In this document: piece after piece, positions 1-64,000 of the stretch
Position numbering within the stretch: the stretch's first letter is position 1
How the letters are laid out: every line of letters starts with the position of its first letter
Virus record (IMG/VR): IMGVR_UViG_3300044974_001280
Location: 124,001 to 188,000 of that record
Strand: one strand, 5' to 3'
DNA length: 64,000 nucleotides
Position numbers and translations under genes: made by a program
The notes under the pieces: generated by a model
Databases searched by the model: none
What the model saw: the letters and a program-made list of their open reading frames with translations, nothing else
What the model was told of the DNA's origin: nothing

Positions 1-1
1 G

Positions 2-862
2 GAATTTTTCGAGGACGTGGATGCTGTTTTTGTGGACGAGTGTCACCATTCCAATTCAGTTTCCATCAAAAAAATTCTATCCAAATGCATGCACACGGGG
101 TGGAGATTTGGTCTAACCGGAACCTTGACCAATCGGTCTTCTGCCGATCACCTGACCATCCAGCAGTATCTGGGCCCCGTGTTGGTCGAGATCTCTCCTG
201 ATTTTCTTTTTCGGAACGACCACGCCACCCCTGTTTCTATTAAGGTTGTGATCCTCGATTGGCTAGATCAGGAGATCAAGGATAAACTTGCCCAGTTGAA
301 ATTCTCTGCCCAGAATTTAGAGGGCAACGACATCTACAACATCGAAAGAAAATTGGTGATAGAGAGTGAAAAAAGAATTTCATATATCGTTGATTTTATT
401 TCGAAAACATCCAAGAACTCCCTGGTGCTTTTTCAGTCCGTAAAGGATGAATACGGAAAGCAAATCTGGAATAGACTGAGAGAAATAGATAGTACGAAAG
501 AGGTTTTCTACGTGGATGGAGACACTGATGAAAAATTAAGGGAGGAATACAAAGAGAGAATGAAGGACGGAGAAAATAAGATTCTGGTAGCAACCTTTGG
601 TACATTTTCAACTGGAATTTCGATCAACAATCTTCATAACATTTTCTTGGTTGAATCATACAAAAGCGAGGTTTTGATCAAGCAAAGTCTGGGCAGGGGT
701 ATGAGAAAAATGGAGGGCAAGGAGAAAGTGAACGTAATCGATTTTGTGGATGACTTTTCTACTCCTAAATACCTTAACTACCTGATGAAACACGGGGACG
801 TTCGAATGCAAATTTATAAGAAAGAGAAATTCAAATACAAAGTCTTCAAGGTTAAATTGTGA
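2..862 (+). CDS. uvsW: UvsW-like SF2 DNA helicase (5' truncated by window)
   Basis: DECH Walker B, GLTGT motif III, TFSTGI motif V, QSLGRGMR motif VI; T4 UvsW-like layout; frame open from base 2. Confidence 0.85.
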   Translation, partial: EFFEDVDAVFVDECHHSNSVSIKKILSKCMHTGWRFGLTGTLTNRSSADHLTIQQYLGPVLVEISPDFLFRNDHATPVSIKVVILDWLDQEIKDKLAQLKFSAQNLEGNDIYNIERKLVIESEKRISYIVDFISKTSKNSLVLFQSVKDEYGKQIWNRLREIDSTKEVFYVDGDTDEKLREEYKERMKDGENKILVATFGTFSTGISINNLHNIFLVESYKSEVLIKQSLGRGMRKMEGKEKVNVIDFVDDFSTPKYLNYLMKHGDVRMQIYKKEKFKYKVFKVKL

Positions 863-871
863 ACAAGTTGG

Positions 872-879
872 GATATATA
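872..879 (+). promoter_or_regulatory. GATATATA putative late promoter
   Basis: Recurrent intergenic octamer, 18 nt upstream of ATG 898. Confidence 0.7.
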
Positions 880-897
880 AATCAAAAAATCAGATTT

Positions 898-1452
898 ATG
901 ACTCCCAGATTAAAAAACTTTTCCATGTTTTCTGAGGCAATAAACAGAGAAAGAAGCAGGTTTAGATCCAATTTTGATAAAGAGGACGATTGGAGTAAGT
1001 TCGAAGAAATAGAGAGAAGGATAGAGGATCGATATTCAAGAAAAGAATCGGAAACGGGAATTGGTGAATTTTCAGATTCGGGAGCCAGAGCAAGATTTCA
1101 AGCTATGGCAGAAGATCCGAGTGGAGCTCCGCTAAGATTGGTCCGAATGGGCCTGTCCCTTGTTCAGAAGGTGGCTAAATCTATTGTTGATGTTTTTAAA
1201 ATGCCTTTTAGAGGTGGGGATTCTCTGGAGAGTCTTAAGAGACAAAAGAAAGATATGCTAGAAAAATGGGGTGAAACCATTACAAAAAGTGGCAGAAACA
1301 CAAGAGAAGACTATGAGGATTTCTATAGTAGAGCCTACGATAGTGGCAGAAGAACATTTGGAGATGATTTTGATCTAGATTCTCCCAGCTCTGAAGAAGG
1401 CAGGGTGTATTCAAGTTACATTAAAGGGGCCAGAAGATTTTACGATATTTGA
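898..1452 (+). CDS. Hypothetical protein with capsid-targeting-like N-terminus
   Basis: Starts MTPRLKNFSMFSE, downstream of GATATATA. Confidence 0.65.
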   Translation: MTPRLKNFSMFSEAINRERSRFRSNFDKEDDWSKFEEIERRIEDRYSRKESETGIGEFSDSGARARFQAMAEDPSGAPLRLVRMGLSLVQKVAKSIVDVFKMPFRGGDSLESLKRQKKDMLEKWGETITKSGRNTREDYEDFYSRAYDSGRRTFGDDFDLDSPSSEEGRVYSSYIKGARRFYDI

Positions 1453-1454
1453 GC

Positions 1455-2387
1455 ATGATTTATACCTACACACAATATATGGAATTAAATGAAGGAGGGG
1501 CTGCTATTGGCAGTTCTAGAAAGATCCGAGAGGATGAAGTGGCCAAAACTTTGACCCACTTAGGGGAAGCCCTTTTTCCCTTGCTGGGCGATGGAAAATT
1601 AAACAGGGACTTTTTGCTCATTGGCAGCATTGGAAAAAAAGAAAGTCCAGATGACACTTCCGGGGACGTGGATTTGGGAGTTTCTAAACCCTTCCTGGCC
1701 CAAAAATGGGGTGTTCCTGAATCCAAGGTGTTGGATGTAATGACCGAGAAACTGAAGGACCAACTCCCCGACATTTTGGGTTACAAACCGGAGATCAAAA
1801 TGTTTAAAGGGATCAACATAGTCAGCGTTGAATGGCCCATTGAGGGGAACATCAAGAACGGCACGGTTCAACTTGATCTGATTCCAATTGCGGATATGGA
1901 TTGGGCTAAATTTATTTTTTACTCCCCGGACCAGAGAAAAAAAGAATCCAAGTATAAATCTGCCCACAGGAATTGGCTTTTCCAGGCCATTCTTTCGGCC
2001 TTGAAGGATGTAGATTCCGTTGATAAAGAAGGGCAAATCATGGATTATACTGGGTATGTTCTCAAACTAGGAGATGGCGTTTATAAGAATCGTAAGACCT
2101 ATCGGGGAGCAACAAAAAGACTCTCCCGACCTAAAATTTTAGAAGATAGCACCTTTCTAGTCACCAGGGATCCTCAAAAGATGCTAGATCTACTTTTTGG
2201 TTCTGGTGTTAGACCGAGTGATGTTAAGACCTTCGAGGATGTCTGGTCTTTAATAAAAAAACCGACTTTTATCCATGCCGATAAACTACAATCTATAGTG
2301 GAAGATTTTGTCAGATACTTAGAGAGAACCAATCACGACATTCCTTGGGAAATAAAAAAACTGGTTAGTAATGAACGTTTTCCCTAA
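1455..2387 (+). CDS. Pol-beta superfamily nucleotidyltransferase-like protein
   Basis: LIGSIGKK...SGDVDL (GS...DxD) and a third Asp in VQLDL; N-terminus MIYTYTQYMELNE. Confidence 0.6.
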   Translation: MIYTYTQYMELNEGGAAIGSSRKIREDEVAKTLTHLGEALFPLLGDGKLNRDFLLIGSIGKKESPDDTSGDVDLGVSKPFLAQKWGVPESKVLDVMTEKLKDQLPDILGYKPEIKMFKGINIVSVEWPIEGNIKNGTVQLDLIPIADMDWAKFIFYSPDQRKKESKYKSAHRNWLFQAILSALKDVDSVDKEGQIMDYTGYVLKLGDGVYKNRKTYRGATKRLSRPKILEDSTFLVTRDPQKMLDLLFGSGVRPSDVKTFEDVWSLIKKPTFIHADKLQSIVEDFVRYLERTNHDIPWEIKKLVSNERFP

Positions 2388-2802
2388 TCTTTTCTACACC
2401 ACTTTGGATTTCTTGCTGGAAGGAGATGGAATAGAATCCATCTTTAAACACCCCGAAGTCATTTTGTTTAGGACAGTGCTGGGTTTAAATGGTTCTGTCA
2501 TGGCCAATTCAACCGGAGATTACGAAGTTCAGATTGGAGATGAAATTATCTACACGATGGAAAAATCAGTCTACGATTTGATCAATTTTGGTTTTTCTCC
2601 TCCTCCTTTATCCGTTTATGTTCCCTTGCTCTTAATGACCTGGAACTCACCATTACATGATAAATCTAAATTAATTATTGGCAAAATTCTCAATAGTCTT
2701 CTTTTTTTGGAGTCCAGAGGATATGTTGATTTTGAACTTCAAGAATACGGTCCTTTATCTTTTTTTCCAAATTTTCCAACAAGTTTTCCTCCCCATAAAT
2801 AA
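2371..2802 (+). CDS. Hypothetical protein
   Basis: 143-aa ORF filling the operon gap. Confidence 0.55.
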   Translation: MNVFPNLFYTTLDFLLEGDGIESIFKHPEVILFRTVLGLNGSVMANSTGDYEVQIGDEIIYTMEKSVYDLINFGFSPPPLSVYVPLLLMTWNSPLHDKSKLIIGKILNSLLFLESRGYVDFELQEYGPLSFFPNFPTSFPPHK

Positions 2803-2810
2803 TTCATACC

Positions 2811-4760
2811 ATGTCTGGCATTAATCATCTATACGATCTTTACCACAAAAAAGGAGAAAATTTTATCAATTCTCTTTTCAGGGAATTTGTTACCATCAAT
2901 GAAAAGATGGATGGTTCTGCCTTTAGTTTCGAGAGGGATCAAGAGACTGGGAATTTCAAATTTTATCGGCGGGATCAAAGGAATCCAATTACCCTAGTTG
3001 ACCGTACTTTGATGAAATACTATGAGAAACCTATTTCTTATATCACGAGTCTTCCCCCTCACATTATAGAGAGAATCCCCAGAGGCTGGAGATTTGGCCT
3101 AGAGTATTTCGCCAACACCCAGCCAGTTGAAATAGTCTATGATCGGGTGCCCAAAAATAATCTGATTCTTTCTTACATTCATCAAATGGCGCCGGGAGGC
3201 AAAGTCGCCAGAACCCTTCAAAAGAAAGAAAAGCTGGACGAATGGGCTGATCTTTTGGGAGTGGAAAGAAGTCCTATTATTTTTCAGGGCCTGCTTCAGC
3301 CCGATCAAAAAGTTGCCTTGATGGAATTTTTGTCTACCCCCTTCAAAGAGCTAACCCGAAAATTTTCCACTCAAAGTTTCGTGAGGTTTATCATCTCGGT
3401 CCTTAACCCAGCTTTAGAGAAAACTGCTCTGAACGATAACCTGGATAAAGATGTGGAGGGAATCGTGTTTAGGTTTGGTCATCCGGATAGAGAAAGCGAA
3501 ACAGTTTTAGCCAAGATGGTTGATCCCATCTTCACGGAGTTGGCCAAGGAAAAGACCCAACAACAGATGGAAAGAAAACCCAGTGATTTTCTGGGTCTGA
3601 CCCTTTTGGACGTTATGAACTACATTCTCCAAAAGGGGGTAAAATCTTTCGAAACAGAAGGGGATTCTGAGGAGGAAAGATACATCTCCTATATGTCGGA
3701 CGTGTTTGCCAAGTTTCTGAGTCAGTACTCGGAGAAGTATAAAGGCACTGATTTTGATGAACCTGATTATCTGAAGAAAGAAGAATTCAGATTGAACAAA
3801 CAACTCATTTCGGACAGGAGAGTTCTAAAATGGGTCGAAGAAGACCCGGCCTTTGAGTCCTTGTTCAAGTTGATGCTCAATTCATTCAGAAAAATCAAGA
3901 CTCGAGCTTCGGGACTGGTAAAAGCCGGTACTTTAGAACAATTCAATCTACTAGTTCAGAAAATCAAAAATTATGTGGCCAAGAAAAAAATCAACGAGCA
4001 AGAAAAACAAGATTTTACGAGCTTCCTCGAATTCAAGAAAATAAATTCTCCTTCCGTAGATTATCTCAGAGAAGAACTTGATGACAATGAAGAGGAAGAA
4101 AATCCTCTCTTTTCCTTCGACGAATTCATTTCCAAGTTAGAGACCATCGATCAAAAACACGAAGAATACCTAGAGCAACGGGAAGAAAACACGGTTGAAG
4201 AAGCAGAAGAAAAATCTACGGGGAAAAAGGAGGAGAAAAACATCAATGTGATGCTCGGACGATTCCAACCTTTCCATCTGGGACATTTGAAGATGGCCCA
4301 AGAGATGAAGAAAAAAAACGATTTTCCTGTTTTTGTTGTGGTCGTTTATCCAGGTCACAACAGAAATAAAAATTCCCCATTTAATGAAGAGATTATCAAG
4401 CAGTACATGGATTCCTTGATGGAAGCTTATCCAGAAGACTTTGCCGGTTACAAGATTGTCAAATTGGGTCTATTGGGTTCAGTTGTTAATAGATTGGTCG
4501 AAGAGGGCTACATCCCTCATCTGGTGGGATCTGGAGAAGACAGGGCGGATGATTACGGTAAACAGTTTGAGTACATTAAAAAAACAGAGCTGCACGATAA
4601 ATTACCTTCTGATTTCGCTCTTCACGTCAGTAAAAGATCCATGTCTGCCACAGAGGTGAGGACAAAATTGAAGGAAGGCAATTTTACAGCTGCCAAAAAA
4701 ATGTTACCTAAAGCTGTTTTAAACAATTACGAGATTTTGAAGTCCGCTTTGAAAGAATAA
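2811..4760 (+). CDS. RNA-ligase-like nucleotidyltransferase fused to an HxGH cytidylyltransferase/NMNAT-like domain
   Basis: EKMDGS (KxDG motif I), EGIVFR (IV), LAKMV (V); acidic linker; C-terminal GRFQPFHLGH and SATEVR. Confidence 0.65.
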   Translation: MSGINHLYDLYHKKGENFINSLFREFVTINEKMDGSAFSFERDQETGNFKFYRRDQRNPITLVDRTLMKYYEKPISYITSLPPHIIERIPRGWRFGLEYFANTQPVEIVYDRVPKNNLILSYIHQMAPGGKVARTLQKKEKLDEWADLLGVERSPIIFQGLLQPDQKVALMEFLSTPFKELTRKFSTQSFVRFIISVLNPALEKTALNDNLDKDVEGIVFRFGHPDRESETVLAKMVDPIFTELAKEKTQQQMERKPSDFLGLTLLDVMNYILQKGVKSFETEGDSEEERYISYMSDVFAKFLSQYSEKYKGTDFDEPDYLKKEEFRLNKQLISDRRVLKWVEEDPAFESLFKLMLNSFRKIKTRASGLVKAGTLEQFNLLVQKIKNYVAKKKINEQEKQDFTSFLEFKKINSPSVDYLREELDDNEEEENPLFSFDEFISKLETIDQKHEEYLEQREENTVEEAEEKSTGKKEEKNINVMLGRFQPFHLGHLKMAQEMKKKNDFPVFVVVVYPGHNRNKNSPFNEEIIKQYMDSLMEAYPEDFAGYKIVKLGLLGSVVNRLVEEGYIPHLVGSGEDRADDYGKQFEYIKKTELHDKLPSDFALHVSKRSMSATEVRTKLKEGNFTAAKKMLPKAVLNNYEILKSALKE

Positions 4761-4799
4761 AACAAAATTCTAGAGATATATAACATAAAACAATCCACA

Positions 4800-5333
4800 G
4801 TGAAAGTTATTCTTCCTTATTCTCAATTCATTACCCAGCTAAATGAAGCCGATGGGTTTGGAACCTTGCCCTTTCTCTTTAAGAAAGACGGGGATCTATG
4901 TTACTATTTTTTCCAGATAGACAAAGAAAAAGGAGACCAGCAAGGTTATGTTTTTTTGATTGGCAAATACTCCAGATTTGAAAATATGGAGGGTCCAAAA
5001 AATTCTTATGCCGTCATTAATCTCAACCAGATCGAGCCCGAGGTGATCGAAGACATTGCAATTGAGAACACCAAGAATTTACCCGAAGCTAACTCCAATA
5101 AATTTAAACTTAAGGGAGGAGAATTGGCGAGGCTCTACAAGCAGATTGGCAAATGTCTTTTGAATTACTTGGAGAAAAACCCAAAAACAATCAGAATAGT
5201 GGATGAGATGAATCAAAATCTAGTTCTGAATAACTACGAGGAGTACGCTAGATCTATGTTAATTTCGATCCTAGGTGATGAATGGCATTTGCAACCCGGA
5301 TCTAGAAAAGGAGTTTACGTCTTGAATCGCTAG
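4800..5333 (+). CDS. Hypothetical protein with capsid-targeting-like N-terminus
   Basis: MKVILPYSQFITQLNE; GATATATA at 4775-4782. Confidence 0.65.
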   Translation: MKVILPYSQFITQLNEADGFGTLPFLFKKDGDLCYYFFQIDKEKGDQQGYVFLIGKYSRFENMEGPKNSYAVINLNQIEPEVIEDIAIENTKNLPEANSNKFKLKGGELARLYKQIGKCLLNYLEKNPKTIRIVDEMNQNLVLNNYEEYARSMLISILGDEWHLQPGSRKGVYVLNR

Positions 5334-5340
5334 TTTTGAT

Positions 5341-5368
5341 GAAACTTTTTCTTATACTATTCTATAAT
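5341..5368 (+). promoter_or_regulatory. GAAAC-N17-TATAAT putative early/middle promoter
   Basis: Member of a recurrent GAAA(C/T)-N17/18-TAnAA class. Confidence 0.55.
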
Positions 5369-5386
5369 AAATAAAAATTATCTATT

Positions 5387-5566
5387 ATGGAAGCTTTTCA
5401 AGAAATTAAAAATCTCATCTCTCAAATTGAACCTGAATTCCAGAAATTCACTGAAAAAGGAAATAAAGCCGCTGGTACTCGGGTAAGAGTTGCAATGCAA
5501 GAACTGAAAAAACTTGCCCAGCAGATCAGAATTGATATACAAGATCAAAAATCCAAGGCAGCTTAG
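5387..5566 (+). CDS. Histone H1-like Hc1 family protein (59 aa, absent from ORF track)
   Basis: Translates MEAFQEIKNLISQIEPEFQKFTEKGNKAAGTRVRVAMQELKKLAQQIRIDIQDQKSKAA; KGNKAAGTR signature; promoter before, terminator after. Confidence 0.8.
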   Translation: MEAFQEIKNLISQIEPEFQKFTEKGNKAAGTRVRVAMQELKKLAQQIRIDIQDQKSKAA

Positions 5567-5586
5567 AATTTTCTTCTTTATTTTAG

Positions 5587-5611
5587 AAAGCAGTCTTCGG
5601 ACTGCTTTTTT
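5587..5611 (+). terminator. Rho-independent terminator
   Basis: AAAGCAGTC-TTCG-GACTGCTTT followed by T run. Confidence 0.85.
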
Positions 5612-5649
5612 GTGGTACATCATTTGGATATATACAAAAAAAAAATTCT

Positions 5650-6993
5650 ATGAACTCTATTATTAAATTCTCTGATTATATTTTAGAAGAAGAAATGAGT
5701 CGAAAGGAGAGGAGACTGCAAAGAAGGGAAGAAAGATTAGAAAAAAAACTCGATAAAATCGGAAAAAAAAGAGGAGGGGATTCTCCAGTCCTGGGTGATC
5801 AAGAAGAAAGCCAAAAACGTTTGAGTACGCCCTTTTATCAAATTAAGGGCAAAGAATTACCTATGGAGCAAAAAATCGACATTAACGGTCAAAGTGTTGA
5901 ACCATACGGGATAGCAAACAATGTTATGAATACCTGGATCGAAGAAGTCAAAACTGAAACCCTAGACAACATCGATTCCAAATATAAAGTGGCTATTAAG
6001 GCTCTAATCGAAAGGTCACTCAATAAGATTTTTCCTATAGTGTCTAAGTACTTTATTCCGTCTGTCAAATTTGATGGTAAGCCTATTATTGAAGAAACTA
6101 AAATCGAGCCTAAAGAATTTTGGCTCCAGGTTTGGCCCCAAATCTGGAAAGAAATGAATGCAGTAGAAAGGGGGATTGTTAAAAGTATGACCTCCTTAAG
6201 AGAAGAAACTACCTATGACCAATTGATAGAAATGGTGGGTAAGGCTTTATCGGATGAGGAATTCTCAGGATACAATGAAGTTGTGTCCGAACAATTATCG
6301 AACTTATTGGAACTTTTTGGCTTGGCTTTTTCTACGACTTTCAAAGACAAGGCAGTGGAAGTTTCCCAAGAAATGATGGGAAAATTGGTCACGGATCTAA
6401 ATGCAAAAGGAGCAAAAATCAATTTCAAGTCCTCTCAAAAATCTAAAGGGGGTCAGCAAGAATTGGAAAATGTTGACCTTGGCAAATCATCAAAAGAAGT
6501 TTGGGCCGAAACAATCGTTAAACAAATAGAAGAATTCAGAAAACTTTTAACTTCAGAAGAAGATAATAAAGGAGAAAAAGATCAAAAATATAAAGAAGAA
6601 GAAGAAGTAAAAGATATAAAATTTCCTTCGTCAATCAAAACAAAGGAAGATTTGAAAAAATGGGCTTCCAGTTTAAGCTCCGATCAAAAACAAGTTCTAT
6701 TGGGTGCCTTGGGATTTAGTGAAGTTAAAAAAGAAGACTCAGAAGGAAAGGACTCGGGAGGATCTGGATCCGTCCAGTCAGCAGGCAGCGGAGGAAAAGA
6801 AGTCTTAAAAAGAGGAATGAAGTCTGAGGAGGTCGGTAAACTCCAGGATGCATTGGGCATGACAAATTTAGGAACCCAAAGAACTAATTTTGGTCCTAAA
6901 ACTGAACAGGCTGTTAAGGAATTTCAAAGGAAAAAAGGTTTGGTGGATGATGGAATAGTGGGACCTAAAACTAGAGAGAAACTTGGAATATAA
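5650..6993 (+). CDS. Protein with C-terminal peptidoglycan-binding domain
   Basis: LKRGMKSEEVGKLQDALG...FGPKTEQAVKEFQRKKGLVDDGIVGPKT; N-terminus MNSIIKFSDYILEE; GATATATA 5627-5634. Confidence 0.75.
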   Translation: MNSIIKFSDYILEEEMSRKERRLQRREERLEKKLDKIGKKRGGDSPVLGDQEESQKRLSTPFYQIKGKELPMEQKIDINGQSVEPYGIANNVMNTWIEEVKTETLDNIDSKYKVAIKALIERSLNKIFPIVSKYFIPSVKFDGKPIIEETKIEPKEFWLQVWPQIWKEMNAVERGIVKSMTSLREETTYDQLIEMVGKALSDEEFSGYNEVVSEQLSNLLELFGLAFSTTFKDKAVEVSQEMMGKLVTDLNAKGAKINFKSSQKSKGGQQELENVDLGKSSKEVWAETIVKQIEEFRKLLTSEEDNKGEKDQKYKEEEEVKDIKFPSSIKTKEDLKKWASSLSSDQKQVLLGALGFSEVKKEDSEGKDSGGSGSVQSAGSGGKEVLKRGMKSEEVGKLQDALGMTNLGTQRTNFGPKTEQAVKEFQRKKGLVDDGIVGPKTREKLGI

Positions 6994-7039
6994 CAGAAAC
7001 AAAGCCCATTCGATCTGCTAAAAATTGAAAAAAAATCTT

Positions 7040-7246
7040 ATGTCTTACTACATTGCAAAAGTACAATTTGAGTCAGGTGATAACAAAAAAAATGGAGATC
7101 CTGTTATGATTAAATCCGAATTCTTAGTAGAGGCAGAGTCTGTGCTCGAGGTGGAGCACAAAGTTGCTTCACACCTCTCTGGAATATCCGGTTTTTTTGA
7201 AACCACTCAGATCACCAAATCAAAAATAGAAGCCGTGATAGGCTAA
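7040..7246 (+). CDS. DUF4494-like small protein
   Basis: YYIAKVQF...K.EFLVEAES..E.E pattern resembles Bacteroidota DUF4494. Confidence 0.5.
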   Translation: MSYYIAKVQFESGDNKKNGDPVMIKSEFLVEAESVLEVEHKVASHLSGISGFFETTQITKSKIEAVIG

Positions 7247-7263
7247 AAAAGAATCAATAGATC

Positions 7264-7833
7264 ATGACACGTCAAAACCCATTTCAGTCTCGAAAATATC
7301 TCAACGAATCCGATCAAAAATTAAATCGAGATCCGGAGATGACCCACGAGGCTGAAACGGGTTCTTATATTCCTCCCCAGTCTCCAATTGCTATTCAGCC
7401 GGGGGATAAAGGGTTTGAGATAGTGGGAAAAGCCTACAATAAGTGGTTGTGGACATTTCCAGAGTGGAAAAAGAAATCCTCTAAAATCATTAATCCTGCC
7501 GCCAACTGGAATTTGAACAGCAAACCGATGACAGCTGCTCAGATCAAGAAAAAAATGAAGGGACTGTATCTTAAAGAAGGTGCGACGAATTTAGAGTTTT
7601 TGAAAGGAGGCAAATCGGATAAACTGACAATTTTAGATATAGCTCTTAAACACTCCGGTAAAAATTCTTCATCTTTATCAGAAATTCTAGATCATTTAAC
7701 TCAACAGCTAGTGGACGGAGTTTTTGTCGAGATGGAACACACCCAAAGACCACAGCAGGCCAGGGAAATTGCCATGGATCATCTCTACGAGGATCCAAAC
7801 TACTACATCAAACTAAAAAAAATAGAGGGTTAG
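7264..7833 (+). CDS. Hypothetical phage protein with DUF5661-like C-terminus
   Basis: GVFVEMEHT...AREIAMDHLYEDPNYYIKLKKIE. Confidence 0.55.
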   Translation: MTRQNPFQSRKYLNESDQKLNRDPEMTHEAETGSYIPPQSPIAIQPGDKGFEIVGKAYNKWLWTFPEWKKKSSKIINPAANWNLNSKPMTAAQIKKKMKGLYLKEGATNLEFLKGGKSDKLTILDIALKHSGKNSSSLSEILDHLTQQLVDGVFVEMEHTQRPQQAREIAMDHLYEDPNYYIKLKKIEG

Positions 7834-7842
7834 CAAACGACT

Positions 7843-8160
7843 ATGAAACACATCACTGTTTATGAATCTTGGTCCAGGGGGAGAACAGTAGAATTAGAAT
7901 CCACCCGGAATCGGGCAAAGATCACTCTGACTCTTCAAGGTTCAAGAATAGAAAGCATCGACAATCCTAGAGGCATGAGATTTCCCTGGTCAGTCGGACA
8001 AAACATCAATCGCAGTTTAGAAACCTGGGCTTGTAACAACGGCTTCACCATCAACGGAGAAGATCCTTGTCCAGAAGAAAAAATCTTCGGAGTCAAAACT
8101 TCCCAGGTGCCTAAAGGCCACGAGTGGAGGATGCTTTTTCCGAATAAATTTAGAAAATAA
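7843..8160 (+). CDS. Hypothetical protein
   Basis: MKHITVYESW targeting-like start. Confidence 0.6.
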   Translation: MKHITVYESWSRGRTVELESTRNRAKITLTLQGSRIESIDNPRGMRFPWSVGQNINRSLETWACNNGFTINGEDPCPEEKIFGVKTSQVPKGHEWRMLFPNKFRK

Positions 8161-8204
8161 GATCACCGCGGGACCTCCCGAATAACAAAAAAACAAAAAA
8201 ACAA

Positions 8205-8633
8205 ATGCCAGCAGTTTCAAGAGCACAGCAATCTTTCATGGGTCAGGCTTGGGCCTTAAGAACAGGACAACTGAAGTTGAAGGATATAGATCCTAGATAC
8301 AGAAAAGCCATTAAGGAAATAGCAGACGGAGAAATGACCAACAAGGAGTTGGAAAAATTTGCCTCCACTAAATCTAAAAAACTCCCTCATTATGTAAAAG
8401 AAGAAGAAGTAAACGAGGATGAAATCTCAGAAAAAGGAATTCCAGTGGCGGGTGCTACTTCTCCTTTGATTGGATCCAAGAAGGTTCCCAGCTTTTCTCC
8501 TGGTATCAGCCCCGGGGGAGGCATTAAACCTATCATTCCGCATCTGAACCCAGAAGCAACCAAAACTAAAAAAACAATGTCTAATTTGGTTGACTACAGA
8601 GATTACATCAAGAGCAAGAAGAAGAAAAAATAG
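8205..8633 (+). CDS. Hypothetical protein (DUF3008-like N-terminus)
   Basis: MPAVSRAQQ...ELEKFASTKSKKLP; C-terminal LVDYRDYIK. Confidence 0.55.
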   Translation: MPAVSRAQQSFMGQAWALRTGQLKLKDIDPRYRKAIKEIADGEMTNKELEKFASTKSKKLPHYVKEEEVNEDEISEKGIPVAGATSPLIGSKKVPSFSPGISPGGGIKPIIPHLNPEATKTKKTMSNLVDYRDYIKSKKKKK

Positions 8634-8634
8634 C

Positions 8635-9048
8635 ATGAGATTCCTGCTCGAATATGAAGACTACGATCCTCGGGAAGAATATCTAACCGATACCCGTAGG
8701 AGTCTTTCTCTTGGAGGCATCAGGAAATCTGACATTTATCAAAAAATTCTGGATCTGGGCTTTGTTGAGCAGCATTCTCTTCAACAGGGTCTCAACAACA
8801 CCCTTAAATTTTTTCGTCCTGATCAGGAATCTTTAGAGCCAGGTGAGGAGAAAATCTTCTATACAATCCATCCCACAGGCATTGTTAGAAGATACAATCC
8901 GAAAGTTGACGACACAATTCCCGAGGGATTTGGAAATGAAATCAAAAAATTTCCGGGGCCTTTTACTAAACCGGCCGACTATCTCAGAGCCCTTAATTAC
9001 CTGTATTATTATTTAAAAAGGAAAGAAATGAGAGGAAACTTTAGATAG
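8635..9048 (+). CDS. Hypothetical protein
   Basis: Starts MRFLLEYEDY directly after the previous stop. Confidence 0.6.
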   Translation: MRFLLEYEDYDPREEYLTDTRRSLSLGGIRKSDIYQKILDLGFVEQHSLQQGLNNTLKFFRPDQESLEPGEEKIFYTIHPTGIVRRYNPKVDDTIPEGFGNEIKKFPGPFTKPADYLRALNYLYYYLKRKEMRGNFR

Positions 9049-9085
9049 TTTTTGAGATATATACTAAAAATTTAAACTCTTTTTT

Positions 9086-9325
9086 ATGTCCTGTGGATGC
9101 GGCAACAATCAAAATTTGAATCAAATTCTGACCGAAAGACAAGAGATTCAGTCTAGCGACGACCCCTATGTGGGCAAGAAGGTCAGACACACGAGTGGTA
9201 AAATTTTATCAATCCAATCTCCCATTAAAGATGTCAATGGGATGGTCATCGGCTATATTGCCATCGAAGATCCAAATCGAACTGTCAGGATTTTCGCCAA
9301 AGACGTCTCAGAAATATTAGCATAA
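9086..9325 (+). CDS. Hypothetical protein
   Basis: MSCGCG start; GATATATA at 9056-9063. Confidence 0.6.
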   Translation: MSCGCGNNQNLNQILTERQEIQSSDDPYVGKKVRHTSGKILSIQSPIKDVNGMVIGYIAIEDPNRTVRIFAKDVSEILA

Positions 9326-9329
9326 ACCC

Positions 9330-9806
9330 ATGAAAAACACCTATTTTCCAACAGGCAATTCGACTCAAGGTTACGCAGTTGTGTGTCTAGAAGATCTCTC
9401 TGACGAGATGCCTTTTTTCGAATCAGAATGTTCTGGTTCAGACAGCATTCTAGAGAGACTGGCCGATTGGATGCACGAAAATGAATACTGTGCAGAAACA
9501 TGGCAAGCCGAAAAGTTTGTTCAAGATTCTGGCTATCCCGACTACGATCTAAGTGAAAGTGAGGGTGCCTTTGCCACCTTGAACGCTACTCCTGGCATGG
9601 GAGCGGTCACCCCTCCTGAAGGACCTGGTACGAACCAAAATTTTTACGATCCTGCCAAACAGGGCTCAGGCGATAAATTTCCCAGTCTGAAAGTTGGAAC
9701 TCCAGCCGCCCAATCCACGAAAAAGAAAAAAACTGGAAGAACGTCCAACCCGATTCAATCCTTCAGTGACTTTATCCAGATCATGAAAAAATTTCAAGGC
9801 AAATAA
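9330..9806 (+). CDS. Hypothetical protein
   Basis: C-terminal IQSFSDFIQ targeting-like motif. Confidence 0.6.
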   Translation: MKNTYFPTGNSTQGYAVVCLEDLSDEMPFFESECSGSDSILERLADWMHENEYCAETWQAEKFVQDSGYPDYDLSESEGAFATLNATPGMGAVTPPEGPGTNQNFYDPAKQGSGDKFPSLKVGTPAAQSTKKKKTGRTSNPIQSFSDFIQIMKKFQGK

Positions 9807-9807
9807 C

Positions 9808-9888
9808 GACAAATTGTCTTAAAAAACCTGGGAAAGGGTGACAAAATTTCGATTATCCTCGTAAATTTCTTTTTGGTACAAAGATTGA
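9808..9888 (+). promoter_or_regulatory. Putative sigma54-type (-24/-12) promoter with upstream palindrome
   Basis: GACAAATTGTC palindrome 9808-9818, related TGACAAAATTTC 9839-9850, TGGTACAAAGATTGA 9874-9888 (GG-N10-GA). Confidence 0.4.
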
Positions 9889-9913
9889 TTAGCAGTGATT
9901 AAAAAAAATCACT

Positions 9914-10270
9914 ATGAAAACTATGTACTATTACCACCCCTTGGAAATGATGGAGAGAATCCTCGGCAACGATCTTAAGATCGTCGAAAATCTGGACTAT
10001 AAAGTTTCAGAACAAGAGGATGCCTTCGAAGCCCAATTCAAAATGCCAGGTTATAAACAGAGCGAAATCCTGGCAGAGGTCAGCGACAATATTCTGACCC
10101 TGCAGGCAAAATCTGACACCAATCCCTGGTCATCTGAAATTTCTAAAAAGTTCAAACTTCCAAACTCTGTTCAAGGTCAAAAGACGGAGGCAAAACTTCA
10201 GGACGGAATTCTCCACCTTAGAATCCCCAAAAGAAAAGAGTCTCTGACTAAAAAAATTGAAATTTTATAG
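9914..10270 (+). CDS. Small heat shock protein (Hsp20/alpha-crystallin)
   Basis: MPGYK...FKLP...AKLQDGILHLRIPK...KIEI. Confidence 0.9.
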   Translation: MKTMYYYHPLEMMERILGNDLKIVENLDYKVSEQEDAFEAQFKMPGYKQSEILAEVSDNILTLQAKSDTNPWSSEISKKFKLPNSVQGQKTEAKLQDGILHLRIPKRKESLTKKIEIL

Positions 10271-10293
10271 CCTTCAGAAGTTCCTTTTTAGGC

Positions 10294-10322
10294 AAGCCCG
10301 GCTGAACTAAGCCGGGTTTTTT
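10294..10322 (+). terminator. Rho-independent terminator
   Basis: AAGCCCGGCT-GAACTA-AGCCGGGTTT followed by T run. Confidence 0.8.
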
Positions 10323-10335
10323 GTATGTTTGCTCT

Positions 10336-10728
10336 ATGAGAGAAAGACTTATTCAAGAAGATTATGTAGAAGAACCCTGGAGAATGCTGGTCTGCTGCAT
10401 TCTTCTTAACCAGACCTCAAACCAGCAAGTCCGAAAAGTGCTCCCTGACGTTTTTTCTTTCGTGCCCGATCCTGACACTGCCGTAAATTGTGATGTTGAT
10501 CAGCTGATTCAGTTGATCAAAAGCACCGGCTTTTCTCGGGTCAAAGCCCAAAGAATTATTCAGATGAGCCACAAATGGCTAGAGGGGTTTCATCAAGTTT
10601 CAGAACTGCCAGGTGTGGGCAGATATGCCCACGACTCCTGGAAAATTTTCATCCAAAAAATGAGAGATCTAGAGGTGACCGATAAAAAATTGGCCAAGTT
10701 TTTAGAGGAGGTTCGGTTGGATATATAA
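10336..10728 (+). CDS. MBD4-like HhH-GPD DNA glycosylase
   Basis: LIQE...PWRMLVCCILLNQT, HhH LPGVGRYAHDSWKIF, DKKL. Confidence 0.8.
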   Translation: MRERLIQEDYVEEPWRMLVCCILLNQTSNQQVRKVLPDVFSFVPDPDTAVNCDVDQLIQLIKSTGFSRVKAQRIIQMSHKWLEGFHQVSELPGVGRYAHDSWKIFIQKMRDLEVTDKKLAKFLEEVRLDI

Positions 10729-10731
10729 GAG

Positions 10732-12429
10732 GTGGGCAATGTCATTAAATCCCAGATAGTTACCAGGGACACCAAAAATTTACTCAACTACACAACTTGG
10801 GTAGCTGGGAATAGCTCAGCTACTGGTTTCTCCAGAAATGGCGGGGCAGCAGAGAATCTACTGGTAAACGGTCTGGACCCTTGGGGCAACGAAACGGTTT
10901 TGTGGTTGTCACTACCCGACGGAGGTGGAAATGATGACGGAGGTTGGAACACGACAAATTTTTCTATAGATCACACTAAGCTCTATCGTTTTTCTGTGTG
11001 GGTAAAAAGGACAGTGTATGTGGAGGGTCGGTTCTATTTTGGAACAAATGGATTTGGTTCTACTAATGGAGTTTTAAGTCGTTCCACCGGAACAAACAAC
11101 ACTAACCCCTATTTTTGGACGTCGTCTGATCCGCCAACTACAGCCGAGATGCCTAACAGCACCTGGATTTTAGTGGTTGGACACGTTTGGCCATCTGGAT
11201 CGGGGACTGGAGCTAACAAACCAGAATCTGGCAGATATACTATTGGCTTGGGTAGATATGCTGGTATTTCTCTAGATTTCGTCTGGCGAACAGAATCTAC
11301 CCAGGCTAGACACAGAACTTATCTATACTATGCAGAGAGCAACTTACCTAGACAATATTGGTGTTACCCTAGAGTCGATATTGTAGATGGAACCGAGCCT
11401 ACCATAGCCCAATTATTGGGCGGATATGGCGCTTTGTCTTCTGTCTCTCTCCAAAAAAGCAATTTTTTATTAGGCCCTTCGGATACTGTTTCCTATTATG
11501 AAACATCACAGGGTGGGTATTGGAACGGTATCCTTCCGGCTTCCGGTGGTTACACGATTTATCTGGGTAATCCTGCCACAGCGGGGGCTTCTGCCTCACC
11601 CCCTGTTATTTACACTGCATCAAGCGGTAATGATTTAGTGACTGTGTCTGGCGTTGTGTTCAGAAATACTTTTAGTTCAGCCAGCGACGTATTGAGCTGG
11701 GCTGCTCCTCAGAACGACATTCTGATCGTTAACCGAGAATACGAGCCGATAGTTACTTCCGGTTTGGTACTAAATCTAGATGCGGGATTTACCCCTTCTT
11801 ATCCCACGACTGGAACAACCTGGTACGATCTGAGTGGGAATGGATTTAATGGCACTTTAGTTAACTCTCCAACTTATTCTTCGAATGAAGGAGGAATAAT
11901 CACATTCGATGGGATCAATGACTACGTGGAAATAGCGGACGCGACAAGTTTGAATTTTGGAACCGGAGGTTTTACAATTCTTATGTGGGTGGGTGGAATA
12001 CCTTCTTATCCTGGTTCCGCTAAAACTATAATTAGAAAGGGAAGCAGATTCGACGGTAACGTGGCGGGATGGTCTATTGTATGGGCGGGAAGTCCTCAGG
12101 ATTTGTATTTTATTATCAGCAGTTCTACGGCAAGACTGGAAGGAAGAACAAGTCCAAATGGTGGTTTGAACGGCTGGAGTGGATATAAATTAATTGGTGT
12201 CCAAAGAAGTGGAACCAATTGGAATCAAATCAACAACACCACAGTTACAACTTTAGGAACATTTAGCGGAGATGTAAACAACACATTGCCGATCACAATT
12301 TCATACAATTCACAGTATGCGTCATATCTAAATCAACAGGTTGGTATGACCTTGATTTACAATAGAGCTCTTAGCTCAGCTGAAATTACACAAGTTTACA
12401 ATGCCACAAAAGCCAGATATGGCTTATAA
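10732..12429 (+). CDS. Virion-associated lectin-like (LamG/ConA) domain protein
   Basis: G/T/S-rich; IVTSGLVLNLDAG...WYDLSGNG...FDGINDYV...IYNRALS..EI..VYNATKARYGL; GATATATA 4 nt upstream. Confidence 0.75.
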   Translation: MGNVIKSQIVTRDTKNLLNYTTWVAGNSSATGFSRNGGAAENLLVNGLDPWGNETVLWLSLPDGGGNDDGGWNTTNFSIDHTKLYRFSVWVKRTVYVEGRFYFGTNGFGSTNGVLSRSTGTNNTNPYFWTSSDPPTTAEMPNSTWILVVGHVWPSGSGTGANKPESGRYTIGLGRYAGISLDFVWRTESTQARHRTYLYYAESNLPRQYWCYPRVDIVDGTEPTIAQLLGGYGALSSVSLQKSNFLLGPSDTVSYYETSQGGYWNGILPASGGYTIYLGNPATAGASASPPVIYTASSGNDLVTVSGVVFRNTFSSASDVLSWAAPQNDILIVNREYEPIVTSGLVLNLDAGFTPSYPTTGTTWYDLSGNGFNGTLVNSPTYSSNEGGIITFDGINDYVEIADATSLNFGTGGFTILMWVGGIPSYPGSAKTIIRKGSRFDGNVAGWSIVWAGSPQDLYFIISSSTARLEGRTSPNGGLNGWSGYKLIGVQRSGTNWNQINNTTVTTLGTFSGDVNNTLPITISYNSQYASYLNQQVGMTLIYNRALSSAEITQVYNATKARYGL

Positions 12430-12433
12430 CTCT

Positions 12434-12760
12434 CTATTTACTTTCCGTTTTGGCCTTGCCAGATAGAGTCTCATGAATTCTCTGTTTTACGTACTTTAGC
12501 ACTTTCTTAGAATCTTTGTGGTCTTTTGAAAGCATTTTTTGAAATTCTTCTTCCTCTGCTAACTCGTCTAGATACGAATACAAGTCAGTTGTGTTGTAGA
12601 GATCGTCAACTACCTGGGGCATCTGAGTGTAGGCTGGACGATAATTTCTGGAGTTAACGTTGTCTTTATACCAATCACCTGGCACTACCACACTCCCTGG
12701 AGCGAAGGCGCTCCAGCTTTCGGATAAAAATTTTTTGAAACTTTTAATACGGGGGGTCAT
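12434..12760 (-). CDS. Hypothetical protein with capsid-targeting-like N-terminus
   Basis: Probable start MTPRIKSFKKFLSE at 12760, GATATATA on minus strand at 12766-12773. Confidence 0.65.
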   Translation of the reverse strand: MTPRIKSFKKFLSESWSAFAPGSVVVPGDWYKDNVNSRNYRPAYTQMPQVVDDLYNTTDLYSYLDELAEEEEFQKMLSKDHKDSKKVLKYVKQRIHETLSGKAKTESK

Positions 12761-12806
12761 ATGTGTATATATCCAACTGGAGAAGACAAAAATTGACTTC
12801 GTAATT

Positions 12807-14210
12807 ATGATCATTGATATAGAAAATAAAGGGACTGGTTTAACGGTCTCTACTTTTTCAAAGGAGGGGAATGTTGAATTTGTCAACATTGAAATTCCTG
12901 AGGAAGAAAGATTCGTGTGGGAAATTTGTTCAGCTAGCGATAGGGCCAGAGACACTGTTTGGAAAAATTGGGACGGCAAGCCCATCAAGAAAGTCAAAAA
13001 TCAAAAGTACGACAAATACCGAATAGTTCAACTGTTAGAAGAGAGTGATCGGGATCTAACTGCACCTCTTTGGGAATCTCAAACCCCGAAAAAATATTTC
13101 GTGGACATTGAGGTCGAGATGACTGATGAGCTAGGTGATTCTTTGGACACCTCAAGTGCCAAAAATAGGGTCTTGTCGATCGGTATTGCCACTGACAGAT
13201 GTAAACTGATTGTGTTGGGTTTGGATGAGTTAACCCCCGAGGCACAGGCACAGATTCATGAAGAAGTGAACACCTACCTCGGCAAGATGGGTGATGAATG
13301 GTCTTTCAGATACATGAAATTCGAGTCCGAGTATGATATGATGTACACTTTTTTCAAAGACATTGGAGCCAAAATGTCTCTGATCACCGGCTGGAACTGG
13401 TTTGGTTACGACTGGCCCTATTTGCTTAATCGAGCCAAAAGGCTGGGCATCGATCCCAAGATCATGTCACCCTCTAAATATCTCATCGGTCAGAACCAAA
13501 TTCCGGTTCACTTGCAGATGGTCGACTATCTGGAAATCTACAAAAAATGGGATAGGGTTATCAAAATCAAAGAAAGTAATCGACTGGATTATGTGGCAGA
13601 AAAGGCAACGGGTCTCAAGAAAATTCACTATGATGGCTCTCTCCGAACCTTGTACCAATCAGATTTCAAAAAGTTTATTCTTTACAACGCCATTGACTGT
13701 GCCCTGGTCCATTACATCGATAAAAAATTGGGCACTCTCCTGACTTATTTTAAGATTGCCTGTCTCAACGGGGTCGAGATCGGCAGGGCTTTATCCCCTG
13801 TTTGGTCTACGGAAGTCATTATGCTCCGAAAATTCTTGGCTCGGAAGCAAGTTTTTGTAAATCTCCGCAAAGAAGAAAACCACATCAAATTCACGGGTGG
13901 CTATGTCAAAGAACCCATCCAGGGTCTGCACGAATGGGTTGCCTGTTACGACTTTGCTTCCCTATATCCGAACACAATAGTTCAGTGGGGTCTGTCCCCA
14001 GAAGTTTTCAAGGGTAAGAACATATCTCACTCCCAGGACTCCTGGACCAAAACCTCTTCAGGTTCGTTCTTTGGAGGTGACGACGAGGAGCCCATTCTGA
14101 AATCGATCATTAAAGATCTCTATGCCCAGAGAAGATCGACCAAAGATAAAATGTTGCAATTGCAGATTGAAATTGACAAAATAGAGAAACAATTAAAAAA
14201 CTTAACGTAG
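12807..14210 (+). CDS. Family B DNA polymerase, N-terminal subunit (3'-5' exonuclease, motif A, first fingers helix)
   Basis: ExoI VDIEV, ExoII GWNWFGYDWPY, ExoIII YNAID, GGYV, DFASLYP; ends before motif B. Confidence 0.9.
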   Translation: MIIDIENKGTGLTVSTFSKEGNVEFVNIEIPEEERFVWEICSASDRARDTVWKNWDGKPIKKVKNQKYDKYRIVQLLEESDRDLTAPLWESQTPKKYFVDIEVEMTDELGDSLDTSSAKNRVLSIGIATDRCKLIVLGLDELTPEAQAQIHEEVNTYLGKMGDEWSFRYMKFESEYDMMYTFFKDIGAKMSLITGWNWFGYDWPYLLNRAKRLGIDPKIMSPSKYLIGQNQIPVHLQMVDYLEIYKKWDRVIKIKESNRLDYVAEKATGLKKIHYDGSLRTLYQSDFKKFILYNAIDCALVHYIDKKLGTLLTYFKIACLNGVEIGRALSPVWSTEVIMLRKFLARKQVFVNLRKEENHIKFTGGYVKEPIQGLHEWVACYDFASLYPNTIVQWGLSPEVFKGKNISHSQDSWTKTSSGSFFGGDDEEPILKSIIKDLYAQRRSTKDKMLQLQIEIDKIEKQLKNLT

Positions 14211-14284
14211 AAAATTTCAGACCGCAGGGGACTATTTAGATATATAGTCTACTCATTCAAACAGACCTAAAAAACTTTTAAATA

Positions 14285-14767
14285 ATGACAAACCTCAATT
14301 TTCAGACTTGTGCCCATTTAGAGATCAACAACAATTATCAGGAATTAAGAGACCAGGGGGAAGACGCTCTAGCTCTAATTTTTAACCTCCAAAAATCAAT
14401 CCAGGAAGAAGTCTACGGGTACAATTTTGAGGAGATTCAATCTTCGATCAAGAAGTTAAAAGAGTTTATCGACTGGAATGAAGAAGCCATTAGAGACGAG
14501 GATCGGGAATTACAAAACGCCTTGACTGGAATTCACACCTACCCAGCCTGCTGGAAACCCTGGAAGTCCAAACACGCGGAAGCAATGTCCAGATCTCTGG
14601 CTGATTTGACCGAAGATGAACTGAAAGAATTAAGGTACGAATGGATAGATAAACTCCATTTTATGATGAATGAGGCTATTGCCCTGGGTTTAACTCCGGA
14701 ATCCATCACCAATTATTACGTGGCCAAGAACAGACACAACATCGAGAGGCAGGCCAATAATTATTAA
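14285..14767 (+). CDS. T4 gp56-like dCTPase/dUTPase (all-alpha NTP pyrophosphatase)
   Basis: CAHL near N-terminus, WKPWK, EWIDKLHFMMN, KNRHNIERQANNY. Confidence 0.8.
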   Translation: MTNLNFQTCAHLEINNNYQELRDQGEDALALIFNLQKSIQEEVYGYNFEEIQSSIKKLKEFIDWNEEAIRDEDRELQNALTGIHTYPACWKPWKSKHAEAMSRSLADLTEDELKELRYEWIDKLHFMMNEAIALGLTPESITNYYVAKNRHNIERQANNY

Positions 14768-14833
14768 AAAAAACAACCATCCACTTCACTCTAGGGAGAC
14801 CTATCTGTGGAGAAAACCAAAAAAATAACCACC

Positions 14834-16114
14834 ATGCACAATTCAGAAGAAATTCTTCCCAGCGAAAGTCACTTCGTCATTAAGAGAAGTGGGGACAAAG
14901 TTCCTTTCGAAACCCAGAAAATAGAACAGGCGGTCGTCAAGGCAATGCGGAGCGTTAATACAGTGGATCCTGAAATGGCGGCCAGAATTGCAAGATTGAC
15001 CAAAAAAAGCCTCTTTAGAGGTGACAAGAACAGGGTTCCTCACGTAGATGAGGTTCATGATATGGTGGAGAACAAACTGATGGACAACAATCTGAATGAG
15101 GTTGCCAAGGAGTACATCATCTACAGGGCAAAGCACCAACCAAACCTTTTCTCAAAACGCATCAATCTTAAACCTTACGAGTACCCAGAGTTAGTGGAAT
15201 ACGTAGATGCGATCAGGCATTCCTATTGGGTTCACACAGAATTCAATTTCACTTCGGATATTCAGGATTTTAAGGTTTACCTGTCAGAACCAGAGAGGTC
15301 GGCCGTGCAGAGGGCGATGCTGGCCATTTCCCAGATCGAGATTGCAGTTAAAACTTTTTGGGGTGATCTATACAAGAGAATGCCAAAACCGGAGATTGGG
15401 AGTGTCGGTGCAACCTTTGCCGAATCTGAGGTGAGACACGCCGATGCCTATTCCAATCTCATTCAGGTTCTCGGCTTAAACTCCGAATTTGAGAATTTGC
15501 TCGAAGTACCCGCCATCAGAAAAAGAATTAAATATTTGGAGAAATCTATCTCAAATTCAAAATCTGTCGACAACAGAGACTATTTTGAATCCATTGTCCT
15601 TTTTTCGATGTTTGTTGAAAATGTCTCTCTCTTCTCCCAGTTTCTGGTTATTCTTTCTTTCAATAAACACAAGAACATGTTGAAAGGAATTAGCAATGCC
15701 GTAGAGGCAACCTCGAAAGAAGAAAACATCCACGCAGAATTTGGTTTTGATCTGGTGAATTTGATTAAAAAAGAGAATCCTTCTTGGTGGACTCAGGACC
15801 TGGTTGAGGACCTCATTGATGCCACCTTTGAAGCCTATGAAGCAGAGCTTGAAATTGTAGAATGGATTTTCGAAGCAGGAGATCTCGATTTTTTAAGCGC
15901 GGTCGAAACTGTTGAGTTTATCAAACATCGGTTTAATCTTTCTCTGAACGCCATAGGCATTCAAAATATCTTTGAGGTCAAAGAGAATCTGCTAGAAAAA
16001 ACAGAGTGGCTGAATGATGAAATTTTGACCACTAAGCACACCGACTTCTTCAATAAAAGATCCATTAATTACAGCAAAAAATCTAAATCAATTACCGTTA
16101 ACGACTTATTCTAA
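14834..16114 (+). CDS. nrdB: Class I ribonucleotide reductase beta subunit with N-terminal ATP cone (class Id-like)
   Basis: VIKRSG ATP cone; SQIEIAVKTFW, ESEVRHADAY, ENVSLF, EENIH; C-terminal DFF...Y. Confidence 0.9.
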   Translation: MHNSEEILPSESHFVIKRSGDKVPFETQKIEQAVVKAMRSVNTVDPEMAARIARLTKKSLFRGDKNRVPHVDEVHDMVENKLMDNNLNEVAKEYIIYRAKHQPNLFSKRINLKPYEYPELVEYVDAIRHSYWVHTEFNFTSDIQDFKVYLSEPERSAVQRAMLAISQIEIAVKTFWGDLYKRMPKPEIGSVGATFAESEVRHADAYSNLIQVLGLNSEFENLLEVPAIRKRIKYLEKSISNSKSVDNRDYFESIVLFSMFVENVSLFSQFLVILSFNKHKNMLKGISNAVEATSKEENIHAEFGFDLVNLIKKENPSWWTQDLVEDLIDATFEAYEAELEIVEWIFEAGDLDFLSAVETVEFIKHRFNLSLNAIGIQNIFEVKENLLEKTEWLNDEILTTKHTDFFNKRSINYSKKSKSITVNDLF

Positions 16115-16129
16115 AAAAAATAATTATTT

Positions 16130-17839
16130 ATGACAGGGGACAGAAAACCTTTCGACTGGATCAATTGGGAATCCATGACTTTTCTCAAAAGGGGCTATTT
16201 AGCCGAGCATGAAGATCCCGGGGTCCGGGTAAAAGTCATTGCCGATCATGCAGAAAAATTGCTGGGCATGCCCGGATTTTCCGACAAATTCTTTGATTAT
16301 ATGGGCAGAGGATGGTACTCCCTTTCCTCTCCAGTTTGGGCTAATTTTGGGAAAAAAAGAGGTCTCCCCGTTTCTTGCTTTGGTTCTCATCTAATGGACA
16401 ATATCGAGTCTATCCTGTATACCCAAGGAGAAGTAGGTGAAATGAGCAAGATGGGAGGAGGAACTTCAGGTTATTTTGGCAACATCAGAGGTCGAGGAGC
16501 CACGGTCAGTGATAACGGCCACGCCCCAGGGGCAGTCCACTTCATGAACCTTTTTCAGAGTGTGGTGGACAACATCTCCCAGGGCTCGACCAGAAGAGGC
16601 AGATTTTCACCTTATCTGCCCATCGACCATCCGGACATTCTGGAGTTTTTAGACATCGGAACCGAGGGATTTCCCATTCAGGATTTGACCCACGCCGTGA
16701 CGGTCTCTGACGACTTCATGACCAAGATGACCTTGGGAGATCAGGAAAAAAGAGCGGTGTGGGCTAAAGTCATTCAGAGAAGAGGGGAGATAGGTTATCC
16801 CTACATCATGTTTAGCGATACCATGAACTCCAAGTCACCGGATGTTTATCGGGATAAAGATCTTAAAATTTCCAATTCTAATCTTTGTTCTGAGATTGCC
16901 TTGCACAATTCTGATGACGAATCTTTTGTTTGTGTTCTGTCCTCGATGAATTTACTTCATTACGACGAATGGAAAGGCACAGATGCAGTTCAAACCATGG
17001 TCTATTTCTTGGATGCCGTGGTAACGGAATTTCTGACCAAAATAGATAATCTGAGGCAGGACGGCACAGTGGAAGGACAAAGAGCATTCTTTTATTTGTC
17101 TAGAGCCTACAATTTTGCCAAAAGACAGAGAGCTCTGGGTCTAGGTGTATTGGGCTGGCATTCCTTGCTTCAATCCAAATCTCTGCCCTTTGACTGCAAA
17201 GAGAGTGCCCAGTTGAACGTGGAGGTTTTCAAATACATCAAAGATGAATCCTATGCTGCTTCTAGGCAGCTAGCCACCATCTTCGGAGAACCCGAAATGC
17301 TCGTTGGATACGGCCGGAGAAATGTGACTCTGAATGCCATTGCTCCCACCACATCTTCTGCCTTTATTCTAGGCCAGGTTTCTCAGTCTATCGAACCAAT
17401 TTGGTCCAATTGTTTTGTTAAGGATGTCGCCAAGATCAAGGTCTCAATCAAGAATCCGGTTTTGAGAAAATTGCTAGTTGAACTGGATAAAGACACCAAA
17501 TACATCTGGGACAGCATCAAAAAGCACGATGGATCTGTCCAGCATTTCGATTGGTTGACTGACCATCAGAAAGAAGTGTTCAGAACTTTCTCCGAGATCA
17601 ACCAGGCGGCCATTATCAACCAGGCGGCTGTGAGACAGGATTACATCGATCAAGCTCAATCTCTCAATCTGATGATTTCTCCTGAAATGCCAACCAAAGA
17701 CGTGAACAGACTTCTGATCGATGCCTGGAAGCTCGGGATTAAAACTTTGTACTACCAGCATTCTATGAACTCTGCCCAGGCTTTTTCCAGAAAAAAATTA
17801 AATTTAAACGATCTTCAGTGTGTTGCCTGTGAATCTTAA
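16130..17839 (+). CDS. nrdA: Class I ribonucleotide reductase alpha subunit (no ATP cone)
   Basis: SCF, NLCSEI, APTTSS, TLYY, C-terminal CVAC. Confidence 0.95.
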   Translation: MTGDRKPFDWINWESMTFLKRGYLAEHEDPGVRVKVIADHAEKLLGMPGFSDKFFDYMGRGWYSLSSPVWANFGKKRGLPVSCFGSHLMDNIESILYTQGEVGEMSKMGGGTSGYFGNIRGRGATVSDNGHAPGAVHFMNLFQSVVDNISQGSTRRGRFSPYLPIDHPDILEFLDIGTEGFPIQDLTHAVTVSDDFMTKMTLGDQEKRAVWAKVIQRRGEIGYPYIMFSDTMNSKSPDVYRDKDLKISNSNLCSEIALHNSDDESFVCVLSSMNLLHYDEWKGTDAVQTMVYFLDAVVTEFLTKIDNLRQDGTVEGQRAFFYLSRAYNFAKRQRALGLGVLGWHSLLQSKSLPFDCKESAQLNVEVFKYIKDESYAASRQLATIFGEPEMLVGYGRRNVTLNAIAPTTSSAFILGQVSQSIEPIWSNCFVKDVAKIKVSIKNPVLRKLLVELDKDTKYIWDSIKKHDGSVQHFDWLTDHQKEVFRTFSEINQAAIINQAAVRQDYIDQAQSLNLMISPEMPTKDVNRLLIDAWKLGIKTLYYQHSMNSAQAFSRKKLNLNDLQCVACES

Positions 17840-17852
17840 CGAGTTATGTTTG

Positions 17853-17860
17853 GATATATA
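17853..17860 (+). promoter_or_regulatory. GATATATA putative late promoter (leaderless transcript)
   Basis: Only 4 nt before ATG 17865. Confidence 0.65.
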
Positions 17861-17864
17861 GCAC

Positions 17865-18497
17865 ATGGATTTAGTTAAGAATTTCTCAGATTTTTTAATA
17901 GAAAGAGAATTGCCGGATTCTCAAGGAAAAATTCTAGTTGTGATGGGACCTCCGGGATCAGGTAAAGGAACTTTTTCCGAAAAACTGGCAGATAGGCAAG
18001 GCTTCCACCACATTTCAACCGGAGAATTGCTCAGGAAATCAAAAAACCCGGAGATCAAGAAAAAAGTTGAACGGGGTGATTTCATCGACGATCAGACAGT
18101 TGTAAAGATGATCCGGAGGGAACTGAAGAAAATTGATCCTGATGATGGGATCATTATTGACGGATTCCCCCGGACCGTTAAACAAGCCTCTCTGTTAGAT
18201 TCTTTGCTCGGAAAAATGGGCTTGGGCCTGAGCCACACCATCTATCTGGATATAGACGAAGAAACGGCCAAAGGCAGAATTACTGCCAGGGCGGAAAGAG
18301 AAGACCGGAAGGACGACAAAGATCCAGAGGTGGTGGCTAAAAGATTCAGAGACTATGAAGAAAAAACTGCACCCCTGATTGATCTCTACACAAAAAACAG
18401 AAAACTGAAAAAATATAATGCCGCCAAAGGTAGCGAGAGCGTTTACAAGAAGATCGTGAAGGCCTTAGAACTAAACCGGACCCCTGATTCAGAATAA
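17865..18497 (+). CDS. adk: Adenylate kinase with capsid-targeting-like N-terminal extension
   Basis: GPPGSGKGT, HISTGELLR, DGFPRT, short LID R.DD; N-terminus MDLVKNFSDFLIE. Confidence 0.9.
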   Translation: MDLVKNFSDFLIERELPDSQGKILVVMGPPGSGKGTFSEKLADRQGFHHISTGELLRKSKNPEIKKKVERGDFIDDQTVVKMIRRELKKIDPDDGIIIDGFPRTVKQASLLDSLLGKMGLGLSHTIYLDIDEETAKGRITARAEREDRKDDKDPEVVAKRFRDYEEKTAPLIDLYTKNRKLKKYNAAKGSESVYKKIVKALELNRTPDSE

Positions 18498-18520
18498 TTT
18501 TTCAGTTCTAATTTTTTTCT

Positions 18521-19210
18521 ATGTCTGCCTACAAGTTTTCCTTGGTTGATGATTTCATCGATAAGTTTAAGAATTCTCTGACCCATAAATCTAAAACATC
18601 CACCTCGGATCGGAATCATCTTGAAGAGATTGCCAAATTTTTAGAAACACGGTGGTTGTCTCTGGGGATTGAAATTTCTCCCTATCGGGTTTCTTTGAGT
18701 AGAAATCCCGTGGTCTACCTCAAGTCCAAGAATTTCACCTCGGTCGACCATATGCTCTCCCAGTTGGAGGATATCCTGAAAGGACAGCGGATTGTATTCA
18801 AAAGACACAAGTATCCCGGTTGTTACCCTATCTTTTCTCTTTACAATCCCTCCATCCCTTCTTTACTGGCAAGTAAATCCCACAGTTTATTGACTTTGAC
18901 CTCTCATGGCAACTCCAGAAAACCCTGTTTTAAATTAGAACTTCTTCAAGATCATCAAGTGGTCAAGATTCTGGATGTCCAAATCAGCAACTTGAGGGCT
19001 GTTATCTGGACTGGTAATAAAATGGCAAAGATGAACTTTGAATCTTCTTCCGACCAGAAGTGTGTTTCACTTGAACCGCAGGATCTAGTTCAAAATCTAG
19101 AGTTGATGGCTCACACCAAAGAAGGAAATTGGAAGATGGAGGCGGATTTTACCTTTTATGCAGGTAGAGGCCTCATGCTTCAAAAGATTAGAGATATCAA
19201 GCGAGTGTAA
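18521..19210 (+). CDS. Hypothetical protein
   Basis: 229-aa ORF. Confidence 0.55.
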   Translation: MSAYKFSLVDDFIDKFKNSLTHKSKTSTSDRNHLEEIAKFLETRWLSLGIEISPYRVSLSRNPVVYLKSKNFTSVDHMLSQLEDILKGQRIVFKRHKYPGCYPIFSLYNPSIPSLLASKSHSLLTLTSHGNSRKPCFKLELLQDHQVVKILDVQISNLRAVIWTGNKMAKMNFESSSDQKCVSLEPQDLVQNLELMAHTKEGNWKMEADFTFYAGRGLMLQKIRDIKRV

Positions 19211-19295
19211 ACCTCTTTGAGAAAAAATTCTCACTTTTTATTCGTCATTCCTGAAATTTTTTCTCTTCCTAGAATATAATGAGAAATAATTTTCT

Positions 19296-20540
19296 ATGCC
19301 TGAAATTCTGCCAGAAACTGATATTTTTCCAGCTTCACAAGTATCTTCTTCTATCAAACCTAAAGACCCCCGCCAAACATATTCTCTCTGTCTGGTTATG
19401 ATCGTCAAAGACGAGGAGGACACCATTAGAAAATGTCTTACACACGTTGCCCCTTTTATTTCTTATTGGGTCATCTGTGACACAGGTTCCTCTGATAACA
19501 CGGTTCAAGAGATCGAAACTACCATGCAGGATCTAGGAATTCCAGGGGAGCTCCACCACAGGCCTTGGGTTAATTTCGAGGTGAATAGAACAGAAAGCCT
19601 GGAACTCTCCAAAGGAATTTGTGACTACAGATGGATCATTGATGCCGACGACACCTTTACAAACCTTAAACCTGGCACCAATCCTTTCATGGATTTGCCT
19701 GCCGATATAGATTGCTTTCAACTGCAGTATAAATTGAACTCATTGCAGTATTTTAGGGCCCAGATAGTCAGATCTGACCAGGATTGGGTTTATCGGGGAG
19801 TTCTCCACGAGTATTTAGAGCTTCCCGGCAAGGCACCTCTAGTTCAAGCTCAAATACCTGGTGATAGGTGTCTGGTCAATGCTAACATTTCTCCTTTGAA
19901 AAGAGCATCTTCATTGGAAGAAAAATATTCCAAAGATGCGGATATTCTACTTCAGGCTCTGCAGGAAGATCCCAACAACACCCGGTACATGTTTTATCTC
20001 GCCCAAAGTTATCGGGATTCTTCCCAGCACGAAAAATCTCTGACCTGGTATCAAAAAAGAGTTGACGCCGGAGGCTGGCCTGAAGAGGTTTACTACTCGA
20101 TGTACATGATAGGCAGGATCAAAGAAAAACTGGGGCATCCGATTGAAGAAGTTATTACCGCCTATTCTAAAGCCTGGGAATTCCGGCCCGAAAGGTTGGA
20201 GGCAGTTTTTCACTGCATGAGAAAATTAAGGGAGCAAAACAGATGGATTCTATCTTTCACCTACGGAAGCATGGCCCTAAAAAATCCAGGCACCCAAGAT
20301 ATCCTCTTTGTGGAACCTGAAGTTTGGCAGTGGAGACTGCTGGATGAATATTCATTGGCCGCCTTCCAAACCGGAAATCCAGAGATCTCCTACGAGAAAA
20401 TGAAGGCTGTGGTTGAAATGCCAGCTTTTTCTAGCCTAAATCTCCAAGAACAGCAAAGGATCAAAAGAAATTTGGATAATTTCAGGGGAGCGGCAGCCCA
20501 AAAATTAAAAATACAGCAAGAACAGGCAAGAAACAAATAA
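19296..20540 (+). CDS. GT2-family glycosyltransferase with TPR domain
   Basis: LCLVMIVKDE, DTGSSD, DADD, GVLHE; TPR-like C-half; GAAAT-N17-TATAAT at 19253-19280. Confidence 0.85.
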   Translation: MPEILPETDIFPASQVSSSIKPKDPRQTYSLCLVMIVKDEEDTIRKCLTHVAPFISYWVICDTGSSDNTVQEIETTMQDLGIPGELHHRPWVNFEVNRTESLELSKGICDYRWIIDADDTFTNLKPGTNPFMDLPADIDCFQLQYKLNSLQYFRAQIVRSDQDWVYRGVLHEYLELPGKAPLVQAQIPGDRCLVNANISPLKRASSLEEKYSKDADILLQALQEDPNNTRYMFYLAQSYRDSSQHEKSLTWYQKRVDAGGWPEEVYYSMYMIGRIKEKLGHPIEEVITAYSKAWEFRPERLEAVFHCMRKLREQNRWILSFTYGSMALKNPGTQDILFVEPEVWQWRLLDEYSLAAFQTGNPEISYEKMKAVVEMPAFSSLNLQEQQRIKRNLDNFRGAAAQKLKIQQEQARNK

Positions 20541-20546
20541 AAAATT

Positions 20547-20861
20547 ATGAAAAAAATTGTAGTGACTTTATTCCTATTGGCGTTCACTTGTGTGTTTTCG
20601 GCGAATGCACAATCGGTAGATTCTTGCGAAATTGTTAATCCTATAGAGAATGAGGATTCTCTTTTAGCATATACTATTTCTTCAAGTTCATTAGTCCCGT
20701 CCGATTCTATTTTTTCTAAGAATATAAATATGCAACCTAAAAAAGAAAAATTTTTAAACAAAAAAAGAATTGTTATTTTGTCATCCCTTGTAGTTCTACA
20801 GGTGGCTTTTGGTTTTGATCCTAAGTTTACCGCGATTAATTTGGTCTGGCTCCTTTTTTGA
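20547..20861 (+). CDS. Exported/membrane protein
   Basis: Signal peptide MKKIVVTLFLLAFTCVFSANAQ and hydrophobic C-terminus. Confidence 0.6.
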   Translation: MKKIVVTLFLLAFTCVFSANAQSVDSCEIVNPIENEDSLLAYTISSSSLVPSDSIFSKNINMQPKKEKFLNKKRIVILSSLVVLQVAFGFDPKFTAINLVWLLF

Positions 20862-21301
20862 TGCAGGATAAGATTTTACATAGCATGGAAATGCTTTCCA
20901 TGTACCCAGTAAAAAAATCAGATCTAGGATTTCACGGTAATTTGTTCGGAGGTCAGCTCCTGAAGTGGATAGATGCTGCTGCTGCTGGATACGCCATGCA
21001 GTTGTGCGACACTCCCCGAATGGTGACTGTCTCCATTGATAAGTGCTTCTTTGAAAAACCAGCTCGAGAAGGTCAGTTGCTTAAAATTTACGGGCTGCCA
21101 TCACAAATAGGAAACTCCTCTATCACTCTCTATGTTGAAGCTAGAGCCCACAATGTTTATACGGGTGAGCAGAGATTAATTCTAAGAACCCACATCAGAT
21201 TTGTTAGAATAGACGAGGACGGTAATTCGATCCCTATTTCAGAAAGAGCTAGAATCAGGATTCAGACTCTAATGACGTCAAATTCCGATTCAGTTTCTTG
21301 A
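20858..21301 (+). CDS. Hotdog-fold acyl-CoA thioesterase (YciA-like)
   Basis: DLGFHGNLFGGQLLKWID, VTVSID...F.KP, GNSSI. Confidence 0.85.
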   Translation: MMQDKILHSMEMLSMYPVKKSDLGFHGNLFGGQLLKWIDAAAAGYAMQLCDTPRMVTVSIDKCFFEKPAREGQLLKIYGLPSQIGNSSITLYVEARAHNVYTGEQRLILRTHIRFVRIDEDGNSIPISERARIRIQTLMTSNSDSVS

Positions 21302-21560
21302 CCGAGATCCTGAGATCGGAAGTTCCCTGAATCAGTCTGTGCCACACGCCTTGGGGAATAAGTAATTCGTGCTCCCCTATTTCCCGAGGTAGATCGTTGT
21401 CCAACTGAATCAACCAGTCGTTTTCTTCGAGAGCCCTCACCAATCGATCTTCTAGATCAATGTGCCAATGAAGTTCGGATCTGTCTGTTTTAGCAGAAAA
21501 GAATCTTTCGTAGGTGCTTTCCTCGATCTGTTTTTCTGAAAAAGGTCTAGACTCTACCAT
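21255..21560 (-). CDS. Cupin-like small protein
   Basis: WHIDLEDR...IPQGVWHRLIQG. Confidence 0.55.
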   Translation of the reverse strand: MVESRPFSEKQIEESTYERFFSAKTDRSELHWHIDLEDRLVRALEENDWLIQLDNDLPREIGEHELLIPQGVWHRLIQGTSDLRISVKKLNRNLTSLESES

Positions 21561-22117
21561 GGACTTGAAGATTTAATGCCCAGTAGTTTTCTGTATCTTG
21601 ACACGTTACAGGACCAGTATCTGGCTTTCCATTTGGGACCTGGGTTATCACAATTGTGTCTTGCTCTAAAAGATTTTGATCTCTGAGGATCGTCATTTCT
21701 TATTCTCATACCTGGCTGGCCGAATCTAACTAGAACGACGTTACCAGACTCGTTTTTAGTGTAAACCCCAAATTTTCTAGGAGCACCCGGGGTTCTGAAA
21801 GGTTTGTTCAGAGAAACCTTCCTGCCCTTATATTCTGCCTCGTGCAGATCCTCTTCAGGGAGAGGTAAATCCAGCCACACCTCTTTCCCTTCAAAGATTC
21901 CCCTTCGGCCCAGTTCGGTGCTAATCAAAAAAGTGTCGTCGTCGTCTAATTCAATCGAATTTGATTCCCAAAGGCGTCTAGTCTCATCTATTACCCCGTA
22001 CCAGGCTTCGGAGCCAATTCTAAAGACGCTAGTGGCTAGAGTCAGATCATTTTGGAGGTGATATTGCAGATTTTCACTGATCTGATCCCTAAATTCTCCG
22101 AAGTTCAGTATTTTCAT
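21554..22117 (-). CDS. Conserved large-phage protein
   Basis: EAEYKGRKV...VRFG...SFRARHNC...ARYWSC; N-terminus MKILNFGEF..ISE. Confidence 0.65.
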   Translation of the reverse strand: MKILNFGEFRDQISENLQYHLQNDLTLATSVFRIGSEAWYGVIDETRRLWESNSIELDDDDTFLISTELGRRGIFEGKEVWLDLPLPEEDLHEAEYKGRKVSLNKPFRTPGAPRKFGVYTKNESGNVVLVRFGQPGMRIRNDDPQRSKSFRARHNCDNPGPKWKARYWSCNVSRYRKLLGIKSSSPW

Positions 22118-22125
22118 TTTTTTTT

Positions 22126-23007
22126 TTATTTTTTTACTTCGTAAGTTTCAATTCTTTTGGCCAGCTCTTTTGCTCTGTTCCCCACTTGCTTGGCCCAGGT
22201 TGAATTGAGCATCTCTTGGGAAGCCAATTTGTAATTCATGTTTTGGATGTGAGATAAGAATTTTTTGAATTCGGACAGGCCCGACTTTCCGAGGTTGAAT
22301 GCCATTTCTATCAAAACACATTGTACCGGTAAGGGCTGTTGACCCAAATCAGGAACCAGAGATTTGGCATCTTCGATAGCTTTATCCACGTCTTTTTTAA
22401 ACAGAATCTGAATTTGACTGTCATTCAATTTCTCTTTTCCCGACCTGATTAATTTTGGATTGGCCCCAATTTCCTTTAACCTGGTATCTGCATCCGATCT
22501 TTCTAGATTCATTCCAATTCCAATTGATAGATTTTTTCTAGAGTCCCGGTAAATTTGATATTTAATACCCTCGTGCAATTTAATGCTTTCTTCCGCGGTT
22601 CTTCTAACTTTTTCGTCCTTCAAACGAGATTCTTCTTGTTTTTGTAAGAAGTCATTTGTGACTTTCAATTGATCCGTGTGTTTTTTTATTTCATCGATTA
22701 TTTTCTGATCAAAAAAACCTAACTCGGAATTAATAAGGGATCCAACACTTCTATATGAATAAACGGCTGGAAATTTAGCAAAAATGGCATCAATTTCCCC
22801 CAGAGTTTTCAAATCAGGAATTTCTAATAAAGTTTTCAGCAACAGTTCTTCGTCCGTTCCTAGACCTTTGATGGATTTTTCCAGTAAATTTGCCAATTCA
22901 ACTGGGCTTCTTCGACCCATTTTTTCCAGAACTAAATCTAAATTAAAGGAACTATTCAAGTTGCTAAAATCTCTGAAGTTTTGAATCCTTCTTATTTTTT
23001 CTTTCAT
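22126..23007 (-). CDS. GH24/T4-type lysozyme with N-terminal annexin-like repeat
   Basis: HEG...YRD...SIGIGMNL, EMAFNLG, EMLNSTWAKQVGNRA; N-part KGLGTDE...SEL. Confidence 0.8.
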   Translation of the reverse strand: MKEKIRRIQNFRDFSNLNSSFNLDLVLEKMGRRSPVELANLLEKSIKGLGTDEELLLKTLLEIPDLKTLGEIDAIFAKFPAVYSYRSVGSLINSELGFFDQKIIDEIKKHTDQLKVTNDFLQKQEESRLKDEKVRRTAEESIKLHEGIKYQIYRDSRKNLSIGIGMNLERSDADTRLKEIGANPKLIRSGKEKLNDSQIQILFKKDVDKAIEDAKSLVPDLGQQPLPVQCVLIEMAFNLGKSGLSEFKKFLSHIQNMNYKLASQEMLNSTWAKQVGNRAKELAKRIETYEVKK

Positions 23008-23038
23008 TATCTATATATACTTTACCTATGTTATATCT

Positions 23039-24142
23039 CTAGACAATCCCGTCCTTCCAGGGATCGACGTAGCCCAATTTGGTCTTCAGGGCCTTAATGA
23101 CCCGAAGCTGCTCAGGACTGAGTCTCTGTTCGATCTCCTGTCTCTGCTCCTCCCAGCCTGACTTATCCCAGAGGTCTGCCAGCTGCAGGAGCACCTGGCC
23201 GTCTTTCTTCAGGTCTCCCTTCAGTTTCTGCAGCCAGAAGCCGGCATCGAACATGGGCAGGGTCACAATCAGGCTCCGGGCTTCGCTATCTCCAGTGGCC
23301 AGAATCTTGGTCCAGCCCAGGGGATTCCATGCCCCACTTTGGAGTGTGAAAGAGTCGCACCGGAGAATCCCACCCACCGTCTGTGGTGCCCCGACCAGGG
23401 AGGTCAGCCGGTTATTGTCGCAGTAGAAATTCCCACCCACCGTCTGAGGTGCCCCGGCCAGGGTCGTCAGCTGGTTGTAGGAACAGGAGAAATACCCATC
23501 CACCGTCTGGGGTGCCCCTGCCAGGGAGGTCAGCTGGTTGCCGGAACAGGAGAAATTCCCACCCACCTTCTGGGGTGCCCCTGACAGGGAGGTCAGCTGG
23601 TTTCTGGAACAGGAGAAATACCCACCCACCGTCTGAGGTGCCCCGACCAGGGTCGTCAGCTGGTTGTAGGAACAGAAGAAATGCCCATCCATCGTCTGAG
23701 GTGCCCCGGCCAGGGTCGTCAGCTGGTTGTAGGAACAGTCTAAATCCCCATCCACCGTCTGGGGTGCCCCGACCAGGGTCGTCAGCCGGTTGCCGCCACA
23801 GTAAAAATGCCCATCCACCGTCTGAGGTGCCCCGACCAGAGAGGTCAGCTGGTTTCTGAAACAGGAGAAATCCCCACTCACCTTCTGGGGTGCCCCTGCC
23901 AGGGAGGTCAGCTGGTTGACGGAACAGTAGAAATTCCCACTGACATGTCCGAACGAGATGCCCTGTAAGCTCTTTAATCTTTTACCCCCACAAGCAAAAC
24001 TTCCCTTTACATCCACTAGCCCTGTCTCTGGGTTGACCGACCAGGTCCCTTGCGTGTATTTGGTCAGGAAAGTCTTTTGCTTTTGGGTCAGATCTGAAGT
24101 CTTCCGGGCTTCGAACAGGGAAAAGGATTGGAGGTGTTTCAC
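23039..24142 (-). CDS. LRR-like repeat protein, paralog 1 (9 modules of 21 aa)
   Basis: Modules xFxCxxNxLT(S/T)LxGAPQ(T/K)VxG; GTG start 5 nt after GATATATA (24148-24155). Confidence 0.85.
   Translation of the reverse strand: MKHLQSFSLFEARKTSDLTQKQKTFLTKYTQGTWSVNPETGLVDVKGSFACGGKRLKSLQGISFGHVSGNFYCSVNQLTSLAGAPQKVSGDFSCFRNQLTSLVGAPQTVDGHFYCGGNRLTTLVGAPQTVDGDLDCSYNQLTTLAGAPQTMDGHFFCSYNQLTTLVGAPQTVGGYFSCSRNQLTSLSGAPQKVGGNFSCSGNQLTSLAGAPQTVDGYFSCSYNQLTTLAGAPQTVGGNFYCDNNRLTSLVGAPQTVGGILRCDSFTLQSGAWNPLGWTKILATGDSEARSLIVTLPMFDAGFWLQKLKGDLKKDGQVLLQLADLWDKSGWEEQRQEIEQRLSPEQLRVIKALKTKLGYVDPWKDGIV
23369..23935 (-). repeat. Nine tandem 63-bp coding repeats
   Basis: Recurrent ...caccgtctg(a/g)ggtgcccc...cagg...gtcagc unit. 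Confidence 0.9.
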
Positions 24143-24156
24143 GCCCTTATATATCT

Positions 24157-24939
24157 CTAGACAATCCCGTCCTTCCAGGGATCGACGTAGCCCAATTTGG
24201 TCTTTAGGGCCTTGATGACCCGAAGCTGCTCAGGACTGAGTCTCTGTTCGATCTTCTGTCTCTGCTCCTCCCAGCCTGGTTCATCCCAGAGGTCTGCCAG
24301 CTGCAGGAGCACCTGGCCGTCTTTCTTCAGATCTCCCTTCAGTTTCTGCAGCCAGAAGCCGGCATCGAACAGGATCACAATCAGGCTCCGGGCTTTGCTA
24401 TTTTTTTTGGCCAGAATCTCGGTCCAGCCCTGGGGATTCCATTTCCCACTTCGGACTTCGAAAGAGTCGCAGTAGAAACCCTCCCTCACCGTCTGGGGTG
24501 CCCCGGCCAGGGTCGTCAGCTGGTTTCTGAAACAGTAGAAATCCCCATTTACCGTCTGGGGTGCCCCGACCAGGGAAGTCAGCTGGTTGCCTTGACAGTA
24601 GAAATCCCCACCCACCGTCTGGGGTGCCCCGGCCAGGGTCTTCAGCTGGTTGCCGCCACAGAAGAAACTCCCACCCACCGTCTGGGGTGCCCCGGCCAGG
24701 GTCGTCAGCTGGTTTCTGAAACACCAGAAATCCCCACTGACATGTCCGAACGAGATTCCCCGCAGAGACTTCAGTCTTTTGTAACTACAGTCAAAATCTC
24801 CTTTCACATCGACCAGACCGGTCTGCTGGTTGACCGACCAGGTCCCTTGCGTGTATTTGGTCAGGAAAGTCTTTTGCTTTTGGGTCAGGCCTGAAGTCTT
24901 CCGGGCTTCGAACAGGGAAAAGGATTGGAGGTGTTTCAC
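24157..24939 (-). CDS. LRR-like repeat protein, paralog 2 (4 modules)
   Basis: Same N- and C-caps as paralog 1; GATATATA at 24944-24951. Confidence 0.85.
   Translation of the reverse strand: MKHLQSFSLFEARKTSGLTQKQKTFLTKYTQGTWSVNQQTGLVDVKGDFDCSYKRLKSLRGISFGHVSGDFWCFRNQLTTLAGAPQTVGGSFFCGGNQLKTLAGAPQTVGGDFYCQGNQLTSLVGAPQTVNGDFYCFRNQLTTLAGAPQTVREGFYCDSFEVRSGKWNPQGWTEILAKKNSKARSLIVILFDAGFWLQKLKGDLKKDGQVLLQLADLWDEPGWEEQRQKIEQRLSPEQLRVIKALKTKLGYVDPWKDGIV
24481..24732 (-). repeat. Four tandem 63-bp coding repeats
   Basis: Same unit as 23369-23935. Confidence 0.9.
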
Positions 24940-24952
24940 GCCTTATATATCT

Positions 24953-25936
24953 CTAGACAATCCCGTCAAAGTCTTTCCAGGGATTGACGTAGCCCAATTT
25001 GGTCTTTAGGGCCTTGATGACCCGAAGCTGCTCAGGACTGAGTCTCTGTTCGATCTCCTGTCTCTGCTCCTCCCAGCCTGACTTATCCCAGAGGTCTGCC
25101 AGCTGCAGAAGCACCTGACCGTCTTTCTTCAAGTCTCCCTTCAGTTTCTGCAGCCAGAAGCCGGCATCGAACATGGGCAGGGTCACAATCAGCCTCCGGG
25201 CTTTTCTATCTCCAGTGGCCAGAATGGCCAACCAGCCCTGGGGATTCCATTCCCCACTCCGGAGTTTGAAAGAGTCGCAGAAGAAATACCCACCCACCGT
25301 CTGAGGTGCCCCGACCAGGGTCGTCAGCCGGTTGTGGGAACACCAGAAATCCCGACCCACCGTCTGAGGTGCCCCGACCAGGGAGGTCAGCTGGTTGTTG
25401 TCGCAGTAGAAATTCCCACCCACCGTCTGAGGTGCCCCGGCCAGAGAGATCAGTCGATTGCCGGAACAGCCGAAACTCCTATTTACCTTCTGAGGTGCCC
25501 CGGCCAGGGTCGTCAGCTGGTTGCCGGAACAGTCGAAAACCCCACCCACCGTCTGAGGTGCCCCTGCCAGGGAGGTCAGATGGTTGCCTTGACAGAAGAA
25601 ACTCCCACACACCGTCTGGGGTGCCCCGACCAGGGAGGTCAGCTGGTTGTTGTCGCAGGAGAAATACCCACCCACCGTCTGGGGTGCCCCGGCCAGGGAG
25701 GTCAGATCGTTGCCGGCACAGGAGAAATTCCCACTGACATGTCCGAACGAGATGCCCGATAGAGACCTCAGTCCGCTGTAACTACAGTCAAAATCTCCTT
25801 CCACATCGACCAGACCGGTCTGTCGGTTGACCGACCAGGTCCCTTGCGTGTATTTGGTCAGGAAAGTCTTTTGCTTTTGGGTCAGATCTGAAGTCTTCCG
25901 AGCTTCGAACAGGGAAAAGGATTGGAGGTGTTTCAC
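24953..25936 (-). CDS. LRR-like repeat protein, paralog 3 (7 modules)
   Basis: Same caps; GATATATA at 25941-25948. Confidence 0.85.
   Translation of the reverse strand: MKHLQSFSLFEARKTSDLTQKQKTFLTKYTQGTWSVNRQTGLVDVEGDFDCSYSGLRSLSGISFGHVSGNFSCAGNDLTSLAGAPQTVGGYFSCDNNQLTSLVGAPQTVCGSFFCQGNHLTSLAGAPQTVGGVFDCSGNQLTTLAGAPQKVNRSFGCSGNRLISLAGAPQTVGGNFYCDNNQLTSLVGAPQTVGRDFWCSHNRLTTLVGAPQTVGGYFFCDSFKLRSGEWNPQGWLAILATGDRKARRLIVTLPMFDAGFWLQKLKGDLKKDGQVLLQLADLWDKSGWEEQRQEIEQRLSPEQLRVIKALKTKLGYVNPWKDFDGIV
25289..25729 (-). repeat. Seven tandem 63-bp coding repeats
   Basis: Same unit as 23369-23935. Confidence 0.9.
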
Positions 25937-26047
25937 GCCTTATATATCTGTTATACCTCCCTGAATAGCACCACCTCGAAACCTTAAAAAATTCTGTCAT
26001 AGAAGACTTTCAATTGCATTTATGTTTTACATTTACACTTCTACACC

Positions 26048-27835
26048 ATGACTATCCAACCCAGCAAAAAAATCCAGGTCCTTAGCGACTTCGAGCACAT
26101 ATTAAAAAGGCCTACTATCTACGTTGGCTCCGTTAAGTTATCGGAGGAAATGATTCCTTCGGTAGAAAGCGATAAAATTTGTCTGGTCCCTAAACAAATT
26201 TCAGTTGGGATGTACAAACTCTTTGACGAAGTCTTTTCCAACTGTGTGGATGAAGCCAAACGCATGAAAAAATCCATGCCCTGGATAAAAGTTTTTGTGG
26301 ATCCAATTCGAAACTCAGTGACTATTACTGACAGCGGAGGAGGTTTTGTTGATGGATCTCAAATTAACGAAAAGAGCAAAATGAGCAACATCCAGACTGC
26401 TGTTTCTATGCTCAGAGCTGGTTCTAATTTTGACAATGAGGGCACCTCTGAAACTCTGATTGGTACCAACGGAATGGGGGTTAGTTTAGTCAATGCTCTG
26501 TCATCTTTCTTTTCAATTCACACCACTAACACTAAAGAATCCTACCGTCAGGAATGGAAGAATTTTAAATCCAGCAAACCTGAGGTTCTGCCCAGGCAGA
26601 CGGAAGAATTAGGTACTTCAGTGTCTTTTGTGCCTTTAGAAACAATTTTTGATGGGTGCCGATGGGATCGCCAAATTCTTCATTCCATCCTGATTCTGAA
26701 GAAAAGAGTCTTAGAATCTGAAGCTCACACCCGAAAAATCGACATTGAGTTTCACTGGGGACCCGAAAGAATTTATATTACAACCGATGTTCTCCACCAG
26801 TTATCTTATAAGAATTCACTGGGGGAAATTTTAATCTGGGAAAAAACGGAGAATTCGGGGTCGTTAGCTTTTGTAAACAGTGCCATGTGTACAGGGATCC
26901 ACCAGAAGATTATTCTGGATCTCATCAACGGAGAACTCGAGGATTCTTTGGGTCATCACTTCTACGATTTTTGCTTAATTCTGAACCTACCCCCCGCCTT
27001 AGTAAAGTTCGGGGACCAGAACAAAACCAAATATGTGACAAAGCGGGAAGAGATTGAAAGGCTTATTACTGATTCGTTTGAACCTCAAATCAAAAAATTT
27101 TTTTCCACACCTCTTTTCAAAAAAATCAGAGATAAGGTTGAAGAAAGAAAAAAAGACACGGCCCTCAAAAAAATCAGGAAAGAGAAAAAATCAATTAATA
27201 TCAAATTCTCTCATAAGTATTTTCCGCCTAACTCTAGAGTAGCAGAAAATATTTTTATTGTTGAAGGTCTATCGGCCATGGGCAGTATTCTTCAGAAAAG
27301 AAGCCCTGCCCGGGACGGTGTTTATGCACTGAAAGGCAAGATCAAAAACGCCAGAAATCTGTCCGACCTCTCAGATAACAAAGAGATATTGGAATTGATG
27401 CACATCCTGAATCTGGACCCAGGATTAGACTCAGGCCAATGCCCCTACCAAAAAATCATTATCGCCACCGATCAGGATCCTGATGGATCCCACATTACTT
27501 CCCTTCTCATCTCCCTCTTTCACAACTGGTTTCCCTGGGTTATTGCCAAACGTATGCTTTATATTCTAGAAACACCCTTGGTTACCTCTGGTGACAAGCA
27601 GAAAGAGTATTTCTATTCTCTGGCGGAGTATAAAGAGGCTAGCTCCAAGAAGAAAATGTCCAACATCAGATATCTTAAAGGTTTAGGTTCTCTATCTTTG
27701 GACGATTGGGATTATGTCATGAAAAATAAAAGAATAGTTGCCATTGTGGGAGATAAGAAATCTAAACAAATGCTCGAAATGGCTTTCGGTAATTCTTCAG
27801 AGCTTCGTAAGAACTGGTTGCAAAATAAAATCTAA
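26048..27835 (+). CDS. Type II topoisomerase ATPase/TOPRIM subunit (gp39+60/GyrB-like)
   Basis: HILKRP..YVGS, EVFSNCVDE, GSNFD, GTNGMG, VEGLSA, LKGKI, DQDPDG, YLKGLGS. Confidence 0.9.
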   Translation: MTIQPSKKIQVLSDFEHILKRPTIYVGSVKLSEEMIPSVESDKICLVPKQISVGMYKLFDEVFSNCVDEAKRMKKSMPWIKVFVDPIRNSVTITDSGGGFVDGSQINEKSKMSNIQTAVSMLRAGSNFDNEGTSETLIGTNGMGVSLVNALSSFFSIHTTNTKESYRQEWKNFKSSKPEVLPRQTEELGTSVSFVPLETIFDGCRWDRQILHSILILKKRVLESEAHTRKIDIEFHWGPERIYITTDVLHQLSYKNSLGEILIWEKTENSGSLAFVNSAMCTGIHQKIILDLINGELEDSLGHHFYDFCLILNLPPALVKFGDQNKTKYVTKREEIERLITDSFEPQIKKFFSTPLFKKIRDKVEERKKDTALKKIRKEKKSINIKFSHKYFPPNSRVAENIFIVEGLSAMGSILQKRSPARDGVYALKGKIKNARNLSDLSDNKEILELMHILNLDPGLDSGQCPYQKIIIATDQDPDGSHITSLLISLFHNWFPWVIAKRMLYILETPLVTSGDKQKEYFYSLAEYKEASSKKKMSNIRYLKGLGSLSLDDWDYVMKNKRIVAIVGDKKSKQMLEMAFGNSSELRKNWLQNKI

Positions 27836-27846
27836 AACCTTCTATC

Positions 27847-28773
27847 TTGAGACACGGCTACTGCTGCATCAATCTAACTCTGGGTGAAACTCAGGGCCAA
27901 CCCCGGATTACCACCAACAGGTCAATGGTGAAAAAAACATTTCTGGCCAAAGGACTGGACTATGTGTCTGAACTGGCTTTGGCCAATTGCAGAGATCTAA
28001 TTCAAATCATTAAATGGAACAATCAGCAGGGGGTAAGAATGTATCGAATGTCCTCTGATATTTTTCCCTGGTGTAGTGAATACGAGTTTTCAGATCTACC
28101 TGGGTTTGCCGAGATCAAATCTTTTTTGCAAATGGCGGGAGAAGAGGCCAAAATGGGGGATCAAAGACTAACTTTCCACCCTTCCCACTTCGCAGTTCTG
28201 GCATCCAAACAAGACTCAGTGGTTCGGGCTGCCCAAAAAGATCTTAGGCAACACGCAGAAATTATGGATTTGATGGGTTTAGATCAGTCATATTTCTACC
28301 CCATTAACATCCACGTCAACACTTCCCAGCCTACGAAAGAAGAAGCAGCAGAGAGATTCTGCCGACAGGTAGAGCTCACTCCTCCTAATGTCAGAAAAAG
28401 ATTGGTAGTGGAGGTGGATGACAAGAAGTCTGGCTTTCACGCCGAGGATCTTTTTAGGCTGGTTCATCAGAGAGTAGGGATTCCCATTACCTTCGACTTT
28501 CTTCATAATCAATGTCACCCCTCTGCTCTCTCCGAAGAAGAAGCCCTTAAGCTCTGCTTCTCTACCTGGCCGGCTGGAACAGTGCCCGTAGTTCACTTCT
28601 CTTCTTCCAAAAAGAAGTACGAAGATGCCCAGGCAAGAGAGGTTGCCCACTCAGATTGGATCTATGAAAGTGTGGCTCATTACGGATTAGAGATAGATAT
28701 AGAATTCGAGGTCAAAATGAAAGAACTTGCTCTCTTAGCCTACCTCAGAGATTTTCCTTTCATTCTCCCATGA
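27847..28773 (+). CDS. uvsE: UV-damage endonuclease
   Basis: GYCCIN, YRMSSD, LTFHP, INIH, EVDD, FDFLH, HFS, HSD, EVKMKE. Confidence 0.9.
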   Translation: MRHGYCCINLTLGETQGQPRITTNRSMVKKTFLAKGLDYVSELALANCRDLIQIIKWNNQQGVRMYRMSSDIFPWCSEYEFSDLPGFAEIKSFLQMAGEEAKMGDQRLTFHPSHFAVLASKQDSVVRAAQKDLRQHAEIMDLMGLDQSYFYPINIHVNTSQPTKEEAAERFCRQVELTPPNVRKRLVVEVDDKKSGFHAEDLFRLVHQRVGIPITFDFLHNQCHPSALSEEEALKLCFSTWPAGTVPVVHFSSSKKKYEDAQAREVAHSDWIYESVAHYGLEIDIEFEVKMKELALLAYLRDFPFILP

Positions 28774-28808
28774 AATTTTTTAGTCAACCTGTCATATAAA
28801 ATGCACTT

Positions 28809-29069
28809 ATGAAAAAAATAGAACCAATAGACCTCCAAAAATTCCAGGAATTTGAGCAAGAAATTCTCCAACTTGAAGTTCCCCGTGTCAAGTACACTCC
28901 AGATTTAGAAATTCAGGCCGAAGTCAGAAGACAGGTCCTAGCTGAGAATTTCGGGGAAGAGAAGCTGGCCGAAGTTTTGGCTGCAACTGGATTCGAAGCC
29001 CGAGATCTAGGAGTAGATCACCTCTTTTTTCAAGTTAACAAAACCCTTCAAAATACCCTGGCCCAGTGA
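28809..29069 (+). CDS. Hypothetical protein
   Basis: 86-aa ORF after a GAAAT-type promoter. Confidence 0.55.
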   Translation: MKKIEPIDLQKFQEFEQEILQLEVPRVKYTPDLEIQAEVRRQVLAENFGEEKLAEVLAATGFEARDLGVDHLFFQVNKTLQNTLAQ

Positions 29070-29410
29070 GCAGTTTTACTAGAAACTTCGATTTGTCCGG
29101 TTGGGGATCTTCCTTTGAAGATCATCCACAACACGCCGTGCTGAAGAAAAATATCGATCGGGCAGTCCACGATATTTTTCTTCAGGCTCTGAGAGAGCAA
29201 CACAATGAATTCTTATCAATTTTCGAGTCCGAGAATAAAATCGAAGACTTTGTCAGCAGAACTCTGAAATATTGGGAGGAGGAAGAAAAATATGAAATTT
29301 GCGCCGAGATTCAAAAATTAAAAACGCAGGTCATTCAGAAATGGAAGGGGATGCCTCTCATAGATAAAACACAGGCCAAAAAATTAAGGGATTTTTTACA
29401 GGGTCTTTAA
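29066..29410 (+). CDS. Small protein with UVR-like motif
   Basis: [20 protein letters not shown]. Confidence 0.6.
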
Positions 29411-29415
29411 ACTGT

Positions 29416-30459
29416 ATGAAGAATTATTATCAAATTCTTGGGGTGACCAAAGAATCTACTCCGGAGGAAATCAAAAAGAATTACCGAAAGCTAGCTCTTC
29501 AATACCATCCAGATAAAAACAATCAGGATCCTGCTGCCGCCGAAAAATTCAAAGAAGTTTCTGAAGCCTATGAGGTTCTAAGCAATCCCCAAAAAAAGTC
29601 TCAATATGATCGGCCTGCGTCCCCATTTGGAAATCATCCTTTCCAGGGAGGAAGAGGACCATTCCAATGGGGATTTGGAGATCTTTTTAACAATTTTAAT
29701 AATAATACTACCTATAATGGAGGTATAAGAAGGGGCAAAAATATCACCGCAAAACTCCAGGTGACTCTAGAGGAGAGCATCAAGGGTTCTAAGAAGATCG
29801 TTAACATCTTTAGAAGATTGCCCTGCAATCCCTGTCAAGGAACTGGAGCTAAAGACGGTAAAATTAGAATCTGCCCTGCTTGCATGAGTTTGGGTTTCAT
29901 TAAAAAGGTCGTCAATACTGGATTTGGTCAAATGTCGATCGATGAAACCTGCTATACCTGTTCGGGGATCGGTGAGATAGCGGAAGAGCTTTGTATCTAT
30001 TGTACAGGATCTGGCACCATCAGAAAAACAGATCAGGTTGAAATAAAAATTCCCGCTGGATCCGTCTCTGGGATTTCTTTTAAACTGGATGGCAAAGGTG
30101 ATTTTGATAAAGTACCTTGCGATCCTGGGGATCTGATCGTCGTTGTAGAAGATATGGACCATCCATTTTACAAAAGAGATGGCATTAATTTAATCTGCGA
30201 CTGCGAGATCAACTTTGTTCAGGCTTGCCTTGGGACTGAAGTCAAAATCCCGAGTCTGGAAAATCCTGATCGTGAATATAAAATTTCTATTCCCCCGGGC
30301 ACGGATCCTGGTAAAATATTGAGACTGGCGGGGAAAGGTGTTCCTGAATTTAACACTGATTTTAGAGGAGATCTTCTGGTGAGAATTAAACTGCTAATTC
30401 CCAAGGAGCTGGATGAAACTCAGCGGGAATTTCTGGCTACATATCAAAAAATATTTTAA
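29416..30459 (+). CDS. dnaJ: Molecular chaperone DnaJ
   Basis: J domain with HPD, G/F region, four CxxC zinc-finger repeats, C-terminal domain. Confidence 0.95.
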
Positions 30460-30460
30460 G

Positions 30461-30823
30461 ATGTTTATTTATTCTTTTATAGGCTGGGGAATCACCAATC
30501 TTTTAGTCAATGGGTCTATTTTTGATGATATCAGAAATTACCTTCTCGTGATGCACCCTAAGTTGGGTAAACTCCTCACCTGTATGCAATGCTCTGGGTT
30601 TTGGGTAGGTGTACTTCTGGGTCTTTTTAATTTTGCCGGAATCATTGAGAACCCTTGGTCCGATTTTTTTCAATTTCAAGGGGAAACGGCAGGCAAAATC
30701 AGGCATTTTATAGAATTTTTGCTCCTTATTTTCACCTCGGGCGTTTGGATCAGCGGAGTGAGTGTCATCTTCAACACCCTCCTGATAACTTTTGCCAAAA
30801 TGGGAATGAAAAAAGAACTATAA
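30461..30823 (+). CDS. Membrane protein (DUF1360-like)
   Basis: Hydrophobic helices with LLTCMQCSGFW. Confidence 0.55.
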   Translation: MFIYSFIGWGITNLLVNGSIFDDIRNYLLVMHPKLGKLLTCMQCSGFWVGVLLGLFNFAGIIENPWSDFFQFQGETAGKIRHFIEFLLLIFTSGVWISGVSVIFNTLLITFAKMGMKKEL

Positions 30824-30849
30824 GGGATATATAAAGAAAAAAATCCCTC

Positions 30850-31920
30850 ATGAAATCATCTAAAGTTCTGAATTTTCAAGATTTTCTCGGTCTGTCAACG
30901 GACAGAATAACAGAGAATGAAAAAATTCAGGATATTTTAAAAGATGCCATTGGGGAAGTTGCCCCACTGATTCCCAAAACAGGGGGAGAAAGCGGTGGTC
31001 TAAAAGAACCAATTATCAAGTCAGGTAAAGATTTACAGAATATGTTTTGGTCTACCAGTATGGGCAAGAGATTTTTAGAAAAAACGGATGAAGATTATCG
31101 AAAGCAGATGTCCGAGAAAGGTCTCCTAGACAGCAAATATTTATCTGATGAAGGAACTGGATCAAGAAATGCACCTTCCGGCAATATCTCAAAGGAAAAA
31201 GAATTGCAAGATATGCTCGATAGAATGGGAATGGGAAAAAGTGGAGATATAGATTTCGGTAAGTTACCAGACGGAGGATCTTACGAATTTAGTGAGGCCA
31301 AAGAAATGGATTGGAGTGATCTCAGCCAACTATTGAAAAAAGAAGGAATCAAGTACCCGTCCGATAAATACACTCTTGTTGCTCTGAGAAACAACCTGGT
31401 GGTGAAGAAAAAAATGCCCAATCGTTTCACCGATGCACTTTTCTTACTAGGTCCCGACTCCAATAAAACAGTCCAATTTTATCCAGCCACCACCACACCT
31501 GGGCCAGCCTTTATGGTAAAAAGTTATCGGAATTTAATGGCTAGTAGGGGCAATGCTTCCGGCATTAACCCCAAGGGGCTAGCCATCATTCAACCGGGTG
31601 TTTATACCTATAAATTGGGTAAGCACAAAGGGAAAGAGGATGCATTAATCCAGGCAGAACCAGTCACGGTTCATAGATACACGCCAGTCGATTCTGAAAG
31701 TCAGGCAACATTTAAAACTTTTTCACCGGGCAATGAAGAAAAAGGTGAATTTGGAATCAACATTCATCAAGGAGCTGATATAGATACCGTCGATAACATT
31801 AGCAGTGGCTGTCTTGCCACCCAGTACAAAAAAGACATGAAAGAGATCATCAAGAAATTGAAAGATGCCGGCCAAGATCAGATCGAATTGGTTCTTTTAG
31901 ATCTAGATTCAATTAATTAA
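30850..31920 (+). CDS. Putative YkuD/L,D-transpeptidase-like murein-acting protein
   Basis: ATTTPG...PGVY...GINIH...SSGC; N-terminus VLNFQDFL; GATATATA 30826-30833. Confidence 0.5.
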   Translation: MKSSKVLNFQDFLGLSTDRITENEKIQDILKDAIGEVAPLIPKTGGESGGLKEPIIKSGKDLQNMFWSTSMGKRFLEKTDEDYRKQMSEKGLLDSKYLSDEGTGSRNAPSGNISKEKELQDMLDRMGMGKSGDIDFGKLPDGGSYEFSEAKEMDWSDLSQLLKKEGIKYPSDKYTLVALRNNLVVKKKMPNRFTDALFLLGPDSNKTVQFYPATTTPGPAFMVKSYRNLMASRGNASGINPKGLAIIQPGVYTYKLGKHKGKEDALIQAEPVTVHRYTPVDSESQATFKTFSPGNEEKGEFGINIHQGADIDTVDNISSGCLATQYKKDMKEIIKKLKDAGQDQIELVLLDLDSIN

Positions 31921-31977
31921 CGGCTCAAGGGGAAACTTCTTATCTGCAGGGCTGCTACAATCTGAAAAATTAAAATC

Positions 31978-33342
31978 TTGAAAGTACTTAGTATCACAGA
32001 GCAGATCGAAACCCAGTATCGTGAATATGCCCTGTACGTCCTGCAATCCAGAGGTATACCTAATTTTTATGATTCATTGACCCCGGTCCAGAGGATCGTA
32101 CTAGAAAACAGCCCAGCTATTTTTCAAAAAACCATCGGCTTGGTAGGGGAGGTTATTCGAACTGGCAGATATCACCACGGAGATTCTTCAATCGCCGGAG
32201 CGATCTCTAAATTAGCCAGACCCTTTGGGTGCTCAGGGTCCCTGTTGGAAGGGGATGGTTTTTTTGGTTCTCCTGTCAATCCCAATCCCTCTGCTCCTAG
32301 GTACACCTCAGTCAGGGTCAATCGGGGCATCAAAGAAATCATCTTTAAACACTACGATCTGAATGAAAAGAACGAGGAAGGGGGTTTTGATTGGTTGCAC
32401 ATTGAAACCCCTATTGGACTTTTAACCCACATTGTGGGGATTGCCGTCGGATACAGAAGCAACATTCTACCGAGAAAACTAGAAGACATTCAAGAATTTT
32501 TAGAAGGCAAGAACAAGATTCTTAAACCACATTTCAAAGATTTTGGAGGCAAAATTTTCAAATACGAAGATCAGGATAACGTGTGGCTGCTCGAAAGCGG
32601 ATTTGAGGTTCAACCCGAAAAAAAATCGATCCGAATCTTTGATCTTCCTCCAGTTATGAGATATGATTCTTTCATGGATAAATTATTGACTAAACTGGAA
32701 AAAATGGGCAAGGAATACAGGTTGGGTAACAATTCGCAAAGTAAATGTGATCTGACTCTCACCTTCTCGAAACTTTCGGCACCAGAATTTTCTGTCATGA
32801 CGGACGCAGTTAAAAAGATGACCCAGATTATTGTTAAAGAAGATGTTGTTTTTATCAAAGACGGAGCAGTACGCCAATATTCTTCAATTAAAGAATACCT
32901 GGGGGAATTTGCGGTGCATCTGGAGGACCTAAAACTTAAAAGATTCATGAAAGATGAAAAGGATCTAACCCATGAGTTGGCCTATTTAGAGGCCAAACTC
33001 AAATTCCTAATCTACATGAGTCAAACTAGAAGAAAGAACGATGAGATTTCCCAGTTTCTAACCCAGTTTTCTAAAGAAATTGCAGGAAGACTTTCCTCTA
33101 TCCAATTGATTAAACTCTCCTCGAATCACATCCAAGAGACAGAGCAAGAAATCAAAGAGATCAAGTCTCGCCTTCAATCCACCAAAAAGGCAATCCAACA
33201 GCAACAAAAAGCAGTTGCCCAGATTAAAGCGACCCAGAAAAAAGGAGCGGCGGTGTTACTGGCAGGTCCAACCCAGACTGCTTTTAAATTATCAGATGCA
33301 GAGATAGAAATTTTTACCCCTAGCGACGAGGAACAAGAATAA
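31978..33342 (+). CDS. Type II topoisomerase breakage-reunion subunit (gp52/GyrA-like)
   Basis: R.IP...D.LTPVQR, YHHGDSS, SAPRYT catalytic Tyr, GIAVGY. Confidence 0.9.
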   Translation: MKVLSITEQIETQYREYALYVLQSRGIPNFYDSLTPVQRIVLENSPAIFQKTIGLVGEVIRTGRYHHGDSSIAGAISKLARPFGCSGSLLEGDGFFGSPVNPNPSAPRYTSVRVNRGIKEIIFKHYDLNEKNEEGGFDWLHIETPIGLLTHIVGIAVGYRSNILPRKLEDIQEFLEGKNKILKPHFKDFGGKIFKYEDQDNVWLLESGFEVQPEKKSIRIFDLPPVMRYDSFMDKLLTKLEKMGKEYRLGNNSQSKCDLTLTFSKLSAPEFSVMTDAVKKMTQIIVKEDVVFIKDGAVRQYSSIKEYLGEFAVHLEDLKLKRFMKDEKDLTHELAYLEAKLKFLIYMSQTRRKNDEISQFLTQFSKEIAGRLSSIQLIKLSSNHIQETEQEIKEIKSRLQSTKKAIQQQQKAVAQIKATQKKGAAVLLAGPTQTAFKLSDAEIEIFTPSDEEQE

Positions 33343-33349
33343 AACACCT

Positions 33350-34018
33350 ATGTCTTACCTAAATCACAACATTCCAACCCTCACCTGTTTTATCAGAAAT
33401 GAATTCTTATTCAATCACGAAAAAGGACACGGGGATCTAACCCTAGCCGATGTTCATTCGGTGGCATCTATTCAGAAAAGAGTTCCTCTCTTCGAGGCAT
33501 TTCTAGAAAATGGGGTTAACTGGACCCGCCGGCCCATTCATGCCTTTTGTTGGCACCGTCAGGCCGAAGTTCTTCCCCTCAGTGAACACATGTACTGGGA
33601 CTGTTTCAGTTCTTACATTGACGTCCAGGTAAGAGAAAGGCTGTCGGGTCTCAGGGCCGATCTGATTTCGATCACGGGGCTCAAAAGGCAGGGTGTCTAT
33701 CTATTTACCTTGGACTGGTCCCACGAAAACAGAAGTGTTCTAGACACCAATTTCTCAGAAACCCCCGAACACAAGTGCGGACACGTTTTTAAAATGGACA
33801 ATGGTAATTTCTTTATCTACCCCAACAACAGAATCATCTGGATGGATAATGCCTGGACTTTTAACCGGATTGATAAAAATCCCGGCTACAAGATCGACAT
33901 GAGGGTCTATTCTATCGAAGGGAATGGTAAATATGAAACAGACTACCATTACTTCACAAATTTCTCAGAAAAAAAATCAGATTCTCTTTGCGATGCATCG
34001 AAAGAATCCTCCATCTAA
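33350..34018 (+). CDS. Conserved hypothetical phage protein
   Basis: YLNHNIP...RNEFL...EHKCGH...DNGN...PNNR. Confidence 0.65.
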   Translation: MSYLNHNIPTLTCFIRNEFLFNHEKGHGDLTLADVHSVASIQKRVPLFEAFLENGVNWTRRPIHAFCWHRQAEVLPLSEHMYWDCFSSYIDVQVRERLSGLRADLISITGLKRQGVYLFTLDWSHENRSVLDTNFSETPEHKCGHVFKMDNGNFFIYPNNRIIWMDNAWTFNRIDKNPGYKIDMRVYSIEGNGKYETDYHYFTNFSEKKSDSLCDASKESSI

Positions 34019-34044
34019 ACCCTATAATAAAAAAATCTAAATCC

Positions 34045-34806
34045 ATGAAAATTAGAGTAACCAGCACGAGTAATTTCATCCTTTTTCTCAAGAAGCTAAA
34101 AGTCGTCGACCGAAGCGTCTTGCTAGAATTAACAGAAACGGATCTTTTTTGTAAAGTTCACACCCCCGATAAATCTGTCATGAAATTCTCCAGAATTCCC
34201 ACTAATCTTATTTTTGATTCCTTAACTGAATTTTCAGCCCTTAAGTGTGACAGAATTAAAATAGGTCTGCTGGATATTACCAGACTGATGGATAGCTTCC
34301 GCTATTTTAGGTCGGAGGAGGAAGTTTTTTTACACCTGGAAATTGCCACTATTGATGATGAGTGTGTCGCAACGGAATTAAAATTGATCTCCCCCTCTCT
34401 GAAAATAAGGATCAAATGTGCTGATCTATCTTTGCTTTCTTATGTGGAGGATTCCATTTCTGATCTGGTTCAAAGTCAAGAAGATGCCTTGGCCAGTTTC
34501 AAATTTTTTGTTTCTGATTTCTCTTCTGTTTCTTCCCTCTGTGGAATGGAGTCCAACTCCGAAGAGCTGCTAAACTTCTCACTTCACTCGGACTACGTCA
34601 GAGTTATCGGAGAATCTTTTGACTATAAATTGACTATTGGAAGCTCTGACATAGATTGTGCCAAGCCCTTAGATGCTTCGATTTACAAATCACATTTGAA
34701 CTATGTAGATCCTGAATCATGCATTTGCTTCTTCCATGAGAACAGAATAGTCTTTGCCTCTGATCAAACCCCTACTTCCACCGCTATCGGCATTATCGAA
34801 AAGTAG
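34045..34806 (+). CDS. Probable DNA polymerase sliding clamp (gp45/PCNA-like)
   Basis: About 250 aa acidic alpha/beta pattern, early-type promoter, near polymerase and topoisomerase genes; no diagnostic motif. Confidence 0.45.
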   Translation: MKIRVTSTSNFILFLKKLKVVDRSVLLELTETDLFCKVHTPDKSVMKFSRIPTNLIFDSLTEFSALKCDRIKIGLLDITRLMDSFRYFRSEEEVFLHLEIATIDDECVATELKLISPSLKIRIKCADLSLLSYVEDSISDLVQSQEDALASFKFFVSDFSSVSSLCGMESNSEELLNFSLHSDYVRVIGESFDYKLTIGSSDIDCAKPLDASIYKSHLNYVDPESCICFFHENRIVFASDQTPTSTAIGIIEK

Positions 34807-35608
34807 AGAAATATCCCCTCATATTGCTCAGAATTTTCACTTTTTTCTTCGTATTGAGATCTAGAACTTTTTCTAGCTCCCGTCTGAAATTGGCAACTTC
34901 TGGATATTCCCAAAACATAGCTAGATCCACCATGCGATCTGGATTATCGACAATATAATTCTTCAAGAAATTTACATCTAAAAAAGGAAGGGTTGAAATC
35001 AGAGCTTCAATACGGGTAAAATTTTTGGATTTAGCTTCTTCTAAGGCTTGTATCCAACCTAGATAATTCCATTTACCTTCATTAAAATCGACCAAATCGG
35101 AGTAAAAACCTTTCTTCAATTTAACTGGAGCTCCTACCAAACTGGTTAAGGGATTACCAAAGGCCAAGTACTGCCCACCAACTTCAACAGGACCCCCAAC
35201 TAGATCTTTAAGATTGTTGTTGTTGCAAGAGAAATTCTTCCCTATTTTAGTAGGTCCTCCCTGCAAGGAGGTCAAAGAGTTATCGCTACAGTTGAAACTT
35301 CCTTGAACTTCTTGTGGAAATCCCTCTAGATCTTGAAAAAAATTTCTAGTGCAATAAAAAACCCCGGTCACCTTGCCAAATCCGATCCCCTTGAAAATAT
35401 CAATTTCCCGGGTCTGATTAAAAGGTTCAGAAAGATAAAAATTGCCTGTGATGTCCACCCTGTCAGTTTTCCTGTTCATTTCCCAGGTGCCAACAACGTG
35501 TTTATTTAAGATTTCTGTTTGCTTTCTGGACAATCTTGTGCCAGCTGCCCGATCTCCTTTTTTTGCCTCGAAAATTTTAAAACTTTGAATGGGGTTCTCC
35601 TTTTGCAT
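34793..35608 (-). CDS. Divergent LRR-like repeat protein, paralog 4
   Basis: Four xFxCxxNxLxxLxGxP modules and similar caps; IQSFKIFEA N-terminus; GATATATA 35613-35620. Confidence 0.75.
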   Translation of the reverse strand: MQKENPIQSFKIFEAKKGDRAAGTRLSRKQTEILNKHVVGTWEMNRKTDRVDITGNFYLSEPFNQTREIDIFKGIGFGKVTGVFYCTRNFFQDLEGFPQEVQGSFNCSDNSLTSLQGGPTKIGKNFSCNNNNLKDLVGGPVEVGGQYLAFGNPLTSLVGAPVKLKKGFYSDLVDFNEGKWNYLGWIQALEEAKSKNFTRIEALISTLPFLDVNFLKNYIVDNPDRMVDLAMFWEYPEVANFRRELEKVLDLNTKKKVKILSNMRGYFSTFR

Positions 35609-35671
35609 CAATTATATATCTAGGAATGGAAACAAACCAGCCTTCTAGCATAAAATAAACACAATCAAAAA

Positions 35672-36826
35672 ATGTCGTACGAAAATTTGTCCCAATCAGA
35701 ACTGCTTCAGAAAAAAGAAGAACTGACCGCTCTGAAAAACGAATATAAGAATGAAGAACAGGCGATCAAATTGACCATGAATTCTATCTATGGTTCGATT
35801 GGGAACAGTTATTTTGTGTGTTTCAACCACGAGGTAGCAGAAGCCGTTACCCTTCAGGGTCAGGATATGATTAAATATTCGGAGAAGATAGTCAACCGGT
35901 ACTTCCACGATTTTTGGCACGAGGACGTAGAACTGCACGAAAAATTAGGTCTAACTGAGGTTAAAAGAGTGGCCAAACCCCTTGTCATTTACTCTGATAC
36001 TGATTCCAACTATGTTACCTTTGAGGAAGTCGTTGCTTCCTGTGATTGGCAGGGTGATCCCAAAGAACTTATTCTTGCCATTAACGATTTAAGGCTGAAA
36101 AACTACATCAAAAAATGTTTTGATCTTTACTCTAAGAAATGGAACACTGAAAACTACCAGGACTTTGAACTTGAAACAATCTCAAAGAATGCTATTTTCT
36201 TGGGTAAGAAAAAATATGTCACCAATCAAGTCTATGCCGACGGGATACACTCGGATCCTCTGACTTTTATTAAAACAACAGGGGTAGAAATGATCAAGGG
36301 AGGAACCCCCACTTTTGTCAGAGAAAAACTTCTTTATTTGACGAAGTATATTCTGTCTGTGGGTAAAAACTTCAACCTTAGAGAATTTGTTCAGGAGTTA
36401 AAGAGCATTAAAAAAGATTTCAAGGCCCAAGAAGCCGAGCAGATCTCTCTCGCAATATCGGTTAACAACTACGAAAAATTCATCCTGAATGACACGACAA
36501 AACTCGAGGTGAGCAAGTCCTGTCCGATTCACGTTAGAGCCTCCGCTTTCCATAATTTTCTGCTAAACAACTCCAAGTACAAAGAGAAATATCCTCTTCT
36601 GAGATCTGGAGATAAAGTCAGATTTTATTTCGTGCCGGTTAGATCCGAGGCAGAGAACAACGTCTTTGCCTATTCCCAGGGTAATTTTCCCTATGAATAC
36701 GCACCCCCAGTCAACTACGACGAACAGTTCACCAAAACAATTCTAGATCCTATTAACAGATTTATCGAAGTAATGGGCTTTCACCCAATCAGTCCAAATC
36801 TTTTCATGATCAACACTCTTTTTTAA
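35672..36826 (+). CDS. Family B DNA polymerase, C-terminal subunit (motifs B and C, thumb)
   Basis: KLTMNSIYG, VTLQGQ, YSDTDS, KKKY, TTGVE. Confidence 0.9.
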   Translation: MSYENLSQSELLQKKEELTALKNEYKNEEQAIKLTMNSIYGSIGNSYFVCFNHEVAEAVTLQGQDMIKYSEKIVNRYFHDFWHEDVELHEKLGLTEVKRVAKPLVIYSDTDSNYVTFEEVVASCDWQGDPKELILAINDLRLKNYIKKCFDLYSKKWNTENYQDFELETISKNAIFLGKKKYVTNQVYADGIHSDPLTFIKTTGVEMIKGGTPTFVREKLLYLTKYILSVGKNFNLREFVQELKSIKKDFKAQEAEQISLAISVNNYEKFILNDTTKLEVSKSCPIHVRASAFHNFLLNNSKYKEKYPLLRSGDKVRFYFVPVRSEAENNVFAYSQGNFPYEYAPPVNYDEQFTKTILDPINRFIEVMGFHPISPNLFMINTLF

Positions 36827-36829
36827 CTT

Positions 36830-37012
36830 ATGGGTTACCACCACACAATTTTACCCGATCCTGATACTCTGAGCAAAATCAGGGAAAATTTGGGGGATGA
36901 TTCAAAATTCCTCCAACTGTACTGGTACTCTCCTGATGCTGTTCTAGGTTCTGAGTCCTCTTTGTCCTACCTCCGTCAAATTTTAGAAAAGCATGAACAA
37001 GTACCAGTTTGA
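36830..37012 (+). CDS. Hypothetical protein
   Basis: 60-aa ORF immediately after the polymerase stop. Confidence 0.5.
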   Translation: MGYHHTILPDPDTLSKIRENLGDDSKFLQLYWYSPDAVLGSESSLSYLRQILEKHEQVPV

Positions 37013-37244
37013 AGATATTGCGGATGAAGAATTCGAGGCATATTGCCAGTATATGGACGAGACCTACCATCTGTTAGAAGAAAACCGTTTTTTGTTTATA
37101 AGTGATAAAAGTCTCTCCCCTTCTTTCAAATGTGAGAGGTTGGAAGAGCTGGTTGATTTCTTCACTTTGGAGGAACAGTACGAGAAATGTGCAGTGCTTC
37201 ACAAAATCAGAATAGCGGTGGAAATCGAATTCTTGATGCAGTAA
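36993..37244 (+). CDS. Small protein with UVR-like motif
   Basis: LVDFFTLEEQYEKCAVLHKIR. Confidence 0.6.
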   Translation: MNKYQFEDIADEEFEAYCQYMDETYHLLEENRFLFISDKSLSPSFKCERLEELVDFFTLEEQYEKCAVLHKIRIAVEIEFLMQ

Positions 37245-37301
37245 ACCATCTAATTTTTTCAGAGTTCTAGATATATAGAACATCTAAAAAAAATTCTCTG
37301 G

Positions 37302-38768
37302 ATGAATTCACTACCCGCCGTGTTAAATTTTTGCAACTTCTTGAACGAATCTAAAGAAGAAAAAGGAGTTGAACTCCTGATCCTCTCAGGCACGGTAAAA
37401 CCCAGTCCGACGTCCAAATCCTTCCTGGAGGAATGCCAAAAAAGGGGTATCCCTTGTTACGTTGTCAACATCAACAATGTGCAGCTTGAAAAAATCTATA
37501 ATGGACATCTACTCCGGGAGACCTCAGGGGACAAAAGAGAAATTTTCATAAATCCTGATGTGACCGCTATTATTCCTAGACGAGGGGTTATTTCCAATTC
37601 TCTGACCAAACAGATCATGAGAGAATTAGAAGCATCCCGTTATTTCTGTGTCAATTCTCTGGAATCTATCGAGGTGTGTGAGAGTAAATTCTTAACCTCA
37701 AAGGTGTTGGAAGAGAATGAACTTCCAGTTCCCAGATATGCCCTGGTGAACGGGGAAGAAAATCTGGATACTGCCTTGGAACAAATAGGTGGTCAGTTTC
37801 CTGTAGTAATGAAGTTGCTCTCGGGCACTCAGGGCATTGGGGTTTCAATTGTTGATTCTTACGCCTCTCTGAAATCTGTGTATCAAACGATTGCCAAATT
37901 GGATCCCGAAAAGGAAATTCTTATTCAGGAAAAAATTGACTCGAACTTTGATTTGAGAATTCAGGTCATCCTCAAAAGATTTGACCCTTTAATCACCAAA
38001 CCAAGCAATTGCATTATTCTTGGATCCATGAAAAGAGAAGCAGTAAAAAAGGATTTCAGAACCAATTACTCTCTAGGAGGTAAAGTTTCTGCCTATAATA
38101 TAGATGATAAAATTGCCGATTTAGCCTGTCGGGCTGCTAATTCTGTCGGTAGCCATTGGTGCGGGGTAGACATCATGATCGATAAAAAAACGAAAGAGCC
38201 GTATATTCTGGAGGTTAATTCCTCGCCTGGAACAGAAGGCATCTCTCAGGCCATAGGAAGACCCATTGTGGGGGACGTCATCGATTATGTCATCAATAAA
38301 AAGAATTGGATCTACTCTAGGATGGAGGTTGGTTATTTAGAGACGATTGAGATCCCAGAGATAGGAAAGCTTGTTGCCAAATTCGACACTGGAAATGGCT
38401 CCAGTGCCTCATCGATTCAGGCAGATGAAACGAAAGAAGTAGGAAATCAGCTGAAGTGGAAAATCGGGGGCAAAGAATTTACCAGCGACATTGTTGGTTA
38501 CACCGATACGGAAGTGGGTAGAGATAAAAGCAAGAGACCTATTATTCTGCTAGACGTCATGCTCAACGGGGTAAAGATCTCGGATGTAAAAGTTGCTCCC
38601 ACGGATAGGGTCCAAAAAAGCACTCCATTCCTGGCCAGCAGAGGCCTGATGAAAAAAATGGGGGTAATGGTTAATCCACACAAAGCCTTTGTCGTCACCG
38701 AGGAGATTAAAGGTTATAGACCTTTGAAAGCCAAAGGCAAACCCCATCTTGGCATTGAATTTTCTTAA
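37302..38768 (+). CDS. RimK-family ATP-grasp ligase fused to a retropepsin-like (RimB-type) protease
   Basis: FPVVMKLLSGTQGIGV, IQE, DLR, FRTNYSLGG, GVD, LEVNSSPG; C-terminal AKFDTGN; N-terminus VLNFCNFLNE. Confidence 0.85.
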   Translation: MNSLPAVLNFCNFLNESKEEKGVELLILSGTVKPSPTSKSFLEECQKRGIPCYVVNINNVQLEKIYNGHLLRETSGDKREIFINPDVTAIIPRRGVISNSLTKQIMRELEASRYFCVNSLESIEVCESKFLTSKVLEENELPVPRYALVNGEENLDTALEQIGGQFPVVMKLLSGTQGIGVSIVDSYASLKSVYQTIAKLDPEKEILIQEKIDSNFDLRIQVILKRFDPLITKPSNCIILGSMKREAVKKDFRTNYSLGGKVSAYNIDDKIADLACRAANSVGSHWCGVDIMIDKKTKEPYILEVNSSPGTEGISQAIGRPIVGDVIDYVINKKNWIYSRMEVGYLETIEIPEIGKLVAKFDTGNGSSASSIQADETKEVGNQLKWKIGGKEFTSDIVGYTDTEVGRDKSKRPIILLDVMLNGVKISDVKVAPTDRVQKSTPFLASRGLMKKMGVMVNPHKAFVVTEEIKGYRPLKAKGKPHLGIEFS

Positions 38769-38795
38769 AGATATATAAACCAAATAATAAACAAC

Positions 38796-38978
38796 ATGGC
38801 AAAAGCAGATAAAAGTGAAAAAATTCAGGTTCTCCTGTCATCTGAAGATCTGGAAGAACTTGGCAAAAAGATCTCAAAGCAAGCTCTAACCAAGGGCGAT
38901 CCTCCGGTTTCTATTTCTCACTACGTTAGAAAATTGATTCGGAGAGACCTGGGCAGAAGCACAACCTCCGACGATTGA
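38796..38978 (+). CDS. Ribbon-helix-helix-like small DNA-binding protein
   Basis: KIQVLLS...SISHYVRKLIRRDL; GATATATA 38770-38777. Confidence 0.5.
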   Translation: MAKADKSEKIQVLLSSEDLEELGKKISKQALTKGDPPVSISHYVRKLIRRDLGRSTTSDD

Positions 38979-38986
38979 TTCTAGGA

Positions 38987-39481
38987 TTATTTCCTAGTTT
39001 TTTTAATAAAATCTTTGAAACTTAGGATTGGGGTTCTTTCATCCGATGAAGATTCTTCGTCCTCTTCATCTTCTTCGTCCTCTTCTTCGTCCTCTTCTTC
39101 GGAATCTTCATCTCCGAGAAAAGGTTCAGTTAGCATTTCCTCTTCTTCGTAATCTGTTTCATCTTCATCATCATCTTCATCATCTTCATCATCTTCATCA
39201 TCATCCTCGTCATCGACTTCGCTATATTCTATACTCTGGACCTCTTCTTCTTCGTCGCTCTCCTCTTCGTCCTCTTCCCCTTTGTCTTCTTCTCTTTCAT
39301 CCGGATCCTCTTCCTCATCTGATGAAATTTGGAAATCGATTGTACCCAGATCTTCTGGTTCTTCAGAAGGATCTTCTATTTCTTCGGGAGAAATTTCCAC
39401 TTCAGCTTCTTCTATTTCAAATTCCGAAGTTGAATCCTGAAGGTAAAAATCTTTGTCTTTTTCTGCTAAAGAAGTTTGCAT
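38987..39481 (-). CDS. Highly acidic Asp/Glu-rich protein
   Basis: Long D/E tracts encoded by GA(T/A)-type triplet repeats; C-terminal ILSFKDFIKK. Confidence 0.7.
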   Translation of the reverse strand: MQTSLAEKDKDFYLQDSTSEFEIEEAEVEISPEEIEDPSEEPEDLGTIDFQISSDEEEDPDEREEDKGEEDEEESDEEEEVQSIEYSEVDDEDDDEDDEDDEDDDEDETDYEEEEMLTEPFLGDEDSEEEDEEEDEEDEEDEESSSDERTPILSFKDFIKKTRK

Positions 39482-39500
39482 AGTTTTTGGTTTTTAATTC

Positions 39501-39512
39501 AGATATATATCT
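39501..39512. promoter_or_regulatory. Palindromic bidirectional GATATATA promoter
   Basis: AGATATATATCT perfect palindrome between divergent genes. Confidence 0.65.
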
Positions 39513-39516
39513 CACT

Positions 39517-39843
39517 ATGTATAAGAAAAAAATTCTAGAATTCGACGATTTTGTTTCAAATCTGTCTCTCAGTGAAGTCCAACAGGAAGAAATCAAAGAT
39601 TTCGTTAAAAAATACGAAAAATACATGAATTTTCATGACACGGGAGATTTTGAATCTTCTTTAGATGAATTAGTTAAAGATGTGATGACCCACTTTAACT
39701 TTCCCTCTTCTAAAAAAGAAGACGTTCAGAATTTCATTCAGAGTCTTCAAACTCTGTCTGATGGTATGTCAGTTATTATGTCCCCGGGTCCTGAAATTAT
39801 CTACCGGACCAATCCCGATATGACCCAAACAATTGTTTACTAA
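39517..39843 (+). CDS. Hypothetical protein with capsid-targeting-like N-terminus
   Basis: MYKKKILEFDDFV...LSE. Confidence 0.65.
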   Translation: MYKKKILEFDDFVSNLSLSEVQQEEIKDFVKKYEKYMNFHDTGDFESSLDELVKDVMTHFNFPSSKKEDVQNFIQSLQTLSDGMSVIMSPGPEIIYRTNPDMTQTIVY

Positions 39844-39853
39844 AATAAATTAT

Positions 39854-40150
39854 ATGAACTTATCAACTATTACTTCCGAAGATTTTACTGAATTAACCCT
39901 GCTCGATTTTTGGGCTGAATGGTGCGGCCCTTGTAGAATGCTCCATCCTATTCTGGACCAAATCAAGACCAAAAATCCAGACCTAGTCATCCACAAAATC
40001 AACGTAGACGAGAACAGAGAAACTGCCATTGAATTTGGGGTTAGATCTCTCCCGACCGTACTGCTCATCAAAGACGGTCAAGAAGTAGAAAGAGCTACGG
40101 GCTTAAAAAACCTCGACCTCTATCAAAAATTAATTGACACTCATTCTTAA
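39854..40150 (+). CDS. trxA: Thioredoxin
   Basis: DFWAEWCGPC, VRSLPT. Confidence 0.95.
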   Translation: MNLSTITSEDFTELTLLDFWAEWCGPCRMLHPILDQIKTKNPDLVIHKINVDENRETAIEFGVRSLPTVLLIKDGQEVERATGLKNLDLYQKLIDTHS

Positions 40151-40163
40151 AAAAAAAGACTTT

Positions 40164-40694
40164 ATGAAAAATATTATCTCTTACGACAATTTTACTCCAG
40201 AATCTTCTGATCCTTTACAGGAGGGATGGAAAGATGCCGGCTATGGCTACAAAAGGTACCAACCCCCAGGCATGTTACAAACCATGAAAAGAAAAACAAA
40301 AAGCCTGTTTGGTATTGAATCAAGCAAGGATCGGGAAAGATTAGGACAAATTTACAAAGAAATTGAAAATCCTCCCTATCAAGGTTATATCTCCAACGTC
40401 AGAGACATCAGTGGAGAATATCCGGCTTTAATTTGCCATCTGGGACCTAGAAATCTGTCTGTTATGTGCGATCCACAAGACCCTTCCATCAGATGGGGAG
40501 GAAGTGAATTGGATTTGGCGGATATCGATGATGAATGCCAAAGACTTTATCGTTTCATCAAAAAGCACATGGACCTGACTGAAAATACACATTCTCCAAC
40601 GGACAACACCATCAAAGATCCTAAAAACATGTACTCTTCCTACCCAGGTGTAGGTGGGGTGAGTAACCGAACAGTCAACCGTTCTCTGATTTAA
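40164..40694 (+). CDS. Hypothetical protein with capsid-targeting-like N-terminus
   Basis: MKNIISYDNF...LQEG. Confidence 0.6.
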   Translation: MKNIISYDNFTPESSDPLQEGWKDAGYGYKRYQPPGMLQTMKRKTKSLFGIESSKDRERLGQIYKEIENPPYQGYISNVRDISGEYPALICHLGPRNLSVMCDPQDPSIRWGGSELDLADIDDECQRLYRFIKKHMDLTENTHSPTDNTIKDPKNMYSSYPGVGGVSNRTVNRSLI

Positions 40695-40701
40695 AGGGAT
40701 A

Positions 40702-41028
40702 TTAAGAGTGAATAGGAGGTTCTTCGAAATCATCAGCGTTTCGAGAAACCTCCTTTTTTTCTTTCTGGATTTCGGTCATGATGTACCCGGCAATCGCAAA
40801 TTCGATCCCCGCCCAGATGGCAACATCAGAGGCAGACAATTCAGAGTGTTTTTCTAACATCCAGAAGATCATGCCCCATTGCCCAATAACAAAAGCCAAA
40901 CTAGATTCTATTCTTTTCTTTGAAAAAAAAGATTTCTTGGGACTGTACATGTAAACTAGCTCTCGGCAGAGCCAAAACATTTTGACCCTAATTGTGCCGA
41001 AAAATTTCTGTAGATCTTTCATTCCCAT
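40702..41028 (-). CDS. Small two-helix membrane protein
   Basis: Two hydrophobic segments and charged C-tail; holin-like topology possible. Confidence 0.5.
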   Translation of the reverse strand: MGMKDLQKFFGTIRVKMFWLCRELVYMYSPKKSFFSKKRIESSLAFVIGQWGMIFWMLEKHSELSASDVAIWAGIEFAIAGYIMTEIQKEKKEVSRNADDFEEPPIHS

Positions 41029-41297
41029 TCAACATAATAACCCCCGCCAAATGATGTTCCGTGTTCCATCTGTCTGCCTCTGTTTTCTGTCCAATCCAAC
41101 CAATCTAGTCTATCTGCTGAATTGGCAAGTTCCAATAGACAATTAGCTAATTCCTGACCTTTTTCATCCCCCATAATTTTTTTCAATTTGTTTTTTATCT
41201 CGGGTAACTGCAAGATTTTTTTGGTGTTCTTTGCTTCTCCCTGGCCAATCAAATTCAGCATCTTCCTTTTCTCTGTTTCTGACATGAATTTATCCAT
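41019..41297 (-). CDS. Hypothetical protein
   Basis: 92-aa ORF in the clp operon. Confidence 0.5.
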   Translation of the reverse strand: MDKFMSETEKRKMLNLIGQGEAKNTKKILQLPEIKNKLKKIMGDEKGQELANCLLELANSADRLDWLDWTENRGRQMEHGTSFGGGYYVEWE

Positions 41298-41305
41298 AGT
41301 AAAAT

Positions 41306-42322
41306 TTATTTTATGTAATCAGAGATTTCCATCATTTTATCAAAATCTCCCTCCTCGTCGGCCTTTCTGTATTCCCTTTTTAGTTCTTCTTGGGACATAC
41401 TAGCGTAATCTTTGGTGATCTGTGATTCTGAACCACTTGGGGATTTGGCAGCTTGTCTGGCTTTCCATGCTGCTAATTTCCTTTCATACTCAGCCTTATC
41501 GGCTCTATCCTGCTCCAGCCAGGCATCTCTGGCTTCCACCCTCTCAATGACTACATCAATCAATTCATCGATTTTTTTTCTGGCTTCTGGAGTTTTTCTA
41601 AAAATTCCTGTCATCAGAGGTAAAAATTCAGCCGTGGGTAAATTCTCTGGATCCACCATATATTTCCAAAGTTCCTCTCTCAAATTAGAATATTTGATGA
41701 CCTTGGGATTCTCAAAGATAAATTTTCTTAGATCTTCGGCCATTTGAGGACCATATCTCCATTCGTCCGGTTCGTCTATCAATCCGAATTGATCTTCAAT
41801 AGCCTTGGCTAGTTCAGGGTCATCTGGTACTGCAGACATTGACATAACCCTCCAAATTCCTTTGACTGCCTCATGAATCAGCATGCTGAAATCCGCTCCT
41901 AAAGCTTTAATTACTGGTTTAGAATCCGGTCGAGGTCTGTTTTTTTGTCTTGTTTTTCTAAAGCTGTCATCCAACATCCTCCTTATTTCTGGTCCCTGTA
42001 CTAGTTTAATTTCAAGCTTTATGTCGTAGTAATCAATGAGGGGCTTGTATAGATCTGTAATTATTTCTCTTGCTAGATCTTCTAGCTCCTTTTCATACCC
42101 TCTAGAAAGTTGCTGGGATCTCGAAAAATTTCCCATCAACTGGCTAACGGCTTGGCTGATTCCTTGCGGGGATCCCTCGGGAGTTTTCCCGATGCCGAGT
42201 TTTTCTTTAGCTCTTCTCGTGACATCCTCTAGGTAGTCGGGGGGAATACTCACCATGTCTTTAACCCTAATAGCCTCATTAAAGGATGCAAAATTCTTTG
42301 TGAAATTGGCTTTTAGTGACAT
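41306..42322 (-). CDS. Hypothetical protein with HExxK motif and C-terminal UVR-like helix pair
   Basis: LIHEAVKG; C-terminal LKREYRKADEEGDFDKMMEI; N-terminus NFASFNE. Confidence 0.6.
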   Translation of the reverse strand: MSLKANFTKNFASFNEAIRVKDMVSIPPDYLEDVTRRAKEKLGIGKTPEGSPQGISQAVSQLMGNFSRSQQLSRGYEKELEDLAREIITDLYKPLIDYYDIKLEIKLVQGPEIRRMLDDSFRKTRQKNRPRPDSKPVIKALGADFSMLIHEAVKGIWRVMSMSAVPDDPELAKAIEDQFGLIDEPDEWRYGPQMAEDLRKFIFENPKVIKYSNLREELWKYMVDPENLPTAEFLPLMTGIFRKTPEARKKIDELIDVVIERVEARDAWLEQDRADKAEYERKLAAWKARQAAKSPSGSESQITKDYASMSQEELKREYRKADEEGDFDKMMEISDYIK

Positions 42323-42326
42323 ATTC

Positions 42327-44792
42327 TTAGTAAAATGGTTTTCTTTTTTTGAGTTCTGATATGTACCTTTTGATCACATCCATCTCTGAAGCTTTTTTCT
42401 TTATTGCTTGGGGTCCAGGAGCATGAGAAGGAACTTTAATTCGTGGTGCAATTGACGGATGAGGAGTTATTCTTCGGACCGGTTCTGCATCTGGATCAAA
42501 ATCCTCATCCTCATCTTCATCCTCACTGGGTGTAGGTTTAGGAGTAGGCTTAGGCTGTGGTTTAGGCGTAGGTTTAGGCAGTGGTTTAGGCAGTGGTTTA
42601 GGCAAAGGAGCTGGTTTTCCCTTTTCCTCTTCTTTCTCCCTTTCTGTTTCCGCCTCGTCTAATCTATCGCTAAATTCTGAAAAACTATTGATTCTTCTAG
42701 GACTTGTAGATTCGAACAAAGAAAAACTTTTGTGGATTTTTCTGAGTCTAGATTCAGATAACTCTGAAATTTTCTTTCCGTTAATGACTAACTCATCTGC
42801 CAAGGAATCGTAATCAATTTTGAGGTTGGATCCTTCCTCAATCTCTTCCTCGATTATAAAATTGGCTAGAGGGTCCTTGATATATTTCTCCACTGCTCTT
42901 CTAAGGGGTCTAGCCCCATATTCAGGGTCAAATCCGTGTTTAAGTAACAACTTGTAAACCGAAGTTCCCCAAGTCAGATTAATGTCTTGGGTATTTTTAA
43001 TCCTATCTGCCACCTTCTCGAGCTCTTTTTCTGCAATCTTTTTTATTGATTCTTGGTCTATTGACTGAAAAATAACAATATCATCTATTCTATTAATAAA
43101 TTCGGGCGAAAACTCTTTTTTGATCGCTGCATCGACTCTTGCTTTGATTTCCTCAGGTGATTCTGCTCCAGTCTGTTTTGTTTCATCTTCTGGTTCATCT
43201 TTAACCAAAAAACCAATCGCTTTTCTGGGTTCCTTTGATTTAACCTTTTTAGATCCTGTTTTTGATCCCACATTAGAAGTCATGATAATAACACAGTTTG
43301 TAAAGTCAACCGTTCTCCCTTGCCCGTCCGTCATCCTTCCATCTTCTAGCACCCCTAGCAGGGATTGTATAACTTGAGGGTTTGCTTTTTCGATCTCATC
43401 TAGCAAAATTACCGAATAAGGGTTTCTTCTGACTTGCTCTGTTAGTTTGCCTCCTTCCGAATAACCTACATAACCGGGAGGTGATCCAAACAATTTAGAT
43501 CCTGTATGAGCCTCCGAATATTCATTCATATCAATCCTAATCAATTTAGATTCCCTAGATCCAAAAAGCTCCTCAGCCAATTTTTTCACCAAATAGGTTT
43601 TACCTGTCCCAGTAGGGCCCACGAATAAAAATACCCCTTCAGGTCTATTAGGGTCTTTAAGACCCGACCTGTTTCTTTTAATTGTTCTAACAACGGTCTC
43701 TACCGCCTCGTCTTGACCGATAACTTTTGATTTCAGTCTGCTTGACATTCCTTTTAGGATTGCCTTACTGCCCTTTTTCATCGTTTCAACAGGAATCCCT
43801 GTTTTATCTGCCACTAGTTTTTCCACCATTTCTTTAGTGACGGTAATTTTAGGTCCCATTTGACCTTTCGCAGCCATTTTTTCAAGCCGACTCTCTATCT
43901 TTTCTTTTTCATCTGATAGATCTGCAGCAGCATCATAGTCACCTTCTGCCGTCTTTTGCCTGATCCGGTCTAGGAGTTCTAAATTTTTCTTTTCTAGATT
44001 CGCAACCTCCGCATCCGGGGCATTTTTAATGCGAATTCGTGCACCGGATTCGTCCATCAAGTCGATAGCTTTATCTGGCAAAAATCGGTCTTTAATATAC
44101 TGCTTAGATAGTTTATAAAAGGATTCTAAGGCTTCTGGTGAATAATTAACATGATGCCAATCCCCATATTTTTCTTGGATTTCTCTAAGTATTTCCATGC
44201 ATTCCTCGTAGGTAGGCTCTTCAACTTTGATCGGTTGAAATCTTCTTTCCATGGCTCCGTCTTTCTCAATAGTTTGACCATATTCACTATAAGTGGAACC
44301 ACCGATCATATGAAGTTTGGCTTTAGCCAAAAAGGGTTTGAGTTCATCGTAACTTGCTTTAGGTAGAGAATGGAGTTCGTCCACAAAAATAATCAAGTTA
44401 TCTTCCTCAATTTCACGGGCCAAAAGGGGTAAATAACCTCCATTAACTATTTTTTTAAATGCCCAGGTCAAATCTATTAACTTTTTCCCCTTTAAAAAAC
44501 CGGGACATTTATCGCTTGCCATTAAAAGAGCAAGCTTATCCACAATAGCGGTTTTTCCAACGCCCGGCTCTCCAACCAAAACTGGATTATCCTTGGTTTT
44601 CCTGGCCAGAATGCGAAGCAACTGTTCCAATTCCTTATCCCTTCCAATTACTTCATTTATCTCTCCCTCCTTCGCTGCTTTGGTCATATCCTCACCGTAT
44701 GCTTGCCAAAGCTTTTCATCATCTGGGACTTTTAGTTCTTCCTCAGATTCGAATAATCTTAATTTTTTGTAATTCTTGGATATTCTTTTCAT
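42327..44792 (-). CDS. ClpC/ClpA-like Hsp100 AAA+ ATPase lacking the Clp N-domain
   Basis: GEPGVGKT/FVDE, RFLPDKAID, UVR-like M domain, GPTGTGKT, PPGYVGY, LLDEIEKA, IGF loop, GARPLRR. Confidence 0.9.
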   Translation of the reverse strand: MKRISKNYKKLRLFESEEELKVPDDEKLWQAYGEDMTKAAKEGEINEVIGRDKELEQLLRILARKTKDNPVLVGEPGVGKTAIVDKLALLMASDKCPGFLKGKKLIDLTWAFKKIVNGGYLPLLAREIEEDNLIIFVDELHSLPKASYDELKPFLAKAKLHMIGGSTYSEYGQTIEKDGAMERRFQPIKVEEPTYEECMEILREIQEKYGDWHHVNYSPEALESFYKLSKQYIKDRFLPDKAIDLMDESGARIRIKNAPDAEVANLEKKNLELLDRIRQKTAEGDYDAAADLSDEKEKIESRLEKMAAKGQMGPKITVTKEMVEKLVADKTGIPVETMKKGSKAILKGMSSRLKSKVIGQDEAVETVVRTIKRNRSGLKDPNRPEGVFLFVGPTGTGKTYLVKKLAEELFGSRESKLIRIDMNEYSEAHTGSKLFGSPPGYVGYSEGGKLTEQVRRNPYSVILLDEIEKANPQVIQSLLGVLEDGRMTDGQGRTVDFTNCVIIMTSNVGSKTGSKKVKSKEPRKAIGFLVKDEPEDETKQTGAESPEEIKARVDAAIKKEFSPEFINRIDDIVIFQSIDQESIKKIAEKELEKVADRIKNTQDINLTWGTSVYKLLLKHGFDPEYGARPLRRAVEKYIKDPLANFIIEEEIEEGSNLKIDYDSLADELVINGKKISELSESRLRKIHKSFSLFESTSPRRINSFSEFSDRLDEAETEREKEEEKGKPAPLPKPLPKPLPKPTPKPQPKPTPKPTPSEDEDEDEDFDPDAEPVRRITPHPSIAPRIKVPSHAPGPQAIKKKASEMDVIKRYISELKKRKPFY
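42529..42610 (-). repeat. 12-bp tandem repeats encoding a PKP(L/T/Q) linker
   Basis: ggtttaggcagt-type units. Confidence 0.8.
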
Positions 44793-44896
44793 AAATTTTT
44801 TTTACATTTGCACTATATATTCATTCTCGTAAACGGTTCCGTTCCATCTCAGAGAAAAATTCGGGGTTTTTTAGAATGATGAAATATATAAAAAAT

Positions 44897-45336
44897 GGGG
44901 CTGAAAGGAATCGACTGGAGGCATAAGTTCTTTGACATGATGCAGGCGGTGCTAGCTTTGGAAGCACCTAAATATCCTAAGTACTTCTTAAATGGCGAAA
45001 ATCCATTTTTTGCTTTGGCTGGACTAGGTTCAGCGGAGCCGGTTGAAGTTGCCTTGGCAGCCTAAACCTCGGGGGGTGACACCCAGGAACAGAAAGTCAC
45101 GAGGGTGGGAAAAAGGGTTAACAGTACCACACAATCCGTCGATCCTCAGTAACCCTGCGGGCTCCGGTCCAATACCCTTCAGATCGCTGTAGGGATCGAT
45201 GATGTGGATTATCTCCTATCACAGTCAAAAACTAGGAGGTAAAGATTTGTCTGTTTAGAAAAATGGACTAAGCCTGTGAACGAGTTTCATGGAATTACCT
45301 AGCAGGACGGCGGTTCGAATCCGCCCAGCTCCACCA
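44897..45336 (+). ncRNA. ssrA: tmRNA
   Basis: 5' GGGGCTGA...TCGAC pairs with 3' CAGCTCC-ACCA (G3:U alanine determinant), T-arm GGCGG-TTCGAAT-CCGCC, internal tag frame 44994-45065 GENPFFALAGLGSAEPVEVALAA*. Confidence 0.95.
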
Positions 45337-45366
45337 AAAGTTTGTCGTAAGACAAACTTTTTTTTT
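45337..45366 (+). terminator. Rho-independent terminator of tmRNA
   Basis: AAAGTTTGTC-GTAA-GACAAACTTT followed by T run. Confidence 0.85.
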
Positions 45367-45399
45367 GAAACTTTTGTGTAATTTCTTATAGAAATTCGA

Positions 45400-45846
45400 A
45401 AGGCGTAGTTCTGCTTCAAAAAAAATTAAAAATTATGGCAATACTTTATTTTCTTTTAGGTGCGCTTACCGTGGTGGTCTTGGTCACCGTGGCGGGTGTG
45501 TTTAAGATGAATTCGGATTTAGACCGAAAAATCAGAACCAAAATCTCCGACCACATCGAATCGGTCATGAAAGAGATTGAAATTACAAGGAACAATTTAC
45601 ACTCCGATGATTCTTACATCCACAATCGGATCGATGAAGTTCTCGACGAAATCAATAAACGAGAAGAAGTCGGAATCAGATCGGGAAGAGAACAATTTGA
45701 ATCTCTACAAAAGCAGTTGGATTCCAGATGCGATAAGCTCTGGGCTCAGGTGAATGCAAATTACGAGTTGAGCCAAATGAGGTTCAACGATATTTCAAAC
45801 AAAAAAAATTCCCAGACAGAGGGATAAAATCGCAGAACTACGCCTT
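45400..45846. repeat. Perfect 15-bp inverted repeat bracketing one gene
   Basis: AAGGCGTAGTTCTGC (45400-45414) and GCAGAACTACGCCTT (45832-45846). Confidence 0.85.
45435..45827 (+). CDS. Membrane-anchored coiled-coil protein
   Basis: N-terminal TM MAILYFLLGALTVVVLVTVAGVF then heptad-rich region. Confidence 0.7.
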   Translation: MAILYFLLGALTVVVLVTVAGVFKMNSDLDRKIRTKISDHIESVMKEIEITRNNLHSDDSYIHNRIDEVLDEINKREEVGIRSGREQFESLQKQLDSRCDKLWAQVNANYELSQMRFNDISNKKNSQTEG

Positions 45847-45858
45847 GAATTATTTATT

Positions 45859-46839
45859 ATGAATTATCCATTTAAAAAAATTTTCATTATAAATTGTTTT
45901 CCTTCTAGTGACTACCATTTACAAATTCTGAAAGAATGTATTGTCAGACTCAAGGGGCTTGACTACAAACTGATGGTTGTTTCACATTTACCTCTGCCCC
46001 TTGATGTGCAGAAGGAAATAGACTATTTTATTTATGATTCAGAAAATCCACTCTTAGGATCCCATTCATTCAGTTGGTTTGCTAATTCTTTTATTAAGGC
46101 AACTCTGTGGAACATAGGTCACATGCTTGCTATCTGTAAAAATATGGACACTAGTATTTCTGCCGCCCACCGAATGGGCTATGAGTATTTCTATTTTTTG
46201 GAATGTGACAATTTAATTTCTGAAAAAGATCTTTCTACTTTTGATAATTTTCTGCAAGAAATGATTCATGCCGAAAAAAAAATGATCTTTCATAGATACC
46301 AATTTAACGAGGGTTACAATTATCACACTCTCTTGTTTGGAGGAAATGCTGAATATTTTGTGCAGAAAATCAAATTACCCACAAATTATGATGCCTATCA
46401 TGCCTTTAATATCACTGGTATTCTCGAAAGAGATTTTTATGAGCATTTGGGTGTAAATGAATCTGATTTTTTGATTAAGGAATGTTACGAAGATGGTGCT
46501 ATGGAAGGATTTAGAACTAGCGAGATGAATAGAATTTCCGCTATTGGGATAGTGTGTGAAGTCCTCCCATCTCAAACTGGCTACTATCTTTTTTTAATGA
46601 ACAACACCTCAAGAGAAATAATATATTACGTCGGAGAGAATCAAATTGTTCTTACACTTGGGGGTTATTGGTACTGCCCAGCCTCTGAAAAAATGGAAGT
46701 TCGAATCGTGGATGGCAAATATTCCTTAGAAAAAAGATTCGAATTGACCGAAGAGAACGAAAAGTTTTACAGTGCCAAAGGATTTTTAGAACTGTATGAG
46801 TTTGCAGATTTAAACGGCGGATATGGTTCTATCTATTAA
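45859..46839 (+). CDS. Putative glycosyltransferase-like protein
   Basis: VSHLP...YFIYD..N N-terminus shared with 51922 and 56052; ECD motif. Confidence 0.4.
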   Translation: MNYPFKKIFIINCFPSSDYHLQILKECIVRLKGLDYKLMVVSHLPLPLDVQKEIDYFIYDSENPLLGSHSFSWFANSFIKATLWNIGHMLAICKNMDTSISAAHRMGYEYFYFLECDNLISEKDLSTFDNFLQEMIHAEKKMIFHRYQFNEGYNYHTLLFGGNAEYFVQKIKLPTNYDAYHAFNITGILERDFYEHLGVNESDFLIKECYEDGAMEGFRTSEMNRISAIGIVCEVLPSQTGYYLFLMNNTSREIIYYVGENQIVLTLGGYWYCPASEKMEVRIVDGKYSLEKRFELTEENEKFYSAKGFLELYEFADLNGGYGSIY

Positions 46840-46853
46840 TTTAATATCTCTTC

Positions 46854-47060
46854 TTACAGGCCATTCAATCTGGAGATCTCCTGTTTTAGCTGCGAAACCA
46901 CCAAAGTGTGATGCTCTTCTAATTTTTCCAGCTCTTTATTTAGATCTTCTACATGAGCTTTTAACCGACCGAGAATTTCACTCTTTTTCTCAGGGTCTTG
47001 GTTCAGCTCCAGATCTAGAATTAAATTCTTGATCCGATTGGTCCACTTGTTAACTTCCAT
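46854..47060 (-). CDS. Small coiled-coil protein
   Basis: 68-aa ORF with A-rich upstream region. Confidence 0.5.
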   Translation of the reverse strand: MEVNKWTNRIKNLILDLELNQDPEKKSEILGRLKAHVEDLNKELEKLEEHHTLVVSQLKQEISRLNGL

Positions 47061-47148
47061 TGTTTTTTTTTACAAATTTAAGAAATAATTCGAAATCATT
47101 TCTTTCTTTTTCATAAAAGGTCCATATTTAATTTGACTGACAAATCTC

Positions 47149-47535
47149 TTGGAACCACCTATTATATATCATGTACCCTCCTGCGATGAGTGCAACATCC
47201 CTAAAGGATGGGGTCATGAGGTTGTCTTCGAAAATAACGAACTGTATTGTGGAAAACTTCTATGTTTTAAGGGAGGAGCCAAATTTTCAATGCACTATCA
47301 TTTGATCAAAGATGAAACTTGGTACGTAAAGGAAGGCACTTTTATTTATCGGTATATAGACACCCGCAACGCAGAAGTGGTTGAAAAAAATTTAATAGAA
47401 GGTGATTCGGTCAGACAAATGCCCGGCCAACCACATCAACTGGAAGCAATAACGGATGGGATAATCTTCGAGGTTTCCACCCAACACTTTGACGAGGATT
47501 CTTATCGTGTTTGGAAAGGTGATTCACAAAAATAG
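47149..47535 (+). CDS. Cupin, sugar-isomerase-like
   Basis: KGWGHE...YCGKLL...SMHYH..KDETWY...PGQPH...EVST. Confidence 0.75.
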   Translation: MEPPIIYHVPSCDECNIPKGWGHEVVFENNELYCGKLLCFKGGAKFSMHYHLIKDETWYVKEGTFIYRYIDTRNAEVVEKNLIEGDSVRQMPGQPHQLEAITDGIIFEVSTQHFDEDSYRVWKGDSQK

Positions 47536-47552
47536 AAATTGAGTAGAGAAAA

Positions 47553-48338
47553 ATGAGCTCCGTTACCGTCATAATTCCAAATTACAACTTCTCTGAATTT
47601 CTTGATACGACTCTTTTTTCCGTTTTTTCGCAGATCACCAATTTCGACGTGCAAGTATTAGTGGGGGATGATTCTTCTCAAGATCAGAGCGCTGGTATTT
47701 TAACACGGTTCAAAAAATTTTACGGGCAGGACAAATTCGACTTTTTTATCAACACAGAAAATAAGGGAGAAGTAGAAACAGTTAAAAGATTACTTTCTAA
47801 AGCTAAAGGAAATTATATAGCCTATCTTGATGGTGATGACTATTGGATAGATCCTTATAAATTACAGAAACAATTTGATTTTCTTGAGAGTAATCCAGAA
47901 TTTTCCGCGTCTTCTACCGGTTATTTAACTTTAGAAGGAGAGTATGGATTTTGTCCACATCCAGAAGGAGATTTATTTTTTGGAGTTCCCGAAGAATTTA
48001 TGGATAAAAATTTCACCTCCCCTGAATTTATTTCTACCGGCAGGAACTGTGTATATGCATCCTCCCGTTTTTTTAGAAATTATGAGGATCTTTTTCAGCC
48101 TTACTTTTTCGAATTTCCGTATTCAGATTGGCCCATGAATTATGAATTAAGCTTAAGGGGTAAGATTAACTACGATCATTACCCTAGCTACATTTATAGG
48201 AAACATTCGAATTCTTTAACTCATCCTAAAGAAATAGAAAAAGTGGATGAAACAAGTGAAAAAGAATGGCTTGATCAAAAGTCCCTGATTTTTACCAGGA
48301 GAAAAGAAGAATTTCAGAAAAATCAGAATAAACAATAG
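47553..48338 (+). CDS. GT2-family glycosyltransferase
   Basis: VIIPNYN, GDDSSQD, YLDGDDYW...KLQKQ. Confidence 0.9.
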   Translation: MSSVTVIIPNYNFSEFLDTTLFSVFSQITNFDVQVLVGDDSSQDQSAGILTRFKKFYGQDKFDFFINTENKGEVETVKRLLSKAKGNYIAYLDGDDYWIDPYKLQKQFDFLESNPEFSASSTGYLTLEGEYGFCPHPEGDLFFGVPEEFMDKNFTSPEFISTGRNCVYASSRFFRNYEDLFQPYFFEFPYSDWPMNYELSLRGKINYDHYPSYIYRKHSNSLTHPKEIEKVDETSEKEWLDQKSLIFTRRKEEFQKNQNKQ

Positions 48339-48343
48339 AATCA

Positions 48344-48592
48344 ATGGAGACGAAAAATCACATTATTAATTCTCTCAAAAAAAGGCATCAGCTTTACACT
48401 GGATTACACGATGAGCAAATTAAGAAAGATCACCTCTGGGTGCTGAACCATCCCTTAAAAGGCTCGGTTAAAAAAGAATGGACTGATTTTGGGGTAAATT
48501 TAATTATGGCTGAAATGGGCTTGGATCAGAGATCCGCCGAGATTGAGATGTCTTTCTTGGAGCAAGAGTACGAATCTTTAGCCTCTAGATAG
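48344..48592 (+). CDS. Hypothetical protein
   Basis: 82-aa ORF. Confidence 0.5.
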   Translation: METKNHIINSLKKRHQLYTGLHDEQIKKDHLWVLNHPLKGSVKKEWTDFGVNLIMAEMGLDQRSAEIEMSFLEQEYESLASR

Positions 48593-48635
48593 GTTCACGA
48601 CACCCAGATTGGATATATAAAGGAAAAAATATCCA

Positions 48636-49223
48636 ATGCTATCAAGAATTTTACTTTTTGTCCTTTTTTTTCCTTTTTGTACATATTCACAAAGAGCATC
48701 TGTAGCGGTTAATGCGGGGGAATACTCTCTCGTTTACTCTGAAATATATCAGCAACCTCTAGAATTATCATACTCGGTCAGATGTACTGCGGCAAAGGAG
48801 AGCAGACAAGGATTGGATTTTTACCGGGTTGATTCCATCATTACCTCTGATCATGCGGATTACGAAAAGAATATCTGGGACAAAGGGCACCTAGCCCCGG
48901 CGGCTACTTTCAGTTGTTCTAAGGAGTCACTAGTAAGAACTTTCTCCTACCTCAACTGTGCTCTCCAACACCAAGATTTAAATCGGGGGGTTTGGAGAAT
49001 TTTAGAGGCCAAAGAGAGACAATTGGTAGCAGAATTTCATCAGGTCGACGTTCTCATTAAACTAGATTTTTCAGGGTCTCCTGAAAAATTAAGTACGGGA
49101 GCAACAGTTCCAACTGGTTTTTGGAAAATCCTAACCATCGACAAGAAAGAAAAAATAACTTATTATTTTCCAAATCGTAAGCCGGCCTTTACAGATCCTA
49201 AAAAATTTCAAATAGCAAATTAA
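48636..49223 (+). CDS. Secreted DNA/RNA non-specific endonuclease (NucA/His-Me finger)
   Basis: Signal peptide; DKGHLAP, N...Q...LNRGVW..LE, VPTGFWK; GATATATA 48612-48619. Confidence 0.85.
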   Translation: MLSRILLFVLFFPFCTYSQRASVAVNAGEYSLVYSEIYQQPLELSYSVRCTAAKESRQGLDFYRVDSIITSDHADYEKNIWDKGHLAPAATFSCSKESLVRTFSYLNCALQHQDLNRGVWRILEAKERQLVAEFHQVDVLIKLDFSGSPEKLSTGATVPTGFWKILTIDKKEKITYYFPNRKPAFTDPKKFQIAN

Positions 49224-49288
49224 AAAATTTGAAACCTTGTTGGTGATTCAATATATAAAGAAAGTTAAAACAAAAAACAAAAAAAACA

Positions 49289-49450
49289 ATGACAAAATCC
49301 CTGCTTACGCTCGCTCTCATTTCCATCCTAAGCTCCTGCGGTCCTGTAGTAGAAACTACAACTGATGAACCGGCAGTAGTTGAAGAAACCACTCCAGTTG
49401 ACACTACAACAGAAGCTACCGCCCCTGTTGATACAGTTTCAGCTCAATAA
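49289..49450 (+). CDS. Small lipoprotein (53 aa, absent from ORF track)
   Basis: MTKSLLTLALISILSS-C lipobox followed by T/E/P/V-rich tail; promoter before, terminator after. Confidence 0.7.
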   Translation: MTKSLLTLALISILSSCGPVVETTTDEPAVVEETTPVDTTTEATAPVDTVSAQ

Positions 49451-49464
49451 GATTTCTTCTCTTC

Positions 49465-49488
49465 AACCCAGCTTCGGCTGGGTTTTTT
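49465..49488 (+). terminator. Rho-independent terminator
   Basis: AACCCAGC-TTCG-GCTGGGTT followed by T run. Confidence 0.85.
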
Positions 49489-49513
49489 GTGATTAATTTA
49501 CAAATTTGAACTT

Positions 49514-50146
49514 ATGCATAGATCAGAAGTGATCAATCAGATTATCAGTACCAAAAAATTTAGCACCTACTTGGAGATAGGAGTAAGATGGCCTGAGGAT
49601 TGTTACGATTTAATTCAATGCGAAGAGAAATCTGGGGTCGATCCAGGTCTAGAAAATCCTGAAAATCCGGTCAAGTATCCGTTTACCTCTGATGAATTTT
49701 TTTCCAGGCTAGAAAATAATCTGTTGGATTTACCTCCTGATTATGAGTGGGATCTTATTTTTATCGACGGATTACACCTTTCTTACCAGGTAGAAAAAGA
49801 CATCTTAAATTCTTTGAATCACTTGACAGAAGAGGGAGTTATAGTTCTTCATGATTGTGATCCTTTTATGTATGAAGTAAATTACATTCGGGTCATCGAA
49901 GATTATCTTGGAGTAGCATGGAATGGAACAGTTTGGAAAACTATCTATAAGTTAAAGGCAACCAGGCCAGATCTGAATATTTGTACTGTTAATACCGACG
50001 AAGGTGTTGGACTGATCAAAAGGGAAAGCCAAGAGCTCGTTCCTTTCGATAACCCATATTTTGAGTATAAAATTTTCCAGCAAAATAGAACCAGAGATTT
50101 GAATTTAATTTCCCCTGAAAAAATATCTTCCTGGATTTTAGATTGA
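49514..50146 (+). CDS. Class I SAM-dependent methyltransferase (Methyltransf_24-like)
   Basis: YLEIGV, GVDP, DLIFIDGLH, IVLHD. Confidence 0.8.
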   Translation: MHRSEVINQIISTKKFSTYLEIGVRWPEDCYDLIQCEEKSGVDPGLENPENPVKYPFTSDEFFSRLENNLLDLPPDYEWDLIFIDGLHLSYQVEKDILNSLNHLTEEGVIVLHDCDPFMYEVNYIRVIEDYLGVAWNGTVWKTIYKLKATRPDLNICTVNTDEGVGLIKRESQELVPFDNPYFEYKIFQQNRTRDLNLISPEKISSWILD

Positions 50147-50206
50147 AACTTAAAATCCATCGAAAACTAATTCAGATTAGGCCGTATAATTTGAAAATTC
50201 ATCCCA

Positions 50207-50983
50207 TTGAAAACATTTCAAAAGCCCTCACAAGCCATCAAGTGGGCTAAGGAAAAATTGATCGATCACGGATATGTCGTACAGACCGAGAGATGGCAGG
50301 GTATACCTTCCCCTGACGACATGTGGGAAACCTTAAATACTTCTTTCTCTATGTTTGTCCCCCACACACTCGAAGAACTACGTGATGAGGTCAGACCTAA
50401 TCTTCCCTGGGCGGACGATCATTTTGAAGAAAGAATCGGGGGCCAGCCGCTGAATCCACCTCCTTCTAACGAATGGTGGCCTTTCAACCAAAAGAAGAAT
50501 TCCCAATTCAAAACAGAGGAGAAATTTTCTCACACTTATCCAGAAAGACTCTGGCCTAAATTTGCATCAGAAGAACCCAATTCGACCATGTTTGGCATTA
50601 GGTACAACTACGGTGACTTTGGTGATGTGATTGATTTGTTGGCAAGAGAACCTTTCACTAGACAGGCTTTTCTGCCCCTGTGGTTCCCGGAAGACACTGG
50701 ATCTGTCCACGGGGAACGAGTTCCTTGTACAATCGGCTATCATTTTATGAGAAGAGCGGATTATCTACACATCGTGTATTACATCAGGTCCTGTGACTAT
50801 CTCCGCCACTTTAGAGACGATATCTATATGGCTTGTCGGAAAGTTTTTTGGGTTCTAGAAAAATTGAGGGAAAGAAATCCCGAATCCTGGGGCGAGGTTA
50901 AACCTGGATTTTTTACCATGCACATCACTTCTTTGCATTGTTTCAATAAGGAGAAAGAAGTTCTAAGACAAAATAATAAATAA
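50207..50983 (+). CDS. Thymidylate-synthase homologue, probable dCMP hydroxymethylase/methylase
   Basis: TRQA, VPC catalytic Cys, RSCDYLRHFRDD, ITSLH. Confidence 0.75.
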   Translation: MKTFQKPSQAIKWAKEKLIDHGYVVQTERWQGIPSPDDMWETLNTSFSMFVPHTLEELRDEVRPNLPWADDHFEERIGGQPLNPPPSNEWWPFNQKKNSQFKTEEKFSHTYPERLWPKFASEEPNSTMFGIRYNYGDFGDVIDLLAREPFTRQAFLPLWFPEDTGSVHGERVPCTIGYHFMRRADYLHIVYYIRSCDYLRHFRDDIYMACRKVFWVLEKLRERNPESWGEVKPGFFTMHITSLHCFNKEKEVLRQNNK

Positions 50984-50990
50984 AAAAATT

Positions 50991-51920
50991 ATGATCTCTC
51001 TAAATCACATTTTACCGGATAGAAACGGGATAGACTTTACCAGTCATTTTGACGAGGAAAGGGAAATTGTAATTAAGTTTATAGATTCTCACACAAGATT
51101 GTGTTATTGGGGTGACATAATTAATGTTTTTCCCAAATGTTCATACTGGGTAGCATATAGCGGTAGAATCACAAAATTTATCACTTTTGTAGTAGAGGAT
51201 TTGCAAACTGGAGAAATCCTACTCGAAGTTTGTGATTACTCAGATACTTTTAGGCATGATATAAGAAATTTGGACCCAAAGAACAGGTTGAAAAATATAG
51301 GAAGTAATCTTTCAAAAAAAGACTTAGTAACAGGGCTTGTACTTTGGGAGATTTTTTTAAGTGGGGAATACAACCACGAACATTGTAAAGTGGAACCTGG
51401 AGATGTTGTTGTTGATATTGGGGCAAACATCGGTTTCTTTTCCTTTTTTTCGATTACAAAAGGAGCTGCACAAGTTCACTCGTTTGAACCAGACCCCAAG
51501 CTATCAAGTTTTATTCAAACAAACTTCGGTGATTTGCCAATTCATGTCCACAATTTAGCTGTGTGGTCGGAAAAAAAGGATTTGAAACTAAATATTCATG
51601 AGTCAAGTGTTTTGAATTCAGTTTCTGTTTCGTTCGATCACACCGATGAAAGTGTTTTTTGTCAAGGAGTTGTCCTGGAAGAATGGGCAAAAGAAAATGA
51701 GGTAAAAATAGATTTTTTAAAAATAGACTGCGAGGGAGGTGAATGGGAAATTTTTCCAAACATGAGCTCTGAATTTTTAAAGTCTATACCAAAGATAGTT
51801 TTGGAATATCATATTCATCCTCCGGATCAATTATTGCTTATCTTTTCAGAAAATGGATTTCAAACACACCACACTGGAAATATGATCTGGGCTTGGCAGA
51901 ATAAAAAGATCTTGTCTTAG
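50991..51920 (+). CDS. FkbM-family methyltransferase
   Basis: DIGANIG, SFEP, LKIDCEGGE, LEYH. Confidence 0.85.
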   Translation: MISLNHILPDRNGIDFTSHFDEEREIVIKFIDSHTRLCYWGDIINVFPKCSYWVAYSGRITKFITFVVEDLQTGEILLEVCDYSDTFRHDIRNLDPKNRLKNIGSNLSKKDLVTGLVLWEIFLSGEYNHEHCKVEPGDVVVDIGANIGFFSFFSITKGAAQVHSFEPDPKLSSFIQTNFGDLPIHVHNLAVWSEKKDLKLNIHESSVLNSVSVSFDHTDESVFCQGVVLEEWAKENEVKIDFLKIDCEGGEWEIFPNMSSEFLKSIPKIVLEYHIHPPDQLLLIFSENGFQTHHTGNMIWAWQNKKILS

Positions 51921-51921
51921 C

Positions 51922-53043
51922 ATGAATTCTGATAATTTAATAGGAGAAAAAATATCAGATAAAAAGTTCTGTGTCATCATAGATGCATATCCCCAAACCA
52001 CGGAGGAACAAGAAATTCTTCTGGCCAATCTAAAAATTTTTCAACAAAATGAGATAGACGTTCTTTTAACTAGCCACCATCCATGTACTCCCGAGATTAT
52101 TGAAAACACTACTTATTTTATTTTTGAAAGGAAAAACAATTATCATTTCCTTGATTCAGACATTCTAAATTACAATCTAGAGGGAATACAAAATCCAGTT
52201 TACCTGAAATACATTCAAATAGGAAATGAAATGTTTAGAGACCATTTGGTTGTTACCGGTTGGTCGGTTTCCATTGTCTCCCAATTTGTTAATTCGATTA
52301 AATTTTTGTGGTCAAAGGGATATGAATTTGCCTTTTATTTTGTTGGAGATTTCAAATGTCCGGATAATATTCAACAAAAATTCTCTGAAATTTTTTCGAA
52401 TTTAGGGGAGCACAAAAATTACTTTATAAAAAATAATCCAAATTTTAGTAGCTGGTATTGCCCACACCTTTTTGGGTTTACTTTGGACGAAAGTTTGATT
52501 CAAAAAATTCCAAATCTCGATTTTTCGGATAATTCCAATTTTCAAAAGATTTTTCCCAATTGTGGTCTTGAAGATGTGATGCTAAAACTTTTTGGCGGGG
52601 ATAATAATCTAGTTGATGAACATTCCGAGATGGATAAATTTTTCGGATTCGGAAATTGGAATACAGTAAGTTCGATCATAAAACCTGGGCCAAGCGCTTT
52701 ACATTTCACCACAACTTCTTCACTATTCTGGAAGGAAGATCTATCGGATTGTTATTTACTTTTAAATGTTGAACCAGGTTGCCCTTGTAATGAAGTCAGC
52801 TTCTCCATTAAGATTATTACTGAAAATTCAGAAGAAATTTTCCATCGCGAAATAATTCTAGGAAAGGGAGGGTGGTACAAAGAAAAATTGAATGATTTGT
52901 TTGTAGATGGGGACTCTGTAGTTTTCACAAAAAAATTACATAATATAGAAGATGAAACATGTCAATTCACAGATTCTATAAAAATTAAAAGAGAAAACTT
53001 GTCTAAATATGCTTTGGTAAAAAATTACTATAAAATCGAATGA
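51922..53043 (+). CDS. Putative glycosyltransferase-like protein
   Basis: LTSHHP...YFIFE..N; paralog of 45859. Confidence 0.4.
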   Translation: MNSDNLIGEKISDKKFCVIIDAYPQTTEEQEILLANLKIFQQNEIDVLLTSHHPCTPEIIENTTYFIFERKNNYHFLDSDILNYNLEGIQNPVYLKYIQIGNEMFRDHLVVTGWSVSIVSQFVNSIKFLWSKGYEFAFYFVGDFKCPDNIQQKFSEIFSNLGEHKNYFIKNNPNFSSWYCPHLFGFTLDESLIQKIPNLDFSDNSNFQKIFPNCGLEDVMLKLFGGDNNLVDEHSEMDKFFGFGNWNTVSSIIKPGPSALHFTTTSSLFWKEDLSDCYLLLNVEPGCPCNEVSFSIKIITENSEEIFHREIILGKGGWYKEKLNDLFVDGDSVVFTKKLHNIEDETCQFTDSIKIKRENLSKYALVKNYYKIE

Positions 53044-53810
53044 AAAGAAAAGAAATAAGTGTTATAATGCCGGTCTACAATTATGCTTATTTTTTAGATC
53101 GTGCTTTTTTTTCCGTTTACGTGCAAAAAATCGACTGCAATATTCATTTTATAGCCTGCGATGACTGTTCTACAGATCAAAGTCTGGCTATTTTACACAG
53201 ATTAAAAAATTTTGAAAACGAAAATTTTAAAATTTCGATATTTTCCAATAAAGAAAACAAAGGATTTATAGAAACCGTTATTTTTCTTCTCAAAAATTGT
53301 TCAACTTCTTATGTTGCTTATATAGACCCAGATGATTATTGGATAGATCCATATAAACTAAAAAAACAATTTGATTTTTTAGAAAATAATCCTGATTTTT
53401 CTCTCGTTAGCACTGGATATTTGATTAGTGAAGGAAGAAAATTGGTTCCCTCGGCGGATGGGAGCTTTTGGATTGCTGCTATGACAGAGTATAACTCCGT
53501 TTTACATCCAATTAGTGACGGAGAAATTGACAAAAAACTTTTACATCATAGTAACTTGTGCTACTCATCATCAAGATTTTTTAGAAATTTCACTGACATT
53601 GATTTAAGTTATGTTAAAAATAAGCATTTCATAGATTGGGCTACCAATTTTGAATTATCTCTTCGCGGTAGAATAGGATATCTTGATTATCCATCATTTG
53701 TTTATGAAAAAAAAGAAGATTCAATGTCATCTAAAGCTCAAACTGAAATAACAGAAAAAGATTTAGATGAAATTAAATCGATTTTCAATCAAAAATTTCA
53801 TAATTTTTAA
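53040..53810 (+). CDS. GT2-family glycosyltransferase
   Basis: VIMPVYN, DDCSTD, YIDPDDYWIDPYKL; paralog of 47553. Confidence 0.9.
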   Translation: MKRKEISVIMPVYNYAYFLDRAFFSVYVQKIDCNIHFIACDDCSTDQSLAILHRLKNFENENFKISIFSNKENKGFIETVIFLLKNCSTSYVAYIDPDDYWIDPYKLKKQFDFLENNPDFSLVSTGYLISEGRKLVPSADGSFWIAAMTEYNSVLHPISDGEIDKKLLHHSNLCYSSSRFFRNFTDIDLSYVKNKHFIDWATNFELSLRGRIGYLDYPSFVYEKKEDSMSSKAQTEITEKDLDEIKSIFNQKFHNF

Positions 53811-53821
53811 ATTTTTTAAGA

Positions 53822-54982
53822 ATGAAAAATATTCAATTATTCAAACCTAAGTTCAGAACATCAGAAATCTGGGAACATATGCAAGAGTGTATGGAAATAG
53901 GATGGACAGGTTTAGGTTTTAAAACTCAGCAGATTGAAGAAGAATGGAAAAAATACACCGGATTTAAGCATGCGCATTTTCTAAATTCGAACACCTCTGG
54001 TTTGCATCTTGCCTTAAAAATTTTAAAAGACGCCAATAAATGGAAAGAAGGAGACGAGATTATCACGTCCCCCTTAACTTTTGTGTCTTCAAATCACGCA
54101 ATAATGTACGAAAGACTGAGACCAATCTTTGCAGACGTAGATGAATTTCTATGTCTGGATCCAAAATCAGTAGAATCAAAAATCACCAAAAAAACCAAAG
54201 CTGTTTTATTTGTGGGAATTGGGGGTAATGCCGGGAGGTTCGATGAAATAGTAAATTTTTGCCAACGCAAAGGCCTTAAAATTATTTTAGATGCCGCACA
54301 TATGGCTGGAACCTGGATAAAAAACAAAACAGAGGTTGGTGTTGGTTACTCGAAAGATCATGTTGGTTTAGATGCTGATGTTTCTATTTTTAGTTTTCAG
54401 GCGGTCAAAAATCTTCCGACCGCAGATTCGGGAATGATCTGTTTCAAGAATGAAGATTATGACGTATTAGCCAGAAAATTATCTTGGCTTGGAATTTCTA
54501 AAGACACTTACCAAAGATCACACGACAAAGGAAGTTATAAATGGGAATATGATCTCGTTGATGTTGGTTTCAAATATCATGGTAATTCTATGATGGCTTC
54601 GATGGCTTTAGTTGGTTTGAAATATCTTGAAGAGGATAACACCAGAAGAAGAGAAATCTGCCAAATGTATGAAAAGTCATTTCAATCTGCAGGCATCCAG
54701 TCAGTTAAAGTTTCTCCGTACACAGAACTTTCTTCTAGGCATTTGTATCAAATTGTTGTGGAAGAAAGAAACAAAACTATGGAATTTTTAAATATTCGTG
54801 GGATATATCCAGGAGTTCATTATCGTGATAATACCCATTATGATATGTACAAATCACAATTTGGGTTGAATCCGAATTCATTGAACCTGAGCGAGAAAAT
54901 TATTAGTTTACCTTTACATTTATTTTTAACCGATGATGATATTGAATTTGTGATTCAAAACGTTATCGAATCACAAAAATAA
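53822..54982 (+). CDS. DegT/DnrJ/EryC1/StrS PLP-dependent sugar aminotransferase
   Basis: SNTSGLHLAL, GDEII, DAAH, FSFQAVKNL...SGM. Confidence 0.9.
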   Translation: MKNIQLFKPKFRTSEIWEHMQECMEIGWTGLGFKTQQIEEEWKKYTGFKHAHFLNSNTSGLHLALKILKDANKWKEGDEIITSPLTFVSSNHAIMYERLRPIFADVDEFLCLDPKSVESKITKKTKAVLFVGIGGNAGRFDEIVNFCQRKGLKIILDAAHMAGTWIKNKTEVGVGYSKDHVGLDADVSIFSFQAVKNLPTADSGMICFKNEDYDVLARKLSWLGISKDTYQRSHDKGSYKWEYDLVDVGFKYHGNSMMASMALVGLKYLEEDNTRRREICQMYEKSFQSAGIQSVKVSPYTELSSRHLYQIVVEERNKTMEFLNIRGIYPGVHYRDNTHYDMYKSQFGLNPNSLNLSEKIISLPLHLFLTDDDIEFVIQNVIESQK

Positions 54983-54987
54983 CATTT

Positions 54988-55392
54988 ATGACCATTCGCG
55001 AATTTCAGAAGGGAGATGAAGCTGGATTACTGGAAATCTTGAAGGAGACCTGGTACATCACAGAAATACAAGAAAACGTTTTATCTGAATGGATGACAAA
55101 TAATTACAATTTTGTTGCGGTTGAAGAACAAGAAATCATAGGAACAATTACACTCCATCTCCAAAGAAAATTAATCCGAAATGGCGGGTTAGCAGGATTC
55201 ATTGAAGATGTGGCGGTGAAAGAAAAATTTAGAGGTAATAAAATTGGTTTTTTATTGGTTCAAAAAGCTTTGGAAAAAGCCAGGGATCTTGGATGTTATA
55301 AGGTTATTCTATCCTGTTTCGATGAGAGAATTAATTTCTATGAAAGATGTGGATTTTTCAGGGAGTGCAATACTATGAGAGTGGATCTTTAA
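54988..55392 (+). CDS. GNAT acetyltransferase, glucosamine-6-phosphate N-acetyltransferase (GNA1)-like
   Basis: KLIRNGG..GFIEDVAV...RG.KIG, GCYKVIL, FYERCGF. Confidence 0.8.
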   Translation: MTIREFQKGDEAGLLEILKETWYITEIQENVLSEWMTNNYNFVAVEEQEIIGTITLHLQRKLIRNGGLAGFIEDVAVKEKFRGNKIGFLLVQKALEKARDLGCYKVILSCFDERINFYERCGFFRECNTMRVDL

Positions 55393-55402
55393 AATAAAAA
55401 AA

Positions 55403-56044
55403 ATGAACAATTCATACAACTTAAATTTAGATGGTATCATGGATGGACATCTAAAAACTTTATATAGAGGAATTATAACTGAAAAATCCCCATTTGATTA
55501 CGTAATGTATCAAATGATAATTAATGAAATAAGACCCGATTTGATAATAGAAATAGGGACTAATTATGGAGGATCGTGTCTGTATTTGGGTGATATTTTA
55601 AATAATATAGGTAAAGGTATGGTTCATACTGTGGATATTCAGGATGAAACTTTTTTATCAAATTCCGAAGAAAAGAGGGGTTTGATTAATCGACATCCAA
55701 GAATTCAGAGATTCTTGGGAGGTTATCAAGAATACAACTTGGATTATGCATCCTCATTTAAAAAAATTATGTTGATTGAAGATGGGTCACACAACTATAA
55801 CGATGTTTTGTCTGTGATGAATAAATTCAAAGATTTAATCAGCGAAGATTCCTATATGATCGTTGAAGACGGAACTGTGAATTGGATGGGCATCGAAAAA
55901 AACTATGACGGAGGTCCTCTTAGAGCGATAGAAGAATTTTTACCACAAAATCCACAATTCGAAATAGATAGAAAATGGTGTGATTTTTATGGTTACAATG
56001 TCACTTTTAATCCAAATGGATATTTAAAAAAAATTAATTTTTAA
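55403..56044 (+). CDS. CmcI/cephalosporin-hydroxylase-family O-methyltransferase
   Basis: KSPFD..MYQ, PDLIIEIGT..GGS, EDGSH, IVED, NPNGYL. Confidence 0.85.
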   Translation: MNNSYNLNLDGIMDGHLKTLYRGIITEKSPFDYVMYQMIINEIRPDLIIEIGTNYGGSCLYLGDILNNIGKGMVHTVDIQDETFLSNSEEKRGLINRHPRIQRFLGGYQEYNLDYASSFKKIMLIEDGSHNYNDVLSVMNKFKDLISEDSYMIVEDGTVNWMGIEKNYDGGPLRAIEEFLPQNPQFEIDRKWCDFYGYNVTFNPNGYLKKINF

Positions 56045-56051
56045 AAGAATT

Positions 56052-56978
56052 ATGAAAAAATTAGTTTTAATTAGTTCTCATTGTGATTCAGAAGAAAAAA
56101 GAAAAGTTCTAAAAATTAATTTGGAACTTTTAAGGCAAATAGACACATCTATTTTGCTTTATTCGTCTATTCATCTGGAAAGAGACATTCTAAACTTAGT
56201 TGATTTTTATTTTTTCAACCCAAATAACCCATTAAAAGAGGATTCTTCTAACCTTTTTTGGAAAGAAGAATTTTTTGGAGCGAAAAAAATTAAATTTTAC
56301 AGATTTTGGAGAAATAACCGTTTTGCTGGGTTTTCTCAGGTTCTGAAATTAGTTCAACTTGCAAGGATTCTAAATTATGACATGAATTATTTTATGCTAT
56401 ATGATTTGGTCATCGATAATCAAATTTTAAATTTCATCAAATACAAAAACCAAGAATCTTTTTTTGCTTTTAGAACAACCGAAAATGGAAAAAAATTAAT
56501 TAATGATTGTGCTTCCCAATTTTTTTCCGTCTCACAATCAAAATTAGAAAATCTAGAATCTGAATTTATTTGGGAAAGATGTTTGGAGTTTGATTGTGCG
56601 GAACACTTTTGGGCAGATCTTGCCCAAAAAATTAATGTTTCAATTAACAGGGATTTTATTATCGAAGATCATATTTACACTTTTCGTAATTGGCACGAAG
56701 ATTTTTACAATTATTCTCCCTGGCAGGAATTCAAAATTTATTTCTCCAAAAATGTTGGCACCGCAGATCCCCAACACTGTTTGGTTTACGATGTGAAACA
56801 ACCCTTGGAAATCTTTATAAGAAAGGATAACGATATCCAAAAGATGACAATATCAGAGTTCCAACAATTTGAGATTGATCCTAGTTTACAAAAATTCGAG
56901 TTTTGGAGAAATGGTAAAATTTTTGACGTTTTGGATCAAGCCGAAAAGTTTCCAGGAGGAGGATGGGAATTTGTATGA
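56052..56978 (+). CDS. Putative glycosyltransferase-like protein
   Basis: N-terminus related to 45859 and 51922. Confidence 0.4.
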   Translation: MKKLVLISSHCDSEEKRKVLKINLELLRQIDTSILLYSSIHLERDILNLVDFYFFNPNNPLKEDSSNLFWKEEFFGAKKIKFYRFWRNNRFAGFSQVLKLVQLARILNYDMNYFMLYDLVIDNQILNFIKYKNQESFFAFRTTENGKKLINDCASQFFSVSQSKLENLESEFIWERCLEFDCAEHFWADLAQKINVSINRDFIIEDHIYTFRNWHEDFYNYSPWQEFKIYFSKNVGTADPQHCLVYDVKQPLEIFIRKDNDIQKMTISEFQQFEIDPSLQKFEFWRNGKIFDVLDQAEKFPGGGWEFV

Positions 56979-57964
56979 AAAGAGCTTTTATTACACATGC
57001 CACTGAAAATTATCTAGACATAGCCAAAAATTTAGCTACAAGTATAGAACTCTTCTCTAAATTTCCTATTATTGTTTGCGGTGTAAATTGCTCTCCTGAT
57101 GCGTCCCTTTTCTTTAAAGGACTGGAAAAAGTTATCTTTAGAAATTTAGATCTAGAACTGGATGAAGACTACCTAGATAATTTTACTCATCAAGCTAATG
57201 GTAATTTTTACGTTACCAGAGAAAATCCAAAAATTTATAAAATTTTATGTGCTAAGACTATGGCTATGCAGCTGGCTTTAGAAGAAGGTTTCGAAGAGCT
57301 CTGCTACTTAGATTCGGATTGTATAGCTTCTCCTATAATCGACGAAATGTTCGATTGGATGCCCATCGTAAAAGACTACCCAGTTTGCACGGAGGGCATT
57401 CATCAATATATGATCATAGTCGAGCCAAATGGGTTTGAAAGAGGAAATCCATTTGAAGGGTGCTGGCCAAAGGCCGATTTAACCAAAACCCTAGAATGGC
57501 CTTTAATGCAATTTTTAGAAATGCCTGCGGAATCTAGGGGAACCTACAGAACAACCAACGTTATACTCTGTAATTCATCTTGTTTGAATTTTGTTAAAAC
57601 ATGGAGGGAATTCTGTTTTCTGCTTCCCAAATTGAAAATTAGTTTATCTAGGGTTGCCGCTTTTCACGAAGAGACAATCTACAACGTTTTATCGTGGAAA
57701 AAAACCAACGAAGGATTTCCACTATGCTATATAAATTTAAGAGATGGGATCAACACGGTTTGTCATTTTTATGAAGAGGGACATCCAGGATTTTCCACCT
57801 GGATGTCGGAGGAAAATAAGGACTATTCTCTTAATTTTTATAGAATTCCTCCTTCTAAAAGGGACATCAAGGTTCTCCACGGCGAGAAAAGACCGGAAGA
57901 ATTTCTGAAAATTTTAGATTATTTGAAACATCTCCAGCAATCTAATTATTTTAACACTTTATAA
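56975..57964 (+). CDS. Putative GT-A fold glycosyltransferase
   Basis: YLDSD DxD motif, EETIYN, LHGEK. Confidence 0.6.
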   Translation: MKRAFITHATENYLDIAKNLATSIELFSKFPIIVCGVNCSPDASLFFKGLEKVIFRNLDLELDEDYLDNFTHQANGNFYVTRENPKIYKILCAKTMAMQLALEEGFEELCYLDSDCIASPIIDEMFDWMPIVKDYPVCTEGIHQYMIIVEPNGFERGNPFEGCWPKADLTKTLEWPLMQFLEMPAESRGTYRTTNVILCNSSCLNFVKTWREFCFLLPKLKISLSRVAAFHEETIYNVLSWKKTNEGFPLCYINLRDGINTVCHFYEEGHPGFSTWMSEENKDYSLNFYRIPPSKRDIKVLHGEKRPEEFLKILDYLKHLQQSNYFNTL

Positions 57965-57965
57965 C

Positions 57966-58700
57966 ATGGATCTTTCTTTGGTTGTTCACACGTGTGATTC
58001 GTACCATCAGTTTTGGTTTGGTATGTTGTATTCCTTAGACCTGTACTGGGATTTTGAAAAAATCCCTGTTTATTGGGCATCCGAAGAACGGAATGTCAAG
58101 GATTTTGAACTTTCGTGCAGGGGTCACCTCTTCAAGCCTAACTCCGCGATGCAAAGCATTTTGACCGGAAAGACGGATAAAAATGGATTTTCCACCAGAA
58201 TGAAAAAAACCTTATCCGAAATTACCTCAAAATGGATCATTTATCTCCAGGAAGATATGTGGCTAAAATCTTCTTTTCCCTATCCCGTTTTAGAACAACT
58301 TTTGCTGTTCGCAGAAGTCCAAAAGGCGGAATCCATCAAGATTCACACCAAATTACACTATTACGATGCCTACCGCCTAGATCCTACCCCTTACGTCATT
58401 AACAAGGTTAGGATCATGAAGCACAGTCAAGGAGAAAATTATCTCCACTCTCATAATGCAACTATCTGGAATAGAGAGTACTTAATCCAAAACATTGTTG
58501 ATGGAGAAGATCCCTGGACAAACGAGGTTGAAGGGTCTAAAAGAATGAGCAGCAAAGTTCACAATCATTATCACTATAACGTCCACTGGTATTCCCAGCC
58601 TGGAGTTTGTGATAAGGGCCAACCTTCAGCAGAGTATTACCTTATGGGTCCTATTTTAGATGACCTAATGAGCATGAAATTATCGTCCGAAAAATTTTAA
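57966..58700 (+). CDS. Putative glycosyltransferase
   Basis: TCDSY...W, YLQED, ATIW, PW..E. Confidence 0.55.
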   Translation: MDLSLVVHTCDSYHQFWFGMLYSLDLYWDFEKIPVYWASEERNVKDFELSCRGHLFKPNSAMQSILTGKTDKNGFSTRMKKTLSEITSKWIIYLQEDMWLKSSFPYPVLEQLLLFAEVQKAESIKIHTKLHYYDAYRLDPTPYVINKVRIMKHSQGENYLHSHNATIWNREYLIQNIVDGEDPWTNEVEGSKRMSSKVHNHYHYNVHWYSQPGVCDKGQPSAEYYLMGPILDDLMSMKLSSEKF

Positions 58701-58711
58701 AAATAAACAGC

Positions 58712-58993
58712 ATGCAAATCCCCCCTAAAAGAATCAGAAAGCCAGAGGATTCTCTGATGAAACATTATCAGGAACAATACGTCAGAAATCAAAACAAGTG
58801 GATTCGAAGATCCAAACTCTTGCCAGAACACTTAGATCAAGAATTTCTATTGGAAGGTGAAAAATACTGTCTTCGGGGTAGTACCAGTCCCGTTCAAGTT
58901 GTGGTTGAAAAAAAATCCACCTCCGAATACTTTATCATGTCCATTGATCCCGTTACAAAATCAATTTTAGGAGAGCCAGAAGTTGAAGATTAA
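58712..58993 (+). CDS. Hypothetical protein
   Basis: 93-aa ORF. Confidence 0.5.
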   Translation: MQIPPKRIRKPEDSLMKHYQEQYVRNQNKWIRRSKLLPEHLDQEFLLEGEKYCLRGSTSPVQVVVEKKSTSEYFIMSIDPVTKSILGEPEVED

Positions 58994-59224
58994 GATTCTT
59001 ACCACCTCGCCCAGAACACATCTGGAAGTTTGTTCCCTTATTAATCTTCATAAGGTTGAAATCTTAGAAAACAAATTTGATGAAGAAGGATTTTATAGTT
59101 TTTTTTTACTAGAAAGTCTACCTATCTACGTTGATGATTTTATTCTAATTCCCGACATAAAAGTTCACTGGAACAAGGAAATCCAGTAAAAAATGAGTCC
59201 TGATGCAGATATATAATCTCAGTT

Positions 59225-59626
59225 ATGGAAACTCAAAAACCGATTTCAGAGATCATCAGGGAGGTTTTACAGGATGAATTAAACTCTATGAGGGAAAGAT
59301 CTCCAGGCCACGATCTAAGGATCATCCAGATCAGCATGGAGGAACTCAAAGCAGCTCAGTCTGAAATGAAAAAAGATCTCTCGGAGCTAAAGAAAAAACT
59401 TCTGGATCCAGATGATGGTGTGATCGTCAAAGTAAACGAAAACACCAAATTCAGACTAGAACAACAGAGACAGAAGGAGAAAGATGAGGTTGAATACCGG
59501 AACCTCTTACTAGAACACTCTGACCTCATGAAGTGGAAAGGGGGGATCACCAAAGCTATGTGGATCTTTTTCACCACTTTGGTTGGGATTTTAGCAAAAA
59601 TCTTTTTCCTATCTGATACAAATTAA
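59225..59626 (+). CDS. Coiled-coil protein with C-terminal TM helix
   Basis: LLDPDDGVIVKVN; C-terminal AMWIFFTTLVGILAKIFF; GATATATA 59208-59215. Confidence 0.6.
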   Translation: METQKPISEIIREVLQDELNSMRERSPGHDLRIIQISMEELKAAQSEMKKDLSELKKKLLDPDDGVIVKVNENTKFRLEQQRQKEKDEVEYRNLLLEHSDLMKWKGGITKAMWIFFTTLVGILAKIFFLSDTN

Positions 59627-59635
59627 AAAAACACC

Positions 59636-59821
59636 ATGTCAAATCCACAAACAGTTGCTCCAGACCCTAAACACACCACCGACGATAATTTCGTCAAGTG
59701 GTACGATCAAAGGGCTTACAGTTCGAAAGTTGGCTCTCTGGGTATGAAGCAGGCCACGGTTGGTAAGCTCATGAAGTTTGAAGAGTTCAAAAAGACTTTC
59801 TCGAGCCTCCAATCTAAATAA
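59636..59821 (+). CDS. Small protein with C-terminal targeting-like motif
   Basis: LMKFEEFKK. Confidence 0.55.
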   Translation: MSNPQTVAPDPKHTTDDNFVKWYDQRAYSSKVGSLGMKQATVGKLMKFEEFKKTFSSLQSK

Positions 59822-59913
59822 TTTTTCTTTACAATTTCTTTCAATACCCTTGAAAAATTGAAATTTTTTGAATTTTTGGGCTATAAACAGGAGTTCATTA
59901 AAACAAATTTAAC

Positions 59914-60966
59914 ATGAAATTAAAATTGGAGTATGTTTGGTTAGATGGATATCAACCCGAACCAAATTTGAGATCAAAAGTAAAGATTTTCGATTATACC
60001 CCGTCAAATCTGAACACTCTTTCGCCCCAACACGCAAAACCTAGACCAGAAGAACTTCCAGAATGGTCTTTTGATGGAAGTTCCACCCGGCAGGCTGAAG
60101 GTAATTTCTCAGATTTGATTCTAAAACCAGTGAGGGTTTATGCAGATCCTCTCAGAATGGGCTTTTGCTATCTCGTAATGTGTGAGGTTCTAAATCCAGA
60201 CCGCACCCCACATTCTTCCAATACTAGAGCCTTGATCGGAAAGGATTCTCATGCTCTTTGGTTTGGGTTTGAGCAAGAGTATGTGCTCAGGTGGTTCAAT
60301 AAAAATAGTAATCGGCCGGTAGGATTTGAAAATTTCAACCCACCCGAGTCTCAGGGCAAGTATTATTGTTCAGTCGGTCATCCTTATTCCGCTGGCAGAA
60401 ATATTTCAGAGGAACATTTGGATGCCTGTCTTTCTTGTGGCATTCAGATCACAGGCACCAATGCCGAAGTGATGCTCGGTCAGTGGGAATATCAGGTTTT
60501 TGGCCAGGGAGAACAGACGGCCGCAGATGATCTTTGGATATCTAGATTTTTGCTCATGAGAATTGCAGAAAATTACCAGATCAAAGTTGACTTTCACCCC
60601 AAGCCCATGGGAGCAGAGGAAGATTGGAACGGATCAGGAATGCACACCAATTTTTCAAATAATAGAATGAGAGAAACAGGAGGGGAAGAATTTTTTAACA
60701 GCATTTGTCAAGTGCTGGAAAAAACCCACGATGTTGCTATTTCCCTCTATGGATCGGACAATCATCTGAGACTTACCGGCAAGCACGAAACCCAAAGCAT
60801 TTCGAAATTCAGTTGGGGTGTAAGTGATAGAGGAGCATCAATCAGAATACCCATTTCTACCTCTGATAAGTGGTTGGGTTATCTTGAAGACAGGAGACCA
60901 GGATCAAATGCGGATCCTTATAAAATCACCAAATATCTCTCCAACTCTCTCGAGGAATTAGAATAA
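59914..60966 (+). CDS. glnA: Glutamine synthetase (type II-like)
   Basis: LEYVWLDG, WSFDGSST, FGFEQEY, NAEVM.GQWEYQV, HPKP...WNGSGMHTNFS, RLTGKHET, DRGASIRIP, YLEDRRP. Confidence 0.95.
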   Translation: MKLKLEYVWLDGYQPEPNLRSKVKIFDYTPSNLNTLSPQHAKPRPEELPEWSFDGSSTRQAEGNFSDLILKPVRVYADPLRMGFCYLVMCEVLNPDRTPHSSNTRALIGKDSHALWFGFEQEYVLRWFNKNSNRPVGFENFNPPESQGKYYCSVGHPYSAGRNISEEHLDACLSCGIQITGTNAEVMLGQWEYQVFGQGEQTAADDLWISRFLLMRIAENYQIKVDFHPKPMGAEEDWNGSGMHTNFSNNRMRETGGEEFFNSICQVLEKTHDVAISLYGSDNHLRLTGKHETQSISKFSWGVSDRGASIRIPISTSDKWLGYLEDRRPGSNADPYKITKYLSNSLEELE

Positions 60967-60975
60967 ACTAAATTC

Positions 60976-61287
60976 ATGTACGATTCCCACCCGCCGTTCA
61001 AAGAAGCACTTCAGTTCAAAGATAAAGACAGATTTTGGGAACTCTTCCGTGAAAAGATTACCGAAGCTGTAGAACAAAGGTATAATTTCGCAGTTCTTTT
61101 TACGATGGGTCAAGATTTCAACACGGATGGTCCCAGCTATTCCGTAATCATTGAGAAAAAAGACTATGAAAAATTCCTTGTCAACTGCCAACTCTGGAAC
61201 GAAAGGACTGAAAATTACGAGGCGTGTGGGCAAATAAAAAAAACTTTACAACTTCTAAAAAAATGGAAAACTCAGGATTTAGACTAA
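60976..61287 (+). CDS. Small protein with UVR-like motif
   Basis: WNERTENYEACGQIKKTL. Confidence 0.6.
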   Translation: MYDSHPPFKEALQFKDKDRFWELFREKITEAVEQRYNFAVLFTMGQDFNTDGPSYSVIIEKKDYEKFLVNCQLWNERTENYEACGQIKKTLQLLKKWKTQDLD

Positions 61288-61487
61288 TCAGTTCACACTA
61301 CTTGAACGATATGAGAATAGAAAAGGGTGACATCTTAAGAGAGAAATCTTCCCAAAAAACTGTCAAGGTATTGAATGTACTTAAAAATAATGAAGGGAAA
61401 GTGGAGTTACTGGTGGAATATAATGCTCCAGGCTCTTTTGGAGTGCCCTTTCAAAAATCGCCGGATAGCTTTCAATTTCTGACCTAA
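61263..61487 (+). CDS. Hypothetical protein
   Basis: Short beta-rich ORF. Confidence 0.45.
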   Translation: MENSGFRLISSHYLNDMRIEKGDILREKSSQKTVKVLNVLKNNEGKVELLVEYNAPGSFGVPFQKSPDSFQFLT

Positions 61488-61582
61488 AAAATTCTGGCAA
61501 GAAAGATTGCTGTAAATTGTCTTTTGCACTTTAAACTCAGAAAATTCATTCTGGTCAAAACATATATACTTCTGAATCAGAA

Positions 61583-61825
61583 ATGAAAAATCATCAGAAT
61601 ATAGACCGATTGAATAGGGCTTTAGAAGTCTATAGTGACATCGTAAAATTTGGCGAGAAAAGTCTTGCCTTTTCCCAGCGGGAAGAATGTATTAAAGTTT
61701 TAGAAGATTTCGAGGAATATGAAAAATGTATGGATCTTCATCAGATCCACCCAGTAGAGCGCACCCAGTCTAAACTGAAAAAAAATGATTCAGAATTTGA
61801 AAACCGAACCGAGGATAGAGCGTAA
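61583..61825 (+). CDS. Small protein with UVR-like motif
   Basis: VLEDFEEYEKCMDL. Confidence 0.6.
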   Translation: MKNHQNIDRLNRALEVYSDIVKFGEKSLAFSQREECIKVLEDFEEYEKCMDLHQIHPVERTQSKLKKNDSEFENRTEDRA

Positions 61826-62057
61826 GGTGTACGAAAAAGCCTTATCTAGAATGGAAAAAATGGGCAGCAGCGCCATTAACCATCCTCATCTTCTCGAAAA
61901 GAGAGAAGACATTAAAGCTAGTTTGTTGAGATACTATGAGTCGACAGAGGAGTATGAAAAATGTCAGTACATCACAAACTTTTTCGCCAAGCTGGAGAAA
62001 GATATTCTACTCAGTCAAATTTTAACCTTGACCAAAGAATCAAAAACCGAGAAATAA
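61785..62057 (+). CDS. Small protein with UVR-like motif
   Basis: LLRYYESTEEYEKCQYI. Confidence 0.6.
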   Translation: MIQNLKTEPRIERKVYEKALSRMEKMGSSAINHPHLLEKREDIKASLLRYYESTEEYEKCQYITNFFAKLEKDILLSQILTLTKESKTEK

Positions 62058-62111
62058 TTAGCCGGGATAGAAACAGTTTTAAGATTTACACTACAGTAAA
62101 AAAATTTATTC

Positions 62112-63647
62112 ATGAGTCAAATTTCACTCAAGGACCTAGCCGAAAAATTCTCAGAGGAAATCTGGTCTTTACACGGTCAAGGTTTTTCTCATACTGAGAT
62201 AGCCAAAAAATTGGTTTCCGAAAAATTTCTAAATCTGGGCACTTCGGCCATTGATTCTTTTAGAAGAGCAATCTCTGCCAAGCTGTCAGAAGAATTACCG
62301 GAAGATGTTCTAAGACAATCGATCGAGGAAAAATTCAGGCAGGAGGAAATTCCTCCTTCTATGGAATTAGAAATCGACAAAGAGGAGGAAAAAATAGCCC
62401 GGTCTGCCTACAAAAAATACAAGCACAACACCAACTACTACTATGATGAGGCAAAAGATCTCTATATAGTGTACATCAAGAACAAAGCCTATCGATTTAC
62501 CGGCACCATCATTAGGGACATGAAATCCCGTTATTCTTCTCTGACCGGCAGTGCAGAAACCATCAACGAAATCTGTCGGAATTTCGAAATACCTAGAAAC
62601 ATATTTACCGCCCTTAAATCTATTCTGGGCTGGACCCACGACTCCGAACCCTATACCGACGAAGAAATGTTCGTCCGAGACGAGGAAGAGATGGTTTCAG
62701 ATGCTCTACAAAAAAGAAAATTTTCATTCTTCCAGAAATACACCCGGCAAGAGGAAAAAATGATCAAAGAGGCAGCCTCAAATTGGTGGGCTTTTAAGGG
62801 TCTGGTTATCAATCCTTTGGCCGAAAAATTATCCCAGGTTTTTGCCCAGTACGAGGTTCCTAAATTGACCCTGCCTCCCGGAGAACCTCATTCCCTCGTT
62901 ATTTCTCCCTTTGATCTGCACTACGGGAAATATGCCTGGTCAGGAGAGGTGAGGGATGAATACAACCGTCAAATGGCCCGGGATTTATTACTCGGAAAAA
63001 CTGCCTCCATCTTGTCCGATGTTGTTAAGTATCAGATTGAGAAAATTATTATTCCTGTAGGATCCGATTTTTTTCATGTTGATACCCTCGGTGGAACCAC
63101 GACCAAAGGCACACCTCAGGACTGCGATGGTACTTTTATCCAGATCATGGTGGAGGGCCAGCAACTGATGGTAGAATTCATCGATATCCTGAGAGGGGTG
63201 GCTCCCGTTGAGATTTTATTAACTGCGGGCAATCACGACTTCAAACTTTCTCATGTTCTTTTGGAGTATTTGGGAGCCTATTATAGGAGCTGTGAAGATG
63301 TAGAGGTGATTAAATGTCATAAATTCCGTCAGTACTACGAATACGGTGAAAATCTCATGGGATTCACGCACGGTGACGGAACCAAACTTTCAGAGCTTCC
63401 TTACCTTATGGCCAGAGAAGCTCCTGATTTTTGGTCCAGAACCAAACACAGATTCTTCTTTACTGGACACCTGCATCATGAGATGGTGAAGGACTTCAAT
63501 GGGGTGAAGGTTTATCAAATGCCGAGTCTGTCTGGTTCTGATAGATGGCATCACCAACACGGGTTTGAAGGATCCAATAGAGCTCTTCAAGCCTATCTGA
63601 TTCATCCCTCCGAAGGCATGAAAATAACTTTTGTTGCCTCAGTTTAA
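62112..63647 (+). CDS. Calcineurin-like metallophosphoesterase with long N-terminal (HTH-like) region
   Basis: DLHYG, GSDFFH, GNHD, HGD, GHLH; GAAAC-N17-TACAGT promoter at 62070. Confidence 0.85.
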   Translation: MSQISLKDLAEKFSEEIWSLHGQGFSHTEIAKKLVSEKFLNLGTSAIDSFRRAISAKLSEELPEDVLRQSIEEKFRQEEIPPSMELEIDKEEEKIARSAYKKYKHNTNYYYDEAKDLYIVYIKNKAYRFTGTIIRDMKSRYSSLTGSAETINEICRNFEIPRNIFTALKSILGWTHDSEPYTDEEMFVRDEEEMVSDALQKRKFSFFQKYTRQEEKMIKEAASNWWAFKGLVINPLAEKLSQVFAQYEVPKLTLPPGEPHSLVISPFDLHYGKYAWSGEVRDEYNRQMARDLLLGKTASILSDVVKYQIEKIIIPVGSDFFHVDTLGGTTTKGTPQDCDGTFIQIMVEGQQLMVEFIDILRGVAPVEILLTAGNHDFKLSHVLLEYLGAYYRSCEDVEVIKCHKFRQYYEYGENLMGFTHGDGTKLSELPYLMAREAPDFWSRTKHRFFFTGHLHHEMVKDFNGVKVYQMPSLSGSDRWHHQHGFEGSNRALQAYLIHPSEGMKITFVASV

Positions 63648-63661
63648 AAAAAAATAAACAA

Positions 63662-64000
63662 GTGGAAGAAACTGGAATTTATCATCTGGATCTGATCAGT
63701 ACCTGTCAGGTCAACCCCGAATCTTTGGCGAGGTTCTTACAAAAATTGAAAAAATTAGACATTCCCCCTGAGATGAAAGAAGCTGTTTCCGAGTCCTCTG
63801 TTATTGGTAAGTCTGGTAAATTGGAGATCTACATTGATGAAGGTGAAATCGAGATGTCCAATGCAGAGGAGTTTTTTGAGTGTGTCACAAAGGTGGAAAA
63901 AGAACTGTGCGAATTTGCAGACCATTCTAAAATCATTTGGACTTACAATTTTCCATTCTATTCCAAAGGATGGAAAAAAAATAAATACGAATGGGAAATT
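63662..64000 (+). CDS. Hypothetical protein (3' truncated by window)
   Basis: GTG start after A-rich leader; frame open to the window end. Confidence 0.5.
   Translation, partial: MEETGIYHLDLISTCQVNPESLARFLQKLKKLDIPPEMKEAVSESSVIGKSGKLEIYIDEGEIEMSNAEEFFECVTKVEKELCEFADHSKIIWTYNFPFYSKGWKKNKYEWEI

What the first reader, a model, noticed from the sequence alone, without database searches (positions are those of the whole stretch)
872..59821. Genome-wide 'late promoter + capsid-targeting peptide' code marking a large injected proteome
Seen: about 20 unrelated proteins begin with (I/L/V)-x-x-(F/Y)-x-x-(F/Y), usually followed by (L/I/F)-x-E. Examples: LKNFSMFSE (898), IYTYTQYMELNE (1455), ILPYSQFITQLNE (4800), IIKFSDYILEE (5650), IKSFKKFLSE (12760-), VKNFSDFLIE (Adk), ILNFGEF..ISE (22117-), IQNFRDF (lysozyme), LQSFSLFE (three LRR genes), VLNFQDF (30850), IQSFKIFE (35608-), VLNFCNFLNE (RimK), ILEFDDF (39517), IISYDNF (40164), NFASFNE (42322-) and the looser YKKLRLFE (ClpC). 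The same motif occurs C-terminally (ILSFKDFIK, IQSFSDFIQ, LVDYRDYIK, LMKFEEFKK) and internally (ligase linker, ClpC tail). It is absent from the replication and metabolic enzymes (Pol, Nrd, Topo, GS, GTs). Most tagged genes lie directly behind GATATATA or a one-base variant, or in an operon headed by one. Established: T4 internal proteins carry the capsid targeting sequence MKTYQEFIAE, and the gp21 prohead protease cleaves after (L/I)-x-E. Inference: this phage uses a portable tag to load enzymes (Adk, RimK-protease, ClpC, nucleotidyltransferases, lysozyme, LRR binders) into the head for delivery at infection, a far larger and more enzymatic cargo than T4's.
Basis: partly seen in the sequence, partly recalled or inferred. 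Interest (0 to 1): 0.85.

Follow-up and report, generated by a model that had tools for sequence, protein, structure and literature searches.

The report
Expanded T4-type capsid-targeting tag
At least 16 unrelated late proteins in this window, and about 30 in 161 kb of the same huge phage, start with the short peptide that phage T4 uses to load proteins into its head; the phage therefore probably packs many ready-made enzymes for delivery into its host, but packaging itself is untested.

Summary
The motif [ILV]xx[FY]xx[FY] lies in the first 30 residues of 21 ORFs, against 5.1±2.3 in shuffles. GATATATA occurs 20 times against 1.3 expected, nearly always 4-24 nt upstream of a start codon. Tag and box are linked (13/16 tagged vs 9/74 untagged genes, p=1e-7). 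A [LIFVM]-x-E site follows 21 of 24 non-redundant tags (background 27-30%).

The window comes from a phage of at least 267 kb, distantly T4-like, probably infecting Bacteroidota. The tag has the same register as the N-termini of T4 ipI, ipII and ipIII.

Relatives carry T4-family portal, S77 prohead protease (fused to a scaffold-like tail) and Gp23 capsid genes. In 76 such head modules, the gene just after the capsid gene is tagged in 36/59 cases, against 11/359 distant genes. Adenylate-kinase orthologues in 118 related clusters nearly all keep the tag, and F10 and E13 are invariant.

So a T4-type capsid-targeting and cleavage tag, greatly expanded, is the best reading (about 0.7).

Not shown: packaging, cleavage or ejection. 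I did not find this phage's own head module. C-terminal copies are no more frequent than chance; internal copies are suggestive only.

The parts
898..1452 (+). Tagged late gene, 184 aa, no family match; N-terminus MTPRLKNFSMFSE; box GATATATA at 872-879
1455..2387 (+). Tagged gene, 310 aa (MIYTYTQYMELNE), second gene of the operon headed by the box at 872
4014..4151 (+). Two internal tag-like copies (residues 402 and 433, the second ending KLE) in the acidic linker of the 649-aa RNA-ligase-like / cytidylyltransferase-like protein (2811-4760)
   Evidence: The 31%-identical orthologue in LR756500 also has a tag-like copy in the same linker. Suggestive only.
4800..5333 (+). Tagged gene, 177 aa (VKVILPYSQFITQLNE), box at 4775-4782
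5650..6993 (+). Tagged gene, 447 aa (MNSIIKFSDYILE), C-terminal peptidoglycan-binding domain, box at 5627-5634
12434..12760 (-). Tagged gene, 108 aa (MTPRIKSFKKFLSE), box at 12766-12773
   Evidence: called as a gene in public assemblies
17865..18497 (+). Adenylate kinase with a 20-residue N-terminal tag (MDLVKNFSDFLIE, then RELPDSQG), box at 17853-17860
   Evidence: The Pfam ADK domain starts at residue 26. The tag is kept in 108 of 118 orthologue clusters. F10 and E13 are invariant. Residues 1-20 have low pLDDT and lie outside the fold.
21554..22117 (-). Tagged gene, 187 aa (MKILNFGEFRDQISE), downstream of the lysozyme gene in the same operon
22126..23007 (-). Tagged phage lysozyme, 293 aa (tag RRIQNFRDF), variant box TATATATA at 23012-23019
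23039..25936 (-). Three tandem LRR paralogues (23039-24142, 24157-24939, 24953-25936), each starting VKHLQSFSLFE and each with its own box 4-5 nt upstream of the start codon
   Evidence: More copies lie about 144 kb downstream, and a relative carries eight in tandem.
30850..31920 (+). Tagged gene, 356 aa (MKSSKVLNFQDFL...ITE), box at 30826-30833
34793..35608 (-). Tagged gene, 271 aa (MQKENPIQSFKIFE), distantly related to the LRR family, box at 35613-35620
37302..38768 (+). Tagged RimK-like ATP-grasp protein, 488 aa (MNSLPAVLNFCNFLNE), box at 37270-37277
39517..39843 (+). Tagged gene, 108 aa (MYKKKILEFDDF...LSE), box at 39502-39509
40164..40694 (+). Tagged gene, 176 aa (MKNIISYDNF...LQE), in the operon headed by the box at 39502
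41306..42322 (-). Loosely tagged gene, 338 aa (MSLKANFTKNFASFNE), downstream of the ClpB/C-like gene
   Evidence: fails the strict regex
42327..44792 (-). ClpB/C-like double AAA+ protein, 821 aa. Loose N-terminal match (NYKKLRLFE), variant box AATATATA at 44814-44821, and two internal copies at residues 687 and 701 (about 42645-42734), just before a Pro/Lys-rich tail
10720..12429 (+). Box-headed late gene without a tag: 565-aa homologue of virion structural proteins of Flavobacterium and cyanobacterial T4-like phages
   Evidence: It shows that the box marks late or structural genes in general, and the tag only a subset.

Best explanation
The peptide is a T4-type capsid-targeting sequence (CTS) ending in a prohead-protease site.

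Proposed mechanism. A late promoter (GATATATA, a relative of T4's TATAAATA) switches the tagged genes on while proheads assemble. The N-terminal 10-20 residues (hydrophobic, x, x, aromatic, x, x, aromatic, L/I, x, E) dock the protein onto the scaffolding core of the prohead. A gp21-family (S77) serine protease then cuts after (L/I/F)-x-E. The mature protein stays in the head with the DNA and leaves with it at infection.

Shown here: the motif, its N-terminal position, its link to the box, the cleavage-type site, its identity of register with T4 ipI-III, its conservation, and its concentration next to capsid genes in relatives that have T4-family head genes.

Inferred: docking, cleavage, packaging, ejection, and that this phage's own head genes match those of its relatives.
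For: 1. Statistics of motif, site and box.

2. T4 read from its GenBank record. Of 14 head and other T4 proteins checked, only ipI, ipII and ipIII match the same regex, at residue 1; ipII and ipIII have L/I-x-E ending at residue 10, ipI at 19. A PWM built from the window ranks ipII and ipIII highest among hits that begin at a start Met.

3. The phage is T4-like. It has gp32, UvsW, topoisomerase II subunits and T4-type RNA ligase. Its nearest sequenced relative, LR756500 (UvsW 41% identical), has gp4, gp2, gp20, gp21 and gp23 in T4 order.

4. Pfam on relatives: Peptidase_S77 at 58.7 and 42.6 bits (cut-off 27), Portal_T4, and Gp23 for the capsid protein.

5. In 76 distinct head modules, the gene immediately after the capsid gene is tagged in 36/59 cases and genes between protease and capsid gene in 8-13%, against 11/359 distant genes. 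Typical starts are MKHIKLFEQFINE and MKKLKTYDEFVNE.

6. The capsid protein's own N-terminus has invariant L-I-N-E at residues 6-9, the same ending as many tags (FLNE, FINE).

7. LR756500 has at least 32 proteins starting MKYIKEYEEFLNE-like, and 27 of them carry the site.

8. Adk orthologues at 55-67% identity keep the tag (108/118 clusters), and F10 and E13 are as invariant as the P-loop. The tag lies outside the predicted fold.

9. The same box precedes the portal and protease genes in relatives L091 and L043, which supports its being a late promoter.

10. Published background on T4: internal proteins share only a CTS that takes them into the scaffolding core, gp21 removes it, and Alt is also cut near its C-terminus (PMC3012670, PMC5694885).
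Against: There are no virion proteomics or expression data for this phage or any close relative.

I did not find this phage's own protease, scaffold or capsid genes in the window or in about 100 kb of flanks, nor with pattern scans.

The nearest cultured relative I inspected, Tenacibaculum phage PTm1 (capsid protein about 31% identical to that of relative L091), shows no tag around its capsid gene.

Three of 24 tags lack a nearby site. Some proposed cargo is large (the 821-aa AAA+ protein) and only loosely tagged.

The window PWM is not very specific in T4: non-coding frames and UvsW.1 score as high.
Confidence: 0.7

Rival explanations
1. The peptide is a docking motif for another late hub, not the prohead core. 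Candidates are a tail or baseplate assembly factor, or the phage's own chaperones (HSP20, DnaJ and the ClpB/C-like protein are all encoded here). Tagged proteins would then act inside the infected cell.
For: Short amphipathic motifs at N-termini, in linkers and in tails are typical of hub-binding peptides. Internal copies exist. A chaperone set is encoded in the window. No packaging data exist.
Against: This reading does not explain several findings: the near-identity of register with T4 ipI-III, the following (L/I/F)-x-E site, the shared LINE ending with the capsid protein's N-terminus, or the 61% tagging of the gene next to the capsid gene.
Confidence: 0.12
2. The peptide is a propeptide cut by the prohead or another protease, but its role is to keep enzymes inactive or to time their release, not to target them. 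Only some tagged proteins end up in heads.
For: The cleavage-type site is the strongest conserved feature (E13 invariant in Adk). Muralytic and PG-binding cargo could be dangerous if active early.
Against: The conserved aromatic pair upstream of the site (F7 and F10 in Adk) is not needed for a simple cleavage site. In T4 the same peptide is sufficient for targeting (PMC5694885, citing Mullaney and Black).
Confidence: 0.1
3. The motif has no peptide function. It is a by-product of AT-rich, unstructured 5' coding ends needed for Shine-Dalgarno-less or leaderless translation, or of a copied promoter-plus-5'-end cassette spread by recombination.
For: The box lies only 4-24 nt from the start codon and no Shine-Dalgarno sequence is visible. 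K, N, I, F and Y have AT-rich codons. Paralogues share identical 5' DNA. Mobile promoter cassettes are known in T4-type phages (PMC2839356).
Against: Shuffling only the N-terminal 35 residues destroys the signal (z=6.4). Codons vary synonymously. The same peptide is kept in phages of 24% to 41% G+C and across 118 Adk clusters. Late genes without the tag also exist.
Confidence: 0.04
4. The motif is a sliding-clamp (PIP-like) binding or secretion signal.
For: Clamp-binding peptides also sit at protein ends and contain aromatic residues.
Against: The aromatics are spaced i and i+3, not adjacent, and no Gln is conserved. The tagged proteins are lysozyme, PG-binding, LRR and kinase proteins, not DNA enzymes, and Pol and Topo lack the motif. 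There is no hydrophobic h-region. The real signal peptides in the window (48636, about 49289) look different.
Confidence: 0.02

Closest known systems
T4 internal proteins IPI, IPII, IPIII and their capsid-targeting sequence
   Same: N-terminal 10-20-residue peptide with hydrophobic, aromatic and aromatic residues at positions 0, 3 and 6, then L/I-x-E. It is carried by otherwise unrelated proteins, expressed late, in a phage lineage with Gp20, S77 and Gp23 head genes (PMC3012670).
   Different: T4 has three such proteins, plus Alt and a few core proteins with other short propeptides. This phage has at least 16 in 64 kb and about 30 in 161 kb, and its relative LR756500 has at least 32. The tag here usually starts 2-7 residues after the Met, not at the Met. 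Cargo includes recognisable enzymes (Adk, ATP-grasp, lysozyme, AAA+). The protease in relatives is fused to a long scaffold-like tail. The promoter is GATATATA, not TATAAATA.
T4 Alt and gp24 propeptides
   Same: Short propeptides removed by gp21 after I/L-x-E. Alt is an enzyme delivered with the DNA and is also cut near its C-terminus (PMC5694885), which is a precedent for internal or C-proximal sites such as those in the ClpB/C-like tail.
   Different: Their propeptides lack the aromatic pair.
phiKZ / SPN3US giant-phage ejection proteins
   Same: Dozens of head-internal proteins, some enzymatic, processed by a gp21-related protease and ejected into the host (PMC5694885).
   Different: Those use an S80 protease cutting after S/A/G-x-E and mostly long (over 100 residue) propeptides. 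Here the relatives' protease scores higher for S77 than S80, the P3 residue is L/I/F, and the tags are short.
Phage P1 Dar system (DarA, Hdf, DarB) and other head-packaged anti-defence proteins
   Same: Head-packaged proteins delivered with the DNA to act first in the new host (PMC9024508 and PMC12810830, listed).
   Different: Packaging there depends on a hierarchy of specific proteins, not on one portable peptide shared by many genes.

Membership tests
T4-type CTS / internal-protein system | Short N-terminal peptide with the IP-type pattern, shared by otherwise unrelated proteins | tested here: met
   21 vs 5.1 expected. Same register as T4 ipI, ipII and ipIII. The proteins carry unrelated domains: ADK, RimK, lysozyme, PG_binding, LRR.
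T4-type CTS / internal-protein system | Tag ends at a gp21-type site (L/I-x-E) | tested here: met
   21/24 against a 27-30% background. This is sequence evidence only; actual cleavage cannot be tested here.
T4-type CTS / internal-protein system | The phage encodes a gp21-family (S77) prohead protease and a scaffolding core | tested here: inconclusive
   Met in relatives (Peptidase_S77 above cut-off, fused to a 400-residue tail). Not found in 161 kb of this phage, and the rest of its genome was out of reach.
T4-type CTS / internal-protein system | Late expression together with head genes | tested here: inconclusive
   The tag is strongly linked to the GATATATA box, and the box precedes portal and protease genes in relatives. 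No transcript data are available.
T4-type CTS / internal-protein system | Tagged proteins are present and processed in virions and ejected | not testable with these tools
   Needs virion mass spectrometry. No cultured close relative was found.
T4-type CTS / internal-protein system | Genes associate with the head-morphogenesis module | tested here: met
   In relatives, the gene at position +1 from the capsid gene is tagged in 36/59 cases against 11/359 far genes. In this phage the tagged genes are scattered in accessory regions, as T4's IP genes are.
phiKZ-like (S80) propeptide system | Cleavage after S/A/G-x-E and long propeptides | tested here: not met
   The P3 residue is L/I/F/V/M in 21/24 tags. 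Tags are 10-25 residues long. S77 outscores S80.
PIP-box / clamp-binding peptides | Q-x-x-(I/L/M)-x-x-(F/Y)-(F/Y), on DNA-metabolism proteins | tested here: not met
   The PWM shows aromatics at i and i+3 and no conserved Gln. Pol and Topo are untagged.

The most novel reading that the evidence does not exclude
A very large, environmentally widespread clade of T4-related huge phages of Bacteroidota has turned the T4 CTS into a general address label. Any captured gene placed behind the late box and given about 15 codons becomes virion cargo. These phages would then inject tens of different pre-made proteins. One would be a clade-wide conserved adenylate kinase; others would be ATP-grasp ligases, AAA+ unfoldases, wall-binding or wall-cutting proteins, and rapidly diversifying LRR binders. 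This would be a protein 'first strike' far larger than T4's.
Probability: 0.45. Interest if true: 0.8.

Novelty: new variant of a known kind. Interest (0 to 1): 0.66.

Why it matters
If the tag works as in T4, a simple sequence rule predicts the injected proteome of thousands of uncultured huge phages. More than 3,200 related Gp23-family capsid proteins were found, and 118 clusters of tagged Adk.

It would point directly to the proteins these phages need in the first seconds of infection. It would explain part of why their genomes are so large. It would also offer new, naturally diverse packaging tags for phage-based protein delivery.

A conserved packaged adenylate kinase would be a new idea about how a phage primes host nucleotide pools. 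In the searchable literature, no paper connects capsid-targeting sequences with huge phages or megaphages.

Tried and rejected
1. Looked for this phage in GenBank phages: no DNA match. The RNR gene is uninformative because it is horizontally spread.

2. Walked the genome with 12 exact-protein look-ups, covering window coordinates from about -15 kb to about +144 kb. Upstream is blocked by a 3,724-aa fibre-like gene. Downstream ends in LRR repeats, where assemblies break, including a 267-kb NCBI contig. No head genes were found.

3. Fished for the head module with capsid proteins of relatives, a capsid alignment on genome contigs, two degenerate portal patterns, and exact words next to and inside the repeat. 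These returned only relatives or already known regions.

4. Scanned T4 with the PWM from the window. It ranks ipII and ipIII at the top of true N-termini, but noise in non-coding frames is as high, so the PWM alone is weak evidence.

5. C-terminal tags rejected as not above chance.

6. Translation or composition artefact rejected.

7. PHROGs and Pfam give no function for most tagged proteins.

8. The cultured distant relative PTm1 shows no tag near its capsid gene, so it is not a ready experimental model.

9. BLAST of window proteins against LR756500 finds only 12 homologues. Tagged cargo turns over fast, and only synteny and the tag persist.

Full report
WHAT THE WINDOW IS

The window is phage DNA of about 40% G+C, with A-rich leaders and no Shine-Dalgarno sequences. 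An exact 47-mer places it on IMG/VR contigs of up to 230 kb and on an NCBI contig of 267 kb.

It encodes T4-style replication genes. These include a UvsW-like helicase, with gp32 just upstream, topoisomerase II subunits about 30% identical to those of T4-likes, and T4-type RNA ligases.

By UvsW, the closest sequenced genomes are an uncultured 462-kb phage, LR756500 (41% identity), other huge phages, and the Prevotella Lak megaphages. A Bacteroidota host is an inference. It rests on these relatives, on the missing Shine-Dalgarno sequence, and on a published description of similar freshwater phages (PMC9723584).

CHECKING THE OBSERVATION

I called ORFs mechanically, blind to the motif.

- The core motif [ILV]xx[FY]xx[FY] starts in the first 30 residues of 21 ORFs. 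Shuffles give 5.1±2.3, and none of 300 reaches 21. Interior counts (34 vs 29.7) and C-terminal counts (5 vs 2.6) are ordinary.
- In 161 kb of the same phage, assembled piecewise from public contigs, 49 of 254 ORFs match. Shuffling only the first 35 residues gives 21.4±4.3 (z=6.4). AT-rich N-terminal composition is therefore not the cause.
- Codons within the tag vary synonymously.
- About 30 tags are convincing by eye. Those outside the window include a 98-aa protein beginning MKTYHQFLNE, three PG-binding or LysM proteins beginning MVHNFNQFL, and further LRR paralogues.
- A [LIFVM]-x-E triplet follows within 12 residues in 21 of 24 non-redundant tags, against 21-30% in three kinds of control.

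THE PROMOTER BOX

GATATATA occurs 20 times against 1.26 expected. Nearly every copy lies in sense orientation 4-24 nt upstream of a start codon. T4's TATAAATA occurs once.

Tagged genes carry the box far more often than untagged ones: 13/16 against 9/74, p=1.2e-7, or p=1.4e-6 with the LRR paralogues collapsed. The three tagged genes without a box are downstream members of box-headed operons.

The box also heads untagged late-type genes. These include a homologue of virion structural proteins and two signal-peptide proteins. In two relatives it precedes the portal and protease genes. So the box marks late genes, and the tag marks a subset of them.

WHAT THE TAG IS

I fetched T4 from GenBank. 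Of 14 T4 proteins checked, only ipI, ipII and ipIII match the same regex, starting at the Met. ipII and ipIII have L/I-x-E ending at residue 10, and ipI at 19. Position by position this is the window's consensus: hydrophobic 0, aromatic 3, aromatic 6, L/I 7, E 9. A PWM from the window scores ipII and ipIII highest among hits that begin at a start Met in T4, although noise in other frames is similar.

RELATIVES

LR756500, fetched in pieces, has gp4, gp2, gp20, gp21 and gp23 homologues in T4 order. Its protease and that of a second relative pass Pfam's Peptidase_S77 threshold and are fused to a long C-terminal region. The portal is Portal_T4 and the capsid protein is Gp23 family.

LR756500 has at least 32 proteins starting with an almost fixed MKYIKEYEEFLNE-like peptide, often in paralogue clusters, and 27 carry the site.

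The capsid protein is 56-76% conserved in hundreds of IMG/VR loci and more than 3,200 database proteins. Across 76 distinct head modules:

| Gene position relative to the capsid gene | Tagged |
|---|---|
| Immediately after (+1) | 36/59 |
| Between protease and capsid gene (-1 to -3) | 8-13% |
| Distant genes | 11/359 |

The capsid protein's own N-terminus has invariant L-I-N-E at residues 6-9. This is the same ending as many tags, as expected if one protease trims both.

CONSERVATION ON ONE CARGO

The adenylate kinase has 118 orthologue clusters at 55-67% identity, on contigs of up to 328 kb. Of these, 108 keep the strict tag, all with the site, and the rest are near-variants.

In an alignment of 27 orthologues, F10 and E13 are invariant and F7 nearly so, like the P-loop. 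Pfam's ADK domain starts at residue 26. An AlphaFold model puts residues 1-20 outside the fold at low confidence. The tag is therefore a selected, detachable extension.

INTERNAL AND C-TERMINAL COPIES

C-terminal copies are not enriched in this phage or in LR756500.

Two internal sets look real but remain anecdotal. The ClpB/C-like tail has two copies, each ending in L-x-E, just before a Pro/Lys-rich tail. The acidic linker of the ligase-like protein has copies too, and the LR756500 orthologue has its own copy in the same linker. T4 Alt is cut by gp21 near both ends (PMC5694885), so internal sites have a precedent.

MECHANISM AND RIVALS

The best-supported model is late expression, docking on the prohead core through the tag, removal of the tag by an S77 protease, and retention in the head for ejection with the DNA. 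I put it at about 0.7. Packaging, cleavage and ejection are inferred by analogy.

Rivals are another late docking hub (0.12), a propeptide that controls activity without targeting (0.10), a translation or cassette by-product (0.04), and clamp-binding or secretion signals (0.02). The evidence for and against each is given in its own section.

LIMITS

I could not reach this phage's own head genes. Pattern scans found only relatives. The cultured distant relative PTm1 shows no tag near its capsid gene, so no proteomic data bear on the tag.

NOVELTY

The CTS principle and enzyme delivery by phage heads are known (PMC3012670, PMC5694885). What appears new is the scale and breadth: tens of tagged proteins per genome, recognisable enzymes as cargo, a conserved tagged Adk, and spread through a very large uncultured clade. 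No paper in the searchable library links capsid targeting with huge phages. I rate it a new variant of a known kind.

Noticed in passing
window 9330-9806: A 158-aa late protein aligns with residues 17-123 of a clade capsid protein (33% identity, E=4e-7). It looks like a small paralogue of the capsid protein's N-terminal region. It also carries one of the C-terminal motif copies.
   Followed up: partly
window 872-59215 (all boxes): In at least eight genes only 4-5 nt separate the GATATATA box from the start codon. If the box is a -10-type element as in T4, these mRNAs would be leaderless or nearly so. That would fit a host without Shine-Dalgarno-based initiation.
   Followed up: no
window 23039-25936; L186 11163-13015; L253 4179-10578: The tagged LRR family is a fast-evolving tandem array: three copies here (local G+C 55%), at least two more about 144 kb downstream where several assemblies end, and eight in tandem in a related 219-kb contig. 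Each copy has its own box 4-5 nt upstream of the start codon.
   Followed up: partly
window 5387-5566: A 59-aa Hc1-type histone-like protein (PF07432) is encoded between two tagged genes. It is a candidate DNA-condensing head protein without a tag.
   Followed up: no
window 9914-10270, 29416-30459, 42327-44792: The phage encodes its own chaperone set: HSP20, DnaJ and a ClpB/C-like double AAA+ protein.
   Followed up: no
window 12434-14210: The family-B DNA polymerase is represented here by a 467-aa gene covering the exonuclease domain and the N-terminal part of the polymerase domain only, as in LR756500. A tagged 108-aa gene sits on the opposite strand directly upstream.
   Followed up: no
window 45800-59000: A low-G+C (31-38%) island of glycosyltransferases, an aminotransferase, an acetyltransferase and methyltransferases has no tags and almost no boxes. 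It probably serves sugar or DNA or surface modification and may have been acquired separately.
   Followed up: no
L178 13536-15662; L176/L177: Outside the window, thymidylate synthase is split by an inserted ORF. There are also a Tad3-like gene, two cREC_REC genes, two further RNA ligases and a long run of small early-type ORFs.
   Followed up: no
T4 record, about 114213 (L006): The start of T4 UvsW.1 matches the window's tag PWM as well as ipII and ipIII do. Whether that is chance is unknown.
   Followed up: no
L179 2635-6640 (about 110 kb downstream of the window start): A cluster of tagged proteins carries peptidoglycan-binding or LysM domains. It lies next to untagged chitinase-like, YkuD-like and metallopeptidase genes, which suggests wall-directed virion cargo.
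   Followed up: partly

What the first reader, a model, noticed from the sequence alone, without database searches (positions are those of the whole stretch)
1455..4760. Operon of three different nucleotidyl-transfer chemistries, apparently virion-targeted
Seen: a Pol-beta-type NTase (GS...DxD...D) and, two genes on, a fusion of an ATP-dependent ligase-type domain (KxDG) with an HxGH NMNAT/cytidylyltransferase-type domain. All lie downstream of GATATATA 872 and carry targeting-like peptides (N-terminal, or FTSFLEF and LFSFDEF in the acidic linker beside INE, a possible cleavage site separating the domains). Established: phages counter tRNA-cleaving and NAD-depleting defences with RNA ligases, CCA-type NTases and NAD-rebuilding enzymes. 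Inference: an injected RNA-repair, NAD-restoring or protein-nucleotidylating counter-defence module.
Basis: partly seen in the sequence, partly recalled or inferred. Interest (0 to 1): 0.6.

Follow-up and report, generated by a model that had tools for sequence, protein, structure and literature searches.

The report
Capsid-targeted nucleic-acid repair enzyme operon
A freshwater T4-like jumbo phage has a late operon encoding a DNA-polymerase-X-like nucleotidyltransferase and an RNA-ligase/NMNAT-like fusion, and their T4-style capsid-targeting peptides suggest the enzymes are packed into the head and injected with the DNA.

Summary
Window 872-4760 is one tightly packed four-gene unit (gA 898-1452, gB 1455-2387, gC 2371-2802, gD 2811-4760). 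It lies between two copies of GATATATA, a promoter-like octamer found 20 times in the window against 1.3 expected.

- **gB** is a Pol-beta-superfamily NTase with invariant GS, DxD and D. Its model matches family X DNA polymerases best, over palm plus thumb.
- **gD** has an N-module with the T4 Rnl2 RNA-ligase fold and an intact KxDG. An acidic linker follows, then a HIGH-signature adenylyltransferase domain (GRFQPFHLGH, SATEVR) closest to archaeal/NadM NMNAT and to PPAT.
- **The phage** has a gp23-type capsid protein and a gp21-type (S77) prohead protease.
- **The leader peptides** resemble the T4 capsid targeting sequence. They open 28 of 284 ORFs (7.8 expected), are usually followed by [LIV]xE, and go with the promoter motif. 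The Lak-phage homologue of gB lacks the leader.

Virion targeting is plausible but unproven. A 3'-end extension plus nick-sealing role is the best guess. NAD rebuilding lacks partner genes, and nothing points to protein nucleotidylation. Both of gD's catalytic motifs have decayed in part of its wider family.

The parts
872..879 (+). GATATATA, a late-promoter-like octamer that opens the unit
   Evidence: The window has 20 copies against 1.26 expected. In the genome the motif lies 1-40 nt before start codons, including those of the protease and other structural genes. It holds the same position before the gA homologue in L011, L016 and L017.
898..1452 (+). gA: 184-aa charged protein of unknown fold. 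Its N-terminus has the leader-like motif (LKNFSMF).
   Evidence: ORF. No family hit. Homologues of 160-175 aa hold the same position in L011, L016 and L017, and the L011 one starts with a leader ending in LNE.
1455..1493 (+). Leader peptide of gB (residues 1-13), ending in LNE, the predicted prohead-protease cut site
   Evidence: E13, G14 and G15 are invariant, and the aromatic pattern is kept while the other residues vary. pLDDT is low for residues 1-20. The Lak-B2 homologue starts at the equivalent of residue ~14 and has no leader.
1455..2387 (+). gB: Pol-beta-superfamily nucleotidyltransferase with a family-X-polymerase-like palm plus thumb
   Evidence: Model pLDDT 89.7. Foldseek's top PDB matches are Leishmania pol beta and pol lambda (E 4e-4 and up). 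In VIA-align, ASFV PolX scores Z 9.4 with 162 of 176 residues aligned, and pol beta, TdT and pol lambda score Z 8.8-9.4 with 160-190 residues. Other NTases align over about 100 residues only. G57, S58, D71, D73 and D141 are invariant.
2371..2802 (+). gC: 143-aa protein of unknown function, with a possible leader (LDFLLE then G). It is dispensable in some relatives.
   Evidence: ORF. No family or atlas lead. Present in L011, L012 and L017 but absent in L016.
2811..3998 (+). gD N-module (residues 1-396): Rnl2-like RNA-ligase adenylyltransferase domain plus a helical domain. Motif I is EKMDG at residues 31-35.
   Evidence: Model pLDDT 87.9. Foldseek puts T4 Rnl2 first (E 1e-7), with every RNA ligase ahead of every DNA ligase. 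VIA-align gives Z 11.5 for Rnl2, 11.3 for NgrRnl and 7-8 for DNA ligases. Pfam RNA_ligase scores 16.7 bits here (cut-off 27) but 29.3 and 27.0 bits in two relatives. hhalign places K32 on Rnl2 K35.
3999..4202 (+). Acidic linker of gD (residues 397-464). It holds two leader-like motifs, FTSFLEF (402-408) and LFSFDEF (433-439), between candidate cut sites INE (394-396) and VEE (462-464).
   Evidence: Positions. The region is disordered in the model. Both motifs and both flanking [IV]xE sites are kept in the 66%-identical L011 homologue, although the rest of the linker differs. An aromatic motif ends the N-module in 96 of 135 family representatives, against 14% of background windows.
4203..4760 (+). 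gD C-domain (residues 465-649): HIGH-signature adenylyl/cytidylyltransferase with GRFQPFHLGH and SATEVR
   Evidence: Pfam CTP_transf_like scores 26 bits (cut-off 21). TIGR00125 scores 35.1 bits (cut-off 27.7). PHROG 3041 and 395 are cytidyltransferase families. The family profile's best PDB matches are MJ0541 NMNAT (3.6e-6), PPAT (8e-6) and NadM (1.9e-5).
4775..4782 (+). Next GATATATA, which opens the following gene (4800-5333, also leader-bearing) and so marks the end of the unit
   Evidence: L011 and L017 have the same arrangement.

Best explanation
This is a late-transcribed operon of a freshwater, T4-like-headed jumbo phage. It encodes cargo enzymes that are loaded into the prohead and injected with the DNA.

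Transcription starts at GATATATA (872) and runs through gA, gB, gC and gD.

gB and gA carry short N-terminal leaders built like the T4 capsid targeting sequence: an aromatic motif followed by [LIV]xE. gD carries two such motifs in its acidic linker. The leaders would take the proteins into the scaffolding core. The gp21-type prohead protease would then cut after the Glu. That would remove residues 1-13 of gB and excise the gD linker, giving a free Rnl2-like ligase (about residues 1-396) and a free HIGH-type adenylyltransferase (about 465-649).

After injection the enzymes would act as an end-repair kit. The PolX-like NTase would extend or fill 3'-OH ends. The RNA-type ligase would seal 3'-OH/5'-phosphate nicks, in RNA or at ribonucleotide-containing nicks in DNA. 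The adenylyltransferase would handle the adenylate cofactor, most likely NMN + ATP <-> NAD+ + PPi.

Shown here: the folds, the catalytic motifs, the promoter motif, the leader statistics and the conserved gene order. Inferred: packaging, cleavage, substrates and the timing of action.
For: Operon:
- The gene junctions are a 2-nt gap, a 17-nt overlap and an 8-nt gap.
- GATATATA flanks the unit.
- The order helicase-gA-gB-(gC)-gD, with GATATATA before gA, is kept in four relatives at 49-66% identity.
- Metatranscriptome contigs bridge the gA/gB and gC/gD junctions. This is weak evidence, because DNA carry-over is not excluded.

Enzymes.

T4-like head machinery: Gp23 family 2.4e-39 and Peptidase_S77 3.8e-8.

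Leaders:
- 28 ORFs carry one against 7.8 expected.
- [LIV]xE follows in 15 of the 28.
- They are linked to the promoter motif.
- They cluster in the head-gene region and in this window.
- The T4 CTS is MKTYQEFIAE. It is 10 aa, N-terminal and removed by gp21 (PMC8442874; PMC10229621).
- The leader is an add-on. Lak-B2 gB starts at the predicted mature end. The leader-bearing adenylate kinase has about 20 extra residues before its ADK domain.

Precedent for a Pol-beta NTase working with RNA ligases: the RlaP family (PMC7824862; bioRxiv 10.64898/2025.12.29.696909).
Against: - There is no proteomic or biochemical evidence for packaging, cleavage or activity.
- gD has no N-terminal leader. An internal targeting signal has no T4 precedent that I could find.
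- In the gD family the motif I lysine is missing in 25 of 138 representatives. The HIGH motif is lost in about half of the long members. Eight lack both. The family's conserved role may therefore not be catalytic.
- Motif V seems to keep only one of its two lysines.
- gB has no sequence-level match to any PolX or RlaP model, and its structural Z of about 9 is moderate.
- The genome already has Rnl1-like, Rnl5-like, cREC and HAD repair genes elsewhere. The end-healing enzymes among them carry no leader.
- No NAD-salvage partner gene was found.
- The complex prediction of gB with the protease-scaffold protein gave no answer.
Confidence: 0.45

Rival explanations
1. The unit is a DNA repair kit for the phage's own genome. 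The PolX-like enzyme fills gaps and the ligase seals nicks in the incoming or replicating phage DNA. It would complete the excision repair that the phage's UV-damage endonuclease starts, much as African swine fever virus uses PolX with its ligase. This differs from the best explanation only in the substrate.
For: - gB's best matches are DNA polymerases of family X over palm plus thumb, including the minimal ASFV PolX.
- The unit lies beside the gp32, UvsW-like helicase and DNA polymerase genes.
- The window encodes UvdE (27847-28773, 3.5e-46), and a relative has an HhH-GPD glycosylase nearby.
- The habitat is lake water, where UV damage is expected (my own knowledge).
- Canonical RNA repair is already covered elsewhere in the genome.
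Against: - The ligase module resembles RNA ligases (Z 10-11.5) clearly more than DNA ligases (Z 7-8).
- gB lacks the 8-kDa and helix-hairpin-helix DNA-binding parts of cellular PolX enzymes.
- gB has no sequence similarity to PolX.
- UvdE has no leader.
Confidence: 0.25
2. The unit is an NAD+-restoring counter-defence. The HIGH domain is a true NMNAT that rebuilds NAD+ after host NADase defences fire, and the other enzymes are secondary.
For: - The GxFxPxHxGH and SxTxxR signatures are intact.
- The best PDB matches include archaeal and NadM NMNATs.
- Jumbo phages are known to carry NAD+ synthesis genes with HIGH NTase domains (PMC7824862).
Against: - No NAPRTase/Nampt match was found in the genome, and none of the proteins scanned here showed a Nudix or ribosylnicotinamide-kinase domain.
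- Every NMNAT equivalog model scores far below its cut-off, for example 21 bits against 181.
- PPAT matches about as well as NMNAT.
- The HIGH motif has decayed in many family members.
- NMNAT alone cannot rebuild NAD+ from ADP-ribose and nicotinamide (established biochemistry).
Confidence: 0.12
3. The aromatic peptides are not capsid-targeting signals. They are docking motifs for a cytoplasmic partner such as the sliding clamp or another hub protein. On this reading the enzymes work late in the cytoplasm and are not packaged.
For: - Short hydrophobic or aromatic terminal peptides recruit polymerases, ligases and T4 late-transcription factors to clamps (my own knowledge, not tested here).
- The unit lies next to replication genes.
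- No packaging data exist.
Against: - The same leader is on a peptidoglycan-binding protein, three LRR proteins and several small proteins encoded beside the portal, protease and capsid genes.
- It is usually followed by [LIV]xE, the gp21-type cut site.
- It goes with the motif that also precedes structural genes.
- The F-x-x-F spacing matches the T4 CTS (Y-Q-E-F) rather than the clamp-binding motifs as I recall them.
Confidence: 0.12
4. gD is mainly a structural internal head or ejection protein descended from enzymes. On this reading its catalytic motifs are relics in this lineage.
For: - Only E31, Y110, P114 and G160 are invariant across the family.
- The nucleophile lysine is lost in 18% of representatives.
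- The HIGH motif is lost in about half of the long members, and both are lost in eight.
- The non-catalytic aromatic motif is better conserved than the active sites.
Against: In this phage and all its relatives at 60% identity or more, KxDG, EG, the motif V lysine, HxGH and SxTxxR are all intact. That argues for selection on catalysis in this clade.
Confidence: 0.08

Closest known systems
T4 internal proteins (IPI-III) and their capsid targeting sequence, processed by the gp21 prohead protease
   Same: - Both are short N-terminal leaders with aromatic residues three apart, followed by a hydrophobic residue, any residue, then Glu.
- The genome has a gp23-type capsid protein and an S77 protease.
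- The genes are late.
- The cargo proteins are diverse and share only the leader.
   Different: - The cargo here consists of enzymes of nucleotide and nucleic-acid chemistry rather than small anti-restriction proteins.
- There are about 28 candidate cargo genes.
- gD carries the motif internally, in duplicate, in a linker between two domains.
- The promoter octamer is GATATATA, not the T4 late promoter TATAAATA as I recall it.
- Packaging is not shown.
T4 RNA ligase 2 (Rnl2) and the Rnl5/REL1 nick-sealing RNA ligases
   Same: - The adenylyltransferase fold matches (Z 11-11.5 over about 190 residues).
- Motif I EKxDG aligns with Rnl2 E34-K35.
- A motif III Glu and a motif IV EG are present.
- A helical domain follows the catalytic domain.
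   Different: - Sequence similarity is below Pfam's threshold in this protein.
- The helical region is longer.
- Only one lysine is seen in motif V.
- The module is fused to a HIGH NTase.
- The nucleophile is lost in part of the family.
RlaP (PF10127), the RNA-ligase-associated Pol-beta NTase that adds 1-2 NMP to damaged RNA 3' ends
   Same: Both are Pol-beta-superfamily NTases encoded next to an RNA ligase. Both combine an NTase domain with a helical C-terminal region.
   Different: gB does not match PF10127 at all. Structurally, gB's second domain resembles the PolX thumb.
Minimal family X DNA polymerase (African swine fever virus PolX) working with the viral ligase
   Same: Palm plus thumb aligns over 162 of 176 residues (Z 9.4, rmsd 3.2). 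Both have the GS...DxD...D catalytic set, and both are paired with a ligase gene.
   Different: - Identity is 19% and there is no sequence-level signal.
- gB has about 50 extra C-terminal helical residues and an N-terminal leader.
- Its partner is an RNA-type ligase, not a DNA-type one.
- Polymerase activity is untested.
Archaeal/NadM-type NMN adenylyltransferase and PPAT (HIGH nucleotidyltransferases)
   Same: The GRFQPFHxGH signature, the SPF segment after strand 2 and the SxTxxR motif are shared. These are the best sequence matches in the PDB.
   Different: Every equivalog model scores far below its cut-off. The acceptor substrate is unknown. The domain is always fused behind the ligase module, and no NAD-salvage partner was found.

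Membership tests
Pol-beta superfamily nucleotidyltransferase (gB) | hG[GS] motif, DxD and a third carboxylate on the palm sheet | tested here: met
   G57-S58, D71-x-D73 and D141 are invariant in 47 relatives. The model has the palm fold and matches many NTases.
Family X DNA polymerase (gB) | Palm plus thumb architecture superposable on PolX enzymes | tested here: met
   The top eight VIA rows are all PolX (Z 8.8-9.4, 160-193 residues aligned), while other NTases align over about 100 residues. Foldseek's top 35 are almost all pol beta or pol lambda. Z is moderate.
Family X DNA polymerase (gB) | Sequence-level membership (PolX profile or PDB sequence match) | tested here: not met
   No Pfam, NCBIfam or PHROG hit at E <= 1. 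No PDB sequence hit with the protein or the family profile.
Family X DNA polymerase (gB) | Template-directed DNA synthesis | not testable with these tools
   Needs a primer-extension assay.
RlaP, PF10127 (gB) | Match to the family model | tested here: not met
   No hit in hmmscan. No match anywhere in the genome.
RlaP, PF10127 (gB) | Gene neighbourhood with an RNA ligase | tested here: met
   gB and the ligase-like gD are one or two genes apart in five phages.
CCA-adding / tRNA nucleotidyltransferase (gB) | Similarity beyond the shared palm (head-neck-body) | tested here: not met
   CCA enzymes align over the palm only (about 96 residues, Z 5.5-6.0) and rank below PolX and the TUTases.
Rnl2-type RNA ligase, PF09414 (gD N-module) | Covalent nucleotidyltransferase fold | tested here: met
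   T4 Rnl2 scores Foldseek E 1e-7 and VIA Z 11.5 with 196 residues aligned. RNA ligases outrank DNA ligases.
Rnl2-type RNA ligase, PF09414 (gD N-module) | Motif I KxDG with the nucleophile lysine | tested here: met
   EKMDG at residues 31-35. It aligns with Rnl2 E34-K35. In the wider family, lysine is kept in only 113 of 138.
Rnl2-type RNA ligase, PF09414 (gD N-module) | Score above the family's gathering cut-off | tested here: not met
   16.7-19 bits against a cut-off of 27 for this protein. Two relatives at 60-62% identity reach 29.3 and 27.0 bits.
Rnl2-type RNA ligase, PF09414 (gD N-module) | Motifs IV (EG) and V (KxK) | tested here: inconclusive
   VEGIVFRF and LAKMVDP lie on the expected strands. 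Only one lysine is seen in motif V. No residue-level superposition was available.
HIGH nucleotidyltransferase, PF01467 / TIGR00125 (gD C-domain) | Model match above cut-off, HxGH and ISxTxxR motifs | tested here: met
   26.0 bits against 21, and 35.1 against 27.7. H489-L-G-H492 and SATEVR at 612-617.
NMN adenylyltransferase (gD C-domain) | Equivalog-level match | tested here: not met
   TIGR01527 scores 21.1 bits against 181, and PRK01153 24.4 against 127. PPAT matches about equally well.
NMN adenylyltransferase (gD C-domain) | GxFxPx[H/T]xxH signature | tested here: met
   GRFQPFHLGH here, with the T variant in many relatives. That this is the NMNAT signature rests on my own knowledge.
Phage NAD+ reconstitution or salvage pathway | Partner enzyme (Nampt/NAPRTase) in the genome | tested here: not met
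   PF04095 finds nothing in the 85%-complete genome.
T4-type capsid-targeted cargo | N-terminal leader resembling the CTS, with a [LIV]xE cut site | tested here: met
   gB starts MIYTYTQYMELNE followed by GG, with E13 and G14 invariant. gA has LKNFSMF. Genome-wide enrichment is shown. In gD the motif is internal, not N-terminal.
T4-type capsid-targeted cargo | gp21-type protease and gp23-type capsid protein in the same genome | tested here: met
   Peptidase_S77 3.8e-8 and phrog_207 1e-37; Gp23 family 2.4e-39.
T4-type capsid-targeted cargo | Protein present in virions in processed form | not testable with these tools
   Needs virion proteomics. The complex prediction gave no answer.

The most novel reading that the evidence does not exclude
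Through T4-CTS-like leaders, this phage lineage may load its capsid with a working enzyme kit that is injected and acts in the first minute of infection. The kit would comprise the PolX-like NTase, the Rnl2-like ligase, an NMNAT-like adenylyltransferase, an adenylate kinase and an ATP-grasp ligase.

gD would be made as one chain carrying an internal double targeting signal, which the prohead protease cuts out.

The ligase and the HIGH domain would be functionally coupled. For example, the HIGH domain could run NAD+ + PPi -> NMN + ATP, or adenylylate 5'-phosphate ends. Together with the adenylate kinase, it would then feed adenylate to the ligase in energy-poor lake bacteria.
Probability: 0.2. 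Interest if true: 0.8.

Novelty: new variant of a known kind. Interest (0 to 1): 0.6.

Why it matters
- **Cargo type.** If the leaders really direct packaging, T4-type capsid targeting would carry a broad set of enzymes, not only small anti-restriction proteins. That would change how the many "hypothetical" late genes of environmental jumbo phages are read. It would also supply natural leader peptides and an internal, self-excising targeting linker for loading proteins into capsids.
- **An unrecognised family.** The ligase-plus-HIGH-NTase fusion covers 441 clusters at 50% identity, on phage contigs of up to 340 kb. Source annotations call it only "cytidyltransferase-like".
- **Phage PolX-like enzymes.** gB defines a phage clade of PolX-like enzymes with no assigned function.
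- **Testability.** Both proteins are small and have clear catalytic residues, so their activities can be assayed directly.

Tried and rejected
- **Near-identity DNA search.** Megablast of the region against cultured phages found nothing.
- **PDB sequence searches.** gB and its family profile found nothing. The gD N-module profile also found nothing. Those fold assignments therefore rest on predicted structures, and for the ligase also on borderline Pfam scores.
- **RlaP and CCA-enzyme membership of gB.** Both were rejected.
- **gB-like domain in the ~1000-aa gD relatives.** I tested whether their extra C-terminal parts are gB-like. A gB family HMM found none among 150 representatives.
- **Back-up between gD's two active sites.** I tested whether loss of the ligase lysine goes with retention of the HIGH motif. 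It does not (Fisher p 0.61), and eight representatives lack both.
- **Stand-alone relatives of the HIGH domain.** Only two short hits turned up, so nothing was learned about specificity.
- **Atlas feature searches for gA and gC.** No usable lead.
- **Sigma-70 promoter and intrinsic terminator scans of 600-5700.** Results were at or below chance.
- **Metatranscriptomes.** Three short contigs from a 95-99% identical relative lie on the unit, and two bridge gene junctions. Depth is low and DNA carry-over is not excluded.
- **Complex prediction.** gB with the protease-scaffold protein gave "no answer". This is no evidence either way.

Full report
**What is in the sequence**

The window is bases 124001-188000 of a single 230,445-bp viral contig. 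The record is rated 85% complete. Near-identical DNA occurs in about 19 lake-water metagenome runs.

The flagged region holds four tightly packed plus-strand genes:

| Gene | Coordinates | Length |
|---|---|---|
| gA | 898-1452 | 184 aa |
| gB | 1455-2387 | 310 aa |
| gC | 2371-2802 | 143 aa |
| gD | 2811-4760 | 649 aa |

The junctions between them are a 2-nt gap, a 17-nt overlap and an 8-nt gap. The unit follows the 3' end of a UvsW-like helicase gene.

**The promoter-like motif**

GATATATA lies at 872-879, 18 nt before gA, and again at 4775-4782, before the next gene. The window has 20 copies against 1.26 expected. The genome has 47, nearly all 1-40 nt upstream of start codons. These include the start codons of the prohead protease and of other large virion-module genes.

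It resembles a T4-type late promoter in that no -35 element accompanies it. That comparison is my inference. Scans for sigma-70 promoters and intrinsic terminators gave only chance-level hits.

**gB**

No sequence library recognises gB. It does have 338 metagenomic relatives.

An alignment of 47 relatives (46-93% identity) shows these residues as invariant: G57-S58, K61-K62, S69-G70-D71-x-D73, D141, and a strongly conserved block at 164-181. This is the Pol-beta NTase catalytic set.

The AlphaFold model is confident (pLDDT 89.7). Its structural matches are as follows.

- Foldseek's top PDB matches are almost all pol beta or pol lambda (E from 4e-4, about 250 columns).
- An independent all-against-representatives search puts eight family X polymerases on top (Z 8.8-9.4). 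These are ASFV PolX (162 of 176 residues aligned, rmsd 3.2 Å), Leishmania and human pol beta, TdT, Thermus PolX and pol lambda. They align over 160-193 residues, which is palm plus thumb.
- TUTases, CD-NTases, poly(A) polymerases and CCA enzymes align over only about 100 palm residues (Z 5.5-8.3).
- In viral and metagenomic structure libraries the fold recurs in uncharacterised phage proteins, for example in Agrobacterium phage Atu_ph07 (TM 0.70-0.77). Some of these are fused to PD-(D/E)xK nuclease, ParB-like or CTP_transf_like domains.

gB is therefore a PolX-like NTase, not a CCA-type one. It is not a member of RlaP (PF10127) by profile. It does share RlaP's defining neighbourhood with an RNA ligase. 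RlaP adds one or two NMPs to damaged RNA 3' ends.

**gD N-module**

Residues 1 to about 396 form a unit that recurs in 441 representative clusters at 50% identity. It always sits at the N-terminus. It occurs alone (about 400 aa), with about 200 further residues, or in proteins of about 1000 aa.

The model is confident (pLDDT 87.9). Evidence for an RNA-ligase fold:

- T4 RNA ligase 2 is Foldseek's best match (E 1e-7). Trl1, Rnl1, Rnl3, REL1 and NgrRnl follow, and DNA ligases come far behind.
- VIA-align gives Z 11.5 for Rnl2, 11.3 for NgrRnl, 10.8 for REL1 and 7-8 for DNA ligases.
- Pfam RNA_ligase is below its threshold here (16.7 bits against 27) but above it in two relatives.
- A profile-sequence alignment with T4 Rnl2 places E31-K32 on E34-K35 and E98 on E99. 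Its probability is low, but it is collinear.

Motifs IV (VEGIVFRF) and V (LAKMVDP) lie on the expected strands. Motif V shows only one lysine.

**gD C-domain**

Residues 465-649 match CTP_transf_like and TIGR00125 above their cut-offs. The domain carries GRFQPFHLGH and SATEVR. The family profile's best PDB matches are the archaeal NMNAT MJ0541 (3.6e-6), PPAT (8e-6) and NadM (1.9e-5).

No equivalog model comes near its cut-off. The genome has no NAPRTase/Nampt match. The acceptor substrate therefore remains open.

**A caveat from the wider gD family**

Across 150 representatives:

- the motif I lysine is kept in 113 of 138;
- the HIGH motif is kept in about half of the long members;
- the two losses are independent (p 0.61), and eight representatives lack both.

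In this phage and in all relatives at 60% identity or more, every motif is intact.

**The targeting idea**

The phage has a gp23-family capsid protein (2.4e-39). It also has a 676-aa protein whose N-terminus is a gp21-type S77 protease. This looks like a protease-scaffold fusion. Its capsid protein is closest to those of Lak, Tenacibaculum, Chryseobacterium and Flavobacterium phages.

The T4 capsid targeting sequence is a 10-aa N-terminal peptide, MKTYQEFIAE, which gp21 removes. The evidence that this phage has similar leaders:

- The pattern hydrophobic-x-x-[FY]-x-x-[FYW] starts within the first ten residues of 28 of 284 ORFs, against 7.8 expected (P 8e-9).
- [LIV]xE follows within 15 residues in 15 of the 28, against a 20% background (P 7e-5).
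- The pattern goes with an upstream GATATATA (odds ratio 6.5, P 5e-6).
- The bearers cluster beside the portal, protease and capsid genes, and across this window.
- The bearers include a peptidoglycan-binding protein, three LRR paralogues, an adenylate kinase and a RimK-type ATP-grasp enzyme.

gB's leader (residues 1-13) ends in LNE followed by GG. E13 and G14 are invariant, and the region has low model confidence. The Lak-B2 homologue of gB starts exactly at the equivalent of the predicted mature end and has no leader. The adenylate kinase likewise has about 20 extra residues before its domain. The leaders are therefore add-ons.

gD has no N-terminal leader; its N-terminus is part of the fold. 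Its disordered acidic linker carries two leader-like motifs:

- FTSFLEF (402-408) is preceded by INE.
- LFSFDEF (433-439) is followed by VEE.

Both motifs and both flanking sites are kept in a 66%-identical relative whose linker otherwise differs. An aromatic motif ends the N-module in 96 of 135 family representatives, against 14% of background windows.

My inference is that the protease cuts the linker out and releases two enzymes.

**Conservation of the unit**

Four related contigs, with gB or gD at 49-66% identity, keep the order gp32 ... helicase-gA-gB-(gC)-gD-gE. Each has GATATATA just before gA. gC is absent from one of them.

At greater distances the genes separate. The huge phage LR756500 has gD but no detectable gB. 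Lak phages have gB but no gD.

Short metatranscriptome contigs from a close relative cover 1345-1590, 2409-2632 and 2642-2932, and two of them bridge gene junctions. This is weak evidence.

**Function**

The phage already has a canonical RNA-repair set at genome positions 190-205 kb. It comprises an Rnl1-like ligase, an OB-plus-RNA_ligase (Rnl5-like) enzyme, two cREC domains, a HAD "Swiss army knife" phosphatase and an R2K ATP-grasp enzyme. The genome has no tRNA genes. The window also encodes the UV-damage endonuclease UvdE.

The flagged unit is therefore an additional, divergent, late-expressed set.

I commit to a 3'-end extension plus nick-sealing kit delivered with the genome, accompanied by an adenylate-handling enzyme. 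The ligase class favours RNA or ribo-terminated nicks. The PolX-like fold and the genomic context keep repair of the phage's own DNA as a strong rival. NAD rebuilding alone is weakly supported, protein nucleotidylation is unsupported, and a purely structural role remains possible.

**Verdict**

- It is a new variant of two known kinds: T4-type capsid-targeted cargo, and NTase-plus-RNA-ligase repair modules.
- Confidence in the full model is about 0.45. It is much higher for the fold assignments and the operon, and lower for packaging and substrates.
- Interest is 0.6.

Noticed in passing
window 17865-18497 (+): An adenylate kinase (Pfam ADK 1.9e-36) has about 20 extra N-terminal residues that carry the leader motif (NFSDFLIE), and GATATATA lies 4 nt before its start. 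It is a candidate packaged enzyme.
   Followed up: partly
window 37302-38768 (+): A RimK-type ATP-grasp protein (7e-33) has a leader-like N-terminus (VLNFCNFLNE) and its own GATATATA.
   Followed up: partly
window 23039-25936 (-): Three tandem paralogues (260-367 aa, with weak LRR hits) each have their own GATATATA and an identical leader (MKHLQSFSLFE). They lie in the window's most GC-rich stretch (0.55).
   Followed up: no
window 5650-6993 (+): A 447-aa protein has a leader-like N-terminus and a C-terminal peptidoglycan-binding domain (PG_binding_1, 2.6e-12). It could be an ejected cell-wall-binding protein.
   Followed up: no
window 27847-28773 (+): A UV-damage endonuclease, UvdE (3.5e-46), with no leader. 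It is relevant to the DNA-repair rival.
   Followed up: partly
L008 3686-6229 and 14774-16574 (genome 191.7-204.6 kb): A canonical RNA-repair gene set: an Rnl1-like ligase, an R2K ATP-grasp enzyme, a HAD_SAK_2 phosphatase, a cREC domain protein at L008 14774-15223 (with an apparent paralogue, judged from its near-identical N-terminus, at 10425-10874), and an OB-fold plus RNA_ligase (Rnl5-like) enzyme.
   Followed up: partly
L001 9969-10325 (genome coordinates the same): A second, small (118 aa) CTP_transf_like gene with GRWQPLHEGH. It lies in the structural-gene part of the genome.
   Followed up: no
L003 11463-13490 (genome 51463-53493): A 676-aa protein has a gp21-type protease domain at residues 12-226 and about 450 further residues. 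It lies directly before the gp23-type capsid gene, which suggests a protease-scaffold fusion.
   Followed up: partly
window 12434-14210: The ORF with the family B DNA polymerase exonuclease and the start of the polymerase domain has only 516 aa. At its 5' end it overlaps a minus-strand leader-bearing ORF that has its own GATATATA (12766-12773, minus strand). The polymerase may be split, or its start may be miscalled.
   Followed up: no
window 39502-39511: GATATATATC is a palindromic double copy of the motif. It faces two divergent genes, and the plus-strand one carries a leader.
   Followed up: no
L018 8637-14441 (T4 genome): In T4, rnlB (RNA ligase 2) lies about 3 kb from uvsW, among head genes. 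In this phage the Rnl2-like gD lies about 2 kb downstream of the UvsW-like helicase. This may be an old linkage.
   Followed up: no
window 29416-30459 (+) and 42327-44792 (-): Full-length DnaJ and ClpB-like chaperone genes are encoded by the phage. Relatives carry HSP20 and HSP70 genes near the unit.
   Followed up: no

What the first reader, a model, noticed from the sequence alone, without database searches (positions are those of the whole stretch)
10336..50983. Dispersed pathway for a substituted-cytosine genome
Seen: the TS homologue (50207) reads RSCDYLRHFRDD. This aligns with E. coli ThyA RSCDVFLGLPFN and T4 gp42 RSNDVVFGFRND, putting Asp at the specificity position. A gp56-like dCTPase (14285) follows the polymerase gene, and an MBD4-like glycosylase (10336) is present. 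Established: Asn selects dUMP and Asp selects dCMP; T4 uses gp42 plus gp56 to replace C with hmC; MBD4 removes T/U/hmU opposite G, the deamination products of (h)mC. Inference: the DNA contains 5mC or 5hmC, possibly further glycosylated, since the TS-like gene sits inside a sugar-transferase island. The H in place of the conserved G suggests an atypical subfamily.
Basis: partly seen in the sequence, partly recalled or inferred. Interest (0 to 1): 0.7.

Follow-up and report, generated by a model that had tools for sequence, protein, structure and literature searches.

The report
Cytosine-modifying toolkit in lake jumbo phage
A 230-kb freshwater phage carries, beside an ordinary thymidylate synthase, a second enzyme of the same fold whose active site is set for cytosine rather than uracil, together with T4-like helper genes, so its DNA probably holds a chemically altered cytosine whose nature cannot yet be named.

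Summary
All three sequence observations hold. Window 50207-50983 encodes a thymidylate-synthase-fold protein (AF2 pLDDT 96.5). Its RSCDYLRHFRDD motif aligns without gaps to E. coli ThyA and T4 gp42, putting Asp at the Asn177/Asp179 specificity position. Window 14285-14767 is a true gp56 homologue directly after the N-terminal half of a split PolB. Window 10321-10728 is an MBD4-type glycosylase.

The genome also has a canonical ThyA with Asn177, a dCMP deaminase and an adenylate-kinase-family NMP kinase. It has no ThyX, trimeric dUTPase, UDG, C5-methyltransferase or TET. Five complete relatives (250-434 kb) keep ThyA(Asn), the TS-like protein and the gp56-like protein.

The TS-like protein belongs to a large, mostly viral clade that includes Mycobacterium phage Muddy gp46. 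The clade has near-invariant Cys, Asp177, Arg at Leu143 and His at Gly173. It therefore fails the T4 hydroxymethylase and 5-hydroxy-dCMP synthase signatures and is only remotely related to Xp12's methylase.

A pre-replicative cytosine C5 modification is likely (about 0.55). Specifically 5mC or 5hmC is not shown. Glycosylation is suggested only by analogy: the sugar island is accessory, but the cultured relative PAU has a hydroxylase-type TS paralogue inside a sugar cluster.

The parts
50207..50983 (+). TS-superfamily paralogue (258 aa) with catalytic Cys174, Arg194-Ser195, Asp197 (= Ec D169) and Asp205 (= Ec N177 / T4 D179). Family-specific residues are Arg171 (= Ec L143), His201 (= G173), Arg200, His109 and Thr175 (= H147).
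14285..14767 (+). gp56-family all-alpha NTP pyrophosphatase (dCTPase/dUTPase type), directly after the PolB N-terminal half.
   Evidence: conserved in 5 of 5 relatives; same PolB-N then gp56-like order in phage PAU
10321..10728 (+). MBD4-type HhH-GPD mismatch glycosylase (ATG at 10336).
   Evidence: present in 4 of 5 relatives in the same position relative to the gp56-like gene; no UDG in the record
12660..14210 (+). Family B DNA polymerase, N-terminal half (exonuclease domain plus start of the polymerase domain).
35672..36826 (+). Family B DNA polymerase, C-terminal half (separate gene 21 kb away).
   Evidence: the same 382-aa gene lies near the TS-like gene in relatives
14807..17839 (+). Ribonucleotide reductase small subunit (with ATP-cone) and large subunit.
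17865..18497 (+). Adenylate-kinase / UMP-CMP-kinase family NMP kinase. It is the candidate kinase for the modified dCMP, by analogy with T4 gp1.
   Evidence: the role is inferred
19296..20540 (+). Core GT2 + TPR glycosyltransferase, 63-66% identical in 5 of 5 relatives. It was considered as a DNA glycosyltransferase but resembles peptide glycosyltransferases.
45435..49223 (+). Accessory sugar/nuclease genes upstream of the TS-like gene: an unknown gene at 45859, cupin at 47149, GT2 at 47553, and Endonuclease_NS with a signal-like N-terminus at 48636.
49514..50146 (+). Methyltransf_24-type methyltransferase immediately upstream of the TS-like gene.
50991..58700 (+). Accessory sugar island downstream of the TS-like gene: FkbM methyltransferase, an unknown gene, GT2, DegT/ArnB-like NDP-sugar aminotransferase, a GNAT-like gene (read by eye only, 54988-55392), CmcI-type methyltransferase and three unknown genes.
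   Evidence: accessory status

Best explanation
The window belongs to a roughly 230-kb freshwater jumbo phage. It is related to the Bacteroidota phages PAU and MA9V-1 and to huge uncultured phages. The phage runs a T4/Xp12-style pre-replicative pathway for a C5-modified cytosine. Proposed steps follow. (1) The gp56-like pyrophosphatase turns dCTP (and dUTP) into the monophosphate; this is inferred. (2) The TS-like enzyme attacks C6 of dCMP with Cys174, reads the cytosine N3/N4 face with Asp205, and transfers a group to C5. The residues are shown; the chemistry and product are inferred. (3) The adenylate-kinase-family NMP kinase and host NDP kinase make the triphosphate, and the split PolB incorporates it; this is inferred. 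(4) The canonical ThyA(Asn177) and the dCMP deaminase keep dTTP supply separate. (5) The MBD4-type glycosylase removes T or 5-substituted U opposite G that arises when the modified cytosine deaminates; this is inferred. The product is undetermined. 5-methyl-dCMP is the simplest guess. The T4-type hydroxymethylase and 5-hydroxy-dCMP synthase signatures are not met, and the invariant Arg171/His201/Arg200/His109 set fits no characterised class. The flanking sugar genes are an accessory island whose link to DNA is unproven.
For: Asp at the specificity position is shown by four alignment methods and is near-invariant in the family. The TS fold is predicted with high confidence. Catalytic Cys, Arg166/Ser167, Asp169, Tyr94 and Trp80 equivalents are kept. 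Thr at H147 is shared with T4 gp42 and RB69 gp48, and Phe at Y209 with RB69 gp48. A canonical ThyA with Asn177 exists in this genome and in 5 of 5 complete relatives, which all also keep the TS-like and gp56-like genes. The genome has a dCMP deaminase with the HAE/PCxxC motifs and an NMP kinase beside RNR. In four unrelated small-phage lineages (Muddy, Zuko, Serbin, P744) the same TS-like family sits in a cassette: thymidylate kinase, dUTPase_2/MazG-type pyrophosphatase, an unknown gene, the TS-like gene, dCMP deaminase and PolA. This mirrors the TS + deaminase + PRA-PH + PolA neighbourhoods that MetaGPA tied to cytosine-modified contigs (bioRxiv 10.1101/2024.12.05.627091). The cultured relative PAU has the same PolB-N then gp56-like order, a ThyA(Asn), and a second TS homologue with the full 5hodCMP-synthase signature. 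N177D as the dCMP determinant is established (PMC8670742, PMC13326640, PMC6400193).
Against: There is no chemical or read-level evidence. Only assembled contigs of lake metagenomes were served and no nanopore run was listed. The gp56-like protein is the only dUTPase-type enzyme found, so it need not be a dCTPase. The equivalent of the universal Glu58 is ambiguous: Asn/Asp65 by hhalign, Asp/Glu70 by MAFFT. Arg127 is replaced by Gln. Folate-dependent transfer is therefore not assured. Carriers such as Muddy are much studied, yet my searches found no report of modified DNA in them. The record is about 85% complete.
Confidence: 0.55

Rival explanations
1. The TS-like enzyme does act on dCMP, but its product is then deaminated by the dCMP-deaminase-family enzyme. 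In that case it feeds the thymine pool, or a 5-substituted uracil pool. Virion DNA would carry no modified cytosine, or would carry a modified T instead.
For: In small phages the TS-like gene is next to a dCMP/cytidine deaminase. Xp12-type phages make dTTP by deaminating 5mdCTP, and several such deaminases convert 5hmdC to 5hmdU. This genome has a homologous deaminase.
Against: This phage and 5 of 5 relatives already have ThyA(Asn177) for dTMP. The deaminase lies about 148 kb from the TS-like gene and looks like an ordinary dCMP deaminase. In Xp12 the deamination route coexists with full 5mC substitution, so it does not exclude modified C.
Confidence: 0.15
2. It is simply a very divergent thymidylate synthase acting on dUMP, and the gp56-like protein is the phage dUTPase. 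This is ordinary dTTP supply, as the public annotations of homologues assume.
For: Homologues are annotated 'thymidylate synthase' and are read as thymine synthesis genes in announcements. The cassette of kinase, dUTPase, TS and deaminase equals the classical dTMP route. There is no trimeric dUTPase in the record.
Against: Asp, not Asn, sits at position 177 in 91 of 93 representatives, and N177D switches TS to dCMP (PMC8670742). A canonical ThyA coexists in 6 of 6 jumbo genomes examined. Gln replaces Arg127, and Arg, His and His replace Leu143, Gly173 and Pro92.
Confidence: 0.08
3. The TS-like enzyme serves the surrounding sugar/methyl island. It would be a MilA-like enzyme modifying CMP or a nucleotide-sugar, for a surface glycan, virion glycan or small molecule rather than for DNA.
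For: The best Foldseek match is MilA, a CMP hydroxymethylase. The gene lies between methyltransferases, GT2 enzymes and an ArnB-like aminotransferase. Tyr209, which contacts the 3'-OH, is Phe.
Against: The gene is a backbone gene kept by relatives that lack the island. There it sits beside PolB-C, RNase HII, UvsX and DnaB genes. In small phages it sits in a nucleotide/replication cassette. Foldseek scores to MilA, TS, AfhB and dCH are nearly equal.
Confidence: 0.07

Closest known systems
Phage T4 hydroxymethylcytosine pathway (gp42 dCMP hydroxymethylase, gp56 dCTPase/dUTPase, gp1 kinase, cd, td, alpha/beta-gt)
   Same: It shares the TS-fold enzyme with Cys and Asp at the specificity position and the F-R-(N/D)-D motif. 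It has a gp56 homologue (29% identity), a separate td-type ThyA (also interrupted by an endonuclease-like ORF), a dCMP deaminase and RNR. In T4 gene 42 is adjacent to beta-gt.
   Different: Arg replaces Asp145 and His replaces Ser94, both needed for hydroxymethylation (PMC6400193). Identity to gp42 is only 24% over 120 residues. The kinase is of the adenylate-kinase family, not gp1. No GT-B alpha/beta-gt homologue was identified.
Xanthomonas phage Xp12 dCMP methyltransferase with 5mC-selective deaminase
   Same: It has Asp177 and Asp169. The TS-deaminase adjacency is seen in the small-phage carriers of the family. The Xp12 protein gives the highest family-HMM score among the characterised enzymes compared (47.5 bits).
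   Different: The Xp12 enzyme is ThyA-like (G-L-P-Y-D, Gly173 kept) and 25% identical over 154 residues. It belongs to a different clade.
5-hydroxy-dCMP synthases (RB69 gp48, DLP3 gp80, HY126 AfhB; flavin-dependent)
   Same: It shares the TS fold, Asp177, Thr at 147 and Phe at 209. These genes are embedded in sugar clusters. The relative PAU carries one (gp182).
   Different: The diagnostic D169N is absent here (Asp197 in 89 of 93). Position 143 is Arg, not Glu.
MilA CMP 5-hydroxymethylase (mildiomycin pathway)
   Same: It is the best Foldseek match (TM 0.70-0.72), is cytosine-specific and has Asp at 177 (PMC13326640).
   Different: Identity is 13%. MilA is a bacterial secondary-metabolism enzyme with acidic residue 143 and a ribonucleotide substrate.

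Membership tests
Thymidylate synthase superfamily (fold) | TS alpha/beta fold | tested here: met
   AF2 pLDDT 96.5, pTM 0.93. Foldseek probability 1.0 and TM 0.65-0.72 to MilA, TS, AfhB and T4 dCH, and to archaeal and bacterial TS in AFDB.
Thymidylate synthase superfamily (fold) | Catalytic Cys (Ec C146), phosphate-binding Arg166/Ser167, and Tyr94 | tested here: met
   Cys174 in 91 of 93, Arg194 in 92 of 93, Ser195 in 87 of 93, Tyr111 in 92 of 93.
Thymidylate synthase superfamily (fold) | Pfam PF00303 gathering score | tested here: not met
   18.8 bits against a cut-off of 24.3. PHROG 160 matches at 9e-26.
Folate-dependent TS / dCMP hydroxymethylase chemistry | General-acid Glu (Ec E58 / T4 E60) and pterin-binding Asp169 | tested here: inconclusive
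   Asp197 is kept (89 of 93). The Glu58 equivalent is Asn/Asp65 by hhalign or Asp/Glu70 by MAFFT. Glu75 is invariant nearby.
Canonical thymidylate synthase (dUMP to dTMP) | Asn at Ec position 177 | tested here: not met
   Asp205. The genome's true ThyA has Asn.
dCMP-specific TS homologues | Asp at Ec position 177 | tested here: met
   Asp205 in 91 of 93 family representatives.
T4-type dCMP hydroxymethylase | Asp/Glu three residues before the catalytic Cys (T4 D145) and Ser/Thr two before Tyr96 (T4 S94) | tested here: not met
   Arg171 (92 of 93) and His109 (86 of 93). The rule is from PMC6400193.
5-hydroxy-dCMP synthase | D169N, with acidic residue 143 | tested here: not met
   Asp197 and Arg171. 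The rule is from PMC13326640.
dCMP methyltransferase (Xp12 type) | Close sequence relation to a proven 5mdCMP synthase | tested here: not met
   25% identity over 154 aa and 47.5 bits to the family HMM. The activity itself was not testable here.
gp56 dCTPase/dUTPase family | Full-length homology with aligned acidic metal-binding motifs | tested here: met
   29% identity, E 3e-25 to T4 gp56. About 1,460 phage homologues, mostly Tevenvirinae.
gp56 dCTPase/dUTPase family | Hydrolysis of dCTP | not testable with these tools
   It is the only dUTPase-type gene in the record, so a dUTPase-only role cannot be excluded.
MBD4-type mismatch glycosylase | HhH-GPD domain with catalytic Asp, nearest to the MBD4 glycosylase domain | tested here: met
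   E 6e-14 to 4ew4/3iho over residues 9-127. Pfam HhH-GPD scores 39 bits. Substrate range was not testable.
Phage DNA glycosyltransferase system | A glycosyltransferase conserved together with the base-modifying enzyme and resembling known DNA glycosyltransferases | tested here: inconclusive
   The core GT2-TPR resembles the SunS/ThuS peptide glycosyltransferases. The island GT2 enzymes are accessory. GT-A DNA glycosyltransferases do exist.

The most novel reading that the evidence does not exclude
[quoted passage not shown] It comprises thousands of mostly viral proteins, usually labelled 'thymidylate synthase' and mostly below Pfam's cut-off. On this reading it acts on dCMP but installs a C5 group other than methyl, hydroxymethyl or hydroxyl, or uses a different cofactor or co-substrate. 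The clue is its invariant basic set: Arg at L143, His at G173, Arg at L172 and His at P92. If so, this lake jumbo-phage lineage and cultured phages such as Muddy, Zuko and Serbin would carry a cytosine derivative not yet described.
Probability: 0.25. Interest if true: 0.85.

Novelty: new variant of a known kind. Interest (0 to 1): 0.6.

Why it matters
Pre-replicative pyrimidine modification by TS homologues is the root of most known phage DNA hypermodifications. Each new clade has so far given a new base: 5hmC, 5hmU, 5mC and, in 2025-26, 5hoC. This clade is large. It has at least 4,875 members at 90% clustering, 304 clusters at 50% identity with E below 1e-10, and 563 confirmed IMG/VR loci. 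It is mostly viral and largely escapes Pfam-threshold screens. It is present in cultured, tractable phages, including the therapeutic phage Muddy. If it makes a modified cytosine, that bears on restriction and CRISPR evasion, on sequencing and engineering of those phages, and on enzyme discovery. In abundant freshwater jumbo phages of probable Bacteroidota hosts it would be a lineage-wide trait.

Tried and rejected
(1) The core GT2-TPR gene (19296-20540) as the DNA glycosyltransferase. It is conserved in 5 of 5 relatives, but its model matches the SunS/ThuS peptide S-glycosyltransferases and giant-virus GT2 enzymes. It was not adopted.

(2) Island position as evidence of glycosylation. Synteny shows the TS-like gene is a backbone gene and the sugar genes are insertions that differ even in a relative whose TS-like protein is 93% identical. 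This is kept only as a possibility, by analogy with PAU, RB69 and DLP3.

(3) Xp12-type identity. The Xp12 TS was fetched and is a different, ThyA-like clade.

(4) Read-level evidence of modification. Only Logan contigs of lake metagenomes hold the phage and no nanopore run was listed. Read laying was not used because contigs cannot show base modification.

(5) Composition. CpG observed/expected is 0.65 and palindrome avoidance is mild (GGCC 0.76, TGCA 0.77). This does not discriminate between the readings.

(6) Group I intron in the split ThyA. There was no Rfam match at E up to 0.01.

(7) Literature on this clade. Searches of papers and of the eLife MetaGPA supplements for its motifs found nothing.

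(8) The upstream partner genes of small phages (Muddy gp47, Serbin gp51) as a second TS-fold paralogue. This was suggested by C...RS/RT motifs and by P744's 'pyrimidine hmase synthase' label, but hhalign gave under 1% probability.

(9) No homologue was found in the record of C5 DNA methyltransferase, TET/JBP, ThyX, trimeric dUTPase or UDG.

Full report
**What the window is.** The window is bases 124,001-188,000 of a 230,445-bp IMG/VR viral record, linear and about 85% complete. It is 96% coding and almost all genes lie on one strand. Its family B DNA polymerase is split into two genes, 12660-14210 and 35672-36826. The N-terminal half is nearest to huge uncultured phages, the Lak phages and Chryseobacterium phage MA9V-1. 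The same sequence occurs in at least 19 lake-water metagenome runs. The nearest cultured relative by local synteny is the jumbo phage PAU. PAU's host is really a Sphingobacterium, a Bacteroidetes (PMC3738902). A freshwater jumbo phage of a Bacteroidota host is the likely setting; the host is an inference.

**Check of the observation.** The ORF at 50207-50983 (258 aa) contains RSCDYLRHFRDD.
- I fetched E. coli thyA, and the standard numbering holds.
- Four methods were used: BLASTP, hhalign of an 81-sequence family alignment to gp42 and to the genome's own ThyA, a family HMM against E. coli ThyA, and an L-INS-i alignment.
- All four place Asp205 on Ec Asn177 / T4 Asp179, His201 on Gly173, Asp197 on Asp169, Cys174 on Cys146, Thr175 on His147 and Arg171 on Leu143.
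- Pfam scores the protein below its cut-off (18.8 against 24.3 bits). The AlphaFold model is nevertheless excellent (pLDDT 96.5).
- The model matches MilA, bacterial and human TS, the HY126 dCMP hydroxylase AfhB and T4 dCH at TM 0.65-0.72 and 12-16% identity.
- The gp56-like gene (14285-14767) aligns end to end with T4 gp56 (29% identity, E 3e-25) and follows the PolB N-terminal half.
- The 10321-10728 product is closest to MBD4 glycosylase domains (E 6e-14) and keeps the catalytic Asp.

**The rest of the gene set.**
- A canonical ThyA lies outside the window at G000 220086-222191. It is split by a 323-aa endonuclease-like ORF and reads ...RSVDTFLGLPFN, so it has Asn177. There is no ThyX.
- A dCMP deaminase with HAE/PCxxC motifs lies at G000 26124-26732.
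- In the window, RNR subunits and an adenylate-kinase/UMP-CMP-kinase-family NMP kinase follow the gp56-like gene.
- No trimeric dUTPase, UDG, C5 DNA methyltransferase or TET/JBP was found.
- Five complete relatives of 250-434 kb all have a canonical ThyA with Asn177, the TS-like gene and the gp56-like gene. Four of the five have the MBD4-like gene in the same place.

The TS-like protein is therefore an extra, conserved enzyme and not the dTMP synthase.

**The family.**
- The protein has at least 4,875 homologues at 90% clustering and 304 clusters at 50% identity with E below 1e-10.
- There are 563 confirmed IMG/VR loci, and the Atlas clusters are mostly to entirely viral.
- Across 93 representatives the near-invariant residues are Cys174, Arg194, Ser195, Asp197 and Asp205, plus the family-specific Arg171, Arg200, His201, His109, Glu75, Arg76 and His244.
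- Isolates with 38-47% identical homologues, all annotated 'thymidylate synthase', include Mycobacterium phage Muddy (gp46), Streptomyces phage Zuko, Serratia phage Serbin, Yersinia phage P744 and some 80 Gordonia phages.
- In those four lineages the gene sits in one cassette: thymidylate kinase, dUTPase_2/MazG-type pyrophosphatase, an unknown protein, the TS-like gene, a dCMP/cytidine deaminase and PolA.
- That arrangement mirrors the TS + deaminase + PRA-PH + PolA neighbourhoods that MetaGPA associated with cytosine-modified contigs, and the Xp12 arrangement.

**Which activity?** Published signatures let three classes be tested.
- T4-type hydroxymethylases need Asp/Glu at the Leu143 position and Ser/Thr two residues before Tyr94; D145N is inactive (PMC6400193). 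This family has Arg and His there, so the signature is not met.
- 5-hydroxy-dCMP synthases carry D169N with Glu143 (PMC13326640). This family keeps Asp197, so the signature is not met.
- The proven Xp12 dCMP methylase is a ThyA-like protein (G-L-P-Y-D) only 25% identical to this one.
- Family-HMM scores are similar for all references: Xp12 47.5, RB69 gp48 40.1, E. coli ThyA 34.3 and T4 gp42 30.3 bits. The clade is a deep, separate branch.
- It shares Thr147 with gp42 and gp48, and Phe209 with gp48.
- The Glu58 equivalent is alignment-dependent, so cofactor use cannot be settled here.

My reading is a dCMP C5-transferase of unknown product. 5-methyl is the simplest guess. A new product is a real possibility.

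**The sugar island.**
- Around the gene lie a cupin, two GT2 enzymes, three methyltransferases, an ArnB-like NDP-sugar aminotransferase, a GNAT-like gene (read by eye only) and several unknowns.
- Synteny shows a conserved backbone order in relatives: PolB-C, RimK-type ATP-grasp, the TS-like gene, then the small genes at 58712, 59225 and 61785.
- In those relatives the TS-like gene is flanked instead by a metallophosphoesterase, RNase HII, UvsX-like and DnaB-like genes.
- A relative whose TS-like protein is 93% identical has a partly different island. The island is accessory.
- A core GT2-TPR gene (19296-20540, 63-66% identical in 5 of 5 relatives) looked promising. It models as a SunS/ThuS-like peptide glycosyltransferase.
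- Against dismissing glycosylation: T4 beta-gt abuts gene 42. RB69, DLP3 and RL38JI hydroxylase genes sit in sugar clusters. GT-A DNA glycosyltransferases exist.
- In PAU the second TS homologue, gp182, carries EYPCT / RSNN / ...CFD. That is the full 5hodCMP-synthase signature, and its best reference match is RB69 gp48 (E 1.6e-21).
- PAU gp182 lies among unknown genes of about 390 aa, next to RmlB/RmlC/RmlA-like genes.
- PAU was also already listed as holding a homologue of RB69 ORF53_52c (PMC6024577).

Glycosylation here stays possible, at about 0.2, but unshown.

**Limits.** No chemical or read-level evidence could be obtained. Composition statistics were uninformative. The gp56-like protein may be only a dUTPase. 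I found no paper that characterises this clade.

**Verdict.** A lineage-wide, T4/Xp12-like cytosine-modification toolkit is the best explanation (0.55). The product is unassigned and the enzyme clade appears uncharacterised. It is a new variant of a known kind and a good experimental lead, because cultured carriers exist.

Noticed in passing
L108:6222-6929 (Sphingomonas phage PAU gp182, NC_019521 135221-135928); L103; L106: PAU, the nearest cultured relative, has a second TS homologue with E-Y-P-C-T, R-S-N-N and a terminal Asp. These are L143E, D169N and N177D, the published 5-hydroxy-dCMP synthase signature. It also has a canonical ThyA(Asn) and a gp56-like gene after a split PolB. gp182 sits among four unknown genes of about 390 aa, next to dTDP-sugar genes. 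PAU DNA is therefore predicted to carry glycosylated 5-hydroxycytosine.
   Followed up: partly
L011:3066-8597 (Muddy gp49-gp44); L012, L013, L004: The cassette conserved across Actinobacteria and Proteobacteria siphophages is: thymidylate kinase, dUTPase_2/MazG-type pyrophosphatase, an unknown gene (phrog_13667 or phrog_34294), the TS-like gene (Asp177), dCMP deaminase and PolA. The unknown partner overlaps or abuts the TS-like gene. A TS-fold relation for the partner was not supported by hhalign.
   Followed up: partly
window 12660-14210 and 35672-36826: The family B DNA polymerase is split into two genes 21 kb apart. The same split occurs in relatives and in phage PAU (gp105 / gp110).
   Followed up: partly
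L001:115-2241 (G000 220071-222197, outside the window): The canonical ThyA is split into 105-aa and 266-aa ORFs by a 323-aa endonuclease-like ORF. Another GIY-YIG-like ORF follows. There was no Rfam group I intron match at E up to 0.01, so intron versus split gene is unresolved.
   Followed up: partly
window 23039-25936 (- strand): Three tandem paralogous genes (367, 260 and 327 aa) are built of 63-bp / 21-residue leucine-rich-type repeats (G-A-P-Q-T-V-x-G-x-F-x-C-x-x-N-Q-L-T-S-L) with near-identical N- and C-termini. They lie in a 55% GC patch of a 40% GC genome.
   Followed up: no
window 19296-20540: A core GT2 + TPR glycosyltransferase lies in the nucleotide-metabolism module and is 63-66% identical in all five complete relatives. 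Its model is closest to the SunS/ThuS glycocin S-glycosyltransferases and to giant-virus GT2 enzymes. It may be a protein glycosyltransferase.
   Followed up: partly
window 48636-49223: A DNA/RNA non-specific endonuclease with a signal-peptide-like N-terminus lies 1 kb upstream of the TS-like gene. A 54% identical copy lies 8 kb downstream of the TS-like gene in a 373-kb relative (L036).
   Followed up: no
window 27847-28773; 26048-27835; 31978-33342; 37302-38768; 42327-44792 (-); 59914-60966: Other notable genes are a UvdE UV-damage endonuclease, type II topoisomerase subunits, a RimK-type ATP-grasp ligase, a ClpB-like double-AAA protein and a glutamine-synthetase-like protein.
   Followed up: no
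window 2811-4760: A 649-aa protein has weak RNA-ligase-like and cytidylyltransferase-like Pfam matches.
   Followed up: no
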